Below the pieces are notes generated by a model. That model was given only the letters and a program-made list of their open reading frames with translations, searched no databases and was not told where the DNA came from. Made by a program: the position numbers and the translations under genes. A stretch of 62,938 bases of DNA, filler included, from Lenisia limosa (taxonomy: Eukaryota > Protista > Breviatea): assembly GCA_001655205.1 (NCBI GenBank). It is 12 parts of 12 records of this genome, joined end to end, with 100 filler letters (N's around TTAATTAATTAA, not from the genome) between each part and the next. Parts side by side here need not be neighbours in the genome. Positions count along the whole stretch, not along the records: positions 1 to 22,927 come from LPNZ01003166.1; positions 23,028 to 26,021 come from LPNZ01005107.1; positions 26,122 to 32,604 come from LPNZ01004759.1; positions 32,705 to 35,037 come from LPNZ01004832.1; positions 35,138 to 38,062 come from LPNZ01004724.1; positions 38,163 to 47,546 come from LPNZ01007820.1; positions 47,647 to 48,968 come from LPNZ01004130.1; positions 49,069 to 50,559 come from LPNZ01009848.1; 4 more parts are not named here. The stretch is one strand, 5' to 3'. Below, in pieces: positions 1-62,938 of this stretch (the stretch's first letter is position 1; the number at the start of each line of letters is the position of its first letter).

Positions 1-146
1 GACAATATTGTTTTAGATAGTAAGGTAGAACAAAGTAATTTCTGCTATTCCTAGAAAATAAGAACAGGAAGAGTATATCTGTATCCGCTCTTTATTAATG
101 TGTTAAAAGGCAACATCCATCCTTTTTGGCCAATGGACCAACTCAC

Positions 147-1589
147 CTCCGGTCTGAGCAGTGGCACCATGGGCAATAAGCGGGAGATAGATCTGAGACA
201 GCAAAGCATCGAGGGCCGCGAGAGGGGGGAGAGAGGCAACACCGTGATCGAATGCCGCCGACATGATGGCGATGGCTGAATGGTGATTAGGGCTTCTCTA
301 CGGTCCCAAAAAGTCGGGTTAAATATAGATATTTTCGAGGATATATTGGGAAATTCAGTTCTTTTTGGGACCGAAGGGAAGCCATAATGGTGATACTCGA
401 AACAATGCTCGGATATCATACAAGGTCCAACTTACCGTCATCGTGAACCGAAATGGTGATGGGGTCCGAATGCTGCCTCACGAAGTAGATGAGAGGGGTG
501 TCTACCTCGTCTGGAAGCTCCGCAAAGGTCTGAACCGTAAAAAGGGTTTAAACGATTCAAATAAGAACCAAATGACACCCATTTCGGTACAAACTTCCTT
601 GATAAATATTACCAGATAATTACCCTCTAACCATATGAACGGTGAGGACTTCTCTTTCAACAGTCCGGTATTTGGGTGAAGGAGGCCGAACTGGCTCAGG
701 AGTGCTGGGCTCCTAAAGTCGTAAAACGATGCAAATACCTTCATTTTCAATATTTATACATAAGCAGAATTAATCGTCTATACATAAGCAGCCTCCAAGA
801 ATTAACGTCTGCCCCAAAACACATCACATATCAATCACCTGGTTTTCACTCCCAGCGCATACCTCGTCTTCTTCATCGCCATTGCCATCCTCTGATTCAT
901 CAAGATTCTCTTCTCCTTCTAAATAGTTAAAACGATGCATATCAAGCTGCAAAAACGACGACAATTTTAGATCCCAGGTTGCAAAACCGATGAACAAAAG
1001 CCCGCTGTGATAAGAAATCTATCTCGCCACGCACCAGCATCCTCGGTACCCGAGGGTGACCCCGGGGGCGTGGGCTCTGGTACTGGCTCGGGTTCAACTG
1101 AAGTGTGAGCAGAAAGAATGCTATCATCAAGGTTATTATCTCTGTACAGAAACTCTATTCTCCTCAAAACATCCACAATAAATCCAACATAAACAATACA
1201 AAAGAGGCAAGACAGAAGGAAGGGAACTCTGAAAATTACAAACCAGGAAACCACAAATGCTCACGACCAAAATTCCCAAAAACAAAACCACAGCAACCTC
1301 CAAGGCATCCCGCACTGAAAGCCAACCCGTTGGTATTCAGCAAACATCCCCAGTTTGTATGCTCACTCTGTTCAAGGAAGGGCTGCATTTCGGGGACTGT
1401 GAAGAACTGTACTGCAGAGTAGTCCAGGGTTGCGTCAAAGAAGGAAATGAGCACATCTGAGACAGGGACTGTATCTTTTTCAATGCTAGGCCGCTTCAGG
1501 CAGTCGAAGAAGGCATTACTCTCGACGCCAAGGCCCAAGCAAACTTCGGACTGGATCCATTGCACTCTTGGGTCGTGCAATTCATCCAT
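147..1589 (-). CDS. DNAH10: Axonemal dynein heavy chain, inner-arm I1/f alpha (DNAH10-like), first six exons; gene continues off the left edge
   Basis: Exons 1589-1367, 1097-1035, 918-863, 712-632, 529-436 and 275-147 join in frame through GT-AG introns: MDELHDPRVQWIQSEVCLGLGVE...FFDATLDYSAVQFF, an acidic/Pro linker, then PPSPKYRTVEREVLTVHMTFAELPDEVDTPLIYFVR...FDHGVASLPPLAALDALLSQIYLPLI. This is colinear with the Chlamydomonas DHC1 N-terminus as I recall it (not searched). Confidence 0.75.
288..386. mobile_element. Family A MITE-like palindromic element, in a dynein intron
   Basis: TAGGGCTTCtctacGGTCCCAAAAAG...CTTTTTGGGACCgaaggGAAGCCATA; terminal inverted repeats with TA at the ends. Confidence 0.75.
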
Positions 1590-1845
1590 AATGAATTAAA
1601 ATTCAATAAACTGCAAGATTGGGGACTTTAGGGGTTTACTGCATCACAAACAAAACAATAAATCTAACAAACCGATAAGCAGGTATTAATAAAACAAACT
1701 AATATATACAGCAGAGCGTCGCTGTTAATGGGCTTTTTAGGTTGAGCAAAAAAAAAACCCAAACTAAAACCACGCAAAAGTTGCGCAGCGCGTATACTTT
1801 GAAGCCACTTTTTAAAATACAAGCCTTTTTCCAACAGATATAATC
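1590..1845. promoter_or_regulatory. Putative bidirectional promoter between dynein (-) and LysRS (+)
   Basis: Two divergent start codons (1589 and 1846) about 256 nt apart; inferred from gene layout only. Confidence 0.55.
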
Positions 1846-6003
<4,158 letters not shown>

Positions 6004-6077
6004 GTAAGCATGCGTCTTTGATACTCCGGCCATCCTGTTAAAGAACTGTTTTAACCCCATAAATTTTCAATTCGGGA

Positions 6078-6136
6078 TTAATACCTTTACTCCAACATTC
6101 TTGATTGAAATTTCCTTCATTTTACCCCCCCCCCCC
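6078..6136 (+). mobile_element. Family D intron-3'-end repeat (last LysRS intron)
   Basis: tacctttactccaacattcttgattgaaatttccttcattttacCCCC matches copies at 35157-35335 (-), 43665-43823 (+) and 57225-57290 (-). Confidence 0.7.
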
Positions 6137-6414
6137 NNNNNNNNNNNNNNNNNNNNNNNNNNNNNNNNNNNNNNNNNNNNNNNNNNNNNNNNNNNNNNNN
6201 NNNNNNNNNNNNNNNNNNNNNNNNNNNNNNNNNNNNNNNNNNNNNNNNNNNNNNNNNNNNNNNNNNNNNNNNNNNNNNNNNNNNNNNNNNNNNNNNNNNN
6301 NNNNNNNNNNNNNNNNNNNNNNNNNNNNNNNNNNNNNNNNNNNNNNNNNNNNNNNNNNNNNNNNNNNNNNNNNNNNNNNNNNNNNNNNNTACCAAGATGC
6401 AAAGTGCAACCAAC

Positions 6415-7893
6415 CTTTTCTGAAATCATTTTTGCTATATCCTGGCGCCCGGCCTGAATTTGAACATCATTGGCAGTTTTCCCCTATCGTGTTACAACAA
6501 GAATTGAGGCCAAACCGGATTCCCTAACCAGCACCCACTTTGTTATCCACCAGGTTAGAATGAACTCCCGAGGCCAAAAGAGTCTTCGCCACTAAATGAT
6601 CAGAATCTCTGGTCGATAAGAATATTAACGGGATGTTTCATACCTCAAGGAATTGGAAATCAAAGGTCGGGAAATTGTAAAAATATGATATGATATTACT
6701 ATGATAGGCCTCATTGAGAAAAGTGGAAGAAATCACGTCACTTGCTGAAATGATATTGGGCAGACTTGCATCTGACTTGTGTGGCGAAAAGATGTCCAAC
6801 CCACCATCAGGACACGTCACGATGTGAAGGCAAGTCTGGCCACACTTATCCTGTATGTCCGCATCAGCACCATGCACAATGAGGGATAAGGCCTTGGTTG
6901 AGAGGCAGAACCGAGAGGCGACGTGAAGAGCGGTCTGTCCCTAAAAATGGTCAAACAGTCTATCGAATGACAGGGTACATGTCTCGGCCCAATAAAACGC
7001 TTTTCGGTGCCTTGTAAAAATTGCATAACAACGCTCTCAAAGCGCTTTAAGAAAAGCACTTTGTGCTGTGAAAGCGCTTTTCCCTGAAAATCACTTTAAA
7101 GCACTTTGTGTTGCGAAAGCGCGTTTTCCTGAAAAGCACTTCACAAAGTCCAGTTGAACAATGAATAGAGGCGTGTGGGGGGGGGGGGNNNNNNNNNNNN
7201 NNNNNNNNNNNNNNNNNNNNNNNNNNNNNNNNNNNNNNNNNNNNNNNNNNNNNNNNNNNNNNNNNNNNNNNNNNNNNNNNNNNNGATGTTAAGAAGCCTT
7301 TCAGAGGCACAGAGGTGAACCAACGTATTACCCTACATCAAGGTAAGGTATCATCTTCGGACTTTTCAATACACCTTAATAATATTATTGACATGGACTG
7401 AAGGAAAACACGTGCTCTGTCCACCCCAGGTCAGCTCACCTTGGAGTCCCGGGCGCGAGCATTTGCCCCCCTGTCCATGAGCAGCAGCACCACCTCCTCA
7501 TTGTTGTAACGGGAAGCGTCAAGAAGAGGCGTGGCCCCCTAAGTATTAACGGGAAGCGTCAAGAAGAGGCGTGGCCCCGTAAGTATTGGGTGAAGAGTGT
7601 GGAATATATGGACCAAAAAAGACTTGTCCTTGATGGAGTTACAAGACAATGTTCACTTATCCCTCACTGATCTCTGTCTGTCATCATGCCTCAATCCAAG
7701 GTCCAAAAGATACTTTGCCACTTCTGGCGTCTTTGCCACGTGGAGACTCGTTTGGCGCTATAACTGTCATAATTTCTCCTGAGACTGTACCCACAATGTC
7801 GTTTCTTGATTTGATATTAGCGCCGTGTTCATGAAGAGCTTTAAGCATGTCCATGTTTCCTGATGCTGCTGCCTTGAAAAAGAGCGTTTCTCC
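6415..7893 (-). CDS. Ankyrin-repeat protein, partial (start not resolved, end in the N gap)
   Basis: Exons encode GETLFFKAAASGNMDMLKALHEHGAN, QTSLHVAKTPEVAKYLLDLG, GATPLLDASRYNNEEVVLLLMDRGAN, GNTLVHLCA, GQTALHVASRF...HGADADIQDKCGQTCLH, GKTANDV. Confidence 0.9.
7054..7142. repeat. Intronic imperfect tandem repeat with aaagcgcttt palindromes
   Basis: aaagcactttgtg(c/t)tg(t/c)gaaagcgc...ttcc(c)tgaaaa occurs twice. Confidence 0.7.
7507..7587 (-). repeat. 40-nt tandem duplication spanning an acceptor junction
   Basis: Minus strand: aatacttAC-ggggccacgcctcttcttgacgcttcccgtt / aatacttAG|GGGGCCACGCCTCTTCTTGACGCTTCCCGTT. Confidence 0.9.
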
Positions 7894-8303
7894 CTAGAAA
7901 ATCAAAAGTTCCTTATGTAGAACTTGGTGAATTTAACAGCAACTCTCAATTCCATCACATTGTTAATAATAAGCATCATAATAGTCATTTATACAATCAG
8001 ATTTCCAAGGGTTGCACAAAGTCGTCAATTTCATTTTGTTAATAGGTGCTACTATTGAATTAGAGAGAAATGTGAAATAACAAATCGGTTCTATCAGGCA
8101 GAAGCAATCCACACCATCACGCGCTAATAAGAGATTGTGGATATGGAATAACTTATAATTGTAGAAGTGAGAAAAAAAAGGCATTATCTGGCCAAAGCCG
8201 CCCACACGCTTAAACGAGAGATAATATGATGTACATAGTATATACTATACCGTACTATGTTAAAAAATTACAAAGATAAACCCCCTGTGAAGTTCTACGA
8301 TTG

Positions 8304-11300
8304 CTATCCAACACCCACATTTACATCAGGGTTGTTGACGCTACCATATGCAGCCTCCCAACGGTCCAGATTCTGCGGATTTGGCTCAAAGTCTTGGTCC
8401 TGCAAATATGGTGAAATGTAATAATGAATACTTTGGCATACAGGTCACACTCCATTTACATCAATAAGTATGCTGTTGCTCTTCTCATTACAGGAGTACC
8501 GAAAACTAATTATTTTACTACCTGAAAATTCTTTCATAGAAACTGGAGGTCTGTTACCATTTACCCAACTAGGGGTGAGAAATTATGGTAGATTATTCAC
8601 CTTTCTTAGGGGTGAGAAAACAAAGTAAACATGTATAGTTGGATAGAACAAGCCCTCATAACAACACACCTGTCCTGCTCGCGAGTGTAGAAAGGCCATT
8701 GTCTGAGGAATAATAAATATTGCTTTTATTAACCAAACTGGAATATGAAACAATATAATCATCTCTCCTACAGCACCCTACCGCAAACACCACCGCTGGC
8801 ATTACATCTAAACAGGTGAATAAACCTGCATTTGGGAAGAAGAAAAAAAACATACTCCAACTTCAACAACCCTCCTTACATAAGAGAATGAATTCGGAAT
8901 CAATAACAACACCCATGACAGAGAGCATGATGTGGAGGGGGGGGGGGNNNNNNNNNNNNNNNNNNNNNNNNNNNNNNNNNNNNNNNNNNNNNNNNNNNNN
9001 NNNNNNNNNNNNNNNNNNNNNNNNNNNNNNNNNNNNNNNNNNNNNNNNNNNNNNNNNNNNNNNNNNNNNNNNNNNNNNNNNNNNNNNNNNNNNNNNNNNN
9101 NNNNNNNNNNNCAGCAATGTGCGGAGAACGTGTTCTTTGCAATCACATCCAGGAGGCAGGAGATCCAAGTCGCTTGTTTGAGCATTTGACAAAACACGTT
9201 CAAACAGTAACATGGACAATAAATACTAATGATACACTAAACCTCAAAATACAGTTTTACCATTGCCTGGACCGCTCCAGATCGGAAAGAGCCGTGTAGC
9301 CTGCAAGACGAATCTTCAGCCTCTTGTTCTCATCCTAATAACGTCAACACTACCCTAAAATAGACCACCAAAGGTGTGAATTAACACATGAAAAACCTAC
9401 GTGCATGCGGGACATTTCAGGGTTGAACTGTGACTGGCTGTTGATGTCCTGTTGGGACTTTTGCTGATCCAACAAACGATCAAGCCGACTCTGCAACCCA
9501 GAAATAACCTAAAAGATGAAATAGCATCCACATTGAAGAGAAAAAACCCTCCTCACGTCCTTGTTCTGCGTCACGGAGTCCTCAAGGTCATGGTTGCGCC
9601 GCCGGAGGTCATCGTAAATCGTATCATTTTGGCTAGCACCAGGACCTGAAAAGGAAAATAAATATCGCCCTTTCGCAAAACCAACCTCGTGAGCTTTTCA
9701 TTTCCTCCTGAGCAATGTTTTGCGATAATGTGAACGCCTGTCGCTCATTTTGAATGGTCAGATCGTGGATATTGTCAGCTGCTCGGTCAGGATGGGTGAA
9801 ATATGGACAAGTTGTTCCAAGTCTTCGTTTGAAGAATAATCAGCACATAGTAGTTTGATGTGATATTCAATTCCATACCAAGTGCTGCATTCTCAGCTTT
9901 GAGCCTTTCAACCAGAGCAAAAACTGGCTGCGTGTCCTCTAAGATATGTCTCAGACGTAAAATTTCTGCTTCCGCACTCTTAATGATTACGCTTGTTTCA
10001 ATTTCAAGAAAGAGGTAAACGGCAGGTTGTGGGTCACCTTCAGCTCGCCCTTGAGAGTGGCAGCCTCGAGTTTGGCATTCTCTGCCGACTGCTGGCTTCG
10101 GCCAAGTTCCACGGCCAATTCTCGGAGCTATGTGGTGAGCATCGGTTGTATTTGACTTTCAAAGCATCAACTTCCATCAATCCGGTCATCTTTATTCTAA
10201 TACCTCGGTTTGAAGGGGAACTGAAGGTGGAGGAGGTTGCTGACTGCGTGCACCGGGTAGAGATGTCTGTGTTATTAGATTGGGTAGAGATGTCTGTGTT
10301 ATCATAAAGAGCCAGAAAAGCTATCTGGCAGTTGAGAGACTCACCAAAGAATCCGCACCCTGCCTTTCGCGCAAATGGGCAATTTCACCTTCCAGTTCTT
10401 CAATCTGAAGTGTCACACTTGCTCAGCAGTGACTGGGCATACCTTAATCCGCATTCGACGGTTCTCAATTCGGCTCTGTTCAAGGTCAATGGCAAGAATG
10501 CCGCCGGACTGCAGGGGTGCATCAACTGCCTAGAGGTGTGAGGAACTGCCATCTGGCCGTTGTCTTGATATGGATGGCGGTGGAATCTTTTGTTCCGCAT
10601 CCACTAGCGTATATGATCATATATTATGCATATATCCCATTATCAAATCAAAATAATGAACAAAGATAGCAAAAGGGTTCATCTCGATCAGAGTTTCATC
10701 AATTATGACATAAGTGGATATGAAATGTTATATCACTACTAGGAAATTAAAGCACACATGTGAAAATGAACCAGAAAAATTAGATAAGTACCTGGGAGGT
10801 AGGAGGAGAAGGAGCAGCTTGTAATTCCTCGATTTCAGCCTTCTTTGATTCAATTTCGGCAGTCACTTCTTCAAGTCTTGCCTCCAGTGATATCTGGAAT
10901 CCGTCAAGAACATCAAATAGAACGAAAACACCAACTACAATATCTTCCTCATTTAAAAAGGACAAATAATCGTAAACCACATTTGGTCACCTTTTCATCT
11001 TTCAAAGCATTATTTTGCTCTTCTATCTCCAAGAGGCTCTGTCTGTTCTCCAGTAGATCAGCCATTGTGCGATCAACCTGAGAAGTCATTGAAATAGAAC
11101 AAAGAAACAACATTGTTAGCACTGTTAATTTATCAACATCCATGTATTGAAACAGTCCATCAGCCACCCCACATTCTCCTGTAAGTCAGTGATTGTGGTC
11201 TTTTGCTCGTCAATAGTTGCTCGCTTCTCTTCTTCAGATTGCTACGTGACATTAGTATCATTGGAATTAAAACACCATACAATATCGACACCCAAGCTGA

Positions 11301-12628
11301 ACAGCTTACTTTTAACTGGTCATTTTCAACCTCGATATCTTCAGCATACTTCTGTACCTGGACAGCATTATTTACAAGAAGTAACTCCTATGTAACGCAA
11401 AATGCCGAATCCACACCTCGTCAAGGTCAGCCTCCAAAACTACAGCAAGATGCTCATCCAACTCGGGGTCTTTTTCCATCTGAACTGTAACCAGGTGCGC
11501 TTCGACAATCATTTGTATAGATAAAGAGCAAGTGAAAAAAATGAAGCCTGTATGGTGGAATATTATAAATCTCATTCATTCACCCACCGTCTGTCTTCAT
11601 TCACCTACCGTCTGTCTTCTTGACTCAAGAGTGGGGTTTGACTTAAAGAACTCATTCAGCATTTCGTACTGCCAATGTGATTGGATAGAAAAGACATCAT
11701 CAAAAAGGGTATTCTGCAAAAATCTCTCCTTAAAACAACATTAACATCATCGTTGTTAACAAAATATTTCCACATTAGCCCTGCATACGACAAACTGGAC
11801 TTGGGCCCTCCACGTGTTAGCGGGAATGACATAAACCTCAGTCTCATCATCTTCCGCTTCCATTTGCCGTCTTGTTTTCAGTTCTTCCAACGCGCCTTGT
11901 ACCTGAAACGTCACGCTTCATCTTAATATATGAACCAAGCATTTCAAATGACGATAAAGGGATTTGAAGGATTGACCATTACTCTCATCCATCCATAATA
12001 GGGCTATTACAACATTTTGATTCCACATACTTGATGGTCGAGTTTGAGGATGAGGTTTTGCAGCGAACATGTCACATCTCGTTCTTGCTAAAATTTGATA
12101 TCGGTCAGATTGGGAATCCTGACAAATAAGATAAAATATCCATTGTAATGAATCCAAATATCATCCAACCTTCAAAAGATCAGTGAGCTCTTTGGAACCG
12201 GATTGAAGAGCCTCAAAGTCATCCTTCTTCACTTTTTTCTGTCGGGAGGGATTGGATTAGTTATGAACAAAATATTGGGTATTAGAAGGAAACAATCACA
12301 CTCTCATTGTTCCAATAACCTTGTCAGCAAAGACTTCTTTTGGTGTACTCAAGCTAATTGGAGTGGCAAGCAAAGGCGTGTAACGAGCCGTTGGGACTTG
12401 GATAGCTATTGGATCGCCGCCTGACGGTTGGGGCTCTGATTGGGAAAAAGTCGCCTCTACATCGGAGCTTGCCCCTTGATTATCATTCTCCTCATTATCC
12501 TCATCGTTTACTTGAGGCTCGGTCTCTGGAAGGCCTTTCTTTTGCCTCTTTTTTCTTTCTTTCTCCTCCTTCTTCAGCCTTTCCTTTTCTTCCTTTTCCT
12601 TTTTCTTTTGCTCTTTATCTGCCCCCAT
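8304..12628 (-). CDS. Multi-exon coiled-coil protein of unknown function with a K/E-rich N-terminus
   Basis: Start MGADKEQKKKEKEEKER; GT-AG exons encode VQGALEELKTRRQMEAEDDETE, VDRTMADLLENRQSLLEIEEQNNALKDEK, ISLEARLEEVTAEIESKKAEIEELQ, LRELAVELGRSQQSAENAKLEAATLKGELK; probable last exon DQDFEPNPQ...NVGVG*. The 3' exons are less certain and one N gap interrupts. Confidence 0.75.
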
Positions 12629-12815
12629 TTTGACCGAAAAAAGGCCACAAAAATCGTTTTGCCTGATTTTTGTGAATTCATTGGTCGCCGTACTTTAAGT
12701 TTCAGCCAATTTCGTCCTTTCGGTGCTCTCATTTGCAGTAAACGCTAAAAGAATAACACACTAAATGTATAATTGCTAGTTGGTACACATAGGTTGCTCA
12801 TTTTTTGTTTAGAAA
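12629..12815. promoter_or_regulatory. Putative bidirectional promoter
   Basis: Divergent start codons at 12628 (-) and 12816 (+), about 187 nt apart. Confidence 0.55.
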
Positions 12816-15800
12816 ATGACATCTAATCTGTTTCAAGCGGCAGGGAACAACCAGATTGAAGTTGTTAAACAATTGATTAGCTCTGGTACCGATGTTAACC
12901 AACAAGATTCGGTAAGTTAGATTCACTGAATTTTTAATACCTAATACCAGGCTTTAAACACTGCTCTACATTGGTGTGCCCATGAAGGATTTCTTGAGAT
13001 TGCCCAATTCCTCATCCGTAATGGCGCCAACCCCTCTATTCAAAATCAACGTGGATGGTATGCACGGTCGTCCTCTTTGCTAAGATAACTTATATTATTG
13101 CCTTTGCCCTTAAAACAGGGTTTAACAGCCTGTTAGGACTCCATTGCACGCAGCCGTTAGTAACGGTCGAGTTGAACTCTCTAAGATCCTCATTGACTGT
13201 GGAAGCGCTGTTAACATCAAAAACTCGGAACAGTACCTTCCATTAGACTTCACTTCCGATGCTGGTTTAAGAAAGACGCTCAAAGGTGAGCAGCGGGCTT
13301 TATATCTTTGCTTCCACTGCTGAGGCCTTTATTACGTAACCGTGTTCTGTCTTGACCCTTTAGCATATGCCGGTCTGCCGACAGACGATACCATTGAAGT
13401 TAAGGTTTGCTGGAAATCTGACGTTTTATTTCCTTCAGTACCTTCTTTTTCATAACCATCTGAGTTAACAAGGGGAGGGGAGGGGGGCGATATACATTCC
13501 AATACTTAATTCGCACTTGTCCAACCCAAACAGACGGCAGAAGCAGACCACATCCAGAGCCAGCTACAAAGAGACCTTCAGATCCGAGACCAGGACATTC
13601 ATTCCAAGGAAGCCGAAATCCACCGTCTCAAGGACCAAATTGAAGCCAATAACCGAGACTACCAAGTTGGCCGCAACATCTAAAACAGTACACCCCATCT
13701 ATGCTCGTGTTAATAAGTTGTAGATTATGTTTCATTTTCAGGGCTGGTGTTCTAATATTTCAGTATTCGCGGGAAAATGAGCTGAATGACATGCAAGCAC
13801 GGCTCGAGAGGGAGATACAGGCCCGCGATAATGAGCTCCAGAGCAGAGATACTGAAATTCTTCGCCTCAAGGATCAGATCAACACCTCAACCCGAGAATT
13901 TCAAGTTTGTTTAGATTTTAAAGAGATTGTGATTGTTCATTTCTGACTTACCTCTTCACATTTTTAGTTTGCACGCGAACATGATTCCAACGATGCCCAA
14001 ATGCGACTCCAACGCGAAATCCAGGGGCGCGACCAAGAGATCCAAGCCAGGGATCTCGAAATCTCTCGTCTCAAGGATCAACTTGTCAAAAGCTCAAGAG
14101 ACCACCAAGTGGGTCAACGCCTGTTTTTCTTGCCGAAGTTGAGCTATTCTAACCCCATCCCCCAGCTCTCCCGTGACCAGGACATCAATGAGGTCCAGCT
14201 GCGGCTTCAAAGAGAGGTCCAGACCAGAGACACGGAGCTTCAGAGCCGGGACGCTGAAATCCAAAACCTTAGGGATATGATGGAACGCTGGCAGAGAGAT
14301 CTCAAAGTGAGTGGCTTTTGTGAATCTTGATGCTTTTGACGATTGAAACGTGAGGAAGTCAATAGTTTCCGTGAACATTTTTACACAACTGAATAATTCC
14401 ACAGGCAAGAGATAGTGATACCGAAGTGATGTTGAGCAGAAGAGATGAGGACATCAAAAGACAGGTATGATGAGTGTCTTTCGTTGCTGGGAGATCTTAT
14501 CTCCGCAGTACATGGCGGAAGTTGACGAAATTCAAACCCGACTCCAGCGCGATATCCAAATCCGCGACCAGGATATTCAGTCCAGGGACACCGAAATCCT
14601 GAGATTGAAAGATCAAATGACTACTGCTGAAAGAGAATTCAAGGTCAGTTTTTTTTTCAGCACTACAAGTCCTTTTGCACATTTAACATATCGCAGCTTT
14701 CCCGTGAACAAGACATGAATGATGTTCAAATCAAGCTGCAGAGGGAGGTCCAGGGCAGAGATATTGAGATCCAGGCTCGGGAAGCTGAAATTCTCCGCCA
14801 GAAGGACGACATGGATAGAATGCAGCGCGACATGCACACACGCGATCAAGAGATCAACCGGCTGAGAGACCAAATCTCATCTTCAGAAAGGGACTTCAAG
14901 GTGAGTATTGGTGCCAAGTCAAGTTCTTCTTTGTTTATCTGTTTGGTGGCTTATTAACCAGGCAACTGAGAAGAAGATTGTGCAGCGTGACGATGAAATC
15001 CGCAGAACTGTGGGTTTGGAATTTGTCTAAAGGCGTCTTGTCATACAAACAATACCGATGAAAGCTAAATAAAAATCTCTATCTTAACACCTCCAGTACA
15101 TGGCAGAGGTTGATGATATTGAAGCCCGCCTCCAGCGCGATATCCAGAACCGCGATCAAGAGATCCAGGCTCGGGATACGGAAATTATGCGTCTTAAGGA
15201 CCAAATTTCGACTGCTGAAAGGGACTTCATTAAAGTCTGCTGGATGGAATTGGATTCCTCGGAGTGTCAAGCGATGCTTATTTTTTTAGGCTACTGAGCA
15301 ACATATCGCACAAAGAGATGATGAAATCAGAAGAAACGTGGGACACTGTTAAATTCACTCTCTATTATCCCATTTACTTGGATTGACCATCTAGTACATG
15401 GCTGAAGTTGATGAAATCCAAGCTCGGCTTAAGAGAGACCTCCAAAGCCGAGAGCAAGACATTTTGGCTCGAGATACTGAAATCAATCGACTCAAGGATC
15501 AGCTCATCTCTGCTGAGAGAGAGGCCAAGGTGCGTGGCGTTTAACACTTGACACTTTTTGGGAACAATTGTGTTATTTTTCCCAGACAACCGAAAAACAA
15601 ATGGCCCTCCTTGAAGACGAAATCAGAAGAGGCGTAGGGGGGAGGCAATTGGCATTCCCTCTTTATATCATTATCTTCATGAATAACACTGTGTAGTATA
15701 TGGTTGAAGTCGATGACATCCATGCGCGTCTGCAAAATGAACTACATATTAAAAATCAAGAAATCCAAGCTCGGGATGCAGAAATCCTTCGTATTAAGGA

Positions 15801-18800
15801 TCAACTCCTCTCTGCTGAAAGAGACTTCAAGGTATGCCAGTTAGGGCATACTTCTTGATGTGCTCCTCAGTTGTTGGTCTTTTGAGCGAAAAGCACTTTT
15901 AATGACGGTGTAGGCTGCTGAAAAGAAGATGGGTCTTCGTGATGAAGAAGTAAGGAGATCGGTGAGACGGCGGGAATGGGAACTTTCACAGTCCACACAG
16001 GAAAGCCCCTTATCTCCGCAGTACATGGCGGAAGTTGACGAAATCCAAGCTCGACTCCAGCATGATATCCAAATCCGCGATCAAGAGATCCAGTCTCGGG
16101 ACACGGAAATTATGCGTCTGAGAGACCAAATCAATGCAGCTGAAAGAGACTTTAGAGTAGGCTGGCTGAAGCACACCGGCTTTCTTGTTGAAGAGGATAC
16201 ATGTTGTACTCATGGTTTCAGGCAACAGAGAAGCAAATTTTGCAGCGTGATGACGAGATTAGGAGAACAGTAGGCCTTGTGCTTTGTTCTATCATGGCCC
16301 TGTGCTTTGTTCACTATCATTGGATCTTTGCTTTTGTTTCTCACAGTTTTGCAGTACACAGAAGTGGACGAGTATGAGTCTCGCTTCCGTGCCGACCTGA
16401 ACGTGAGGGAGCAGGAGCTCTTGGCGTCTCAGAGGGAGGCCCAGGCATTGAGTCAGAAACTGTCCATCGTTGAGAGGGAGTTTAAGGTATGCAAGGGATA
16501 GAATGCTGTGTGTACAGAGTTGTAAGGCAAATGATTGGGTGAATTAAAATTATACAATAAACCGATATCTCTTATTAGTGTGATGGTGTGGACGGCTTCG
16601 GCCAAAACAACCTTATTTTCCATTGCTAAAAAAACATGCAGGGATGTGATTTGCGGTCTTAGATCTGAATGGCCGTTTCTCACATTGACAGACCCTTGAG
16701 GCGGACTTGACTTTCAAAATCGAGCAGAAATCTGAGGACTCAAGGAAAGCCGTAAGTGGCGTGATTTCTTGATTGCATATTTGTTTTACAATTTAGTACA
16801 TGGCGGAAGTTGACGATATTCAAGCCCGGCTTCAAAATGACATTCAGAACCGCGATAAAGAAATCCAGGCTCGGGACACGGAAATCCTGAGATTGAGGGA
16901 CCAAATCAATGTTGCTGAAAGAGACTTTAGGGTTGGTGTCTTCTGGACTTCTCATTTGCCATCAATCATGGCTCACGTCTCAGGCGACAGAAAAGCAGGT
17001 CGTGGATCGCGAGGAAGAAATTAGAAGAACTGTGGGCTAAACCTTTATGATTTCTGGGTGTCCAGTGAATATGACTCTCATCCCACAGTACACTGAAGTT
17101 GATGAGATTGAAGAGCGGTGTCGTTCCGATCTTCAGATCCGGGAGCAGGAGCTTATAGCTTCTCAACGCGAGTGCCAATCCCTCCACCAGAAGCTTGCTC
17201 TTCTCGAGCGTGACTTCAAGGTTAGTTGTCCTTGTTCTTTTGATCTCATGATCCAGACTATGGAGATTGAGGTTATGCGTCGAATGGAGCAAAAGGCTGA
17301 AGATGCTAAGAAATCTGTAAGCCTTTGAAATTTGAGCTATTTAATCGGTACTGTATTTGGTCTTTCGCTTTTATCATCTCTTAATAATAACTTTGTGTCA
17401 GTTTTCAAATTCGAAACTTCTTTAACCCCCCCCCCCCCCNNNNNNNNNNNNNNNNNNNNNNNNNNNNNNNNNNNNNNNNNNNNNNNNNNNNNNNNNNNNN
17501 NNNNNNNNNNNNNNNNNNNNNNNNNNNNNNNNNNNNNNNNNNNNTGAGTTTCATTACTGGAGCAGTAGCCTAAGGTGGAAGGAGAAACATATGTGAGGGA
17601 ATAATTTCATTCATTTATGACGTGGTTGTTACAGCCTTTCATTATTGCATTTGGAGTTTTACCATTCAGGTGACCGAAAAACATATCGCACAGAGAGATG
17701 ATGAGCTTCGAAGGATCGTATGAGGGCAAAAACTCCAGCCTTTCAATTCTGACTTCATATCATCACTCCCATTTGTGTGGAAACTTGCAACCCAACTGAC
17801 CGACTAACCCCGTAGTTTACGGAGGTTGACGAGGTTGAAGACCGCAACCGAACCGAACTGCAGGAAAGAGAGCAGCAGCTTCTTCACTGCGAAAAGGAGT
17901 CAGCTGAACTGAGACAGAAGCTCCTCACAATGGAGAAGGAGTTTAAAGTAGTCCAAATGCAGCAATCGCATCCATAACTGCTGTAGACAATGGAAACTGA
18001 GCTGACTCGTACAATCGAACAACAAGATGAGGATCTGAGAAAACTCGCATGGGAGAAGGAGGCTTTCGTATGCGATTTATCATACATATGCACTTCATAC
18101 TCTCAACTTGGCTTTAACCATGTCCTTATTTGCTCAGAACAAAACCGAACTGGATGATGCCAAGGACGCCAAAATTCTCAAACTTCGGGACCAAATCTCA
18201 GCCTGGCAGCAGGAATATCAGGTTGGCGCTCATCGTCTCCCTTTTGTACTGTTTGCTGTATATGTAATATCGGAGCTTGTTACATCCCCATTACTCCCCC
18301 CCTCCAGGTTTGGGTTGAGAGGGCCCGTTTGGAGCTCGAGGCTGAAATCCGAACCAAATACGAGTCTGCCCATGCCACTCTTGGCGCACAGCTTATTTCA
18401 GTGCGAGGGTTCAGGATTTACATATCTCCCCTTTAATCTTTTTTTGTTAACCCTTTCCTTTCAATTATATTTCTCTCAGTATATGAGGTTTGGAGACTAC
18501 CTCGTCATTGTTGACCTTTATTGTGACCTTTGGTGTTGACCTTTACAGGACACTGAGGACTTCCGGAAGGAGCAGGAGAAGGCGCTCGACCGGCGTGAAA
18601 TGGCCTTGGTAAGTCCAGCCTTCCATATCGTGTAGCCTGACATTATGCCAGTCTTCTGTATCTTGCCTGACATTATGCTCACTGACCAGGTTGAAAGGGA
18701 GCTTGCGATTGTAGAAAAGACCAAAAATGAGAGGGCTGAGCACGAGGCAGCCTTGATGACCAAGAAGGAGGAAATTGAGAACCAGCTCAACTCTAAGGTC

Positions 18801-21800
18801 TGATCTGAAGAACGCCCATTTGAATCGCTTCAATTTTCATTGGTCCAGATCCAAGAGCTCCAGGTGGAAGCCGAGAGATTGGTGCAGGACAGGGCGGAAG
18901 AGAGCCACACTCTCAGACAAAAACTCTCAAATGAATACACTGTTGGGGGGGGGGGGNNNNNNNNNNNNNNNNNNNNNNNNNNNNNNNNNNNNNNNNNNNN
19001 NNNNNNNNNNNNNNNNNNNNNNNNNNNNNNNNNNNNNNNNNNNNNNNNNNNNNNNNNNNNNNNTAATATATTGTTGTTATTCTGTGGAATAGTTACCATC
19101 ATGATTCCAAGTTACACTTGCCATTCCGACCAAGATTGACCCTGCAGGAGGCGTACGACAAGGAAGTCGAGGCCTTCAGAGTGGCCGTGCAGGAGCAACT
19201 GGACGCAATGGAAAGTGAAATCCATGACCTCGCTAACACCAACAACGGTTTGCTGACTGCTTCTCTTCACTTACATTGTAGTTTTGTTGTCAGAAAAGGC
19301 ACGGATTGAGGGAGAGGTTCGATCGCAAATCGCTCAAGTCAGGGCTCAATCAGCCACTGAGGTATGACCCTTCTTACCTAATGTTTCACTCTCTGGACGT
19401 TTCCATCTTATGACACTCAGACCGCAACCCTTCGAGCAAACCACATGGCAGACCTCAACCATAGAGATGACGAGATCAGCAAGCTCCGGCAGGAAGTGGT
19501 GGACACCAACGCCGATCGCGAAAGTTGGTGGTGGTAGAAGGAGATAAAGTGGAGAGATTGAATGCTTTTGTTCTGACGCTTTAGTTTGGGAAGAACGGGT
19601 CAAGTCCGAAGCCAAGCTGGAAGCTGCGGACGAAATCGCCAGAGAGAAGGTTGGAATGGCTGGGATTGGAGTACACTATCGCAAGCCACATGCAGATTTT
19701 AGTCTGTAGAGCATGATGCACACGGAGATCGCCGAAAGAGACGCGTCTCTATTGGACCTTAAGGAGCAAGTCGCCGCATATGAACGTAAGCAAGGGTCAA
19801 AGGAACAAGGTGAATGCTTTGAAACCCTGACCGCTAAGGCGAATACCCCCTGTGGCTAGAAAGGGCTCGGCGAGAGATTGAAGACGACCTACGCGACCGT
19901 TATGAATTGGTTGCGAAGGAGGTCGAAAAACAGGTCGGTTCATTAGGCATTTGATAGCTTTGACATTTTGCAACCCCCCTTACCACTTCAGCTTTCTGAA
20001 GACACTGACGCGATTCGCGCCACGCAGGAGAAGCAATTGCGTCATCGCGAAGAGCTTCTTGTTGAGAAAGAGGTCTGAACCTGGAACATTTCGTTCCGTG
20101 AAAATAATAGTGTGTAACTGCCATTTAACTAGTTTACCTTTCTCTGACTCAATAGCGTGAAATGAGAGCGAAGCTTCAGGCCCTACAGGAGCTCCATGAA
20201 GAGACCCAGGCCAAGGCACGTGAGGCCTTTGACACTGAGCTTCTCAAGAGGGAGGAAGGTGGGCATGGGCTTCTCAACAATAGTGTTAATATGATTTTCT
20301 ATAATGGTGTGTACCTTGGCCAGAGTCACGGAGCTAATTTATCGTTCAGAGCACATGCAGTCTCTGAGTGACCTCAAGCGGGAGCATGATAAGGATGAGG
20401 CCGAACGAGTAGTTGCGGCTGCCACTGAGTTGAGAGAGAAAATGGCGGCTTTGGAGGAAGCAGATAAGGCAAGAGCTAAGGTTGGTTTTGGGCCCCATGT
20501 TGAACTGCTTAAATAAACGAAGAAAGGAAACGTCATTGCCCTGTTTAATGACACCAGGACTTCGCGAAGAAGGAGTGCGAACTGCTTAAGGACATGGAGG
20601 ACCTCAGAGTAGAAGTACATAATGCTCAGGTAATGGCTGAATGGGGGGGCGGGGGGGATTTGGATCAAGCCCCAGTTTGCAAGAAATTAAAGTGATGGTA
20701 CATAATTCTGCAGGTTGAACTGGAACGTGTGAAGGTGACCGCTGAGGCACAGGCCCAGTCCACAATGGAGGAAGAAAGAACAAAGCTGAGGTACGAAAGC
20801 ATACAGTATCATGGTTTGATTTATTTCCTTCAGAAGGGAGGAAGTTGAGCTGAAGGCGCAGTTAGCGCAGAAAGAAGCAGGAATGTTCAGTGACGTTGAT
20901 GCCCAAACAATCGCGTTGAGAGAGAAAGTGCGAACATATCATGATGCTGCTATATTGTCTATTCTAAACTTCTTCAACTTTTAGTTTCGTTATTTTGCCT
21001 TATTTCTTTTGAATTTGCCTAACTGTGTTAGGAACTTGAACTTGAACGTGAGAAGGGCGAGTATGAAGCAAGGCTCTTGGAAGAGTTTGAAGCAAAGATG
21101 CGCGACGTGGTACGCATACATCTTCGTATTCATCATCATGCCCATTTAACCTCTTCTTATTCATTATCATGCCCATTTAACTACTTCTGCAGGTTCGTGA
21201 CAAGAACAACATCCAACAGGAAAAGCTTGCATATGAGTCCCAACTTCGGGCTCAATATGAGCAGCAACTTGTGGAGATGGGTAGCCAAGAGGCGGTCTTC
21301 AGGGTTGGGGGGGGGTGACCTGTGCCACTGTGGATGGTAATCTTGGAGGCATTTTAGCCGGAATTTGATCCCATAGAACGAGCTTGAGACTTATGAGCGG
21401 AAGCTGTGGGAGAGGTTCCAAGAAATGGCAAGGGAACACAGCGCCGCGCTTCAGTCTGAAGGAAACGCCAGGAGGGAGGTTGGCTGGACTTTCAGCTGAA
21501 CATTATTAATATTGCCCTACTTTTCTGGGAGTTTTGCGTTGTTTGTTTGATATCTTGCTGCAACATTGACCTTGGATAACGGAGCAGGAGGCAGCACGTG
21601 CGTTAGCCGAACTTGCGAGACGCGAAGTTGATGTTGTGCGTAAACAGGAGACTGAAGAGGCTCGGCTGCAGCAGCGGCTGAGGGACCTCAAGAAGGAAGT
21701 CATGGATGCTGATGGTGGGGTTTTTTGACCAAACATTGCACACTGATACTTCAGCTTCGCGCCAAGAGGAGTACAAAGAGAGAAAAGACGAGCTTGAGGC

Positions 21801-22766
21801 TGAACAAGAGGCATGGCTACGTGGCGCACGAGAAAGAGAGGAAAAGGCATCCCGAGCCCGGTCCGACCTTGAAACCTCGCTTAAGAGAGACCATGATAGA
21901 AGATTGCTTGAGCTACGGTTGGTCTTATCTTCTGAGTGTATTTCTCGCATTCCCTTTTTTTTTCATTGCATCTACCGTTGTGTTTCGCTCTTGTTTTTGC
22001 TATTATTACCATTCATCAACCAACCCCACCCCCAGTGAAAGAGAAAAAGAGCTGCAAACACAGATTGTTGCGCGAGAAAGAGAGCTGCTGCGCCAGTTTG
22101 ACTCCAAGTCCAACGAGCTGCATGAGAAATGTGGGCGTCAGTCTAACATTTGGCAAAATACTTGGCCACTACTGCGATTGACATGTCTTTCAGCTGCCTC
22201 GCTTGAGCGGGAGTACGTGACTCTGGAGGGAGACCTACGACGACAATGGGAGGCCAAGCTTGAAGAGGGACGTAATGTCTTCGTACGCTGAAAAACGGGT
22301 GACTAAGACCAGATGAGCTTGACTGAATCTGTTTCAATGGGAATGTGTTCTGTCTGACGTTACTTCCTATTCCGTCATTAACACCCCTCCCTTATTCCTG
22401 CCGAATAACAAAGCAGGAGCAGAACACGACTCTTCGACGCGAAATTAACGACTTAAAAAGCCAGCTGGTACGCTCCATCCCTTAAAAATACCGTGATTTC
22501 TCCAATGTCCGTATCTAATAATTCTGCAGGCTGAATCGCACTTTGCTGTGGATCGTGCTCTCCATGCTGCCCGCTCTGAGCTTGAGAGCCAATTCTCTCA
22601 AAACAACGTGGGAGTCTGGACTGTGAATTTTCCATAGACATATTATTGTTGATCGTGTAGGTTGCCGGCAAGGATGCTGAAATAGCCTCCCTCAAAACGA
22701 AGATCGCAGATCTAGAGTCCCAACTCACAACCAAAACATCGCAGCTGAGATCTGAAATCGAGGCAG
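12816..22766 (+). CDS. Large protein with about 3 N-terminal ankyrin repeats followed by a very long repetitive coiled coil; 3' end cut by the linker at 22928
   Basis: MTSNLFQAAGNNQIEVVKQLISSGTDVNQQD / ALNTALHWCAHEGFLEIAQFLIRNGANPSIQNQRGWTPLHAAVSNGRVELSKILIDCG, then dozens of E/R/Q/L-rich GT-AG exons. Confidence 0.88.
13534..18067 (+). repeat. Tandem array of about 15 homologous coding exons (44-47 aa, one longer) interleaved with 16-27 aa linker exons, all phase 0
   Basis: Recurrent YMAEVDEIQARLQRDIQ.RDQEIQ.RDTEI.RL.DQI..AERDF(K/R) exons and ATEK.I.QRDDEIRR exons. Confidence 0.92.
16487..16630 (+). mobile_element. Family C dispersed repeat starting at a 5' splice site
   Basis: AAG|gtatgc...ctgtgtgtacagagttgtaaggcaaatgattgggtgaatt...tctcttattagtgtgatggtgtggacggcttcggcca...ccattgcta. 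Confidence 0.8.
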
Positions 22767-22971
22767 GTTTGAGGATATGACAGGATATGACCAATGCTCT
22801 GTTTGATATGACCAATGCTTTGTTTGAGGATATGACCGATGCTCTTCCATGAATAATTTATTAGGGTTGCCTCCCTTGTTTGTTTTTCTGTATTCCAATC
22901 CTCATGTGTCTTCGATGTTTTCTTTTGNNNNNNNNNNNNNNNNNNNNNNNNNNNNNNNNNNNNNNNNNNNN

Positions 22972-22983
22972 TTAATTAATTAA
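22972..22983. other. Artificial six-frame-stop linker (first of 11; others at 26066, 32649, 35082, 38107, 47591, 49013, 50604, 53014, 55105, 60734)
   Basis: TTAATTAATTAA flanked by 44 N on each side in the cases counted (100 nt total); self-complementary with stops in all six frames. Confidence 0.97.
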
Positions 22984-23027
22984 NNNNNNNNNNNNNNNNN
23001 NNNNNNNNNNNNNNNNNNNNNNNNNNN

Positions 23028-23114
23028 TTCGGTTCGAAAAAGACCGGTAAAATATCGATAGTTTTCGAAGATTTGTCGATAAATTCAGTCTTTTCAAACC
23101 GAAGTGAAGCCCTA
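23028..23114. mobile_element. Family A MITE (left end in gap)
   Basis: ttcggttcgaaaaagacc...caaaccgaagtgaagcccTA. Confidence 0.85.
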
Positions 23115-23256
23115 GGCAACCCTCGTGTGTTGTCAGCCAACAGGTTTTTTTTTCTTCTTTTTTCTTTTCATTTTGCATTTGCACTTTCCCATTACACCCC
23201 CCGTTAATACTCATCATTGGAGTTTATTTCTCTATTCATCCCTTAAATCAAAACAG

Positions 23257-23900
23257 TTTCTTTCACCCCACACCCCAAGTGACTGGCCCGGGCTTTGTTT
23301 GTTTTATTGTAATCAACCCTTGTGTGTTGTCAGCCAGCAGAGTTGATTTGGGCTTTTGTGTTTCATAAATTTCCCATTTTTACTCCCCCCCCCCCCAGGA
23401 TCTGCCACGGTGGTTTGAGGTCAGTGGAGGCAAAGTGGCTGCTATCCCTAGATGCAACTTCACACTTACTCCTTTGACTGTGGGAGGGGGATTTGCTTCA
23501 GACACGGCGCTTGGTGGTTATAACATAGCGAGGCTTGACTATGACAACACGCTGTCATAGCCTTCTTCGCCCACTCCATCCCTAGCAAGATTCCTGTTAG
23601 AATACCCAAATTGAATAATCTAAATAGCTGCATTCAAAGAGTTTAACACTATATCTCAACCCGCACCCCTCACAGTGATGAGATGTAGTGCTGCAGAAGC
23701 GACTGACCTGGGCTTTGTATGTAATGTTATCAGCCCTCATGTGTTGTCAGCCAACAGAGTTGATTTGAGCTTTATTTGTTTCATAAATTTTCCGATCACT
23801 CTCATCGCCTTAGTTTCCCAATCCAATGGCAGTGGTAATCATTGGAGGCAGTAGTGTAGATGGAATGGTTTCCGATAATCTTGTTCTCAATTGCTATTCG
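23257..23900 (+). CDS. Kelch-repeat-like protein fragment (probably continues in Ser-rich exons to about 25700)
   Basis: Exons 23399-23479 and 23814-23900 join as DLPRWFEVSGGKVAAIPRCNFTLTPLT|FPNPMAVVIIGGSSVDGMVSDNLVLNCYS, fitting the Kelch pattern W..PR..T..hhhhGG. Confidence 0.55.
23279..23398 (+). mobile_element. Family B repeat coextensive with a predicted 120-nt intron
   Basis: GTgactggcccgggctttgtttg...atcaacccttgtgtgttgtcagccagcagagttgatttgggctttt...tcataaatttcccattttactccccccccccAG. Confidence 0.75.
23672..23813 (+). mobile_element. Family B repeat ending at an acceptor
   Basis: gtgatgagatgtagtgctgcagaagcgactgacctgggctttg...tgtgttgtcagccaacagagttgatttgagc...tcataaattttcc...ttAG. Confidence 0.8.
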
Positions 23901-24819
23901 GTATGGCGGGTAATNNNNNNNNNNNNNNNNNNNNNNNNNNNNNNNNNNNNNNNNNNNNNNNNNNNNNNNNNNNNNNNNNNNNNNNNNNNNNNNNNNNNNN
24001 NNNNNNNNNNNNNNNNNNNNNNNNNNNNNNNNNNNNNNNNNNNNNNNNNNNNNNNNNNNNNNNNNNNNNTGAAAAGACTGGTACGGTCATGGGTGATCTT
24101 TAAGACAAATACTTCTTTTGGTTTATTTCGGTGACAGTGTTTGTGTTTGTATTTTCGGAATGGGAGCCGGGATGTTGCATTGTTGGCCCATTAACTCGTC
24201 TGTAGGTTTTGAGTCAAATTGCACTCACTTACTATCTAGTGGACGAAGCTCCCCTCTCAAGAGCCCCTCTCAGTCCTCTCTCGCAAAACTACCGGGAATC
24301 ATACATGGTGGGGGGGGGTTAATCTGCTGTCATTTTGTTGTGGGAATATAGCAGCTTTCAATTTGTGATAAAATGAACCGAACCGAACTGAACTTATTTG
24401 GGTTTTTTTACCTCCCAGCCCCAACACTCCACCCACTCTCAACGCGCCCCGTCTGAGTATTCAGTGAGGGGTTAGTGGTATGATGGAGTTTGATACCTGG
24501 GTGATAGGGATTGTATTTCAGCTCATTGCGATCATCTCAACCTTCCTTATTAGCACCATCCCCTTCCTCATTCATCATCATCACATTCAGCAGAATGGCA
24601 TCACCATCATATCTATCATCATCATCATCATCGTCGTCGTCGTCACAACCACCAATCACCATAATCCACTCCAGACGCACACGCGAACAACCAACGCTGC
24701 TAGTTCTCCGGCGCCCGAGGTCTCCCTTGGCCATTCCAACGTCACGACCCTCACAGGCCCTCCCCCTCCATTCCCAACATTTGCCCACGATAGTGTCATG
24801 AAAACCCCCCCTGAAGTCC

Positions 24820-24950
24820 GAAGTCTCTATTGGTTAGCGGTCGAATTAATATTATTCTATAATTCAATATATCTTATAAGCGTGATGATTTTGACGGCTT
24901 CGGCCAGATACAACCTTTTTTTTATTTCTCATTGCTGTATATTAATAGTG
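24820..24950 (+). mobile_element. Family C repeat
   Basis: gaattaatattattctataattcaatatatcttataagcgtgatgattttgacggcttcggccagatacaacc...ttctcattgct. Confidence 0.8.
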
Positions 24951-25374
24951 GTGACTGTTTTCTCCCGTCAAAACCAAAGCATCCCCCCCCCCCAATATTT
25001 TTCCTTTCGAAAACGTTTCGAGATGGACCATTAATCTGTTTAATTGTTTAATATTTTATGGCGTAGTGGACTATTTGACATCAAGGAACTAAAATCACAA
25101 CCTATGATATGAAAAGCGCATTCTTAGCATCAATCATATGGAGAACAGATTTGACCGGAAACCCCTCTGTTATTTCTTCAAGAAAATGTCTAACCATTTC
25201 AGTACACCAACCGAAAGTCCCATCAGTACTTCAGGTCTGGAAAGGAGTTGTCTCAACACGATCCAAAAAAGATAACTAATTCAGTATTATAACTCTTATT
25301 CGTCTTCCATTAATCATTCGATATTCCACCCGTCATTAATAGTAAATGATTGGGAGTATTATTATTATTGTACT

Positions 25375-25492
25375 ATAAAGGCAAATGTTTGGTTGAATTA
25401 ATATTATACAATAATCCAGTATCTCTTATAGGTGTGATGGACGGGTTCGGCCGGATACTACCTTGTTTTATATTTCTTATTGCTATATATAC
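25375..25492 (+). mobile_element. Family C repeat
   Basis: aaggcaaatgtttggttgaattaatattatacaataatccagtatctcttataggtgtgatggacgggttcggccggatac...ttcttattgctatatata. Confidence 0.8.
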
Positions 25493-26137
25493 CAGAATCC
25501 AACATCTGTGATATGCGTGATGTTGTGTACTATTTCTGCCTGTCAAAACCTGTTGTTTTCTTTTTCTCAAAATTTTTTCCGTTTCTTTTTTTCAAATATT
25601 ACACCGAAGTGATGTTGCAGCCTTTGTCAAACATACTTACATCTGGAATCATTAACATCCCTCTAGGATGGCAGGCCGCAGCGAACATTAAACAAAACCC
25701 GTAAGGCGGCGGCGGGGTACACCTAGTCTATGAGAGGAGGGGGTCAATCTTACATATAGAGGTGGCGCTTCTTCTTTAACCAATTATGTCTTCACTTCTT
25801 TCTACAACATGTGAATTAATATAATAATATAATAATATATCATATGCATATACTATAATCCAATTTCTCTTATAAGCGTGATACAACCTTGGTTTGTATA
25901 TCTCATTGCTATATTTTCTGAATATTCCCTCATTTCCTTTGCTTGGGAAAGAAAATAAAATTAAACAACAGTATCATGCATTCCTGAATTGACGCTTCAG
26001 GACCTTTAAGCGGCCAGGCTCNNNNNNNNNNNNNNNNNNNNNNNNNNNNNNNNNNNNNNNNNNNNTTAATTAATTAANNNNNNNNNNNNNNNNNNNNNNN
26101 NNNNNNNNNNNNNNNNNNNNNCCCCCCCCCCCTCCAG

Positions 26138-29057
26138 TCCCGAAGACCCTCCCTTGTGGCCCGGCCATCACTCCTCAAATCCACCGTCCTGCACAGCGCT
26201 ATCAGCTCTTCTAACCTCTTCTCTTCAGAACTGAGAAATAAACGAGTGGGAGAGAGGTCTTTTTCTATCCTTTTTTGACCGATTTGCTCTCTGATTTCCC
26301 AAGGAAAATAGGTCAAGACTTATCCTAGTCAGTGTATATTTATCTGACATAGGACTACTGTATATTGTTTTGGAGGGGAGGGAGGGTCTTTTCCCATTCT
26401 TTTTTTTCTCTATACAATATATTTTGTTTTATTTCGTTGAATTTTTTTTTGTTTTTTTTCTGATTTTTAATTTTTATTTTTTACAATTAATTTACCCAAT
26501 GTACAGTACAATCTCATTTAATTTTATTCATTTTATTTGTTAATTTTAGTTAAATTTTTTGATTCATTTTATTTATTTTAGTTTTTATTATTATTGTTGT
26601 TGTTGGTATTAATTGTTTTTAGACGGAAGACGCCCTCGTTGCTGCCTCGAAATTCCTGCCAAACCCGGAGGAGCGCGATGAGAGCCACTATCTGCCCATC
26701 CACTGGTTGGAACCACTTCGGTCCAAAAGTGACCAATTTTCATAGTTTCCTTCACCCCTAGGCTTCGCTTCGATCCAAAAGCAATTTCCATAATTTTCAC
26801 CACGACCCCGACCATCATTCTCTTCACAGCCCTGACTATGGTCCCGCGTAATTTCTCAAATTCGCTTTGTTCCCATATTCCCCTCCAAATTTCTATAATT
26901 GGCATTATTTCAATAATTCCACCACCCACCCACCCTGACCATGCAGCTACGCCCTCAAGGGCTATGCGGAAGGGTGCCGAATCCTCCTTGCAAGCGGGGC
27001 CGACACGGAAGTCTTGACTCTGGTGGGGGGGGGGTGTATTATAGAAAATAAAAAAAGTCATCAATGCGAGAAATAAATCAAGACAATCGTAAACAAAGAC
27101 ATTCCGTTAGAGCCAATTCCAAAACAAAAAAAACCATACTCCTGGATTTTTTGAAATTTGTCTGTCTGTGTGTGTGGGGGGGGGGGTACTACCAATTTTG
27201 TTTTATTTCCCAAATGCTTGTTTTATCACATACTCAGGCTTTCAAAACCCCCCTTATTTTTGCGAAATACCATATTATTACAAAACAATGGGGTGATAAT
27301 ATAATTATACATAGTGATTCCACAAAACTATATCCAATTTGATCCGATACTACCTCTTTTTATTTCTTATTTTGACGTATTCGGTCCTAAAATATCCCTA
27401 ATTTTTCGTCCTACAATATCCTGTACTCTTTCCTGTGAGACCTTCGAATGACCTACTCAGGCTAACGAAACACCCCTTGTCCTTGCTGCACGAGAGCGAA
27501 AGAGCAAAACGGCTTCGGTGCTCCTCAAAGCTGGGGCTCGGGTGGATGCCTTGGATGTGGGGGGGTGGGTCTCTTTGTTTCATAGATTTTCCCGTTTTAC
27601 TCCCCCACCCCCCGACTGCAATACTCTTTATCGAAATTGTCCCTGTTTATTCCGCCAAGGCTAATGGCGAGACGTGCTTGCATCTTCTCGCAGCAGGCAA
27701 TATGACCACACCGTTGATGGACGTTCCAATGGGCCATCCGGCACTCTCAATGCTCAATAAAGTTGGGGGGGGGGGGTCAAATGGGGNNNNNNNNNNNNNN
27801 NNNNNNNNNNNNNNNNNNNNNNNNNNNNNNNNNNNNNNNNNNNNNNNNNNNNNNNTTGTGAGTATGTGTGTGAGGGAGACTCAATTATAGTATATCCCCT
27901 TACAATATGATTTTCCAAGTTAATCCCTTACAATTTCTTGTAACGTTCCAGGACGGCTACTCAGCACTCCACCTGGCTACTTTAGCCAATGCTGACGAGG
28001 CTATTCAGATCCTGTTGAACAAGGGAGACAGTATCAATCGCAAGGATATGGTGCGAGGGGGGGGGGGGTTAAGATTTTGTTGAATAGGACGTTCGATAAT
28101 TCCTCGATAAATATCGTTATTTTTACAGTCTTTTTCGAACCATCCCTTCTGTTGAACAGGGGAAACAGTATCAAATGCATGGACAAAATTGTTGTGTGGT
28201 TACCCGTGTACACTAGAAAAATACACCAAAATTACACACACCCCATACATATCATATTGTACGTGTACAACAGACTTGTTTCGTTCTCTTACACCCCAGG
28301 CCGGCTCTACGGCTCTGCATTTGGCAGTCAAGAACAAACGAACCAAGTCGCTCCGAGCCCTTTTAATGGCCGACCCTGATATCAGCCTTGAAGACCAGGT
28401 GGGGGGCAATAAAACTCTTCGAAACAAGTTCAGCGTAGTTGAATGCATGTAGGGCTTCACTTCGAAAAAGTCTGATTTCTCGATAAATCCTCGAAAACTA
28501 TCGATATTTCACTGTATTTTTTTTTGAACCGAATTGAAGCCCTACATGTGGGAAGGGATGAAGGCGTGCCTAGGTTCTATCTTGTAAATTTATTCGTTAA
28601 CATCTTCAGGATGGAAACACTGCTCGAGATATCGCAGATGAGATGGGTGCATTGGCGGTTCTANNNNNNNNNNNNNNNNNNNNNNNNNNNNNNNNNNNNN
28701 NNNNNNNNNNNNNNNNNNNNNNNNNNNNNNNNNNNNNNNNNNNNNNNNNNNNNNNNNNNNNNNNNNTGATAGTTTTCGAGGGTTTTCGACAAATTTAGTC
28801 TTTCTTAAGTATCTGACCAAGAGATATTGGATTTATGGGCTTCACCATATCTTATTCTTTATATAGTACTCTAATATAGAGCTATTAATCATATACTAAC
28901 CTACCAGGGCAAAGCGGATATGACTAAAAAGCCGCTTAAGGAGAAGAAGGACAAAAAAGACAAGAAGGAAAAGAAGGAAAAGAAAGATGATGACAAAAAA
29001 GAAAAGAAAGCGAAAAAGAAAAAGGAACGGGGGGATTCCGGGTTTTTGGAAATCTAG
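26138..29057 (+). CDS. Ankyrin-repeat protein with a Lys/Asp/Glu-rich C-terminal tail, 5'-partial
   Basis: YLPIHCYALKGYAEGCRILLASGAD, ANETPLVLAARERKSKTASVLLKAGARVD, NGETCLHLLAAG, DGYSALHLATLANADEAIQILLNKGDSIN, AGSTALHLAVKNKR, DGNTARDIA; ends KEKKDKKDKKEKKEKKDDDKK...GFLEI* (TAG 29055-29057). Confidence 0.9.
26275..26340. mobile_element. Family H small inverted-repeat element, partial
   Basis: ttgaccgattt...tgatttcccaaggaaaataggtcaagacttatcctagtca matches 59930-60015. Confidence 0.6.
28450..28544. mobile_element. Family A MITE
   Basis: TAGGGCTTCACTTCG...GAACCGAATTGAAGCCCTA. Confidence 0.85.
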
Positions 29058-29822
29058 TTTTTGGTTATGGTATGTTTTGTAATGTATTGTATTTGATTTT
29101 AAAAATCAGTCTGGTATAAAGTTGAAGATGTTGGAAATAAATTTAATTTTAATTTATTTAAAGCGTCTAATATAACAAACTACCAATTCCATCAAACTGT
29201 CTGACAAAGACAATCATAATTACCATGACATGAACTACTCAGAGGTCTGGGTACGAATACGTGTGGCGGCGGTTCAATTTCGTTTTTAGTTTCAAACCTA
29301 ATAAGTGAGGTGGCTGGGGAAAAATATAGAAAAGTATGAAACAAAAAACAAAAAAAGTATGGGTAATGACACCTCCAGGGAAAGTTTCTTCAACCACATT
29401 TCATGGGAGCCCCTGTACCTTCCCAGTCACGTAATGTAAGCGGGCGGAGTTACACATAAATAGTTGCCTTTATTGCACTGAAGTGAAGAAAAATAAACAA
29501 TTTGTGAATAGTTATTTTTTTTCATCCAAGTCCTTTTGATTAGCACCCTGATTACCATATAGGACCCCCATTTTCACGTTCAGTGATTTAAACTTCACTC
29601 TGGTTAAATAAAGACAGATAAAATATCGATAGCTTTCGATGATATCGAGAAATTTAGTCCTTTGAGAACCAAAGTGAAGTCCTTCAACTCTCATATGAAG
29701 GCAGGGTGTGCCGTTTCAAGAGTTTGCTGCAAAAAAGGAAACTATGACAAATCATCCTTTATTCCAGTCGAGTTTGTTTTGTCTTGTCATTTAATGACAT
29801 CACAGTCTTGTTCTTCCAAATA

Positions 29823-32800
29823 TCACCGTCTGACCTGAGAACTTGAACAACTTGCCGAGGACGGCCAGGGAGCATCATCATCGCCACTATCTACAATCAC
29901 GTCGATCCCAAGATCATCGTCGAGGGACCTGGCGGAGTGAAATTAGAAAATTCAAGAAAAAGCCCCCAAAAAAATCTGCGGCATTTTTAGATGAGCCGCT
30001 TTACTGACTCAGGAGGCCCTCATACATTACTGGGGTGGTTGGTCGGGAGTATTTGCACGTTGAACTGACAGTTGAAAAACTCCACGAGGAATTATTTGAC
30101 CTGTAGAATTAGTGATTTCCAAGGGACCCAAAAAAAAAGACAGAGATACATATTTTTGAGAGGTGCAAATTTCGAGATATGCATTTTGAAAGAATTTTCA
30201 GATAAATCCGTGATAAATATCGATATTACATCGGGTCTTTTTCGAACGGAAAACCCAACCCACTTTTGCGACAGATCAGAGGGATGACGGACAAAGGGGC
30301 TCTTAGAGTGTAGAGCTGCTTCACGCCTAGTCAATCAGTAGATTGCAAATAAACAAAAACGATATCCGCTCTCTATTCTTGTTATTTAGGTGACAAATTC
30401 TGTATGCTACTGAATGAACAGAATCTGAAGAACTTCAAAATTCCATTAAATATGACAATATACAGGGGAATATGGTAGCAACCCCAAGTAACAGTTTACC
30501 CCTCCCAGTTTAAGTTTAACCTTAAATTGAATCATCGTTAGGTTCAAGTTAGCAGCAGATCTGGCATACAGACAGCGTGATATAATCTCATTAGTACTCA
30601 CCCCCACCCCCACCCAATATTCAAGTTTCCCAGCAGACCTTGCGGCAATAATGGCGGCCTCGAGCATTCCATATTCTGGGATGGAGTGTGAGGGGTGTGA
30701 GCCAGTTGAAGAGGTGCGTGAAAGGCCTGGGTTGTTACTGAGCAGGATTTCATTCCAGTTCGAAAAGACCAGTAAAATACCGCTAGATATCGAGGAATTA
30801 GAGAATTCAGCTGTTTTAAAACTGAAGTGACGCCCTATTACTGGTAGAAGAATACTTAGTATAGATCAAATTTGTTTCAATTTGCTTATTCACAAGATGA
30901 AATTTGATTGTCACAGCCCAATACAATCAACCCACTTACACGGGGACTGGTCCCTTCTCACAATCATCTTCCCACTCCCTGACCATCCCCCCCCCCCCAC
31001 TTGCACGGGGCACGGCATCAACCAGGTTGTTAGCAAGGCTCATACAGAGTTCCTCGGACCAAGACGAGGCTTTTAGATCGGCCGACGTGCGCAGCCACGC
31101 GCAATGCCCTCCTGTTGTGTCATTGTTTTTCAAAACCTCATTTCTAAGTAAAGCTAAGCTAACCCAAGATCCTTTCGAGAAAACAAAGCCCAAAATCAAG
31201 GTTATGAAGAGAAATCTTTTGAAATTAAGTTTGTGTATAGAGAGGGTGGGTGAAAAATGAAAATTTTATTGTTGTGTGAGGTTGATGGGATTTGAATAGA
31301 GAAAAAGGGTAAAAAACACTGATCGGTGCGGGGGGGGGGGTCAAATANNNNNNNNNNNNNNNNNNNNNNNNNNNNNNNNNNNNNNNNNNNNNNNNNNNNN
31401 NNNNNNNNNNNNNNNNNNNNNNNNNNNNNNNNNNNNNNNNNNNNNNNNNGACCTATTGTCATTGGAACTCCATTTCAGACACTTTAATTGAAAATTTAGT
31501 TACTTTTATGATAATTGCACGAAGTTCAAGTATCATTGGATGATGAAAGCAAAGCAACCGATTTAATTGGAAAAATAACTGCAAAATTTGAAGTGGGACG
31601 TAGTGTAACCAGAACCTCATTTAAGACACTTTAGTTTCCAACTTTGTCAATAATTTCTTCAAAAATTAATTGCACGGAGCCCTAGCAATAACCCCTCAAC
31701 CTGTGGGGGTGACAATCATGGACACAGGGGCTTTACTGTAGGTCTTAGTAAACTCGCGGAAGCGGTTCACACTTTCCGAGTGAAGGAACGGGTCGTCTGA
31801 TGGGTGTAATTGTTGTTGAAAGTCTCAAATGTAACAAGATTCTTATGCTCTATATGCTGATTAATAATATGTTATATACAGTATTATTATGTCTAACCCT
31901 GTTAATAGGGCTTCACTTTGGTTCGAAAAACGGAAAATAACAATAGTTTTCGAGGATTTATCGAGGAATGTAGTCTTTTTTTCGATACGAAGTGATGCCC
32001 TACCTCTTAAAAAGGTAGAACTTCGCTTTCGTCAAAAGAATGAATTCTTGATAAATCCTCGAATAACATCGATATTATAGCCGTTTTCTGGAATCAAAAA
32101 TGATGCTCTTCTGAAAAGGCCTCCAAACAACCAACCTCTTGCAACGACGACGACAAGAGGGATCTTGATCTTATTCAAGTCGTAGGGGACCAGAGTGGCA
32201 TGTCGATGGTAGTCTTGCGAGGTTTTGTACCTGTTGCAATTAGCAGGTTTAATATATTGGACAATTAATATTAAAATTTGAGTGGAACATATATATATTG
32301 TAATAACTCCATTACAGACACTTGAATTGAAAATTATATCAATTATTTAAAGAGTCCTAGTAATTAGGTTTATTTTCAAAATCACAGAAACTGGGTTTGT
32401 CAACTTGCGAGTGGGCTTTTAAAACGTCACCCACCCGAAAACTGGCAGGATAACGGCCTTCTCAACGTCGTACATTGTGACGTGTTTGGCAGTAAGCATA
32501 TCGAGGTTCAATCGCTCATCTGCAGCCAACTACTTGGGTCAGTTTTAGGGGGGGGGGGACAAAATTGGAAAATTTATACTATAAAAAAAGCCCAAATCAA
32601 CTCTNNNNNNNNNNNNNNNNNNNNNNNNNNNNNNNNNNNNNNNNNNNNTTAATTAATTAANNNNNNNNNNNNNNNNNNNNNNNNNNNNNNNNNNNNNNNN
32701 NNNNAAACAAATAAAAACCCCACAGGGGAGGGGGGGGTAGTATTCCATCAATATAGCACTATGCCGCATCGCCTTGTATTATTTGGGAATCCCATAAATT

Positions 32801-35021
32801 TCTTCAAATTTCCATAAAATTACATGGGATTTCCATGTAAATATGGGAATTCCAACGCTTTTACAAGAATCCCAAACCGAAGCGCCGCAGTTTAAAAATT
32901 AACTTTTACTGTTGTTCTGAAACCCCCCACCTCCAAGTCAATTTCAACGTCCCATGAGGGCCTTTGGGAAATTGCTGCTGAAAGGACTGCAGCGTCACCG
33001 GTGTGATGGGACTGAAAAATGTGAGGTAATTTACAAAGGAATCGAGCACCTTTCTGCAGCAATACTAAATACAATCAACATTATTCACCCACCACCTTAT
33101 ACAGCGGGAGAGGCGGGACTGCTGGCGCGCATTGGGCTTTAGCGTCCACGTCGCTCGTTGCCTTGGGCTGGAATATGTTCACTGGGGGAGGGGGGGTTGA
33201 GAGATGATAATAGCTAGAATAGACATACCTATATACGTATATCTACATAGGAGAGGTACATGCACATAGTAATATAGAATATGTATTATTTCTCATTGTT
33301 ATACTGCATATTCACTGGGAGGTAAGAAATCTGTTCACTGGGGGGGGGGNNNNNNNNNNNNNNNNNNNNNNNNNNNNNNNNNNNNNNNNNNNNNNNNNNN
33401 NNNNNNNNNNNNNNNNNNNNNNNNNNNNNNNNNNNNNNNNNNNNNNNNNNNNNTGTTTCCTTGAAAAAAACAATTGTTTATTCGCCATTATTTCCTTTCA
33501 CCATTCTTAGTAAATCAGAATATACAAACACGGTAATCCCCCTTTCCCTCCCGCCAACTCAGAGCCGCCACCATATCATTGGAGTAAGACAGGGCAAGAG
33601 GCTGGATGTTGGCCGCCACTGTGTTCTTCAGATGCTGCAAGGGGGTGGGTGGAAATAAAAGTGGGAATTGCTATAGAATGAACCTGAAAGAGGAATCCAG
33701 CAGAAATCGTCCACACTCATGTAAGGAAAATAGTTAGCAATGAGAAATAAAAACACATAGCTACTAAGGAAAATATATTCATAATAATATATAGCAATGA
33801 GAAATTAAAAAAATCGGTTTATTCAAATGGTGCTTCAAAAGAGCAGGGAAACACCCTGGGCCTACTTTTGCCCCTGGAATAGCAGTAGATACAACCGCCT
33901 TCAAGAAGGGCTTGGCGTCTGTAATGCGATTAGAGGGTAACTGGACATATGTGAATATCAGGGTAGTGTCTCCAATGCGATTACTTACAATAAAATGGAA
34001 TGAGTTTCTATAAAATTGGATGAGTTTCTATAAAATTGAATGAGTTTCTATCAAATGTGATGAGTTTCTATCAAATGGGATTAGTTTCTATATTGTGATT
34101 AGTTTCTTGATGATGGGGTTAGTGTCTATCAAATAGGATGAGTTTCTAGATAATGGGAGTTTTTATATAATGTGCTAAAATATTGGGGTTGGAGGGAAAC
34201 GTTAAAAGAGTGAGTATTGGGGTGGAGGAAAACTCTACATAGAGAAATAATTGGCGAAAATTTGGCATAAAAAGGTTAGGCGAAATGCCAAAATTTTGCA
34301 TGAAAAACATTAATTCTTCGTTTAAAAAGACAGAATTTCTCGATAGATTCTGGAAAACTATCGATATTTACCGAACCGAAGTGAAGCTTAATCTCCCCCC
34401 CCCCCACGTTCGTCCCTTAGAGACCCCGCTAATAGCGCCAAGTTTTGGTCGATTCTTCCTTCGCCTTGCCACGCCGCGATAGAGTGTAGGCCTGGAGGGT
34501 TGAGATTTTACACTGTTTTGTTAGGCGGGGGGGGGCAATTAATATCTGGGGTTGAGATTATGCAAAAAAAAAAATAAAGCGAGGGGTGGCAGGCATAGAG
34601 GCAAAATATACACATTATATGGGGGTCTGTCAGACCTTCACTTCTATTACGATGTTTCTCAAAAGGGTATATCAATTTGTAGATAATTAAGTTGGATAAG
34701 ACACCCTCGATACAGCAAATTAAAGCTGAACCTTAACCAGCTTGGAAACTGGTTTCTCTGTATTACATTACATCAAGCCTAAGAATAGAGACACAATCTT
34801 TATTTATGATAAGTCAAAAAAAGCTAGGTATTTTAACGACGCAGATTGCCTAATTTATCATCATCAAGAATATCTTGTTACACAACTACATTTAAAGAAT
34901 GTGACTCTGGAATAACCCTCCCAATTTGTTCCAATTACCCACTCAATTCAGCGTCATATCCTCGAGGTCTCTGAGCAACCTTCACAACCAGCCCATTAAG
35001 AGCTCCTTCCAATATGACTGG
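29823..35021 (-). CDS. Alpha/beta-hydrolase of the ABHD1-3 / YheT / Eht1 type with a Ser-rich C-terminal extension, 5'-partial, interrupted by the linker at 32649
   Basis: Spliced product: LHSIAAWQGEG...KPFLKAVVSTAIPG...LSYSNDMVAALMNIF...TMYDVEKAVILPVFGYKTSQDYHRHATLVPYDLNKIKIPLVVVVARDDPFL...SMIVTPTGGHCAWL...SWSEELC; Asp (DDPF) and His (GGH) motifs present; the GxSxG nucleophile was not clearly seen. Confidence 0.8.
30744..30837. mobile_element. Family A MITE, degenerate
   Basis: atttcattccagttcgaaaagacc...aactgaagtgacgcccTA. Confidence 0.7.
31615..31682. repeat. Family F dispersed repeat of about 70 nt (also about 31470, 32308, 53940, 54170, 58838)
   Basis: cattt(c/a)agacacttta...aataattgcacggag(c/a) recurs in unrelated genes. 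Confidence 0.65.
31906..32002. mobile_element. Family A MITE
   Basis: TAGGGCTTCACTTTGGTTCGAAAAA...TTCGATACGAAGTGATGCCCTA. Confidence 0.85.
32545..32604 (-). mobile_element. Family B repeat 3' part, upstream of an ABHD acceptor
   Basis: Minus strand agagttgatttgggctttttttatagtataaattttccaattttgtccccccccccc. Confidence 0.75.
33996..34150. repeat. Minisatellite, about 20-nt unit, about 7 copies, intronic
   Basis: atgagtttctat(aaaattgg/caaatgtg) repeated. Confidence 0.9.
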
Positions 35022-35137
35022 CTGCGGGGGGGGGGGGNNNNNNNNNNNNNNNNNNNNNNNNNNNNNNNNNNNNNNNNNNNNTTAATTAATTAANNNNNNN
35101 NNNNNNNNNNNNNNNNNNNNNNNNNNNNNNNNNNNNN

Positions 35138-37760
35138 AGGTGGACCTCACAGCCGTCTGGAGGAGGGTAAACGAAGGAAATTTCGATGAAGAATATTGGC
35201 GTAAAGGTACTAAACATGAACCGAGTAATCTGAAACTTCAAACAAACAAAAACAAGCAATAACAAACACGAGCAACCAACGCTAAAACTAGAAAAAAACC
35301 ATATGACAAAAACACAGGAACAAAACAAGCGCGGGAGGAGGGGGGTGACAAGTTGAGGTTTACATGATGAACACTTTCCCTGGTCAGGTGTAATATATAG
35401 CAATGAGAAATAAATATAAGGTAGTATCTGGCCGAAGCCGTCCACATCATCACACTTATAAGAGATACTGGATTATAGTATAATATTAATTCGCCCAATC
35501 ATTTGCCTTACAACTCCGTGCACACATCTTTCGGTGTGCCCCAGCCAAATGCCTATTATTACCAAAAATAAAAAAAGACCCAAATACAGAATAGCAATAC
35601 CAAAACTTTGATACAGTTACTACTAGAGCTTCCCTACGGCGAAAAAGCCCAGTAAAATATCGATATTCATCGAAGATTTATCGATAAATTCAGTCTTTTT
35701 TTGGGACCGTTGGAAAGAACTAGTTACTACCCATGAATAGGGCCCCTCCTCCCTCAACAGTGGGAATCTAGACCCCCCCCCTCCCCACACCATTGTGTTT
35801 CATTAATTGTCCCACCATTATCCCCCCTATNNNNNNNNNNNNNNNNNNNNNNNNNNNNNNNNNNNNNNNNNNNNNNNNNNNNNNNNNNNNNNNNNNNNNN
35901 NNNNNNNNNNNNNNNNNNNNNNNNNNNNNCCTTCCTACCCATGAACAAGGTCCTTTGGATTTGGTCAGACGTCACTTCAACCAGAGTCGAAATCACATCA
36001 CTCCCAAACTCTGCGGCGGAGTTAATAAATTACTATGTGCAAATAACAAAACGCTAGTGTAAAACGAAGGATTTATGAAACAAAAAAAGGCCCAAAAAAT
36101 ATACTCTGACTGACAAGACAATAAATCACCAAGCACTCCCCCCTCGCACCATGGTACGCAAGACTGAGAGGCTGGGCCGGGATGGGCGGACTCATATGTG
36201 CCACGTGTGTAGGCCGCACCGACGCCCGGTTCCCCCAAATGACTATCGGTACCCCGTTGGCAATGGAAATCAGACTGGGAAGTAAAATTAATTGGAAAAA
36301 TTATGAAGCAAAAAAGCCCAAATCAACTCTGTTGGCCAACAACACACAAGGGTTTATAACAACAAAACAANNNNNNNNNNNNNNNNNNNNNNNNNNNNNN
36401 NNNNNNNNNNNNNNNNNNNNNNNNNNNNNNNNNNNNNNNNNNNNNNNNNNNNNNNNNNNNNNNNNNNNNNNCTGAAAAAAATAAGCAAGCCGAAGGGGGG
36501 GAAAACAGTGGACACAGCAAAACGCTCTTAACACACGAAAAGGCAATCTGACACCCCGATATATTAAGCTAGAATTAAGCCTTCTTGACTTTGCTACCCT
36601 TGCAGCATCCAATTCTACAAAAACTGCTCAATCTCACACAATAACACTGATAACGGCTGATGGGGAGGGGGGTCAAACCGAGATTACAAGTGTAGCAATA
36701 ATGGGAACATGTGTTTTAAAATAACATAAACCTTCTCCCCGGCATCAAAACAACAGGAAGAAGGCAGCACAGGTTTGATGAAAAGATCAGCACAAAAGAT
36801 ACTCACCACATGGGTGTAGACAGGAGAGCGTAAGCTTGAAGAACCTAGGGGTGTCAACGCTTCAACATGACCATAAAAATGCGAATTCAAAGGGGATAGG
36901 GCCGAGATCCCACCTCCGAAGTGATCTGCTGGAGGTCAGACAAGGAGACGCACTGGCTCATGAAGTCGACGTGGCTTCCAACCTTCGCCATGACCTGGTC
37001 TGAGCCCTGGTCTGACGAATACTTCAATGACACGCTCAAACCAAGAGTGTTCTCTGAATCTTGAGGCTGAAAGACATCTTCCGTAAAAATAGGGTCGGAA
37101 ACAAATGAATCGGTTGATACAGACGCAAAGCGATAGTTATCTAGCGGAATGTGAGAAGATGACGGAGAAACTGAATTTGCATGCTTAATACGACGTCTGC
37201 TCCTCTGAATACAGGCATTCTGGTCCACTTGTGACCCGTCAGAGATCGAGTCCCTCGAGGAGAACTCTCCTGATGTGAATGTACTAGAGGGGCCAGCCTT
37301 AAGTCTTCCGGGGAGGCTATTCCCACTTGATACTCTTGGTATTGCATCAGGCGACATTTGAGCCGCTCTAGACCGGCTAATTCTTCAACTAGTCAAGGTG
37401 TCAATTCAATTTAGTGAATTCACATACTATCAATATCTCCCGAGTTTTTCCCTATACTACACTGAAAATACCCCTGCAAAAGACAGCAAGATACTCAAAC
37501 CAGTCAAGTCGTAAAAAATTCACTGTTCAAAACTTGGACCAGTGTTTTCCCTTTCCTCAAAAAAAAACTCAAACGCTGCCTTTTTGAATAACAACAAGAT
37601 AACCAACACGATATTGTTTCATAGTGTATTAAAACAGCCGGAAACGACAGATTAGTAACGGTTTTCCCCATGATCAACCCCGGATAAGCCCCATCGAACA
37701 CCTCACAATGTCGCAGCGTTTGAGGGGACGTATAAAGATGATTATGTATATTAGTCATTA
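35138..37760 (-). CDS. Unidentified multi-exon protein fragment with a Ser-rich exon
   Basis: 156-codon Ser-rich ORF 36887-37357 plus minus-strand GT-AG exon candidates at about 36130-36274 and 35138-35156; no recognisable domain. Confidence 0.4.
35157..35335 (-). mobile_element. Family D repeat, long form, ending at an acceptor
   Basis: Minus strand gcttgttttg...tagcgttggttgctcgtgtttgttattgcttg...tacctttacgccaatattcttcatcgaaatttccttcgtttaccctcctccAG. Confidence 0.75.
35392..35550 (-). mobile_element. Family C repeat
   Basis: Plus strand atatagcaatgagaaataaa...gtatctggccgaagccgtccacatcatcacacttataagagatactggatt...cccaatcatttgccttacaactccgtgcacac. Confidence 0.85.
35624..35722. mobile_element. 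Family A MITE
   Basis: TAGAGCTTCCCTACGG...internal atatcgatattcatcgaagatttatcgataaattcagtcttttt...GGGACCGTTGGAAAGAACTA. Confidence 0.7.
36275..36370 (-). mobile_element. Family B repeat ending at a predicted acceptor
   Basis: Minus strand cccttgtgtgttgttggccaacagagttgatttgggcttttttgcttcataatttttccaattaattttacttcccAG. Confidence 0.8.
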
Positions 37761-38162
37761 CTTTGTTTTGTCAAAAGGGGCAGGGAGTGGGACTGAGAAA
37801 GGCAGTTGAGAAAGAAGAGCTATGAGTTGTCTTGTCAGTTTTCTTGTAGGGCTACTATGGATGGAGGGGGGTGGCTGGTCTAGGTGTGGGGTTAGGCTTC
37901 ACTTTGGTTCGAAAAAAGACTGGCTTAAATACTACGTTATTAGTGTTACTGAAAGCTTCGAGTTTTGTTGTTGCTGTTGCTGTTGTTGTTGGGATGTTCC
38001 AAATTTCTATTCATCAAAATTTCGTATTACACAGGACGTTCCCCCATTATACCCACCACCACNNNNNNNNNNNNNNNNNNNNNNNNNNNNNNNNNNNNNN
38101 NNNNNNTTAATTAATTAANNNNNNNNNNNNNNNNNNNNNNNNNNNNNNNNNNNNNNNNNNNN

Positions 38163-41100
38163 GCACCGAGAGAAGACAGGACCAGAGCCGAAATTGTGGC
38201 CATGGCCTCACCATGAAGCACTGCACTTTGGAGGGGGGTGGGGGCTACAAGGGTTAAAGCTTGTACTCTAATTGAGTTGAGATAGAGAATCCCCTGGTCA
38301 TAAAAGCAAAAATAAATAATCATGAAAATCAGACTTTGGATCTGAAGAGAGCTCAGGTTGAGTGCGTCATTTGAAGATGTCAAGTTCCCACTGCATATTG
38401 GGCGATGTTCCAGCCATCCTCCCATAACGGGGGGTGATACCCAATCTGGGGGGGGGGGGNNNNNNNNNNNNNNNNNNNNNNNNNNNNNNNNNNNNNNNNN
38501 NNNNNNNNNNNNNNNNNNNNNNNNNNNNNNNNNNNNNNNNNNNNNNNNNNNNNNNNNNNNNNNNNNNNNNNNNNNNNNNNNNNNNNNNNNNNNNNNNNNN
38601 NNNNNNNNNNNNNNNNAAATAAAGAAATAGCAGTCTGGTAATAAGGGCTACTACAATAGTCTCTCCCATGAATGCGAGCGTTTTTTTTTAAAAAAATCAC
38701 AATGACTAGTCCTTTGCCCCCAACCATCGCATGAGTAACAGGCATCGGCCACATTAGCTTGTGTGGAAGCCGTGTATCGCGGAAGGGGTCTTGTCAAAAC
38801 ATTGGTGAGCATTTCGATGAAGGGGGAGAAAACTGAGTTGCGTAGGGTGCTGATGTGGTGGTTGTGGTCAGCAAGAGCTGCAAATGTGAGATCAAGGGTT
38901 CTGTAGCATAATGAACAATTAGATTGGTTAAACATTCACTTTTCAAAAAGAGTGTCACAGCGAGAACCAAGGAGGATGGAATATCTTCAGAGTAGAGAAG
39001 GGCAATTCTAAAAAGTCAATGAAAGGAACAAAAGCATCACTGAAAACGGTATAGTCATTGTTTATCAACGTAACAAAGCAAAACCTCCCAACTTTTTTAC
39101 ACACTCCGTTGAAGGGATGAATCCGTCCTGAGGGTTCAAAAGAAAAAGCACCAAAGAACTAAGAAGAGGTTTTTCATATTTCTTACAACTACCTTTCTCT
39201 TTAACATCCAAAAAAAAACATACAGATATTCTGATTAATATTGAGAAATCCAGCCAGCACACCTCCACCAGAGAAGCCAGGACATAACACCACGTTGATC
39301 CAGCTGAAGAGGAGCATGGAGCCACAATGGCTCCGTCATCAGACTTGTCCAGGGTGGCAAAGAGCACCCGGGTGAATGCGGGGGACGGTTGGAGGGCCCA
39401 TAAGCTACTCGCGGCCTGGGGTGGGAGAGTTATGAAAGAAGCATAATAAATATCAACTTTGCTGGTTAGTCATCTCAAGGTTTTCAAGAAAAGCCTTGAT
39501 TCCACGCATCATTGGTTTGTTCGCAAATCCAGGATTCAGCCCCGATTGGACTCACCGCGAGAGCAATAGAAGGGACCGCGTGGCTAGAGGCGGCAATCAA
39601 ACGACCACATAACTTCTCGAGTCCAGAGAACCTGAAAAGTTAGACGTCATTGAGCTCCTTCTNNNNNNNNNNNNNNNNNNNNNNNNNNNNNNNNNNNNNN
39701 NNNNNNNNNNNNNNNNNNNNNNNNNNNNNNNNNNNNNNNNNNNNNNNNNNNNNNNNNNNNNNNNNNNNNNNNNNNNNNNNNNNNNNNNNNNNNNNNNNNN
39801 NNNNNNGCAGTGACGTGGCAAGACAAGTCAGATCGTAGAGGAAACCCGAATGATCTGCCCTGGCGATAGTGAGAGGAAAATGCGAGGGCTGCCCATTGGT
39901 ACACAAAAGCTGGAATAACGCCTCATCTACATATCATATCATATACTATATCATATCATATAGTATATATATATATACTATATATAATATGATATATATA
40001 ATATTATCATCTAGTTTATTACATACATGTATACTATATATATGCTTTACATTAATATCAATCCATCAATCATATTATGACAGTATCAGGCATATGAAAT
40101 GAAGTCAAAATGAGAGCAAAAAGTAACAGAGAAATACTGTTAACGCACCTCAGTGTTTGAACGGACTTGAGTTGTGACTGTGAAAACATTTGTGTTGTCA
40201 CTTCCAGCGCACTTGATACATTGCAATCCGAGAAAAACTGGAATGTCAGAGAAAAGGAAAGTTATTGTAGCTATGTACTCAAGTGACAAAAGAATTTCCT
40301 TGTCTGCTGTCCCCCCCCCCCCNNNNNNNNNNNNNNNNNNNNNNNNNNNNNNNNNNNNNNNNNNNNNNNNNNNNNNNNNNNNNNNNNNNNNNNNNNNNNN
40401 NNNNNNNNNNNNNNNNGGTAGGAGTCAATACGGAATTAGGCTGCAGTGATCTGGTTTCACTCTAAATGAACATGAGATCTTGCATACATCTCATAGTATA
40501 ACTTCTGTTATTAAACCTTAATTGTCTGAAGAAGGATTGTTCTTGTCTGAGACATCTCTTCGACAAAAAAGGCTCAACTTACCTTTAAAATGGTCTGAAG
40601 GTACTTGATTAGTATTTGTGATTTGTGTGGGTTCCTCACACGCGCTTCCAAACCTTGGTTATTGAGTGTAAGAAGTGAATAATCCAAGAGTTTCACTAAA
40701 GAACGCAATTATATATAGCAATGAGAAATAAAAACTAAGGTAGTATCTGGCCGAATCCGCCCACACCATCATGCTTTTTAGGGATATTGGATTGTAGATA
40801 AATCCTTAATAACAAATACAGTGAGATTTCTGGAGGGGACCAGTTCCCGAAAGCTACTTTTGTAGGAAGAGATCATCGCATGGAGAAGACGGAGACTTGA
40901 AGGCACAATAGGGTCATCATGATTGACGGTTGATCTTAAAGATGAGCATAACCACAGGGCTACTCGTCTCCATTTAGGGCTTCACTACGGTCCGAAAAAG
41001 ACCATCAAAATATCAATATTTATCGAGAATTTATCGAGAAATTCAGTCTTTTTCGGACCTTGGAAGCTCTACTAACCCCATTAGAATTTAAATTTGGTTT

Positions 41101-42700
41101 TCTCTCACCGTCCACTATCTTAACTCTGCAGAAATAAAATAAAACACCATAAAGAGCAAAGTGTACCCCACATATTGTCAACAACGAGGTCCACCAAAGC
41201 GGCTAGGTCGGGGTTCGGCTGTGCGGGCGGCGGCGTAGGTACTACAGATGAGATCTTGGGGATCGGAAGGAGCACTCTGGAGAGGATATCGGCTGCATTC
41301 TGTCGGCAATTTAGCAAAATGAAACATACTTAATTATTTGGTAAAATATATTCATGTTATCTTAACTATCCTATCAAGGTTGTATTTAGGAGATTTGCAA
41401 GAGATATTATATTTGAACTCAAATTCACCCAATCATTTGCCTTTACCACAGTCACTGTATATCCACTCAATTTCTCTGGTTTTTTTTTTGCTATGTAGCG
41501 CCTACCGGGTCCCAAGAAGCGCACGAAAGGAGATGCGATGTCAATGCGTCAGTAGCACCCAGAGTCACCAGCGACACTGAGACAAATGGCACTCCAGCTG
41601 AACCGTCATGGACATTAATAAGATGAAACCGTCACGGACATTAATAAGCCCATTAACTCAATGGTCTTCGCTCACCAAAACTCAGCAATATCTCGGCAGC
41701 AAGGTTCCGGAAGCTCCTCCAATCTTCTGAGTCCACAACCTGGGCCACAGTCCACTGCAGCACAATCCGCAGACTTGCCTCAAGCCTAAAATCGGTTACA
41801 TCCGTAACATCAGTAAAACGTTACAAGAATCTTGTCACTCTATTCAAATCACGTGTAGCAATTCTGTATGTTCATATACTTCCAATATGACTAGGGCTTC
41901 ACTTCGGTTCGAAAATAGCGGTAAAATGTCGATAGTTTCCTAGGATTTATCGAGAAACTCAGTCTTTTTTTGAACCGAAGTGAAGCCCTAAATTTAACGC
42001 GTCAAGACCTTCCCCCCGACATATGGTCCTACCTATGTGTATTTGTTTCCCTTTTCTTGTATTCAATATATAGCAATGTGAAATAAAAAAATAAAGATGT
42101 ATCTGGACGAAGCCGTCATATTTTTTTTTAAAAAAAGAAATATGACTCACCAAGGTCCGTCCAGTTCTTTGTGGCAGTTTCGCGGTGGAATATTCGACAA
42201 ACTATCAGCCACGCGCTGCAGAATAACATGTGGAAGGGAAGAATGTAAACCCATATCCATAAGTGATATGTTAACCCATATCCATTAGTGAGATGATCAT
42301 ATAAGTCGAAATGATGAAGAAGATGACACGAGGTTCACCCCGAGAGTATCAGAGTATCATTGAGACTTGTCGGTCAATTATCATACGAGTGGGTATCATA
42401 TCACTGCGTGGAAAATAAAGTTCACACGTGTGAAAATGATCCAAAAAGTGATATAAAAATAATAAATAATAAAAGGGGATCTGTCAAAAGAAGATAGTAG
42501 GAGGAATAACCTTCAAAGCAAGTGGACCAGGGCCAAGAAGGGCTTACCGTTCCGGCCGAAAGAGCATATGAAGTGAACGTTTCGGCCGAGCTCAGCGACG
42601 CAAGCGCTTGCATGGCTGACCCAACGCCAACGCTGTCCATTGTGCTATTCTTTCTTCTGTCCTGCTCTCTTCCTACTTCACCAATCTGAGCCTCACATAC
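38163..42700 (-). CDS. Unidentified large multi-exon protein, helical-repeat-like (may be more than one gene)
   Basis: Minus-strand exon candidates encode SAVLHGEAMATISALVLSSLG, NSVFSPFIEMLTNVLTRPLPRY, WCYVLASLVE, SLRLLHAMISSYK, NAADILSRVLLPIP...DLAALVDLVVDNMW; no family assigned. Confidence 0.45.
40705..40800 (-). mobile_element. Family C repeat (further copies at about 41370-41450 and 42065-42120)
   Basis: atatagcaatgagaaataaaaactaaggtagtatctggccgaatccgcccacaccatca. Confidence 0.8.
40975..41071. mobile_element. Family A MITE
   Basis: TAGGGCTTCACTACGGTCCGAAAAAG...CTTTTTCGGACCTTGGAAGCTCTA. Confidence 0.8.
41892..41990. mobile_element. Family A MITE, best-preserved copy
   Basis: TAGGGCTTCACTTCGGTTCGAAAA...TTTTGAACCGAAGTGAAGCCCTA; near-perfect TIRs of about 22 nt with TA ends. 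Confidence 0.92.
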
Positions 42701-43258
42701 AGCCTCTTGAAGAATGGGGCTGCAGTGGCTGGGGAACAATAGGCACAAGCTAAGGGGAAGAGGGAGAAGCGAGGGAGAAGCGCTAAAAGGGAGGAGTTGG
42801 CGAATGGAAAATGGAGGGACCCCGACCCCGTGGGAGGACTTGGTGTGGGGAGTCGGTGGGGAGTGTGGAAGTGTGGAGGGAGTGTGGAGGGACTGTGATG
42901 ATGTCAAGGATCAAGGCCGCAGATGCCAAGATGTCAAAAAGGTTAAAGGGATGTTGAGGCAGGTTGAAGGGTGTTGAGTGGATGGAAGTTTTACCTGAGG
43001 TTTAACCGCCGACCGCAACGAGCATGCCAGCCAACAAGAGGGGGGGGGGGGGGNNNNNNNNNNNNNNNNNNNNNNNNNNNNNNNNNNNNNNNNNNNNNNN
43101 NNNNNNNNNNNNNNNNNNNNNNNNNNNNNNNNNNNNNNNNNNNNNNNNNNNNNNNNNNNNNNNNNNNNGTTCTCCTTTCTTTGTCGCTAATTTTGACGAC
43201 CACCCAACCACCCACGTACCAGGACCTCAGTAATACGCAAAAGGAAGGCTATTTAATC

Positions 43259-46200
43259 ATGAAAGTATCTTTCATGAAACTATGCCTGTTTCTGTTCCTG
43301 TGTTCTGCTGGTTAGTTTTTTGCTTTGTTAGATGTTCCATAAAAGGATTTGGGTGGAGCAGTTTTTTTGTTTTTGTTTTGGCTGCTGAGGCCTAAGTGAC
43401 CTGGTCTTATAGTGATGACTGCGACGATTGTTATTAGAAAATGCACATGTGCAGTATCAGTATTTCAGTATATAGCAATTTCCATGGAGAAAGCTAAGAC
43501 GTTGCGTTTTTCTCAAGTCTAAATCTGTAAACACATTTTTATTTCATATTTTTAATCTGACAGCGTGAGATTTTGTTTTATCTGTCTAGGCTTTGCTGCG
43601 GTTTCTGTGGAAAATGGATCCCTCAATTGGTATGCGTTTGGGTGATTGAGCGGTGGTGGCTGGCTTGGGCTTGTTTTTTAGTTTTGTGTTTTTGTATTCT
43701 GGCTTTTGTCTAGTTAGCGTTGGTTGCTCATGTTTGTTATTGCTTGTTTTTTTGTTTTTTGTTTGTTGGAGTTTCAGTTTATTCGGTTTATTACTTTTAC
43801 GCCTATCTCCCCCCCCCCACAGAGTTAATCTGGCTTTTTTTTTGTTTTGTTTTGTACGCTGGGGTGATGGGATGCGGTGCTGCNNNNNNNNNNNNNNNNN
43901 NNNNNNNNNNNNNNNNNNNNNNNNNNNNNNNNNNNNNNNNNNNNNNNNNNNNNNNNNNNNNNNNNNNNNNNNNNNNNNNNNNNNNNNNNNNNNNNNNNNN
44001 NNNNNNATTTTACTCCCCCCTCCTCCCAGCGCCTCTGCAACTGAGTGTACTGTTCTATGTGACGAAGTTGAGGCCGTGCCGTCGCACACCACCATTAACC
44101 CCCTGAGTGCCAGCTTCCAATCCAACAAAGAGACCGTTTTTTGCCTTAGTGGGGGGGGGGGTGCAATAGTTTATCAAATTACTGCAATTCTCCGTACGTT
44201 GGAGTGATGGCTGGGCTTCGTGTGTTGTGTTATCAACCTTCGTGTGTTGTAAGCCAACAGAGTTTTCCAATTTTACCTCACTTAGCAATTTCAGATTGGA
44301 AGTCTAGAGTTCTGGACTCCCGTCAAGTTTTTTTTTTTAAAAAAATAATACCCATATTTTTCACCAAAATGACTTACAATAAACATTTTTTTGATTAAAA
44401 ACTCAGAATATACATAAATAAACTCAATGAAGTCAGCTACATTTTATGTAGTGTAGATAATGGACTTTGTTTGTTTTGCCTTGAAACAGTCAGGACTGAT
44501 GCTTGTTTGTACTTAATTATAAATATTTTTTTTTTTGTTGTTTTTAACCCTGGTGTAGCCAATGGAGGTGTTTTTNNNNNNNNNNNNNNNNNNNNNNNNN
44601 NNNNNNNNNNNNNNNNNNNNNNNNNNNNNNNNNNNNNNNNNNNNNNNNNNNNNNNNNNNNNNNNNNNNNNNNNNNNNNNNNNNNNNNNNNNNNNNNNCGC
44701 GTTCCTTGCCAATGAAGATGTTGTCATTCACATGGAGACGGAGGACAGCCCTGGCTCCACAGTGCTCACTGGGGTGTGTGGGCACTGCAGGTCTTAGAAT
44801 GTCGATGAGTATTACTAGTTGTTTGGGACTTGTAAACACATTCCGTTAACATCCAGTTATTCCTTCTTTTCTGTTGTTCACAGCTCCAGTTTAACCTTAC
44901 CGCTCGTGTCATTGTTCTCGGAAATGGTGGTTTTGCCATGAATTTTGTATGGGGGGGGGGGGGACGCNNNNNNNNNNNNNNNNNNNNNNNNNNNNNNNNN
45001 NNNNNNNNNNNNNNNNNNNNNNNNNNNNNNNNNNNNNNNNNNNNNNNNNNNTGGGGGGTCATCGTACGTAATGGGGAGTCAATATTTAGTTTATTTGACA
45101 TTTTAGAACGACATTAACATTTACGGCATTCTCATTTTCCGTAGCATCAACATCTATGGTCAACGTAAGAGGAATCTCTTGTTAGATTAGCTTAATCTTT
45201 TATAAACCACGCGTACTTCCAGAAACAGTTTATCACATGTGTATGTTATTATGGTCTACCTCCTGACATTGGTGGTGTCACAGTATAGTGTCAATGAACC
45301 CTAGAATTATAATTTTGAGAGCTCTTTTTGTTGATTGATTTTTCAGTCAACCTGCCGGGCTTCACCACCTTTGATGGAGGAGTACGTGGGGTGTAAAATG
45401 GTTTCATCGATGAGTCATATCATATTATTTATCTCAAATCAGAAAATTGGCTCGGTCGGACAGTCCTTCCCTTAGATAAATTGACTCAAATAGTCAATTT
45501 CTTATGAAAATCACTTTCAATTTTCGTAAATTTNNNNNNNNNNNNNNNNNNNNNNNNNNNNNNNNNNNNNNNNNNNNNNNNNNNNNNNNNNNNNNNNNNN
45601 NNNNNNNNNNNNNNNNNNNNNNNNNNNNNNNNNNNNNNNNGTCATAACGAATCCCCTGATATTAGATGGTGATATAATGTAATGGACTCTCTGTGAAGAA
45701 ACCTGACAGTTTAGCTTGTCCTCTTTGATTCGACCGTTCTTTACAGTAACAGTTTCATTGACACTTATCAAGGTATTTGCAACGTTAATTTTTGGGGGCT
45801 GACATTGGCTTCTAATTAATTGATAAATATCCCCCCGTTATCCTCAATCATGTTGATAGAATGGGGCGAAGGGGAAGAAGGGCCCGGTTTTATCAAAAAC
45901 ACCCATTACTTTGTTGCAGGTCTATTACGCTTTCCCAATCTAACCCTTATAGTGAGCCAGACTTTGGTTGTCGAAGGCGGCGGTTTGATGGTGTTCCGTA
46001 AGTCTAACTTGGCTATCAATCAAATTGTAAGCAAACAGGGGGTTGACAACAAAAGTGTTAATATTGCATGTTTTGTGGATGGCTTCAGCTAGGGACTCCT
46101 ATTTATTTCCCGCCCCCAGCATCAAAGAAGTTTGGCAGTCAACACCACTGCCCTGGTCCAAGTGAACGCTGGAGGAGAAGTCATTATGGAGGACTCTTAT

Positions 46201-47483
46201 TTCTCCGCGGTGGGGAAGGAAGGGGAGGGGGGGCTATTCGAATGCGTTTGTTCCGCTGATTATGGTAATTGTCTCTCGTTCTTATGTTTAATTTAAGGCA
46301 TAATACTCTTTTACTTACGCTAAAGAGAGGAAACCCCAACTCCTACACAGGTACCCAAGACGAACTAGTTGTCCTTGGAGGTGAAGGTGACGTAACTGTC
46401 ACAAATGTAGGAAGGGAAGGATTGTTGGGTAATTACATTCCAGCGTCTGTTGTGTAATGCAATAACCTTTTAGTCGTTCATACAAGTGACCTACAACTTC
46501 GTCGTATCTAATGTAGGTAATATAGCAATGGAAAATTAGGATGTATCTGGCCGAAATCGTCCACACCATCACGCTTATAAGAGATACTGGATTACAGTGT
46601 AATTAATTCACCCAATCATTNNNNNNNNNNNNNNNNNNNNNNNNNNNNNNNNNNNNNNNNNNNNNNNNNNNNNNNNNNNNNNNNGCTTTCTGCGTGCCTC
46701 CCCAGCATACTGTTCAAATGGACTTTTTAATTTCACTCTTTATACGAGAAGCACATATTATATTATTGTAATAGTATATAGTAGTTATGATATATAGCTA
46801 TTATGATACTATTTGATATCATGATATCATGACCAAAAAGAAGTGATGTGGCATATTAAGTGTTTATAATGGTGGGTGGACCTCCGGGGGACCTTACATG
46901 GTGGGTGCGGTGAACCAAGTTTGTGCCATTATATATTTTTCACGTTTGAAGGTGACTATTGTGGCTGCGAGGAAGGTGGTCATTGACAACTCCATCATCA
47001 CCACTGACATTAATTCTGTAAGATGGAAGAGAGAGGGGGTAGTGAAAGTATTATGGTTATTGATGATGCAAGTTGCCTCTATTTATTGAAGATGAAAAAC
47101 AGTGCTTACTTACCCCTTCAGGCATATACCAATCTTGCTGTCTTCTCCATTGCCGAGGAAATGATCATTAACAACCTTCAAGTTCAGATCCTGTGGGGGG
47201 GTCAAGGAATCATATGGTAGAATTAAGGCTTCATTTCTTCAATACAAACAAAGTTGAGAATCAACGAGTATGGAGAGTATGTCGTGGTTCACCACCCAGG
47301 TCGACCTCCTTAGGAAGTGCCAGCTCCGTTACCGTTTTCTCTGCCACTCAGGCCAAACTCAATGGAACAGTTTGGGGGAATCCTGGTGACTCCATTCAGA
47401 AAGGTATGACTGATTCCCTTTAGATGCAAGCCGTAACTATCGACTTCGCTGCAGAGGATGATGCTGCATTTTACATCTCTGAT
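43259..47483 (+). CDS. Secreted or surface protein with beta-strand-rich repeats, 3'-partial (may continue beyond the linker at 47591)
   Basis: Signal-peptide-like first exon MKVSFMKLCLFLFLCSA; later exons LQFNLTARVIVLGNGGFAMNF, GLLRFPNLTLIVSQTLVVEGGGLMVF, LAVNTTALVQVNAGGEVIMEDSYFS, VTIVAARKVVIDNSIITTDINS; several N-x-S/T sequons. Confidence 0.55.
43665..43823 (+). mobile_element. Family D repeat, long form
   Basis: ggcttgtttt...tagcgttggttgctcatgtttgttattgcttg...gagtttcagtttattcggtttattacttttacgcc..cccccccccacag. Confidence 0.7.
44200..44285 (+). mobile_element. Family B repeat, internally deleted, ending at a predicted acceptor
   Basis: ttggagtgatggctgggcttcg...atcaaccttcgtgtgttgtaagccaacagagttttccaattttacctcacttAG. 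Confidence 0.75.
46520..46710 (-). mobile_element. Family C repeat, antisense to its host gene, partly in a gap
   Basis: atatagcaatgg...gtatctggccgaaatcgtccacaccatcacgcttataagagatac...cccaatcatt NNN gctttctgcgtgcctccccagcatac. Confidence 0.85.
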
Positions 47484-48022
47484 GTCGGTTTCTTTTGTTT
47501 TTTTTGGGGAGTAAAATTGGAAAATTATGAAACAAAAAAGAAAAACNNNNNNNNNNNNNNNNNNNNNNNNNNNNNNNNNNNNNNNNNNNNTTAATTAATT
47601 AANNNNNNNNNNNNNNNNNNNNNNNNNNNNNNNNNNNNNNNNNNNNAGGGGCAAGTTAGAATTATTAAGTGGGAGGGATGGTAAGCTAATTTGGGGGAGA
47701 AAATGGAACATTTAAACACAACCATGATCATTGTTACAACAGAGACTCTTCTGCAGAACAACATTTCTCAGGTATATTTGAAGTAATGAATTAGATTGGG
47801 GTAGAGAGTAATAGATAATTAGTTTTAATATCCCAATCCAAACCCTAACAATTTCCAGGCTTTATTTGAAGGATTCACCAGAGCAGCCAGCAACTACTGC
47901 GCTTTTATTGTGGGGGGGGGGCGGAGATCGTTTTTGGTATTTTTTTATTATTATTCTATCCTCCCCTAATCAGCTATACATATGTGTATGACATATAATT
48001 TAAGTGTCTGTTACTACATTCC

Positions 48023-48118
48023 TTGGGCTCCACTTTGGTTCTAAAAAACCAGGAAAACATCAATAGGTTTCGAGGATTTATCGAGAAATGTAGTCTTTTT
48101 TCGAACCGAAAAGCCCTA
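48023..48118. mobile_element. Family A MITE
   Basis: TTGGGCTCCACTTTGGTTCTAAAAA...TTTTTCGAACCGAAAAGCCCTA. Confidence 0.8.
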
Positions 48119-48239
48119 CATACATTCCCTCAATATTTGCCAGATTTAACCCCTTTAGTGGCTATGAGTTCAACAGAACCTATGTCAGTGGCGTGGCTCA
48201 TACTGATGCGCTGTGCTTAACAAATGGACGATCGTAGGA

Positions 48240-48360
48240 GGGGGTGGGAAAAAGCCCAAAATCAACTCTGTTGGCTGACAGCACACGAAGGTTGAGAGCA
48301 ACAAAACAAAAACAAAGCCCAGGCCAGTCGATTCTGCAGCACCACATCCCATCGCTCCAG
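48240..48360 (-). mobile_element. Family B repeat, near full length, probably antisense to its host
   Basis: Minus strand ctggagcgatgggatgtggtgctgcagaatcgactggcctgggctttg...gtgtgctgtcagccaacagagttgattttgggctttttcccacccc. Confidence 0.85.
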
Positions 48361-49069
48361 TGTACGTTAAGAGCTACTTACCTCAATGAAAGTAACGGTT
48401 TCTATTTATTCTAATAACCGTTAATTGTAAAAAAAAAAAAAAAAAAAANNNNNNNNNNNNNNNNNNNNNNNNNNNNNNNNNNNNNNNNNNNNNNNNNNNN
48501 NNNNNNNNNNNNNNNNNNNNNNNNNNNNNNNNNNTTGTTTTGTTTTTGTTTTTATCGTCTTTTACCCCTCCACCAGCATGACATTTTCATTATTTCATTT
48601 CGCTGACGCCCTTAGTTCAACAAGTAATTCGGCGATGAAATCCAAAACCGTCACAAAGCTTGGCCACTTAATTGCTCATGAAGTGGGGTAGACGTTTAAA
48701 CTTAAGCCCTAACCCTATCCCCATTACCCCCACACGTGTACACTTTGCTTTAAACGAGAGCATGGTGATACGCGGCTTGTTATCATTCACCTTATCATGT
48801 GTATATTGATACGGTCCTCTGCACTTATCCCCTCCAAAACACAACTGTACCATATATATACATATAATATGTATTTTCTCGTTAAATCGTCCGCTCCAGT
48901 TCCTTTTTTATATAAGTGGCCGAGTTTGGCCTTGACCGCGTATTTGGCCTTGACCGCGTATCTGGCCTNNNNNNNNNNNNNNNNNNNNNNNNNNNNNNNN
49001 NNNNNNNNNNNNTTAATTAATTAANNNNNNNNNNNNNNNNNNNNNNNNNNNNNNNNNNNNNNNNNNNNA

Positions 49070-49230
49070 AATTTTATGAAGCAAACAAAAAAAAATTTAA
49101 AAATAAATGTCCAAAATCAACTCTGTTGGCAAGACGGGGGTTGAACAACTAAACAAACAAAGCCCAGGCAAGTCTCTTCTGCAGCACATCCCATCACTCC
49201 AGCGTGTAAAAATGGAAAATTTGTGAATAA
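49070..49230 (-). mobile_element. Family B repeat preceded by another B 3' tail
   Basis: Minus strand ttcacaaattttccatttttacacgctggagtgatgggatgtgctgcagaagagacttgcctgggc...gccaacagagttgatttt...cttcataaaattt. Confidence 0.8.
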
Positions 49231-49817
49231 AAACCTCAAAACTTCCCTCAAAACCCCTCAAAAACCCCCCAAAACACCCGCTAACGCCAGACGCACGAGA
49301 GTTTCTGATGACCTTCTCATGGGTGGTCTAAAGCGTGAGGAAGATGAAAAGGTTAGGAGAAAGATAGGAAAAATGAGGGAAAATGGTGGTGGAGGAAGAT
49401 GAGAAATAAAAGTGGTGGAGAAAGACGGGAAAGGTGGTAAAAGCGTCAGCGAAGAGTAAAAATGGACAACTGCTAAGAAATATATCCAGAATCACTGTTG
49501 GCTAATAATTTGGGTAATGTCTAAAGGGGGGNNNNNNNNNNNNNNNNNNNNNNNNNNNNNNNNNNNNNNNNNNNNNNNNNNNNNNNNNNNNNNNNNNNNN
49601 NNNNNNNNNNNNNNNNNNNNNNNNNNNNNNNNNNNNNNNNNNNNNNNNNNNNNNNNNNNNNNNNNNNNNNNNNNNNNNNNNNNNNNNNNNNNNNNNNNNN
49701 NNNNNNNNNNNNNNNNNNNNNNNNNNNNNNACACTCTTTGTCGCTTTCCGATTAAGTACCCAACGGTCAGGCTACTTACCACGCCAATTACCAGTAAAAC
49801 CTGAGGACGTTACAATG

Positions 49818-49905
49818 AGGGCTTCACTGTGGTTAAAGACAGAATTTCTCGATAAATCCTCAAAAACAATATTGTTTATGTCTTTTTTTTACCGAAGTTA
49901 AGCCC
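49818..49905. mobile_element. Family A MITE
   Basis: agggcttcactgtggttaaagacagaatttctcgataaatcctc...accgaagttaagccc. Confidence 0.75.
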
Positions 49906-50732
49906 GAGTATCATGTGAGTATGCATACCTTCAAAAACTATAATATTTTCAGATGATGTGGTTTTATTTCAAAAATAACCCCACACCAGGACAATCTGTT
50001 CCTCCAGGATTCTGAAGAGGGCAACCCAGTCGTCTATTTCGGTAGTTGATGCGACTCCTAAAACAATAATTGAGAAAATAAAAATGAGGGTTAATGAATT
50101 AGTATTCGTATTAGCCATTGAGATCACATTGTATATAATATAACAATGGGAAATAAAAAAATAAGGTTNNNNNNNNNNNNNNNNNNNNNNNNNNNNNNNN
50201 NNNNNNNNNNNNNNNNNNNNNNNNNNNNNNNNNNNNNNNNNNNNNNNNNNNNNNNNNNNNNNNNNNNNAGAATACGATTGGGTGGTTATAGGGCTTCAAA
50301 AGAGTCCAAAAAAGACGGGCAAAACAATATTTATCGAGGACATCGAGGAGAGAGAGAGAAAGGGTTTAGCAGGAGTAAAAATGGAAAATTATATGACACA
50401 GAAAAGTCAAAATCAACTCTGACAAAAAACACAATCTGAGTTAAAAGCAACCCTCTTACCCAGACAGAAAAGAGCGCAGAATACTGCCAATACAGCGAAA
50501 AAGGAGAAGACAATTACAGGGTTGCTGAGCCCTTGCTTCACCTGGGGAGGGGGGGGGGANNNNNNNNNNNNNNNNNNNNNNNNNNNNNNNNNNNNNNNNN
50601 NNNTTAATTAATTAANNNNNNNNNNNNNNNNNNNNNNNNNNNNNNNNNNNNNNNNNNNNGGCAATAGGGGGAGGGACCCTGGCTTTTTTATATTTCATAA
50701 TAGTCCCATTTTTATCCCCCTCTCCCCCTCAG

Positions 50733-52829
50733 AACCACACAGCAGCTTTTCGTCAACTTTGACCCTTCAATCAGCGTTCTGATCCGCGAAGCCAGGCACC
50801 TGAGTAAACTTGGTGGGAGGGGGTGTTGAAATAGCTTTGGAGAAGTGGAGTCTTTTCCTTTTTGACTTGTCATAATTTAAGATAAGGCCTTTGTTTTGAC
50901 CCCAAACAGGAGTGGAAATTCCAGAGGCAGCACTACCCATTCTCAAGCAAAGCTCAAAATTGGATGTAAGCATTTCATCATCACAACAAAATTACCTTTT
51001 CTTACTTATTTTTTTTTGTTATTATTACATCACCATCATCATCCTATCATCACCCCCCTGACCATTACAGTACTATCGGAGCCAGCTGGGACAGGTCATA
51101 AAGGAGTACGCCCGAGTCAAAGCGAACGTCTTACCTGTTATCGAGTGAGTTTTAAGGGGAAGAGTATTTCTCTTGTTAGCTGACAGAGTTGATTCTGCCG
51201 TTTTGTGGTTTAAAAGCCTACTCTTCACTCATCGACCATTCCTACCCCCGCCTCCCTGGAGTAATGGGATGCGGTGCTGNNNNNNNNNNNNNNNNNNNNN
51301 NNNNNNNNNNNNNNNNNNNNNNNNNNNNNNNNNNNNNNNNNNNNNNNNNNNNNNNNNNNNNNNNNNNNNNNNNNNNNNNNNNNNNNNNNNNNNNNNNNNN
51401 NNNNNNNNNNNNNNNNNNNNNNNNNNNTTTGTTTCTCTCTTTAGTCTATTAATTCCAAAACAGTATTTCACACCTCCAGACCCCTCCTTCAAACCGCTCT
51501 CTTGGAGCTGGAGGATCGCATCCGGCCCGGCCTGACGACATTGACGTGGACTGCTCTCAACATCGACGGGTTTCTCCATGCCGCAATCGGCACCCTCGCC
51601 GCCGTGGATGAACTGTCTTCAAAGGTTGGCCTTCAGGATCATTATTTACCCTGTGCAGAAGCGACTTGCCTGGGCTTTGTTTGTTATGTTATTATCAGCC
51701 TTGTGTGTTGTCAGCCAACAGAGTTGTTTTGTTTTTTGTCATAAATTTTCTATTTTTACTCCCCTCCCCCCAGATCCGAACCATCCTCGCGGACCGGGTA
51801 GATGTGGCTGTCCGGGGCGTCAGCAACATCACGCTCACACACTGCCCCAGGAACCTGACAACCACGGTCAACACCTTCACGCACACGCAAGATCGCGTGG
51901 TTACTCAGAGCGTCGGGGGGGAGTGAGGAGATAACTGCTAGGAGGAGGAGGCCTCCCCAGCATACCATATAATACACAATCATCCCCCCTCTCGCCGCCG
52001 CCTCACACACGTAGAGATATGATATCAGCTAATATTATAACAATGAGAAAAAAAAAAAAAATAAGGTTGTATCTGACCGTCAGAGTCCNNNNNNNNNNNN
52101 NNNNNNNNNNNNNNNNNNNNNNNNNNNNNNNNNNNNNNNNNNNNNNNNNNNNNNNNNNNNNNNNNNNNNNNNNNNNNNNNNNNNNNNNNNNNNNNNNNNN
52201 NNNNNNNNNNNNNNNNNNNNNNNNNNNNNNNNNNNNNNNNNNNNNNNNGCAGCCAACAGAGTTTAATGAGCTTTTTTTTCTTTAATAAATTATACATTCT
52301 TACTCCACCCCCCTCCCCAACTTAAACGGCCATAATCGCATGGTTTGTCACACCCGCAGCGCGGGCGTATCGAGCGATTTATTAAGGATATCAAGGACGG
52401 TCTCGACGAGGTCACTAAAGTCATCTCCGCTACCACCCTCAATAACATCGTCTTGGAACTGCCTGCGGAGGCTGGCAAGAAGGTTTGTTATGGATTGTAT
52501 TGAGAGCAGCGTAAATAATGGTAGTGATTCACCTTCATTATTATTATGATGACACTCCTGGTTCGCCATTATGATACCACGATTCAGATGGCCATACTTA
52601 CTGTTCTCTGACACAGCTCCACTATGACCCAATTATGTCGCTCTAAACTTCACGATTATCACCCTATTATGTCCCTCTAAGCTCACGGCATTATGTCGCA
52701 ACACCACCATTACTACGACCCTATTATCTTCATCGTAATGACGACCCTATTAGCTTCATCGTTATTACGACACGTTGGTTGAAGGTTCTCTCACCACTGC
52801 AATTTCATGTGCCCTGGACACCCTTCTAA
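50733..52829 (+). CDS. Axonemal outer-arm dynein heavy chain, gamma type (DNAH5/8-like), internal tail (DHC_N1 region) fragment
   Basis: QLFVNFDPSISVLIREARHLSKLGVEIPEAALPILKQSSKLDYYRSQLGQVIKEYARV...LELEDRIRPGLTTLTWTALNIDGFL...IRTILADRVDVAVRGVS, colinear with Chlamydomonas gamma DHC LFVNFD.EIL.LIREAK.L..MGIEVPESA...LRPGMITLTWTSMNIDAY as recalled. Confidence 0.88.
51653..51773 (+). mobile_element. Family B repeat forming the 3' part of dynein intron 51625-51773
   Basis: gtgcagaagcgacttgcctgggctttg...tgtgttgtcagccaacagagttg...tcataaattttctatttttactcccctccccccAG|ATCCGA (next exon in frame). Confidence 0.88.
52620..52770. repeat. Intronic imperfect tandem repeat
   Basis: Recurrent ccctattat / tatgtc.ctctaaac.tcacg / acgaccctatta.cttcatcgt units. 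Confidence 0.65.
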
Positions 52830-52849
52830 GTTGGGGGGGGGGGGTAAAA

Positions 52850-52969
52850 ATACAGTTGTTGTGTGGAGGCATGCAGAAAGCTGTGTGCACAGAGTTGTAA
52901 GGCTAATGATTGAGTGGATTAGTATTCTACTATACTCCAATATCTCTTCAATATTTGTTATAAGCGTGA
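52850..52969 (+). mobile_element. Family C repeat starting about 20 nt after a GT-polyG donor
   Basis: gtggaggcatgcagaaagctgtgtgcacagagttgtaaggctaatgattgagtg. Confidence 0.8.
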
Positions 52970-53649
52970 NNNNNNNNNNNNNNNNNNNNNNNNNNNNNNN
53001 NNNNNNNNNNNNNTTAATTAATTAANNNNNNNNNNNNNNNNNNNNNNNNNNNNNNNNNNNNNNNNNNNNCCCCCCCCCCCCCGGCGCATAAACATTGAAA
53101 GTGTTTTGTTCTCAACCGCACCACCCCCCTTCCGTTTCATGATTCCTAGGCTTAACCACCCCCTTTATTCTTTCTTCTATTTGATATTTTGCTATTGTTA
53201 GTTATATGAAATGCAAGTGTTGACTGCTTCAAATTGGCCAGCAAATATCTGATGTCAAAGTATAGAAATGTATAGATAGTGTTATAATTGTAATGGGGCA
53301 TGTCCGGGATGTCCTCCTGAGGGGAGACTGTTTCTCATAATCCAAATATTTTTCGGAGTTTTTTCGAAACAAAGTGAAGCCCCTCGCGAGTCGGATTTGC
53401 GGTCTTTTAAGGTTATGTTGGAACATGGAGCAACCAAAGGCCATTTTATCATCTTAGAATGACGTGCAGTACTACTCGAGTTACGATACTAAACACTACT
53501 AATGATCAGTTATCCTTGATGACCAAGCTCAAATGTCCTTGCTCACATAAGTACTGTCGAATGAGGACCCGATATCTATATGAGTAGTTTCTTGTCGGGA
53601 AACTCTTTTTGATACCCCCTCTCCACGAAACCTCAAGAGCTTTTCGATT

Positions 53650-53770
53650 ATAGTATCTTGCCGAAGTCATCCACATCATCACACTTGTAAGAGATATTGG
53701 ATAATAGTTATTAATTCACCCAATCATTTTCCTTGTTCACTTATAGCACAGAGCTTTCTGCGTTCCCCCT
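53650..53770 (-). mobile_element. Family C repeat
   Basis: gtatcttgccgaagtcatccacatcatcacacttgtaagagatattgg...attcacccaatcatttt...gcacagagctttctgcgt. Confidence 0.75.
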
Positions 53771-53867
53771 CTCATTGAAATAGAATAATTATAACGACGA
53801 GGTGACCCCTGAAAGAAGCCCTTGCACCACCAAAACAACTCTATTCACCACAACTTCCACAGTGCGG

Positions 53868-54687
53868 TTACTCAAGCCATTGCACAACGTGCTTGAAAAT
53901 GTCCTCACGGGTCTGAATTGGTCAATCAAAGGCAATTTTTAGGGTATTTCAAATTTTGAAATTAATACTCAAATATATGCACGGAGAGACCAAAGCCGCA
54001 CCTCCTCAGAGAGGATGAAGATCCAAATCGCTTCAAGACGCTTCCCCGACATATAATATGATCCTAATATGTATTTGTTTCCCTTGTAGTAAATCCTCTA
54101 CATACCTGTTATTAAATAAAGCCGAACATATTCAACACATATTTTCAAGAAAGCCGAACATATTATAATGCTCAAATAATTGCACGGAGAGACTAAAGCC
54201 AAACATACCTTAGTGAGGTCCTCAGGGTCTGAAGAGGAGGGGGCGTGGAGATCAGCACAATGGGCAGTTCCCTAATATGGTAAGATTAAACACGAGTTCA
54301 CTAATATGGTAAGCTTAAACAAGAGTTCCATAATAGATATTATTTTTTGTACAGCGCATGCCCGCAGTAACCACGAGGCGCCCCCTCCCCCACTTGGATA
54401 ACATGAGAAGGTCTGTTAATCTGATCAGCTGAATCAGTGATTGAGAGTTTCCTCCAGGGGTCATTGCTGCCGTTGACAAGGTACACCTTCGTGGCCTACA
54501 GAGTATTAGGCCGTGAAAAATCAAATCTGTTCTGTTTTGTCAAAGAAATTCAGTCTTTTTATTTGAACCGAAGTGAATCCCTATTTGTACACCCAGACCT
54601 GGAGGTCACGAGCGCCAGTGTGGTTATTGGTGTTGACTGTGTCCGGCTTCATGGACTTGCCGCCAAAGATGTATCCACAAAGGGCTC
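53868..54687 (-). CDS. Serine carboxypeptidase family S28 (prolylcarboxypeptidase/DPP-II-like), last four exons
   Basis: ALCGYIFGG...NTNNHTGARDLQ|ATKVYLVNGSNDPWRKLSI...VIQ|GTAHCADLHAPSSSDPEDLTK|TREDIFKHVVQWLE*; NGSxDPW and GTAHCADL are typical S28 motifs. Confidence 0.88.
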
Positions 54688-55204
54688 CTGGGGGGGGGGG
54701 GGGNNNNNNNNNNNNNNNNNNNNNNNNNNNNNNNNNNNNNNNNNNNNNNNNNNNNNNNNNNNNNNNNNNNNNNNNNNNNNNNNNNNNNNNNNNNNNNNNN
54801 NNNNNNNNNNNNNNNNNNAAGGTAAAAATGGAAATTTTATGAGACTGAAAGTAACACAATAACATAAACAACAAAAGTTAAAACTATACAAAGTCCCTCC
54901 ACCGCTTGATCAATTGTATGAAAGCAAAAAAAAAACAGGAAAATCAAAACGCCTCTCACGGTGCCATGCCGTGGTGATTTTAGTGGAACGCATGGAATGA
55001 CGAGAAGCAATCTGGGAAAGGTGAAAAAAAAAAAGAAATAATATGAACGAACTGAAGTGANNNNNNNNNNNNNNNNNNNNNNNNNNNNNNNNNNNNNNNN
55101 NNNNTTAATTAATTAANNNNNNNNNNNNNNNNNNNNNNNNNNNNNNNNNNNNNNNNNNNNATAATAATAATAATAATAACAACAAATTGTTCACCCCCAC
55201 TAAT

Positions 55205-58200
55205 TGTTTCTCGACCTTGGGGGAGCTTCAGTACAGAATTGGGGAAGAATCTGAATAATGAAAATTTTGTTAGGAATTCAGAGGATGTGAACAGGGAAAG
55301 TTCATTATTGGATGTGAACGGGTTAGGGTTTCAAGATGTGTACATTTGATTCACAATTTATCATGAATATAAGAATTGGGCATGAACAATATCATATGCT
55401 TAATCGGACAGGGCTCACTTCGGTTCGAAAAATGACAAATATTCTCGATAATCCTCAACCACTATGTCATTTTCGAACCTAATTGAAACGCTACCACTGA
55501 CCAGGAATACTTAGCTGGGACTTCCTAAGAATTCGTTGTAGTATCATTACATATATCGATATATTATATGAAATAATAGAGACAAACAGTCAAGTAAAAC
55601 GTCCACTCTGACCTGCTCAAGTTGCCTAGGCCTCTGATGGCATTGGACCGGACTGCGATGTTTTGCGTCACAAAAGCGAGACAATGCTTACACATGTCTA
55701 AGAAGGTGTTTGGCGATATGCCTTGACCCCACCCCTCGCACGCTGCAGTGTTAACCGATGGCGGACTATCTTACGCTGACGTAAGTCCTGACATGGATAT
55801 TGACCTTTAGTCCTGACATGGATATTGACCTTAAGTCCTGACATGGATATTGGGATATTGTGATTTACCTTTAGACCCGGTCATTGTATGGCTTTTGGTG
55901 AACTAATGTGCAATCAGCTCGTATCCTCATCCGGACAGCTTTGCTCAAATCACTCTTATACTACAGGAGTAACCCCCCCCCCCACCAGTTTCGGGGTTCA
56001 GTGTTTGAGCGATGTTGGCTAGTGACNNNNNNNNNNNNNNNNNNNNNNNNNNNNNNNNNNNNNNNNNNNNNNNNNNNNNNNNNNNNNNNNNNNNNNNNNN
56101 NNNNNNNNNNNCCGCACTGAGAGAGGGGGAGTAAACAGAATCTTAAATGCAGCAGTGTGTTTAATGATAGTTTTATTTCAGTAAAAGAGGAACGTAAACA
56201 ACGACAGCAAAAATGACTATTCAAATATCGTAAATAGGTTATGAGACTTATTAAGAATAAAATTAATTCCTCTTTTGAAAATGGTTGAGCGGAGGAGAGT
56301 AAAACTGGAAAATGAATGAAACAAAACAAAATAAAAAAAAAAGCCCAAATCAACTCAATTGGCTGATAACACACAAGGGTTGTAAATTGGATGGCGAGGG
56401 GAGGTAACAACTGCTTTTGAATCGGGAAACATAATATAGAAACAAAACCCTGAGATAACACCAAGTATCAAATAGTTAGGGGCGGAGGGGGTGAAATTAG
56501 AAAATTTATGAGGCAACAAAAAGCTCAAACTCAAACAAGGGAACTTTTGATGAAGAAAATTGCGTNNNNNNNNNNNNNNNNNNNNNNNNNNNNNNNNNNN
56601 NNNNNNNNNNNNNNNNNNNNNNNNNNNNNNNNNNNNNNNNNNNNNNNNNNNNNNNNNNNNNNNNNNNNNNNNNNNNNNNNNNNNNNNNNNNNNNNNNNNN
56701 NNNNNNNNNNNNNNNNNNNNNNNNNNNNNNNNNNNNNNNNNNNNNNNNNNNNNNNNNNNNNNNNNNNNNNNNNNNNNNNNNNNNNNGACCAACCAGTCAA
56801 ACATGAGTCGTTGAATGCAGGGATAAGGGCCTGGATTGTTAGCTAGGTTTTCTGGAGGGGCGCCAAGGTGTGTGCGGAGTATGGTGATTAATTTGTTTTT
56901 ATTTCCCTATGTACTTATTCATTTCCCTAGATTATTAATGCATGTATTATTTCTCATGTTCAAACAATCTAACTGTCCACACACATTTATTGAAGATATT
57001 GGACTAGAGCACACGGTTATCGATTCACTCCTCCCCAAAATGAACCGAAAATAATACTGTGACCACCCACATCGCCAATTGCTTCGAGGATCTCCACACC
57101 CTCATTGAAGACAGGGAGAAGAACAAGAACGCCCAAGACCCTCGCAGCTGCACTGCGCTCTTCGTCGCTTTCGGACTCGATTGACGAGGCAAGTTGCGAG
57201 ACGTACAGGAAGAGGTCGAGGGGACTGGGAGGGGGTAAAACGAAAGAAATTTCGATAACAATACAGGCGTAAAGGTACAGCATTCAACAACACACCCGCC
57301 CAGCATTAACCAAACCAAAATGATTTTGTGCATATCATACGGATGTTTTTCTAGGTTATTTAGCAAGTCTTACTTTGACCCCCCCCCCCCTTTTTTTATA
57401 CCTTTTGACCCCCTTCGAAGAGGGTGTTTTCCAACGAAACACTCTCACCCCCCTCTTCCTCTAGCACCCGGCACGGACCTGAGACTTGCTGTCACCGAAG
57501 GCGGAATATGGGCGATGGTGGCTACGGCGGCGGTGCGGACCACGGAGCTATCGTCGTTGAATCCCTNNNNNNNNNNNNNNNNNNNNNNNNNNNNNNNNNN
57601 NNNNNNNNNNNNNNNNNNNNNNNNNNNNNNNNNNNNNNNNNNNNNNNGGGAGGGGGAGTGGGGAGTAATTGGATAAGGTATGAAACAAAAAAGCCGTCAA
57701 GGAAACCGATCCTGATAATTTCAGATTCCCAAAATGGTCCCAAAAAAGACTGAATATCTCGAAAAGGCTTCGAATTGCCGAAGCCCACAATGGTGACGAA
57801 ATCTTTGAATTCCGTCCAAACGTCATCGCAAATCCCAGCGGTTTCACAGGGTGTTTCCCTAGAGCAAATGATTAATAAATCTGAGCGACGTGTATCATTG
57901 TAGTGATAATAACTAATGCACACAGCTTTCTGCTTTGAGTAATAATGACTAATGCACACAACTTTCTGCCTCCCCAGTATTATTTAAATGTAAATGTATC
58001 AATTAAGGAAGAAAAATACAAATAAATCCATAGTAAAGACAGCACCCCCACTCCCACTGGTTCTCTGCTGGTCTTGATATAGAGCCAGCCAACTCCTCAA
58101 CAACACGCCAAGCGGCAACACGATTCTAATAGGAAGTTATTTGCCAAATTATTCTTGAATGTCAAAGGTCTTATTATCTAATATAAAGCAATGAGAAATA

Positions 58201-60689
58201 AAAAAATAAGGTTGTATCTGACCGAAGCCGTCCATACCATCACGCTTATAAGAGATATTGAATTATAGTATATATAATATTAATTCACCCAATCATTTGC
58301 CTTAAAACTCTTTCTGCGTGCCTCCACCGCATACTGAAGTTTTTTCAGGTTGAAGGGTATAACGGGGGGGGGGGGGGNNNNNNNNNNNNNNNNNNNNNNN
58401 NNNNNNNNNNNNNNNNNNNNNNNNNNNNNNNNNNNNNNNNNNNNNNNNNNNNNNNNNNNNNNNNNNNNNNCTCAGCTGGCAAAGGTATTCTTTCAGAAAA
58501 TTGGGTATCGATTTTGTTTGACGACTAAGTCGATTTTAAGAAAGGAGTAATAGAGGTAAAAGTGGCGTGAATAGCGTTCAATATGACGCAGTAAAGAATA
58601 GGGTGCTTCAGACATCCAAGTCAACATTCTCGCTTAAACCCTCCCCTGAAACCACGCCAATCCTACCGGCGCTTCTCCGGTAATAAAGGATCTCAATAGT
58701 GCGAGAAGTGGGGTGATGTGGGAACTGGAAGGTTATACATAGATAGGCCTTCCCTCCGATCCAGATAATGCCTGAAGTATTCAATATTCATTAATATGAG
58801 GGCTCCCTTCAATTAAAGTGAGGCATATCATTGAACTACATTTCAGACACTTTAATTTCACATTTTGTAATTTAATTTCTAAAAACAAATAATTGCACGG
58901 AGCCTTTTTCATATATTTCGATACTTTATCGATAATTTCCGTCCTTGAGTAAAGCTCTACTAAGGCTTCACTTCGGTTCGGGAAAAATATCGATAGTTTT
59001 CGAAAATTTATCGAGAAATCCAGTCTTGTTTGGAACCGAAGTGAAGCCCTATTAGTATACACGGTAAAGCGCAGATATCATCTTATATCGTTTTGAAATA
59101 GGGTAAATAGAGACAGGGCTAACTAAAGGGATAATAAAGAGACAGAAGAGAGACAAAAGAGAGACAGTACAGGGACAATAAAGGGACAATAAAGGGACAA
59201 TAAAGGGACAATAAAGGGCTGTTTGAGAGTGATGACCTAAAGGTCTTTTCAATTCCAAAAAGACCAACAAATGTCGAAATATCTCGAGAATTCAGTAATA
59301 GACAGAACCAAAGTCGAACTGAAACCCACAGGAATAGGGACGGTTGGGACTTGGCCACGGCAGCTAGTGTAGCTAGTACGGCTTCGAGCGGTACATTGTC
59401 GCACCAGTTTGACACAGTCGGTAGGGGCTTTCTGCGAGGACGTTACATTTTTGCAGAGGTATCATCATGTATATCGGTATAAGGAAGATAAGGTAGGGAA
59501 AGAATAGAATGTTGGGCAAAGAAAGTCGGAAAAAAAGAAAAAAAGTCGTAAAGATAAGAAGAAAAGACATTCCGTGACTTTTGTGAGAAATTCAGATCAA
59601 AGATCAAACCTTGCGAGTTTTGCTTGAGCTTTTGGCACCAGAGCTGCCTCGGAGTGAGCCTGGGGAATTAGGGGGAATTGTGGGGAAATTTGGCAGAATT
59701 GGANNNNNNNNNNNNNNNNNNNNNNNNNNNNNNNNNNNNNNNNNNNNNNNNNNNNNNNNNNNNNNNNNNNNNNTGGGGGGAATTAGGGGGAGATAAAATG
59801 GAACATTTATGCACACGAGGGGCCTTCGGAATAACGGGAATGACTAAAATATAACGGGAGAAATTAGGGGGCTTGCGACTGCAGACATAATTATAGGTAA
59901 TGTGACAGAAGACTATGTAGTAGTGTACTATATATAGAGTGATTGGGATAAGTCTTGACCATTTTGTTATGTGATTTCCCAAGGAAAATCGGTCAAGACA
60001 TCCCGGTCACTATAGATTATGTCACTGGGGTTGAGACTGCTGACCTTATGACTCATAATTGCGAATTAGAGACAAAATCTTTTTGATTCTTTGAAAAAAA
60101 TTCCCAAAAATCTAGAAATGAATTTGTATTTAACTTCGAAATACACACGTATATAATCAGTTCCAAGGAGTACCAAGTATCCAAACCAGTTTCAGCAATA
60201 CCCCCTCTACCACATCTTGCAAGCAAAGAACAGGCTTGTCAGCTGACAAGGTTGAGGCGTTTTCAGCCATGTGGAGCAGGAGGGAGATGAGCGAGTCGCA
60301 AGTAGGCACAATGGGAAGATGGCTAAAGCAGGGTAAATGGTGCCGAAGATGGCTGTGGCAGGGTAAATGGTGCCAACACTGAAAATTAATTGCCTCGGAT
60401 ATTCGAACAAAAAGATGTGGTTAAGGACTACTTACAGAGATAAGAAATAAAAAAAGCTGCTTTTAAGAGATAGTGGATTATTGTAAAATATGATATATCA
60501 TAGCTCGATAGATTCACTCAATCATTTTGCCTTGATGCACAGCTTCTGCCCCCCTCCCTCCCGCTCTCCGTAGCATACGGATTATTGGTGATATTAGACA
60601 GGGGACTGGTGAAGACGTTTCGAATGGCTTCTACTGGAAGAGATACCCCCACAGCAAGGACGTTGAGCACCCCTATGGAGACTGCTGGC
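55205..60689 (-). CDS. HEATR6: HEAT-repeat protein, HEATR6-like, partial at both ends
   Basis: HITPLLALLRSFITG, NDDSSVVRTAAVATIAHI, ERSAAARVLGVLVLLP, SLANIAQTL and VRSNAIRGLGNL occur in the order of recalled HEATR6 motifs (LGPLLAVLKKFMFHG, RALGVYVLFP, WSLGNLTDTL, VKSNAVRALGNL). Confidence 0.7.
55410..55493. mobile_element. Family A MITE
   Basis: agggctcacttcggttcgaaaaatgac...gtcattttcgaacctaattgaaacgcTA. Confidence 0.75.
55783..55852 (-). repeat. Three tandem 25-nt copies spanning an acceptor junction
   Basis: Minus strand (aatatccatgtcag-gact.aaggtc) twice, then aatatccatgtcAG|GACTTACGTCAG. Confidence 0.85.
56300..56400 (-). mobile_element. Family B repeat, sense to the HEATR6-like gene; another tail at about 56480-56530
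   Basis: Minus strand acccttgtgtgttatcagccaattgagttgatttgggcttttt...ttcattcattttccagttttactctcc. Confidence 0.8.
57225..57290 (-). mobile_element. Family D repeat ending at an acceptor
   Basis: Minus strand gtacctttacgcctgtattgttatcgaaatttctttcgttttaccccctcccAG|TCCCCTCGAC. Confidence 0.78.
58180..58334 (-). mobile_element. Family C repeat, full length, 5' end GTATGC at a probable donor
   Basis: Minus strand cttca|gtatgcggtggaggcacgcagaaagagttttaaggcaaatgattgggtgaatt...ggacggcttcggtcagatac...ttctcattgctttat. Confidence 0.85.
58961..59051. mobile_element. Family A MITE
   Basis: TAAGGCTTCACTTCGGTTCGGG...TTGGAACCGAAGTGAAGCCCTA. Confidence 0.88.
59168..59220. repeat. 11-nt minisatellite, about 4-5 copies
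   Basis: agggacaataa repeated. Confidence 0.9.
59930..60015. mobile_element. Family H inverted-repeat element
   Basis: agtgattgggataagtcttgacc ... ggtcaagacatcccggtcact. Confidence 0.65.
60440..60578 (-). mobile_element. Family C repeat, degenerate, starting at the donor of intron 60578-60323
   Basis: AATAATCC|gtatgctacggagagcgggagggagggggcagaagctgtgcatcaaggcaaaatgattgagtgaa; flanking exons join in frame (NNP|HLPIVPT). Confidence 0.75.
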
Positions 60690-60894
60690 NNNNNNNNNNN
60701 NNNNNNNNNNNNNNNNNNNNNNNNNNNNNNNNNTTAATTAATTAANNNNNNNNNNNNNNNNNNNNNNNNNNNNNNNNNNNNNNNNNNNNCATACAGTATA
60801 ATATTGCACACTTTGCTCTACTAGTCAATTAGTCCTCATACGTTGAGTTGGGTTTTGAAGGGTTTTTCTTTTACTGCAAAACATCTCCCCAACG

Positions 60895-60965
60895 CCCAAC
60901 AGAGTTGATTCTGGGTTTTTTTCTTGTTTCCAAAAATTTAAATTTTTAACTTCACTCCCGCTCAG
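60895..60965 (+). mobile_element. Family B repeat 3' part ending at a predicted acceptor
   Basis: caacagagttgattctgggtttttttcttgtttcc...ttttaacttcactcccgctcAG. Confidence 0.65.
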
Positions 60966-62880
60966 GTCAGCAGCACTGGTGTCAATGCTCATGGCCTCGC
61001 CGTTCTTCATGTGGCCATTGTATAGGGCTTCGATTGTCCTACATCTCTCCAACGTGGCTCTACATCTCTCGCTGATGATGCTGATCGGAAACAGTGGGTG
61101 TTTGGAAGTTTGAATATCGATCACACTAAAGCAGTGCAATCTGGACTATGATAAATTGCTGATATCCCAGAGTTTGACTTGTTCCTCGAGGACAATGGGG
61201 TCGGCCTTATCGCATTTTACTTCATCATCGCCACTTTCGTGCCGTAAGGGGGGCAATGGTAAGGCTGCAAATTCTAAAATTCTCATGATTCTTCCAATGT
61301 TTCACTTTGCTATTCTACTTTTTCAAGGATTTATCGATTGCTGCAAGTTGGCAGATGGTTTCCTCACCACCCAGACTTGGAGCGTATCGAATTGACTACA
61401 CCAAGCGACGAGAGTTCTACTTGCACTATCTTATGATGCTTGAAAATGAGTCCCTCAATCAGCAGCTCAGCGCTGCAGGGGTGGAATCGGTTGGGGGTTT
61501 CTTCTTTCTCGATAGGTCCATATTTTGGTTTTCTGGATTATTGTTTGCAATCCATATTTCAATCGCCTGCTCTTTTCATAATATTAAGCGAAGACCCTGT
61601 CCTAACCGCCTTAGAAAGACAGCAATGTGGACAGTGAGACGCGCAACTGGCTGATGGCGAATTATGCCTCCGCTGCCGAGGCTAGGAACGTCAGGAAGGG
61701 CGAAATGAATAGAAATAAATCTTGTGAGTGGGGTGACACCGAAATGTGAATTTAGTACCAAGTTGCCACTGTTCTTGTCAATGCCACTCTAATTAACGTA
61801 CGGGAATAAAAATTCAGCGTTATACATGTCATGGATTTTATTTAACACACAAAATTCTCATGTTTCAGCCAACTTGAAACACACTCCATCCGTGAGTCTT
61901 CAGCCATTACAGGTGAGAGAGCTAATCTGTATTTGTTTTCGTGTGTTACACTCATGCTTACGATAAAAGTTGATCCCTTAACTCAGATTTTTTTGATGAA
62001 ACCATGTTCTATGTTAAAAGTTGTCCATGATATTTCCTTCAGTACTCGTCTCACACTGCTAACGAAAATGTGAAACTGCTGGTACCGGGCCTTTTGAGCT
62101 TCTCTAATACGGTGAGGGTTACAGCCGTCAGGGTAATAGATTATGTATTAGGCGCATAGTACATAAATATGTTTACACAACATACTAATACATATGATAT
62201 TATATCACTATATATCATATATATGTATAATATATGATATATTATATGATATGTATGGATAGTATATGCATATATATCATGTGTATTATATTAGGCAGGT
62301 ACAGAGTTTATTGTTTAATCCCGTACTGGTGCGAATTAGTAACTGGTTATTACTACCTTTCTTCGTGTTTTACTTTTAATCTGTTTAGGTCATGGAAATC
62401 GCTAATCTCGAGCCTAAAAACGTGTTGAAAATTGTGGTATGAAAAGGTTATATTCTTCAAATTTTGCGTCTTCACTAATACTGCTACTATTCCATTTTTT
62501 CTCCTGTGCTTTCCCTCTTTCTTTGCTCTTTTCACTGGCTCCAGGGAATGTACATCATTGACGAACACCACAATTTGCTGAGCGAGTTTAACCTCTGGTG
62601 GGTGGGTGTGGCCCAATGTTTATGTTTGGGTCTCAAATTGCACCACAGAGTTGATCACATTTATTTTTAAATTTCATACACCTTAATACTGCGTATATTG
62701 TATCTCGATATATGTTCCAGTTCTTATTTTGCTGTTTATTTACCGAATAGTCCTGAGGTCTTCGAGAAATGGCTTGATTCGATTGAGAAACTCTACACCA
62801 GCGTCAACCCTTACCACAACGCCACGCATGCGGCTGATGTGCTATGTACAATGTCCTTCCTTGTCACTTCGGTTCCAAAG
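60966..62880 (+). CDS. Class I cyclic-nucleotide phosphodiesterase with probable upstream transmembrane segment(s), partial at both ends
   Basis: Exon 62751-62880 encodes EVFEKWLDSIEKLYTSVNPYHNATHAADVLCTM (class I PDE YHN..HAADV). Upstream exons encode GVGLIAFYFIIATFVP and DSETRNWLMANY; linkage of all exons into one gene is inferred. Confidence 0.85.
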
Positions 62881-62938
62881 GTGGGCTGCACACCCTGAGA
62901 GGATCAAGATTCAGAGTCATAATTCAAGTCTGTGACCC

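What the first reader, a model, noticed from the sequence alone, without database searches (positions are those of the whole stretch)
288..62680. Introns of unrelated genes are built from shared repeat modules placed at splice sites (candidate intron-building mobile system)
Seen: dynein, LysRS, ankyrin, Kelch, ABHD, S28, HEATR6-like and PDE introns reuse the same few non-coding modules. Family C begins with GTATGC exactly at three donors (16487, 58334, 60578). Families B and D end in ..TTTAC-polyC-AG at or just before roughly ten acceptors. TA-flanked MITEs (A, H) and family F fill intron interiors. Established: Introner elements in Micromonas and Aureococcus, and introner-like elements in Dothideomycete fungi, are repeats that create introns by carrying splice sites. 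Inference: this genome hosts a similar system, but split into separate 5'-donor and 3'-acceptor modules, or a decayed intron-generating family, or intron ends homogenised by gene conversion. I do not recognise these families.
Basis: partly seen in the sequence, partly recalled or inferred. Interest (0 to 1): 0.8.

Follow-up and report, generated by a model that had tools for sequence, protein, structure and literature searches.

The report
Mobile repeats hugging old intron ends
Several short repeats sit inside the introns of an intron-rich microbial eukaryote, mostly in the gene's direction and often at intron ends; they likely jumped into introns that already existed rather than building them, and one family likely now supplies the acceptor splice signal.

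Summary
The repeats are real (A 24, B 13+, C 18, D 4, F 4-6 copies), about 85% alike, and abundant in a matching DNA run. The 'intron-building' reading fails both direct tests. The C-bearing intron at 16487 has nine paralogous introns without C. The position of the D-bearing LysRS intron is shared with 21 distinct eukaryote loci that lack all modules. No intron is a whole B, C or D copy. GTATGC is the joint-commonest donor here (7 of 105 modelled introns). The donor claimed at 58334 is likely inside an intron, and the same C head occurs antisense at 46710 and 51965. A is a randomly oriented MITE with an 8-bp duplication (hAT-like), not TA-flanked. A real residue remains. B and C are sense-biased (13:1 and 12:2 introns; A 8:12 copies). 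B's 3' end lies at acceptors in 6 of 10 measurable introns (1.5 expected). Full B is intron-shaped (GTACGC head, C-run-AG tail). Best reading: secondary insertion at C-rich tracts plus selection. Main rival: remnants of an Introner-like family, as in Micromonas. No B, C or D junction was confirmed by RNA.

The parts
288..386 (+). Family A: 99-bp TIR MITE with a perfect 8-bp target duplication; intron interior
4370..4460 (+). Family A in the interior of LysRS intron 4347-4510; the downstream exon is seen as an RNA contig piece
5130..5662 (.). Element H: single copy with TIRs of about 58 bp, TA outside both ends; interior of LysRS intron 5043-5686
6066..6136 (+). D tail ending in a C-run at a gap, in LysRS intron 6004, whose position is shared with 21 distinct eukaryote loci
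10599..10786 (-). Family G copy starting 5 nt after the RNA-confirmed donor of intron 10791-10530; ends 69 nt short of the acceptor
16487..16691 (+). Intron with C (body about 16500-16632) next to a GTATGC donor; nine paralogous introns of 36-82 nt lack C
23277..23398 (+). B, 5'-truncated, ending C-run-AG at an acceptor; C-rich tract just upstream
23672..23813 (+). B with a decayed head, ending at the acceptor of intron 23480-23813
24836..25915 (+). Four C copies, two of them head-to-tail, outside any gene model
35159..35337 (-). D ending at a likely acceptor (35157)
35391..35548 (-). Near full-length C, intron interior, sense
36275..36370 (-). B ending at an acceptor
43630..43822 (+). D starting at a donor with a B-like head and ending C-run-AG inside the intron
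43854..44029 (+). Likely full-length B across a 123-N gap: GTACGC head inside the intron, tail at the acceptor of intron 43630-44029
44194..44279 (+). Internally deleted B: head 45 nt after the donor, tail 15 nt before the acceptor
46515..46710 (-). C with GTATGC head, antisense, inside an intron of a + strand gene
48234..48365 (-). B antisense, with its C-run end on the donor of intron 48234-48576
50671..50732 (+). B tail at a dynein acceptor (the next exon matches DHC_N1)
51650..51773 (+). B filling most of dynein intron 51625-51773 and ending at the acceptor; head absent
51945..52088 (-). C tail followed by a C head, antisense, in a dynein intron
57225..57321 (-). D tail at an acceptor before a HEAT-like exon
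58178..58334 (-). Full-length C with GTATGC head, likely interior of intron 58666-58126
60455..60578 (-). C starting at or just after the frame-supported donor 60578
60896..60965 (+). B tail ending at an acceptor
54162..54206 (-). F-like copy starting 2 nt after the donor of S28 intron 54208-53913; a second copy lies inside the same intron

Best explanation
These repeats are likely non-autonomous mobile elements that inserted into introns that already existed, and the C-run end of family B likely became, or merged with, the acceptor of several of those introns. Shown: A is a TIR element with an 8-bp target duplication and random orientation; H is a TIR element with TA outside both ends. Shown: B, C and D lack a detectable target duplication (tested for B and C), are often 5'-truncated or head-to-tail, and lie mostly in the gene's direction. 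Inferred: B prefers, or is captured at, C-rich pyrimidine tracts. Sense copies therefore end at acceptors and the few antisense copies end at the G-runs after donors. Inferred: selection then keeps sense copies whose AG coincides with the exon boundary and purges AG-bearing copies in intron interiors, where the surviving tails mostly end YAA. It would also purge A-rich antisense copies. The modules lengthen and re-dress old introns; they do not make new ones in this window.
For: Intron 16487 is one of 10 paralogous introns in a repeated coiled-coil gene; the other nine are 36-82 nt and lack C. LysRS intron 6004, which carries the D tail, has the same position in 27 of 32 pattern hits (21 distinct loci). 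In 17 of these the next exon was found, and none carries A, B, C, D or F. No intron matches B, C or D at both ends, and none of the six B heads with a body is at a donor. GTATGC opens 7 of 105 modelled introns and 2 of 15 RNA-confirmed introns, those two without C. A: 8-bp flank identity 0.45 against 0.31 for shuffled pairings, p=0.0066, 12 of 24 copies usable; orientation 8 sense to 12 antisense. The 15 nt upstream of B 5' ends hold 5.4 C against 2.9 in background, p about 1e-4, 14 of 17 copies. Interior and near-acceptor B tails mostly end YAA, acceptor ones YAG. Precedent for target-driven insertion at 3' splice sites: 4 of 14 NF1 Alu insertions hit the AG or the polypyrimidine tract (PMC3219598, passages).
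Against: No target duplication was found for B (12 copies) or C (15 copies), so the mechanism of mobility is unknown and a retro-type target model lacks its usual mark. AATAAA is only modestly commoner on the antisense strand (B 4 against 1 of 17; C 5 against 2 of 18), weak support for selection as the cause of the strand bias. B, C and D share a donor-like GTAYGC head and B ends like an acceptor, which an ordinary transposon need not do. F and G also keep one orientation and start at donors. C6+ runs outside B/D are followed by AG in only 12 of 30 cases, so B may carry its own acceptor. Three other LysRS intron positions (4820, 5043, 5805) are not shared in the loci that covered them, so lineage-specific intron gain did occur by some route. 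The distance cut-offs (16 and 36 nt) were chosen after seeing the data.
Confidence: 0.55

Rival explanations
1. B and D (perhaps C, F and G too) are remnants of intron-shaped Introner-like elements that move at the pre-mRNA stage. They land in sense orientation in unspliced transcripts, including at or next to existing splice junctions. Inner splice ends decay and outer ends survive, which leaves heads at donors and tails at acceptors. Whole-intron copies would exist elsewhere in the genome.
For: Full B runs from a GTACGC head to C-run-AG (43854-44029), and D at 43630 runs from a donor to C-run-AG. Sense bias is 13:1 (p=0.002) and 12:2 (p=0.013) against A 8:12 (Fisher p=4e-4). Twenty X1 contigs continue the tail C-run with a consensus beginning CCAGG, agreement 0.39. 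Micromonas IEs are sense-only, leave 463 remnants outside or inside pre-existing introns, 32 in conserved introns, and form merged copies (PMC3879977, passages).
Against: No whole-intron copy occurs among the 14 introns holding a core B copy, whereas Micromonas remnants accompany an IE class that makes up over half of all introns. No B head has an AG directly before it, as insertion at an acceptor junction predicts. Antisense and extragenic copies exist. The copies are old (at most 93-95% alike).
Confidence: 0.3
2. The positional and strand patterns are partly an artefact. The repeat-rich part is a concatenation of small contigs that break at repeats and G/C runs. Tail profiles favour pyrimidine tracts, and exon ends were set by reading frame rather than by RNA.
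For: Eleven 100-base linker gaps; 16 of 44 gaps edged by G/C runs. Repeat cover is 15% against 2.5%. No B, C or D junction was seen in RNA.
Against: The statistics used only copies with B's diagnostic core or head (17 copies), not bare tails. Host strands come from open spliced frames and Pfam/PDB hits. A, in the same contigs, shows no strand bias.
Confidence: 0.06
3. Intron ends are homogenised by gene conversion between unrelated genes.
For: Shared sequence lies near intron ends and mostly in one orientation.
Against: Copies have discrete ends and occur antisense, in tandem and outside genes. A has target duplications. Short introns in the first 22.9 kb mostly lack the modules.
Confidence: 0.05
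4. One reading: separate 5'-donor (C) and 3'-acceptor (B, D) modules build new introns.
For: C starts at 2 frame-supported donors; B and D end at about 9 acceptors.
Against: No intron in my curated set has C at its donor and B or D at its acceptor. Both datable introns predate their module. B and D have heads of their own. GTATGC is a common host donor.
Confidence: 0.04

Closest known systems
Introner elements / introner-like elements (PMC9860276 passages and section 15; PMC12130899 passages; bioRxiv 10.1101/2020.10.14.339549 passages)
   Same: Short non-coding repeats in introns of unrelated genes, carrying splice-site-like ends, with an orientation bias.
   Different: These surveys require similarity reaching near both intron boundaries and exclude secondary insertion into existing introns. 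No intron here meets that, and the two datable host introns are old.
Micromonas IE-A remnants and merged IEs (PMC3879977, passages)
   Same: Partial, degenerate copies inside pre-existing and conserved introns and near genes; merged copies; parent family in sense orientation.
   Different: There the remnants have lost both splice sites and accompany an IE class that makes up over half of all introns. Here B tails still form acceptors, no whole-intron copy was seen, and antisense copies exist.
L1-endonuclease-dependent Alu insertions at 3' splice sites (NF1; PMC3219598, passages)
   Same: A target preference that coincides with the pyrimidine tract puts elements at acceptors; 5' truncation occurs.
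   Different: Those insertions carry poly(A) tails and target duplications and disrupt splicing. B ends in a C-run, shows no duplication and appears tolerated.
hAT-type MITEs (family A) and Tc1/mariner-type MITEs (H); superfamily rules recalled, seen only as a listing
   Same: TIRs with an 8-bp (A) or TA (H) target duplication, and no coding capacity.
   Different: No partner transposase was found in the window or searched for genome-wide.

Membership tests
Introner (B, C, D) | Repeat similarity reaches near both the donor and the acceptor of the same intron | tested here: not met
   None of the curated introns with B, C or D; B heads interior in 6 of 6
Introner (B, C, D) | Host intron position is new (absent from paralogs and orthologs) | tested here: not met
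   2 of 2 testable: intron 16487 is shared with 9 paralogs; intron 6004 with 21 distinct loci
Introner (B, C, D) | Element carries or co-opts splice sites | tested here: inconclusive
   B ends on AG at 7 modelled acceptors and has a GT head; it is unresolved whether the AG is the element's or the host's; no RNA junction
Introner (B, C, D) | Sense-orientation bias in genes | tested here: met
   B 13:1 and C 12:2 introns
Introner (B, C, D) | Whole-intron copies elsewhere in the genome | not testable with these tools
   No genome is held
hAT-type MITE (A) | Terminal inverted repeats, no ORF, about 100 bp | tested here: met
hAT-type MITE (A) | 8-bp target site duplication | tested here: met
   8/8 at 288, 7/8 at 31906, 6/8 at 30743 and 41892; p=0.0066 at k=8, one of 11 lengths tried, so marginal after correction; 12 of 24 copies usable
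hAT-type MITE (A) | Matching autonomous transposase element | not testable with these tools
   No genome is held
SINE / non-LTR retroposon (B, C) | Variable-length target duplication | tested here: not met
   No excess over shuffled pairings, B 12 copies and C 15 copies. One suggestive 10-11 nt repeat around C at 16487 was not tested on its own
SINE / non-LTR retroposon (B, C) | 5' truncation with a shared 3' end and a simple tail | tested here: inconclusive
   Many copies lack the head and share the 3' end; asymmetry not tested statistically; C ends in TA repeats, B in a C-run
SINE / structured RNA (B, C) | Derived from a known RNA family or with covarying structure | tested here: not met
   No Rfam match over B or C; 0 compensatory pairs in 12 and 11 predicted
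Helitron-type (B, C) | No TSD, head-to-tail copies, 3' hairpin plus CTRR end | tested here: inconclusive
   No TSD and tandem copies are seen; no conserved hairpin; terminal rule recalled

The most novel reading that the evidence does not exclude
B/D is an intron-shaped mobile element (GT head, C-run-AG tail) that homes to existing exon-intron boundaries and takes over the acceptor of old introns, with its antisense copies landing on donors. It would be a splice-site-replacing parasite that rewrites a genome's splice signals without changing intron positions, and it may be the source of this lineage's C-run acceptors and G-run donors.
Probability: 0.2. Interest if true: 0.72.

Novelty: new variant of a known kind. 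Interest (0 to 1): 0.38.

Why it matters
On the best reading this is transposon litter in the introns of an unstudied protist, with one twist: a family whose end is tolerated at acceptors, or has become them. Introner surveys deliberately discard one-ended similarity (PMC9860276, section 15), so such elements would be invisible to them. If B targets and replaces splice sites, it offers a testable route by which splice-signal sequence turns over at conserved intron positions. The case also warns that GT/AG-looking repeat ends in a fragmented assembly do not show intron creation.

Tried and rejected
No whole genome is held. Exact B-core and C-core patterns found nothing in metagenome and viral contigs. 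No look-alikes among earlier findings by place or by sequence. RNA evidence covers only 1-20000: 15 of 90 joints were shown, all in a gene without B, C or D. The coiled-coil gene holding C had almost no RNA cover, and the LysRS contig ends before the D intron, so neither junction could be judged. The stretch 38163-47546 has no RNA result. Homolog searches with a HEAT exon and a dynein exon gave no orthologs. The representative search gave the window's own ORF and three unrelated HEAT/TPR proteins that did not help place exons. PDB searches placed one dynein exon but not two others. My DP gene finder was reliable for the first 22.9 kb but noisy after it, so later introns were curated by hand and checked for open frame. 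Two of those models failed as entered: HEAT N2, and HEAT C2, where I tried wrong donors. The last dynein exon was off by one base. Rejected: TA as A's duplication; a TIR for B (only a 12-of-15 gapped match in one head); snoRNA or structured RNA; G-run/C-run pairing of intron ends (0 of 105 introns have both). A literature check of the human LysRS intron found nothing. Searches for an earlier description of such end-biased intronic repeats gave only the NF1 and merle-type analogues; the library lacks most subscription papers.
Full report
Setting. The window comes from an intron-rich eukaryote with outer-arm-type dynein. Its LysRS exon has no relative above 80% identity, and I did not place it further. 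No genome is held. One DNA-like run (X1) and one poly(A) metatranscriptome (X2) of the same study hold the DNA. The window has 44 gaps; 11 are 100-base spacers with a stop linker and 16 are edged by G/C runs. Gene fragments change across the linkers, so the part after 22.9 kb is likely a string of small contigs. It holds 15% repeat against 2.5% before.

The repeats are real. Self-BLAST and nhmmer give A 24, B 13, C 18, D 4 and F 4 hits, plus B tail fragments and the small families G, J and K. Median identity among 8-9 chosen copies per family is 84-87%, with maxima of 93-95%. X1 laid 2024 contigs on 1-20000, with summed depth 5507 over A, 11161 over C and 1366 over the D/B tail, against about 35-50 elsewhere. 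That shows abundance, not copy number. Rfam gives no match over B or C, and their alignments show no compensatory pair.

A and H are ordinary DNA-type MITEs. A is a 99-bp TIR element. In the 12 of 24 copies with both ends, the flanks outside the terminal TA match best at 8 bp: 0.45 against 0.31 shuffled, p=0.0066, one of 11 lengths tried; 8/8 at 288 and 7/8 at 31906. The TA therefore belongs to the TIR, and the element is hAT-like (rule recalled). Its orientation in genes is 8 sense to 12 antisense, with 2 outside. H is a single TIR element with TA outside both ends. RNA contig pieces show the exons after the A-bearing intron and on both sides of the H-bearing intron of LysRS.

B, C and D are not separate donor and acceptor parts. 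B has its own head, and the likely full copy 43854-44029 runs from GTACGC to C-run-AG. All six heads with a body are interior. D at 43630 begins with a B-like head at a donor and ends inside the intron; the flanking exons join in frame across D plus B. The C head matches the B head at 10 of 11 bases. It sits at frame-supported donors at 16487 and 60578, but also antisense at 46710 and 51965. At 58334 the neighbouring exons join in frame without it; an extra exon across the gap there is not excluded. GTATGC is the joint-commonest donor, 7 of 105 modelled introns and 2 of 15 RNA-confirmed introns, those two free of C. Five C copies lie outside gene models. Neither B (12 copies) nor C (15 copies) shows target duplications above shuffled pairings. 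Head-to-tail copies occur in the window and in X1.

The host introns are older than the modules where this could be tested. The intron at 16487 is one of ten at the same place in the repeat units of a coiled-coil gene. The other nine are 36-82 nt without C, and one of them also opens with GTATGC; removing C leaves about 60-70 nt. For the D-bearing LysRS intron at 6004, a pattern scan of metagenome contigs gave 32 loci. Of these, 27 (21 distinct) are LysRS with GT at the same codon boundary, 17 show the next exon, and none holds any module. The pattern demands GT, so it shows that the position is shared, not how often. Against a purely ancestral picture, three other positions (4820, 5043, 5805) were uninterrupted in the loci that covered them, 16 of 21 for 5043.

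What remains non-random. Of 17 B copies with the diagnostic core or head, 16 are sense (13:1 by intron, p=0.002). C is 12:2 (p=0.013), and both differ from A (Fisher p=4e-4). B's 3' end lies within 16 nt of the AG in 6 of 10 introns with a usable length, against 1.5 expected (p=2.5e-4). Three sense introns were left out because gaps or contig ends hide their length, and two of those are also at acceptors. C starts within 36 nt of a donor in 5 of 10 introns against 2.3 expected (p=0.047); two were left out. Both cut-offs were set after seeing the data. The two clear antisense B copies end at or about 20 nt from donors. The 15 nt before B's 5' ends are C-rich (5.4 against 2.9, 14 of 17 copies). 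Acceptor tails end YAG and most others end YAA. F (6 copies) and G (2 copies) also keep one orientation relative to the gene; two F copies and one G copy start within 8 nt of donors, the G donor being RNA-confirmed. G-runs after donors are a host habit (GT within 10 nt before the run in 25 of 34 runs outside B/D), while C6+ runs outside B/D precede AG in only 12 of 30.

Mechanism. The simplest account is secondary insertion, with a preference for or capture at C-rich tracts, filtered by splicing. A sense copy whose AG falls at the exon boundary is harmless, while one with AG in mid-intron would exonise DNA and be lost. These steps are inferred; the mobilising enzyme is unknown. Insertion at 3' splice sites through target preference has precedent in NF1 (PMC3219598, passages). 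The serious rival is decay of an intron-shaped element that moves at the pre-mRNA stage. Micromonas IEs are sense-only and leave remnants in conserved introns and merged copies (PMC3879977, passages). Here, though, no whole-intron copy was seen, and no B head follows an AG.

Membership and novelty. Introner surveys require similarity near both boundaries and exclude secondary insertion (PMC9860276, section 15 read, other passages; bioRxiv 10.1101/2020.10.14.339549, passages). B, C and D fail that test, though B works partly like an Introner in supplying an acceptor-like end. About 72% of known introner families are unclassified (PMC12130899, passages), so lack of a TSD does not exclude kinship. 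PMC11282704 was seen as passages. Searches for a prior description of end-biased, non-creating intronic repeats found only the analogues above. Supplements of these papers were not read, and those of PMC3879977 (figures S16-S17 on nested IEs) may bear on the rival.

Verdict. The sense and acceptor bias of B is real in modelled introns but lacks RNA confirmation. Interest 0.38; the novel case, a splice-site-replacing element, has probability 0.2.

Noticed in passing
window:22928-60789: Eleven gaps of exactly 100 bases hold a 12-base all-frame stop linker, and gene fragments change across them. They are likely artificial joins, so gene neighbourhoods in this part mean nothing.
   Followed up: partly
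window:24308, 27023, 27762, 44149, 52829 and others: Many donors are followed by G-runs of 6-13 bases, some followed by TYAAA. That is the reverse complement of the T-rich C-run ending of B/D tails, so some G-run donors might be minimal antisense tails. Weak and untested.
   Followed up: partly
window:43817, 50421, 51182, 60896, 62645: Several truncated B copies start at the same internal CAG of B, after a pyrimidine-rich stretch that itself looks like an acceptor. This may be a breakpoint hotspot or only the best-conserved part of the profile.
   Followed up: no
window:12800-22927: A very long coiled-coil gene with ankyrin repeats at its start is built of tandem exon pairs with conserved intron positions; it has almost no cover in RNA run X2.
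   Followed up: partly
window:10599-10786 and 42255-42455: Family G, about 190 bp, two copies in the same orientation relative to the gene; one fills most of an RNA-confirmed intron.
   Followed up: partly
window:26273-26344 and 59930-60018: A small hairpin-like repeat (family K) with internal inverted repeats, two copies.
   Followed up: no
window:713-862 and 919 onward, minus strand: Two neighbouring introns of the first gene have similar last 25 bases, and intron 862 opens with a B/C-like head but has no B or C body.
   Followed up: no
window:43169-48968: Plus-strand exons of a likely surface protein, ending in an exon with a zinc-protease-like HE motif split by an intron (motif recalled; no Pfam hit).
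   Followed up: partly
window:38163-42900 and 55161-60689, minus strand: Two HEAT-repeat gene fragments that may be parts of one HEATR6-like gene placed apart by contig concatenation (label recalled; only weak HEAT/Arm hits).
   Followed up: partly
window:1846-6136: LysRS has about 20 introns; three of the four positions checked are absent from the other eukaryote loci fetched, which hints at lineage-specific intron gain by an older process.
   Followed up: partly
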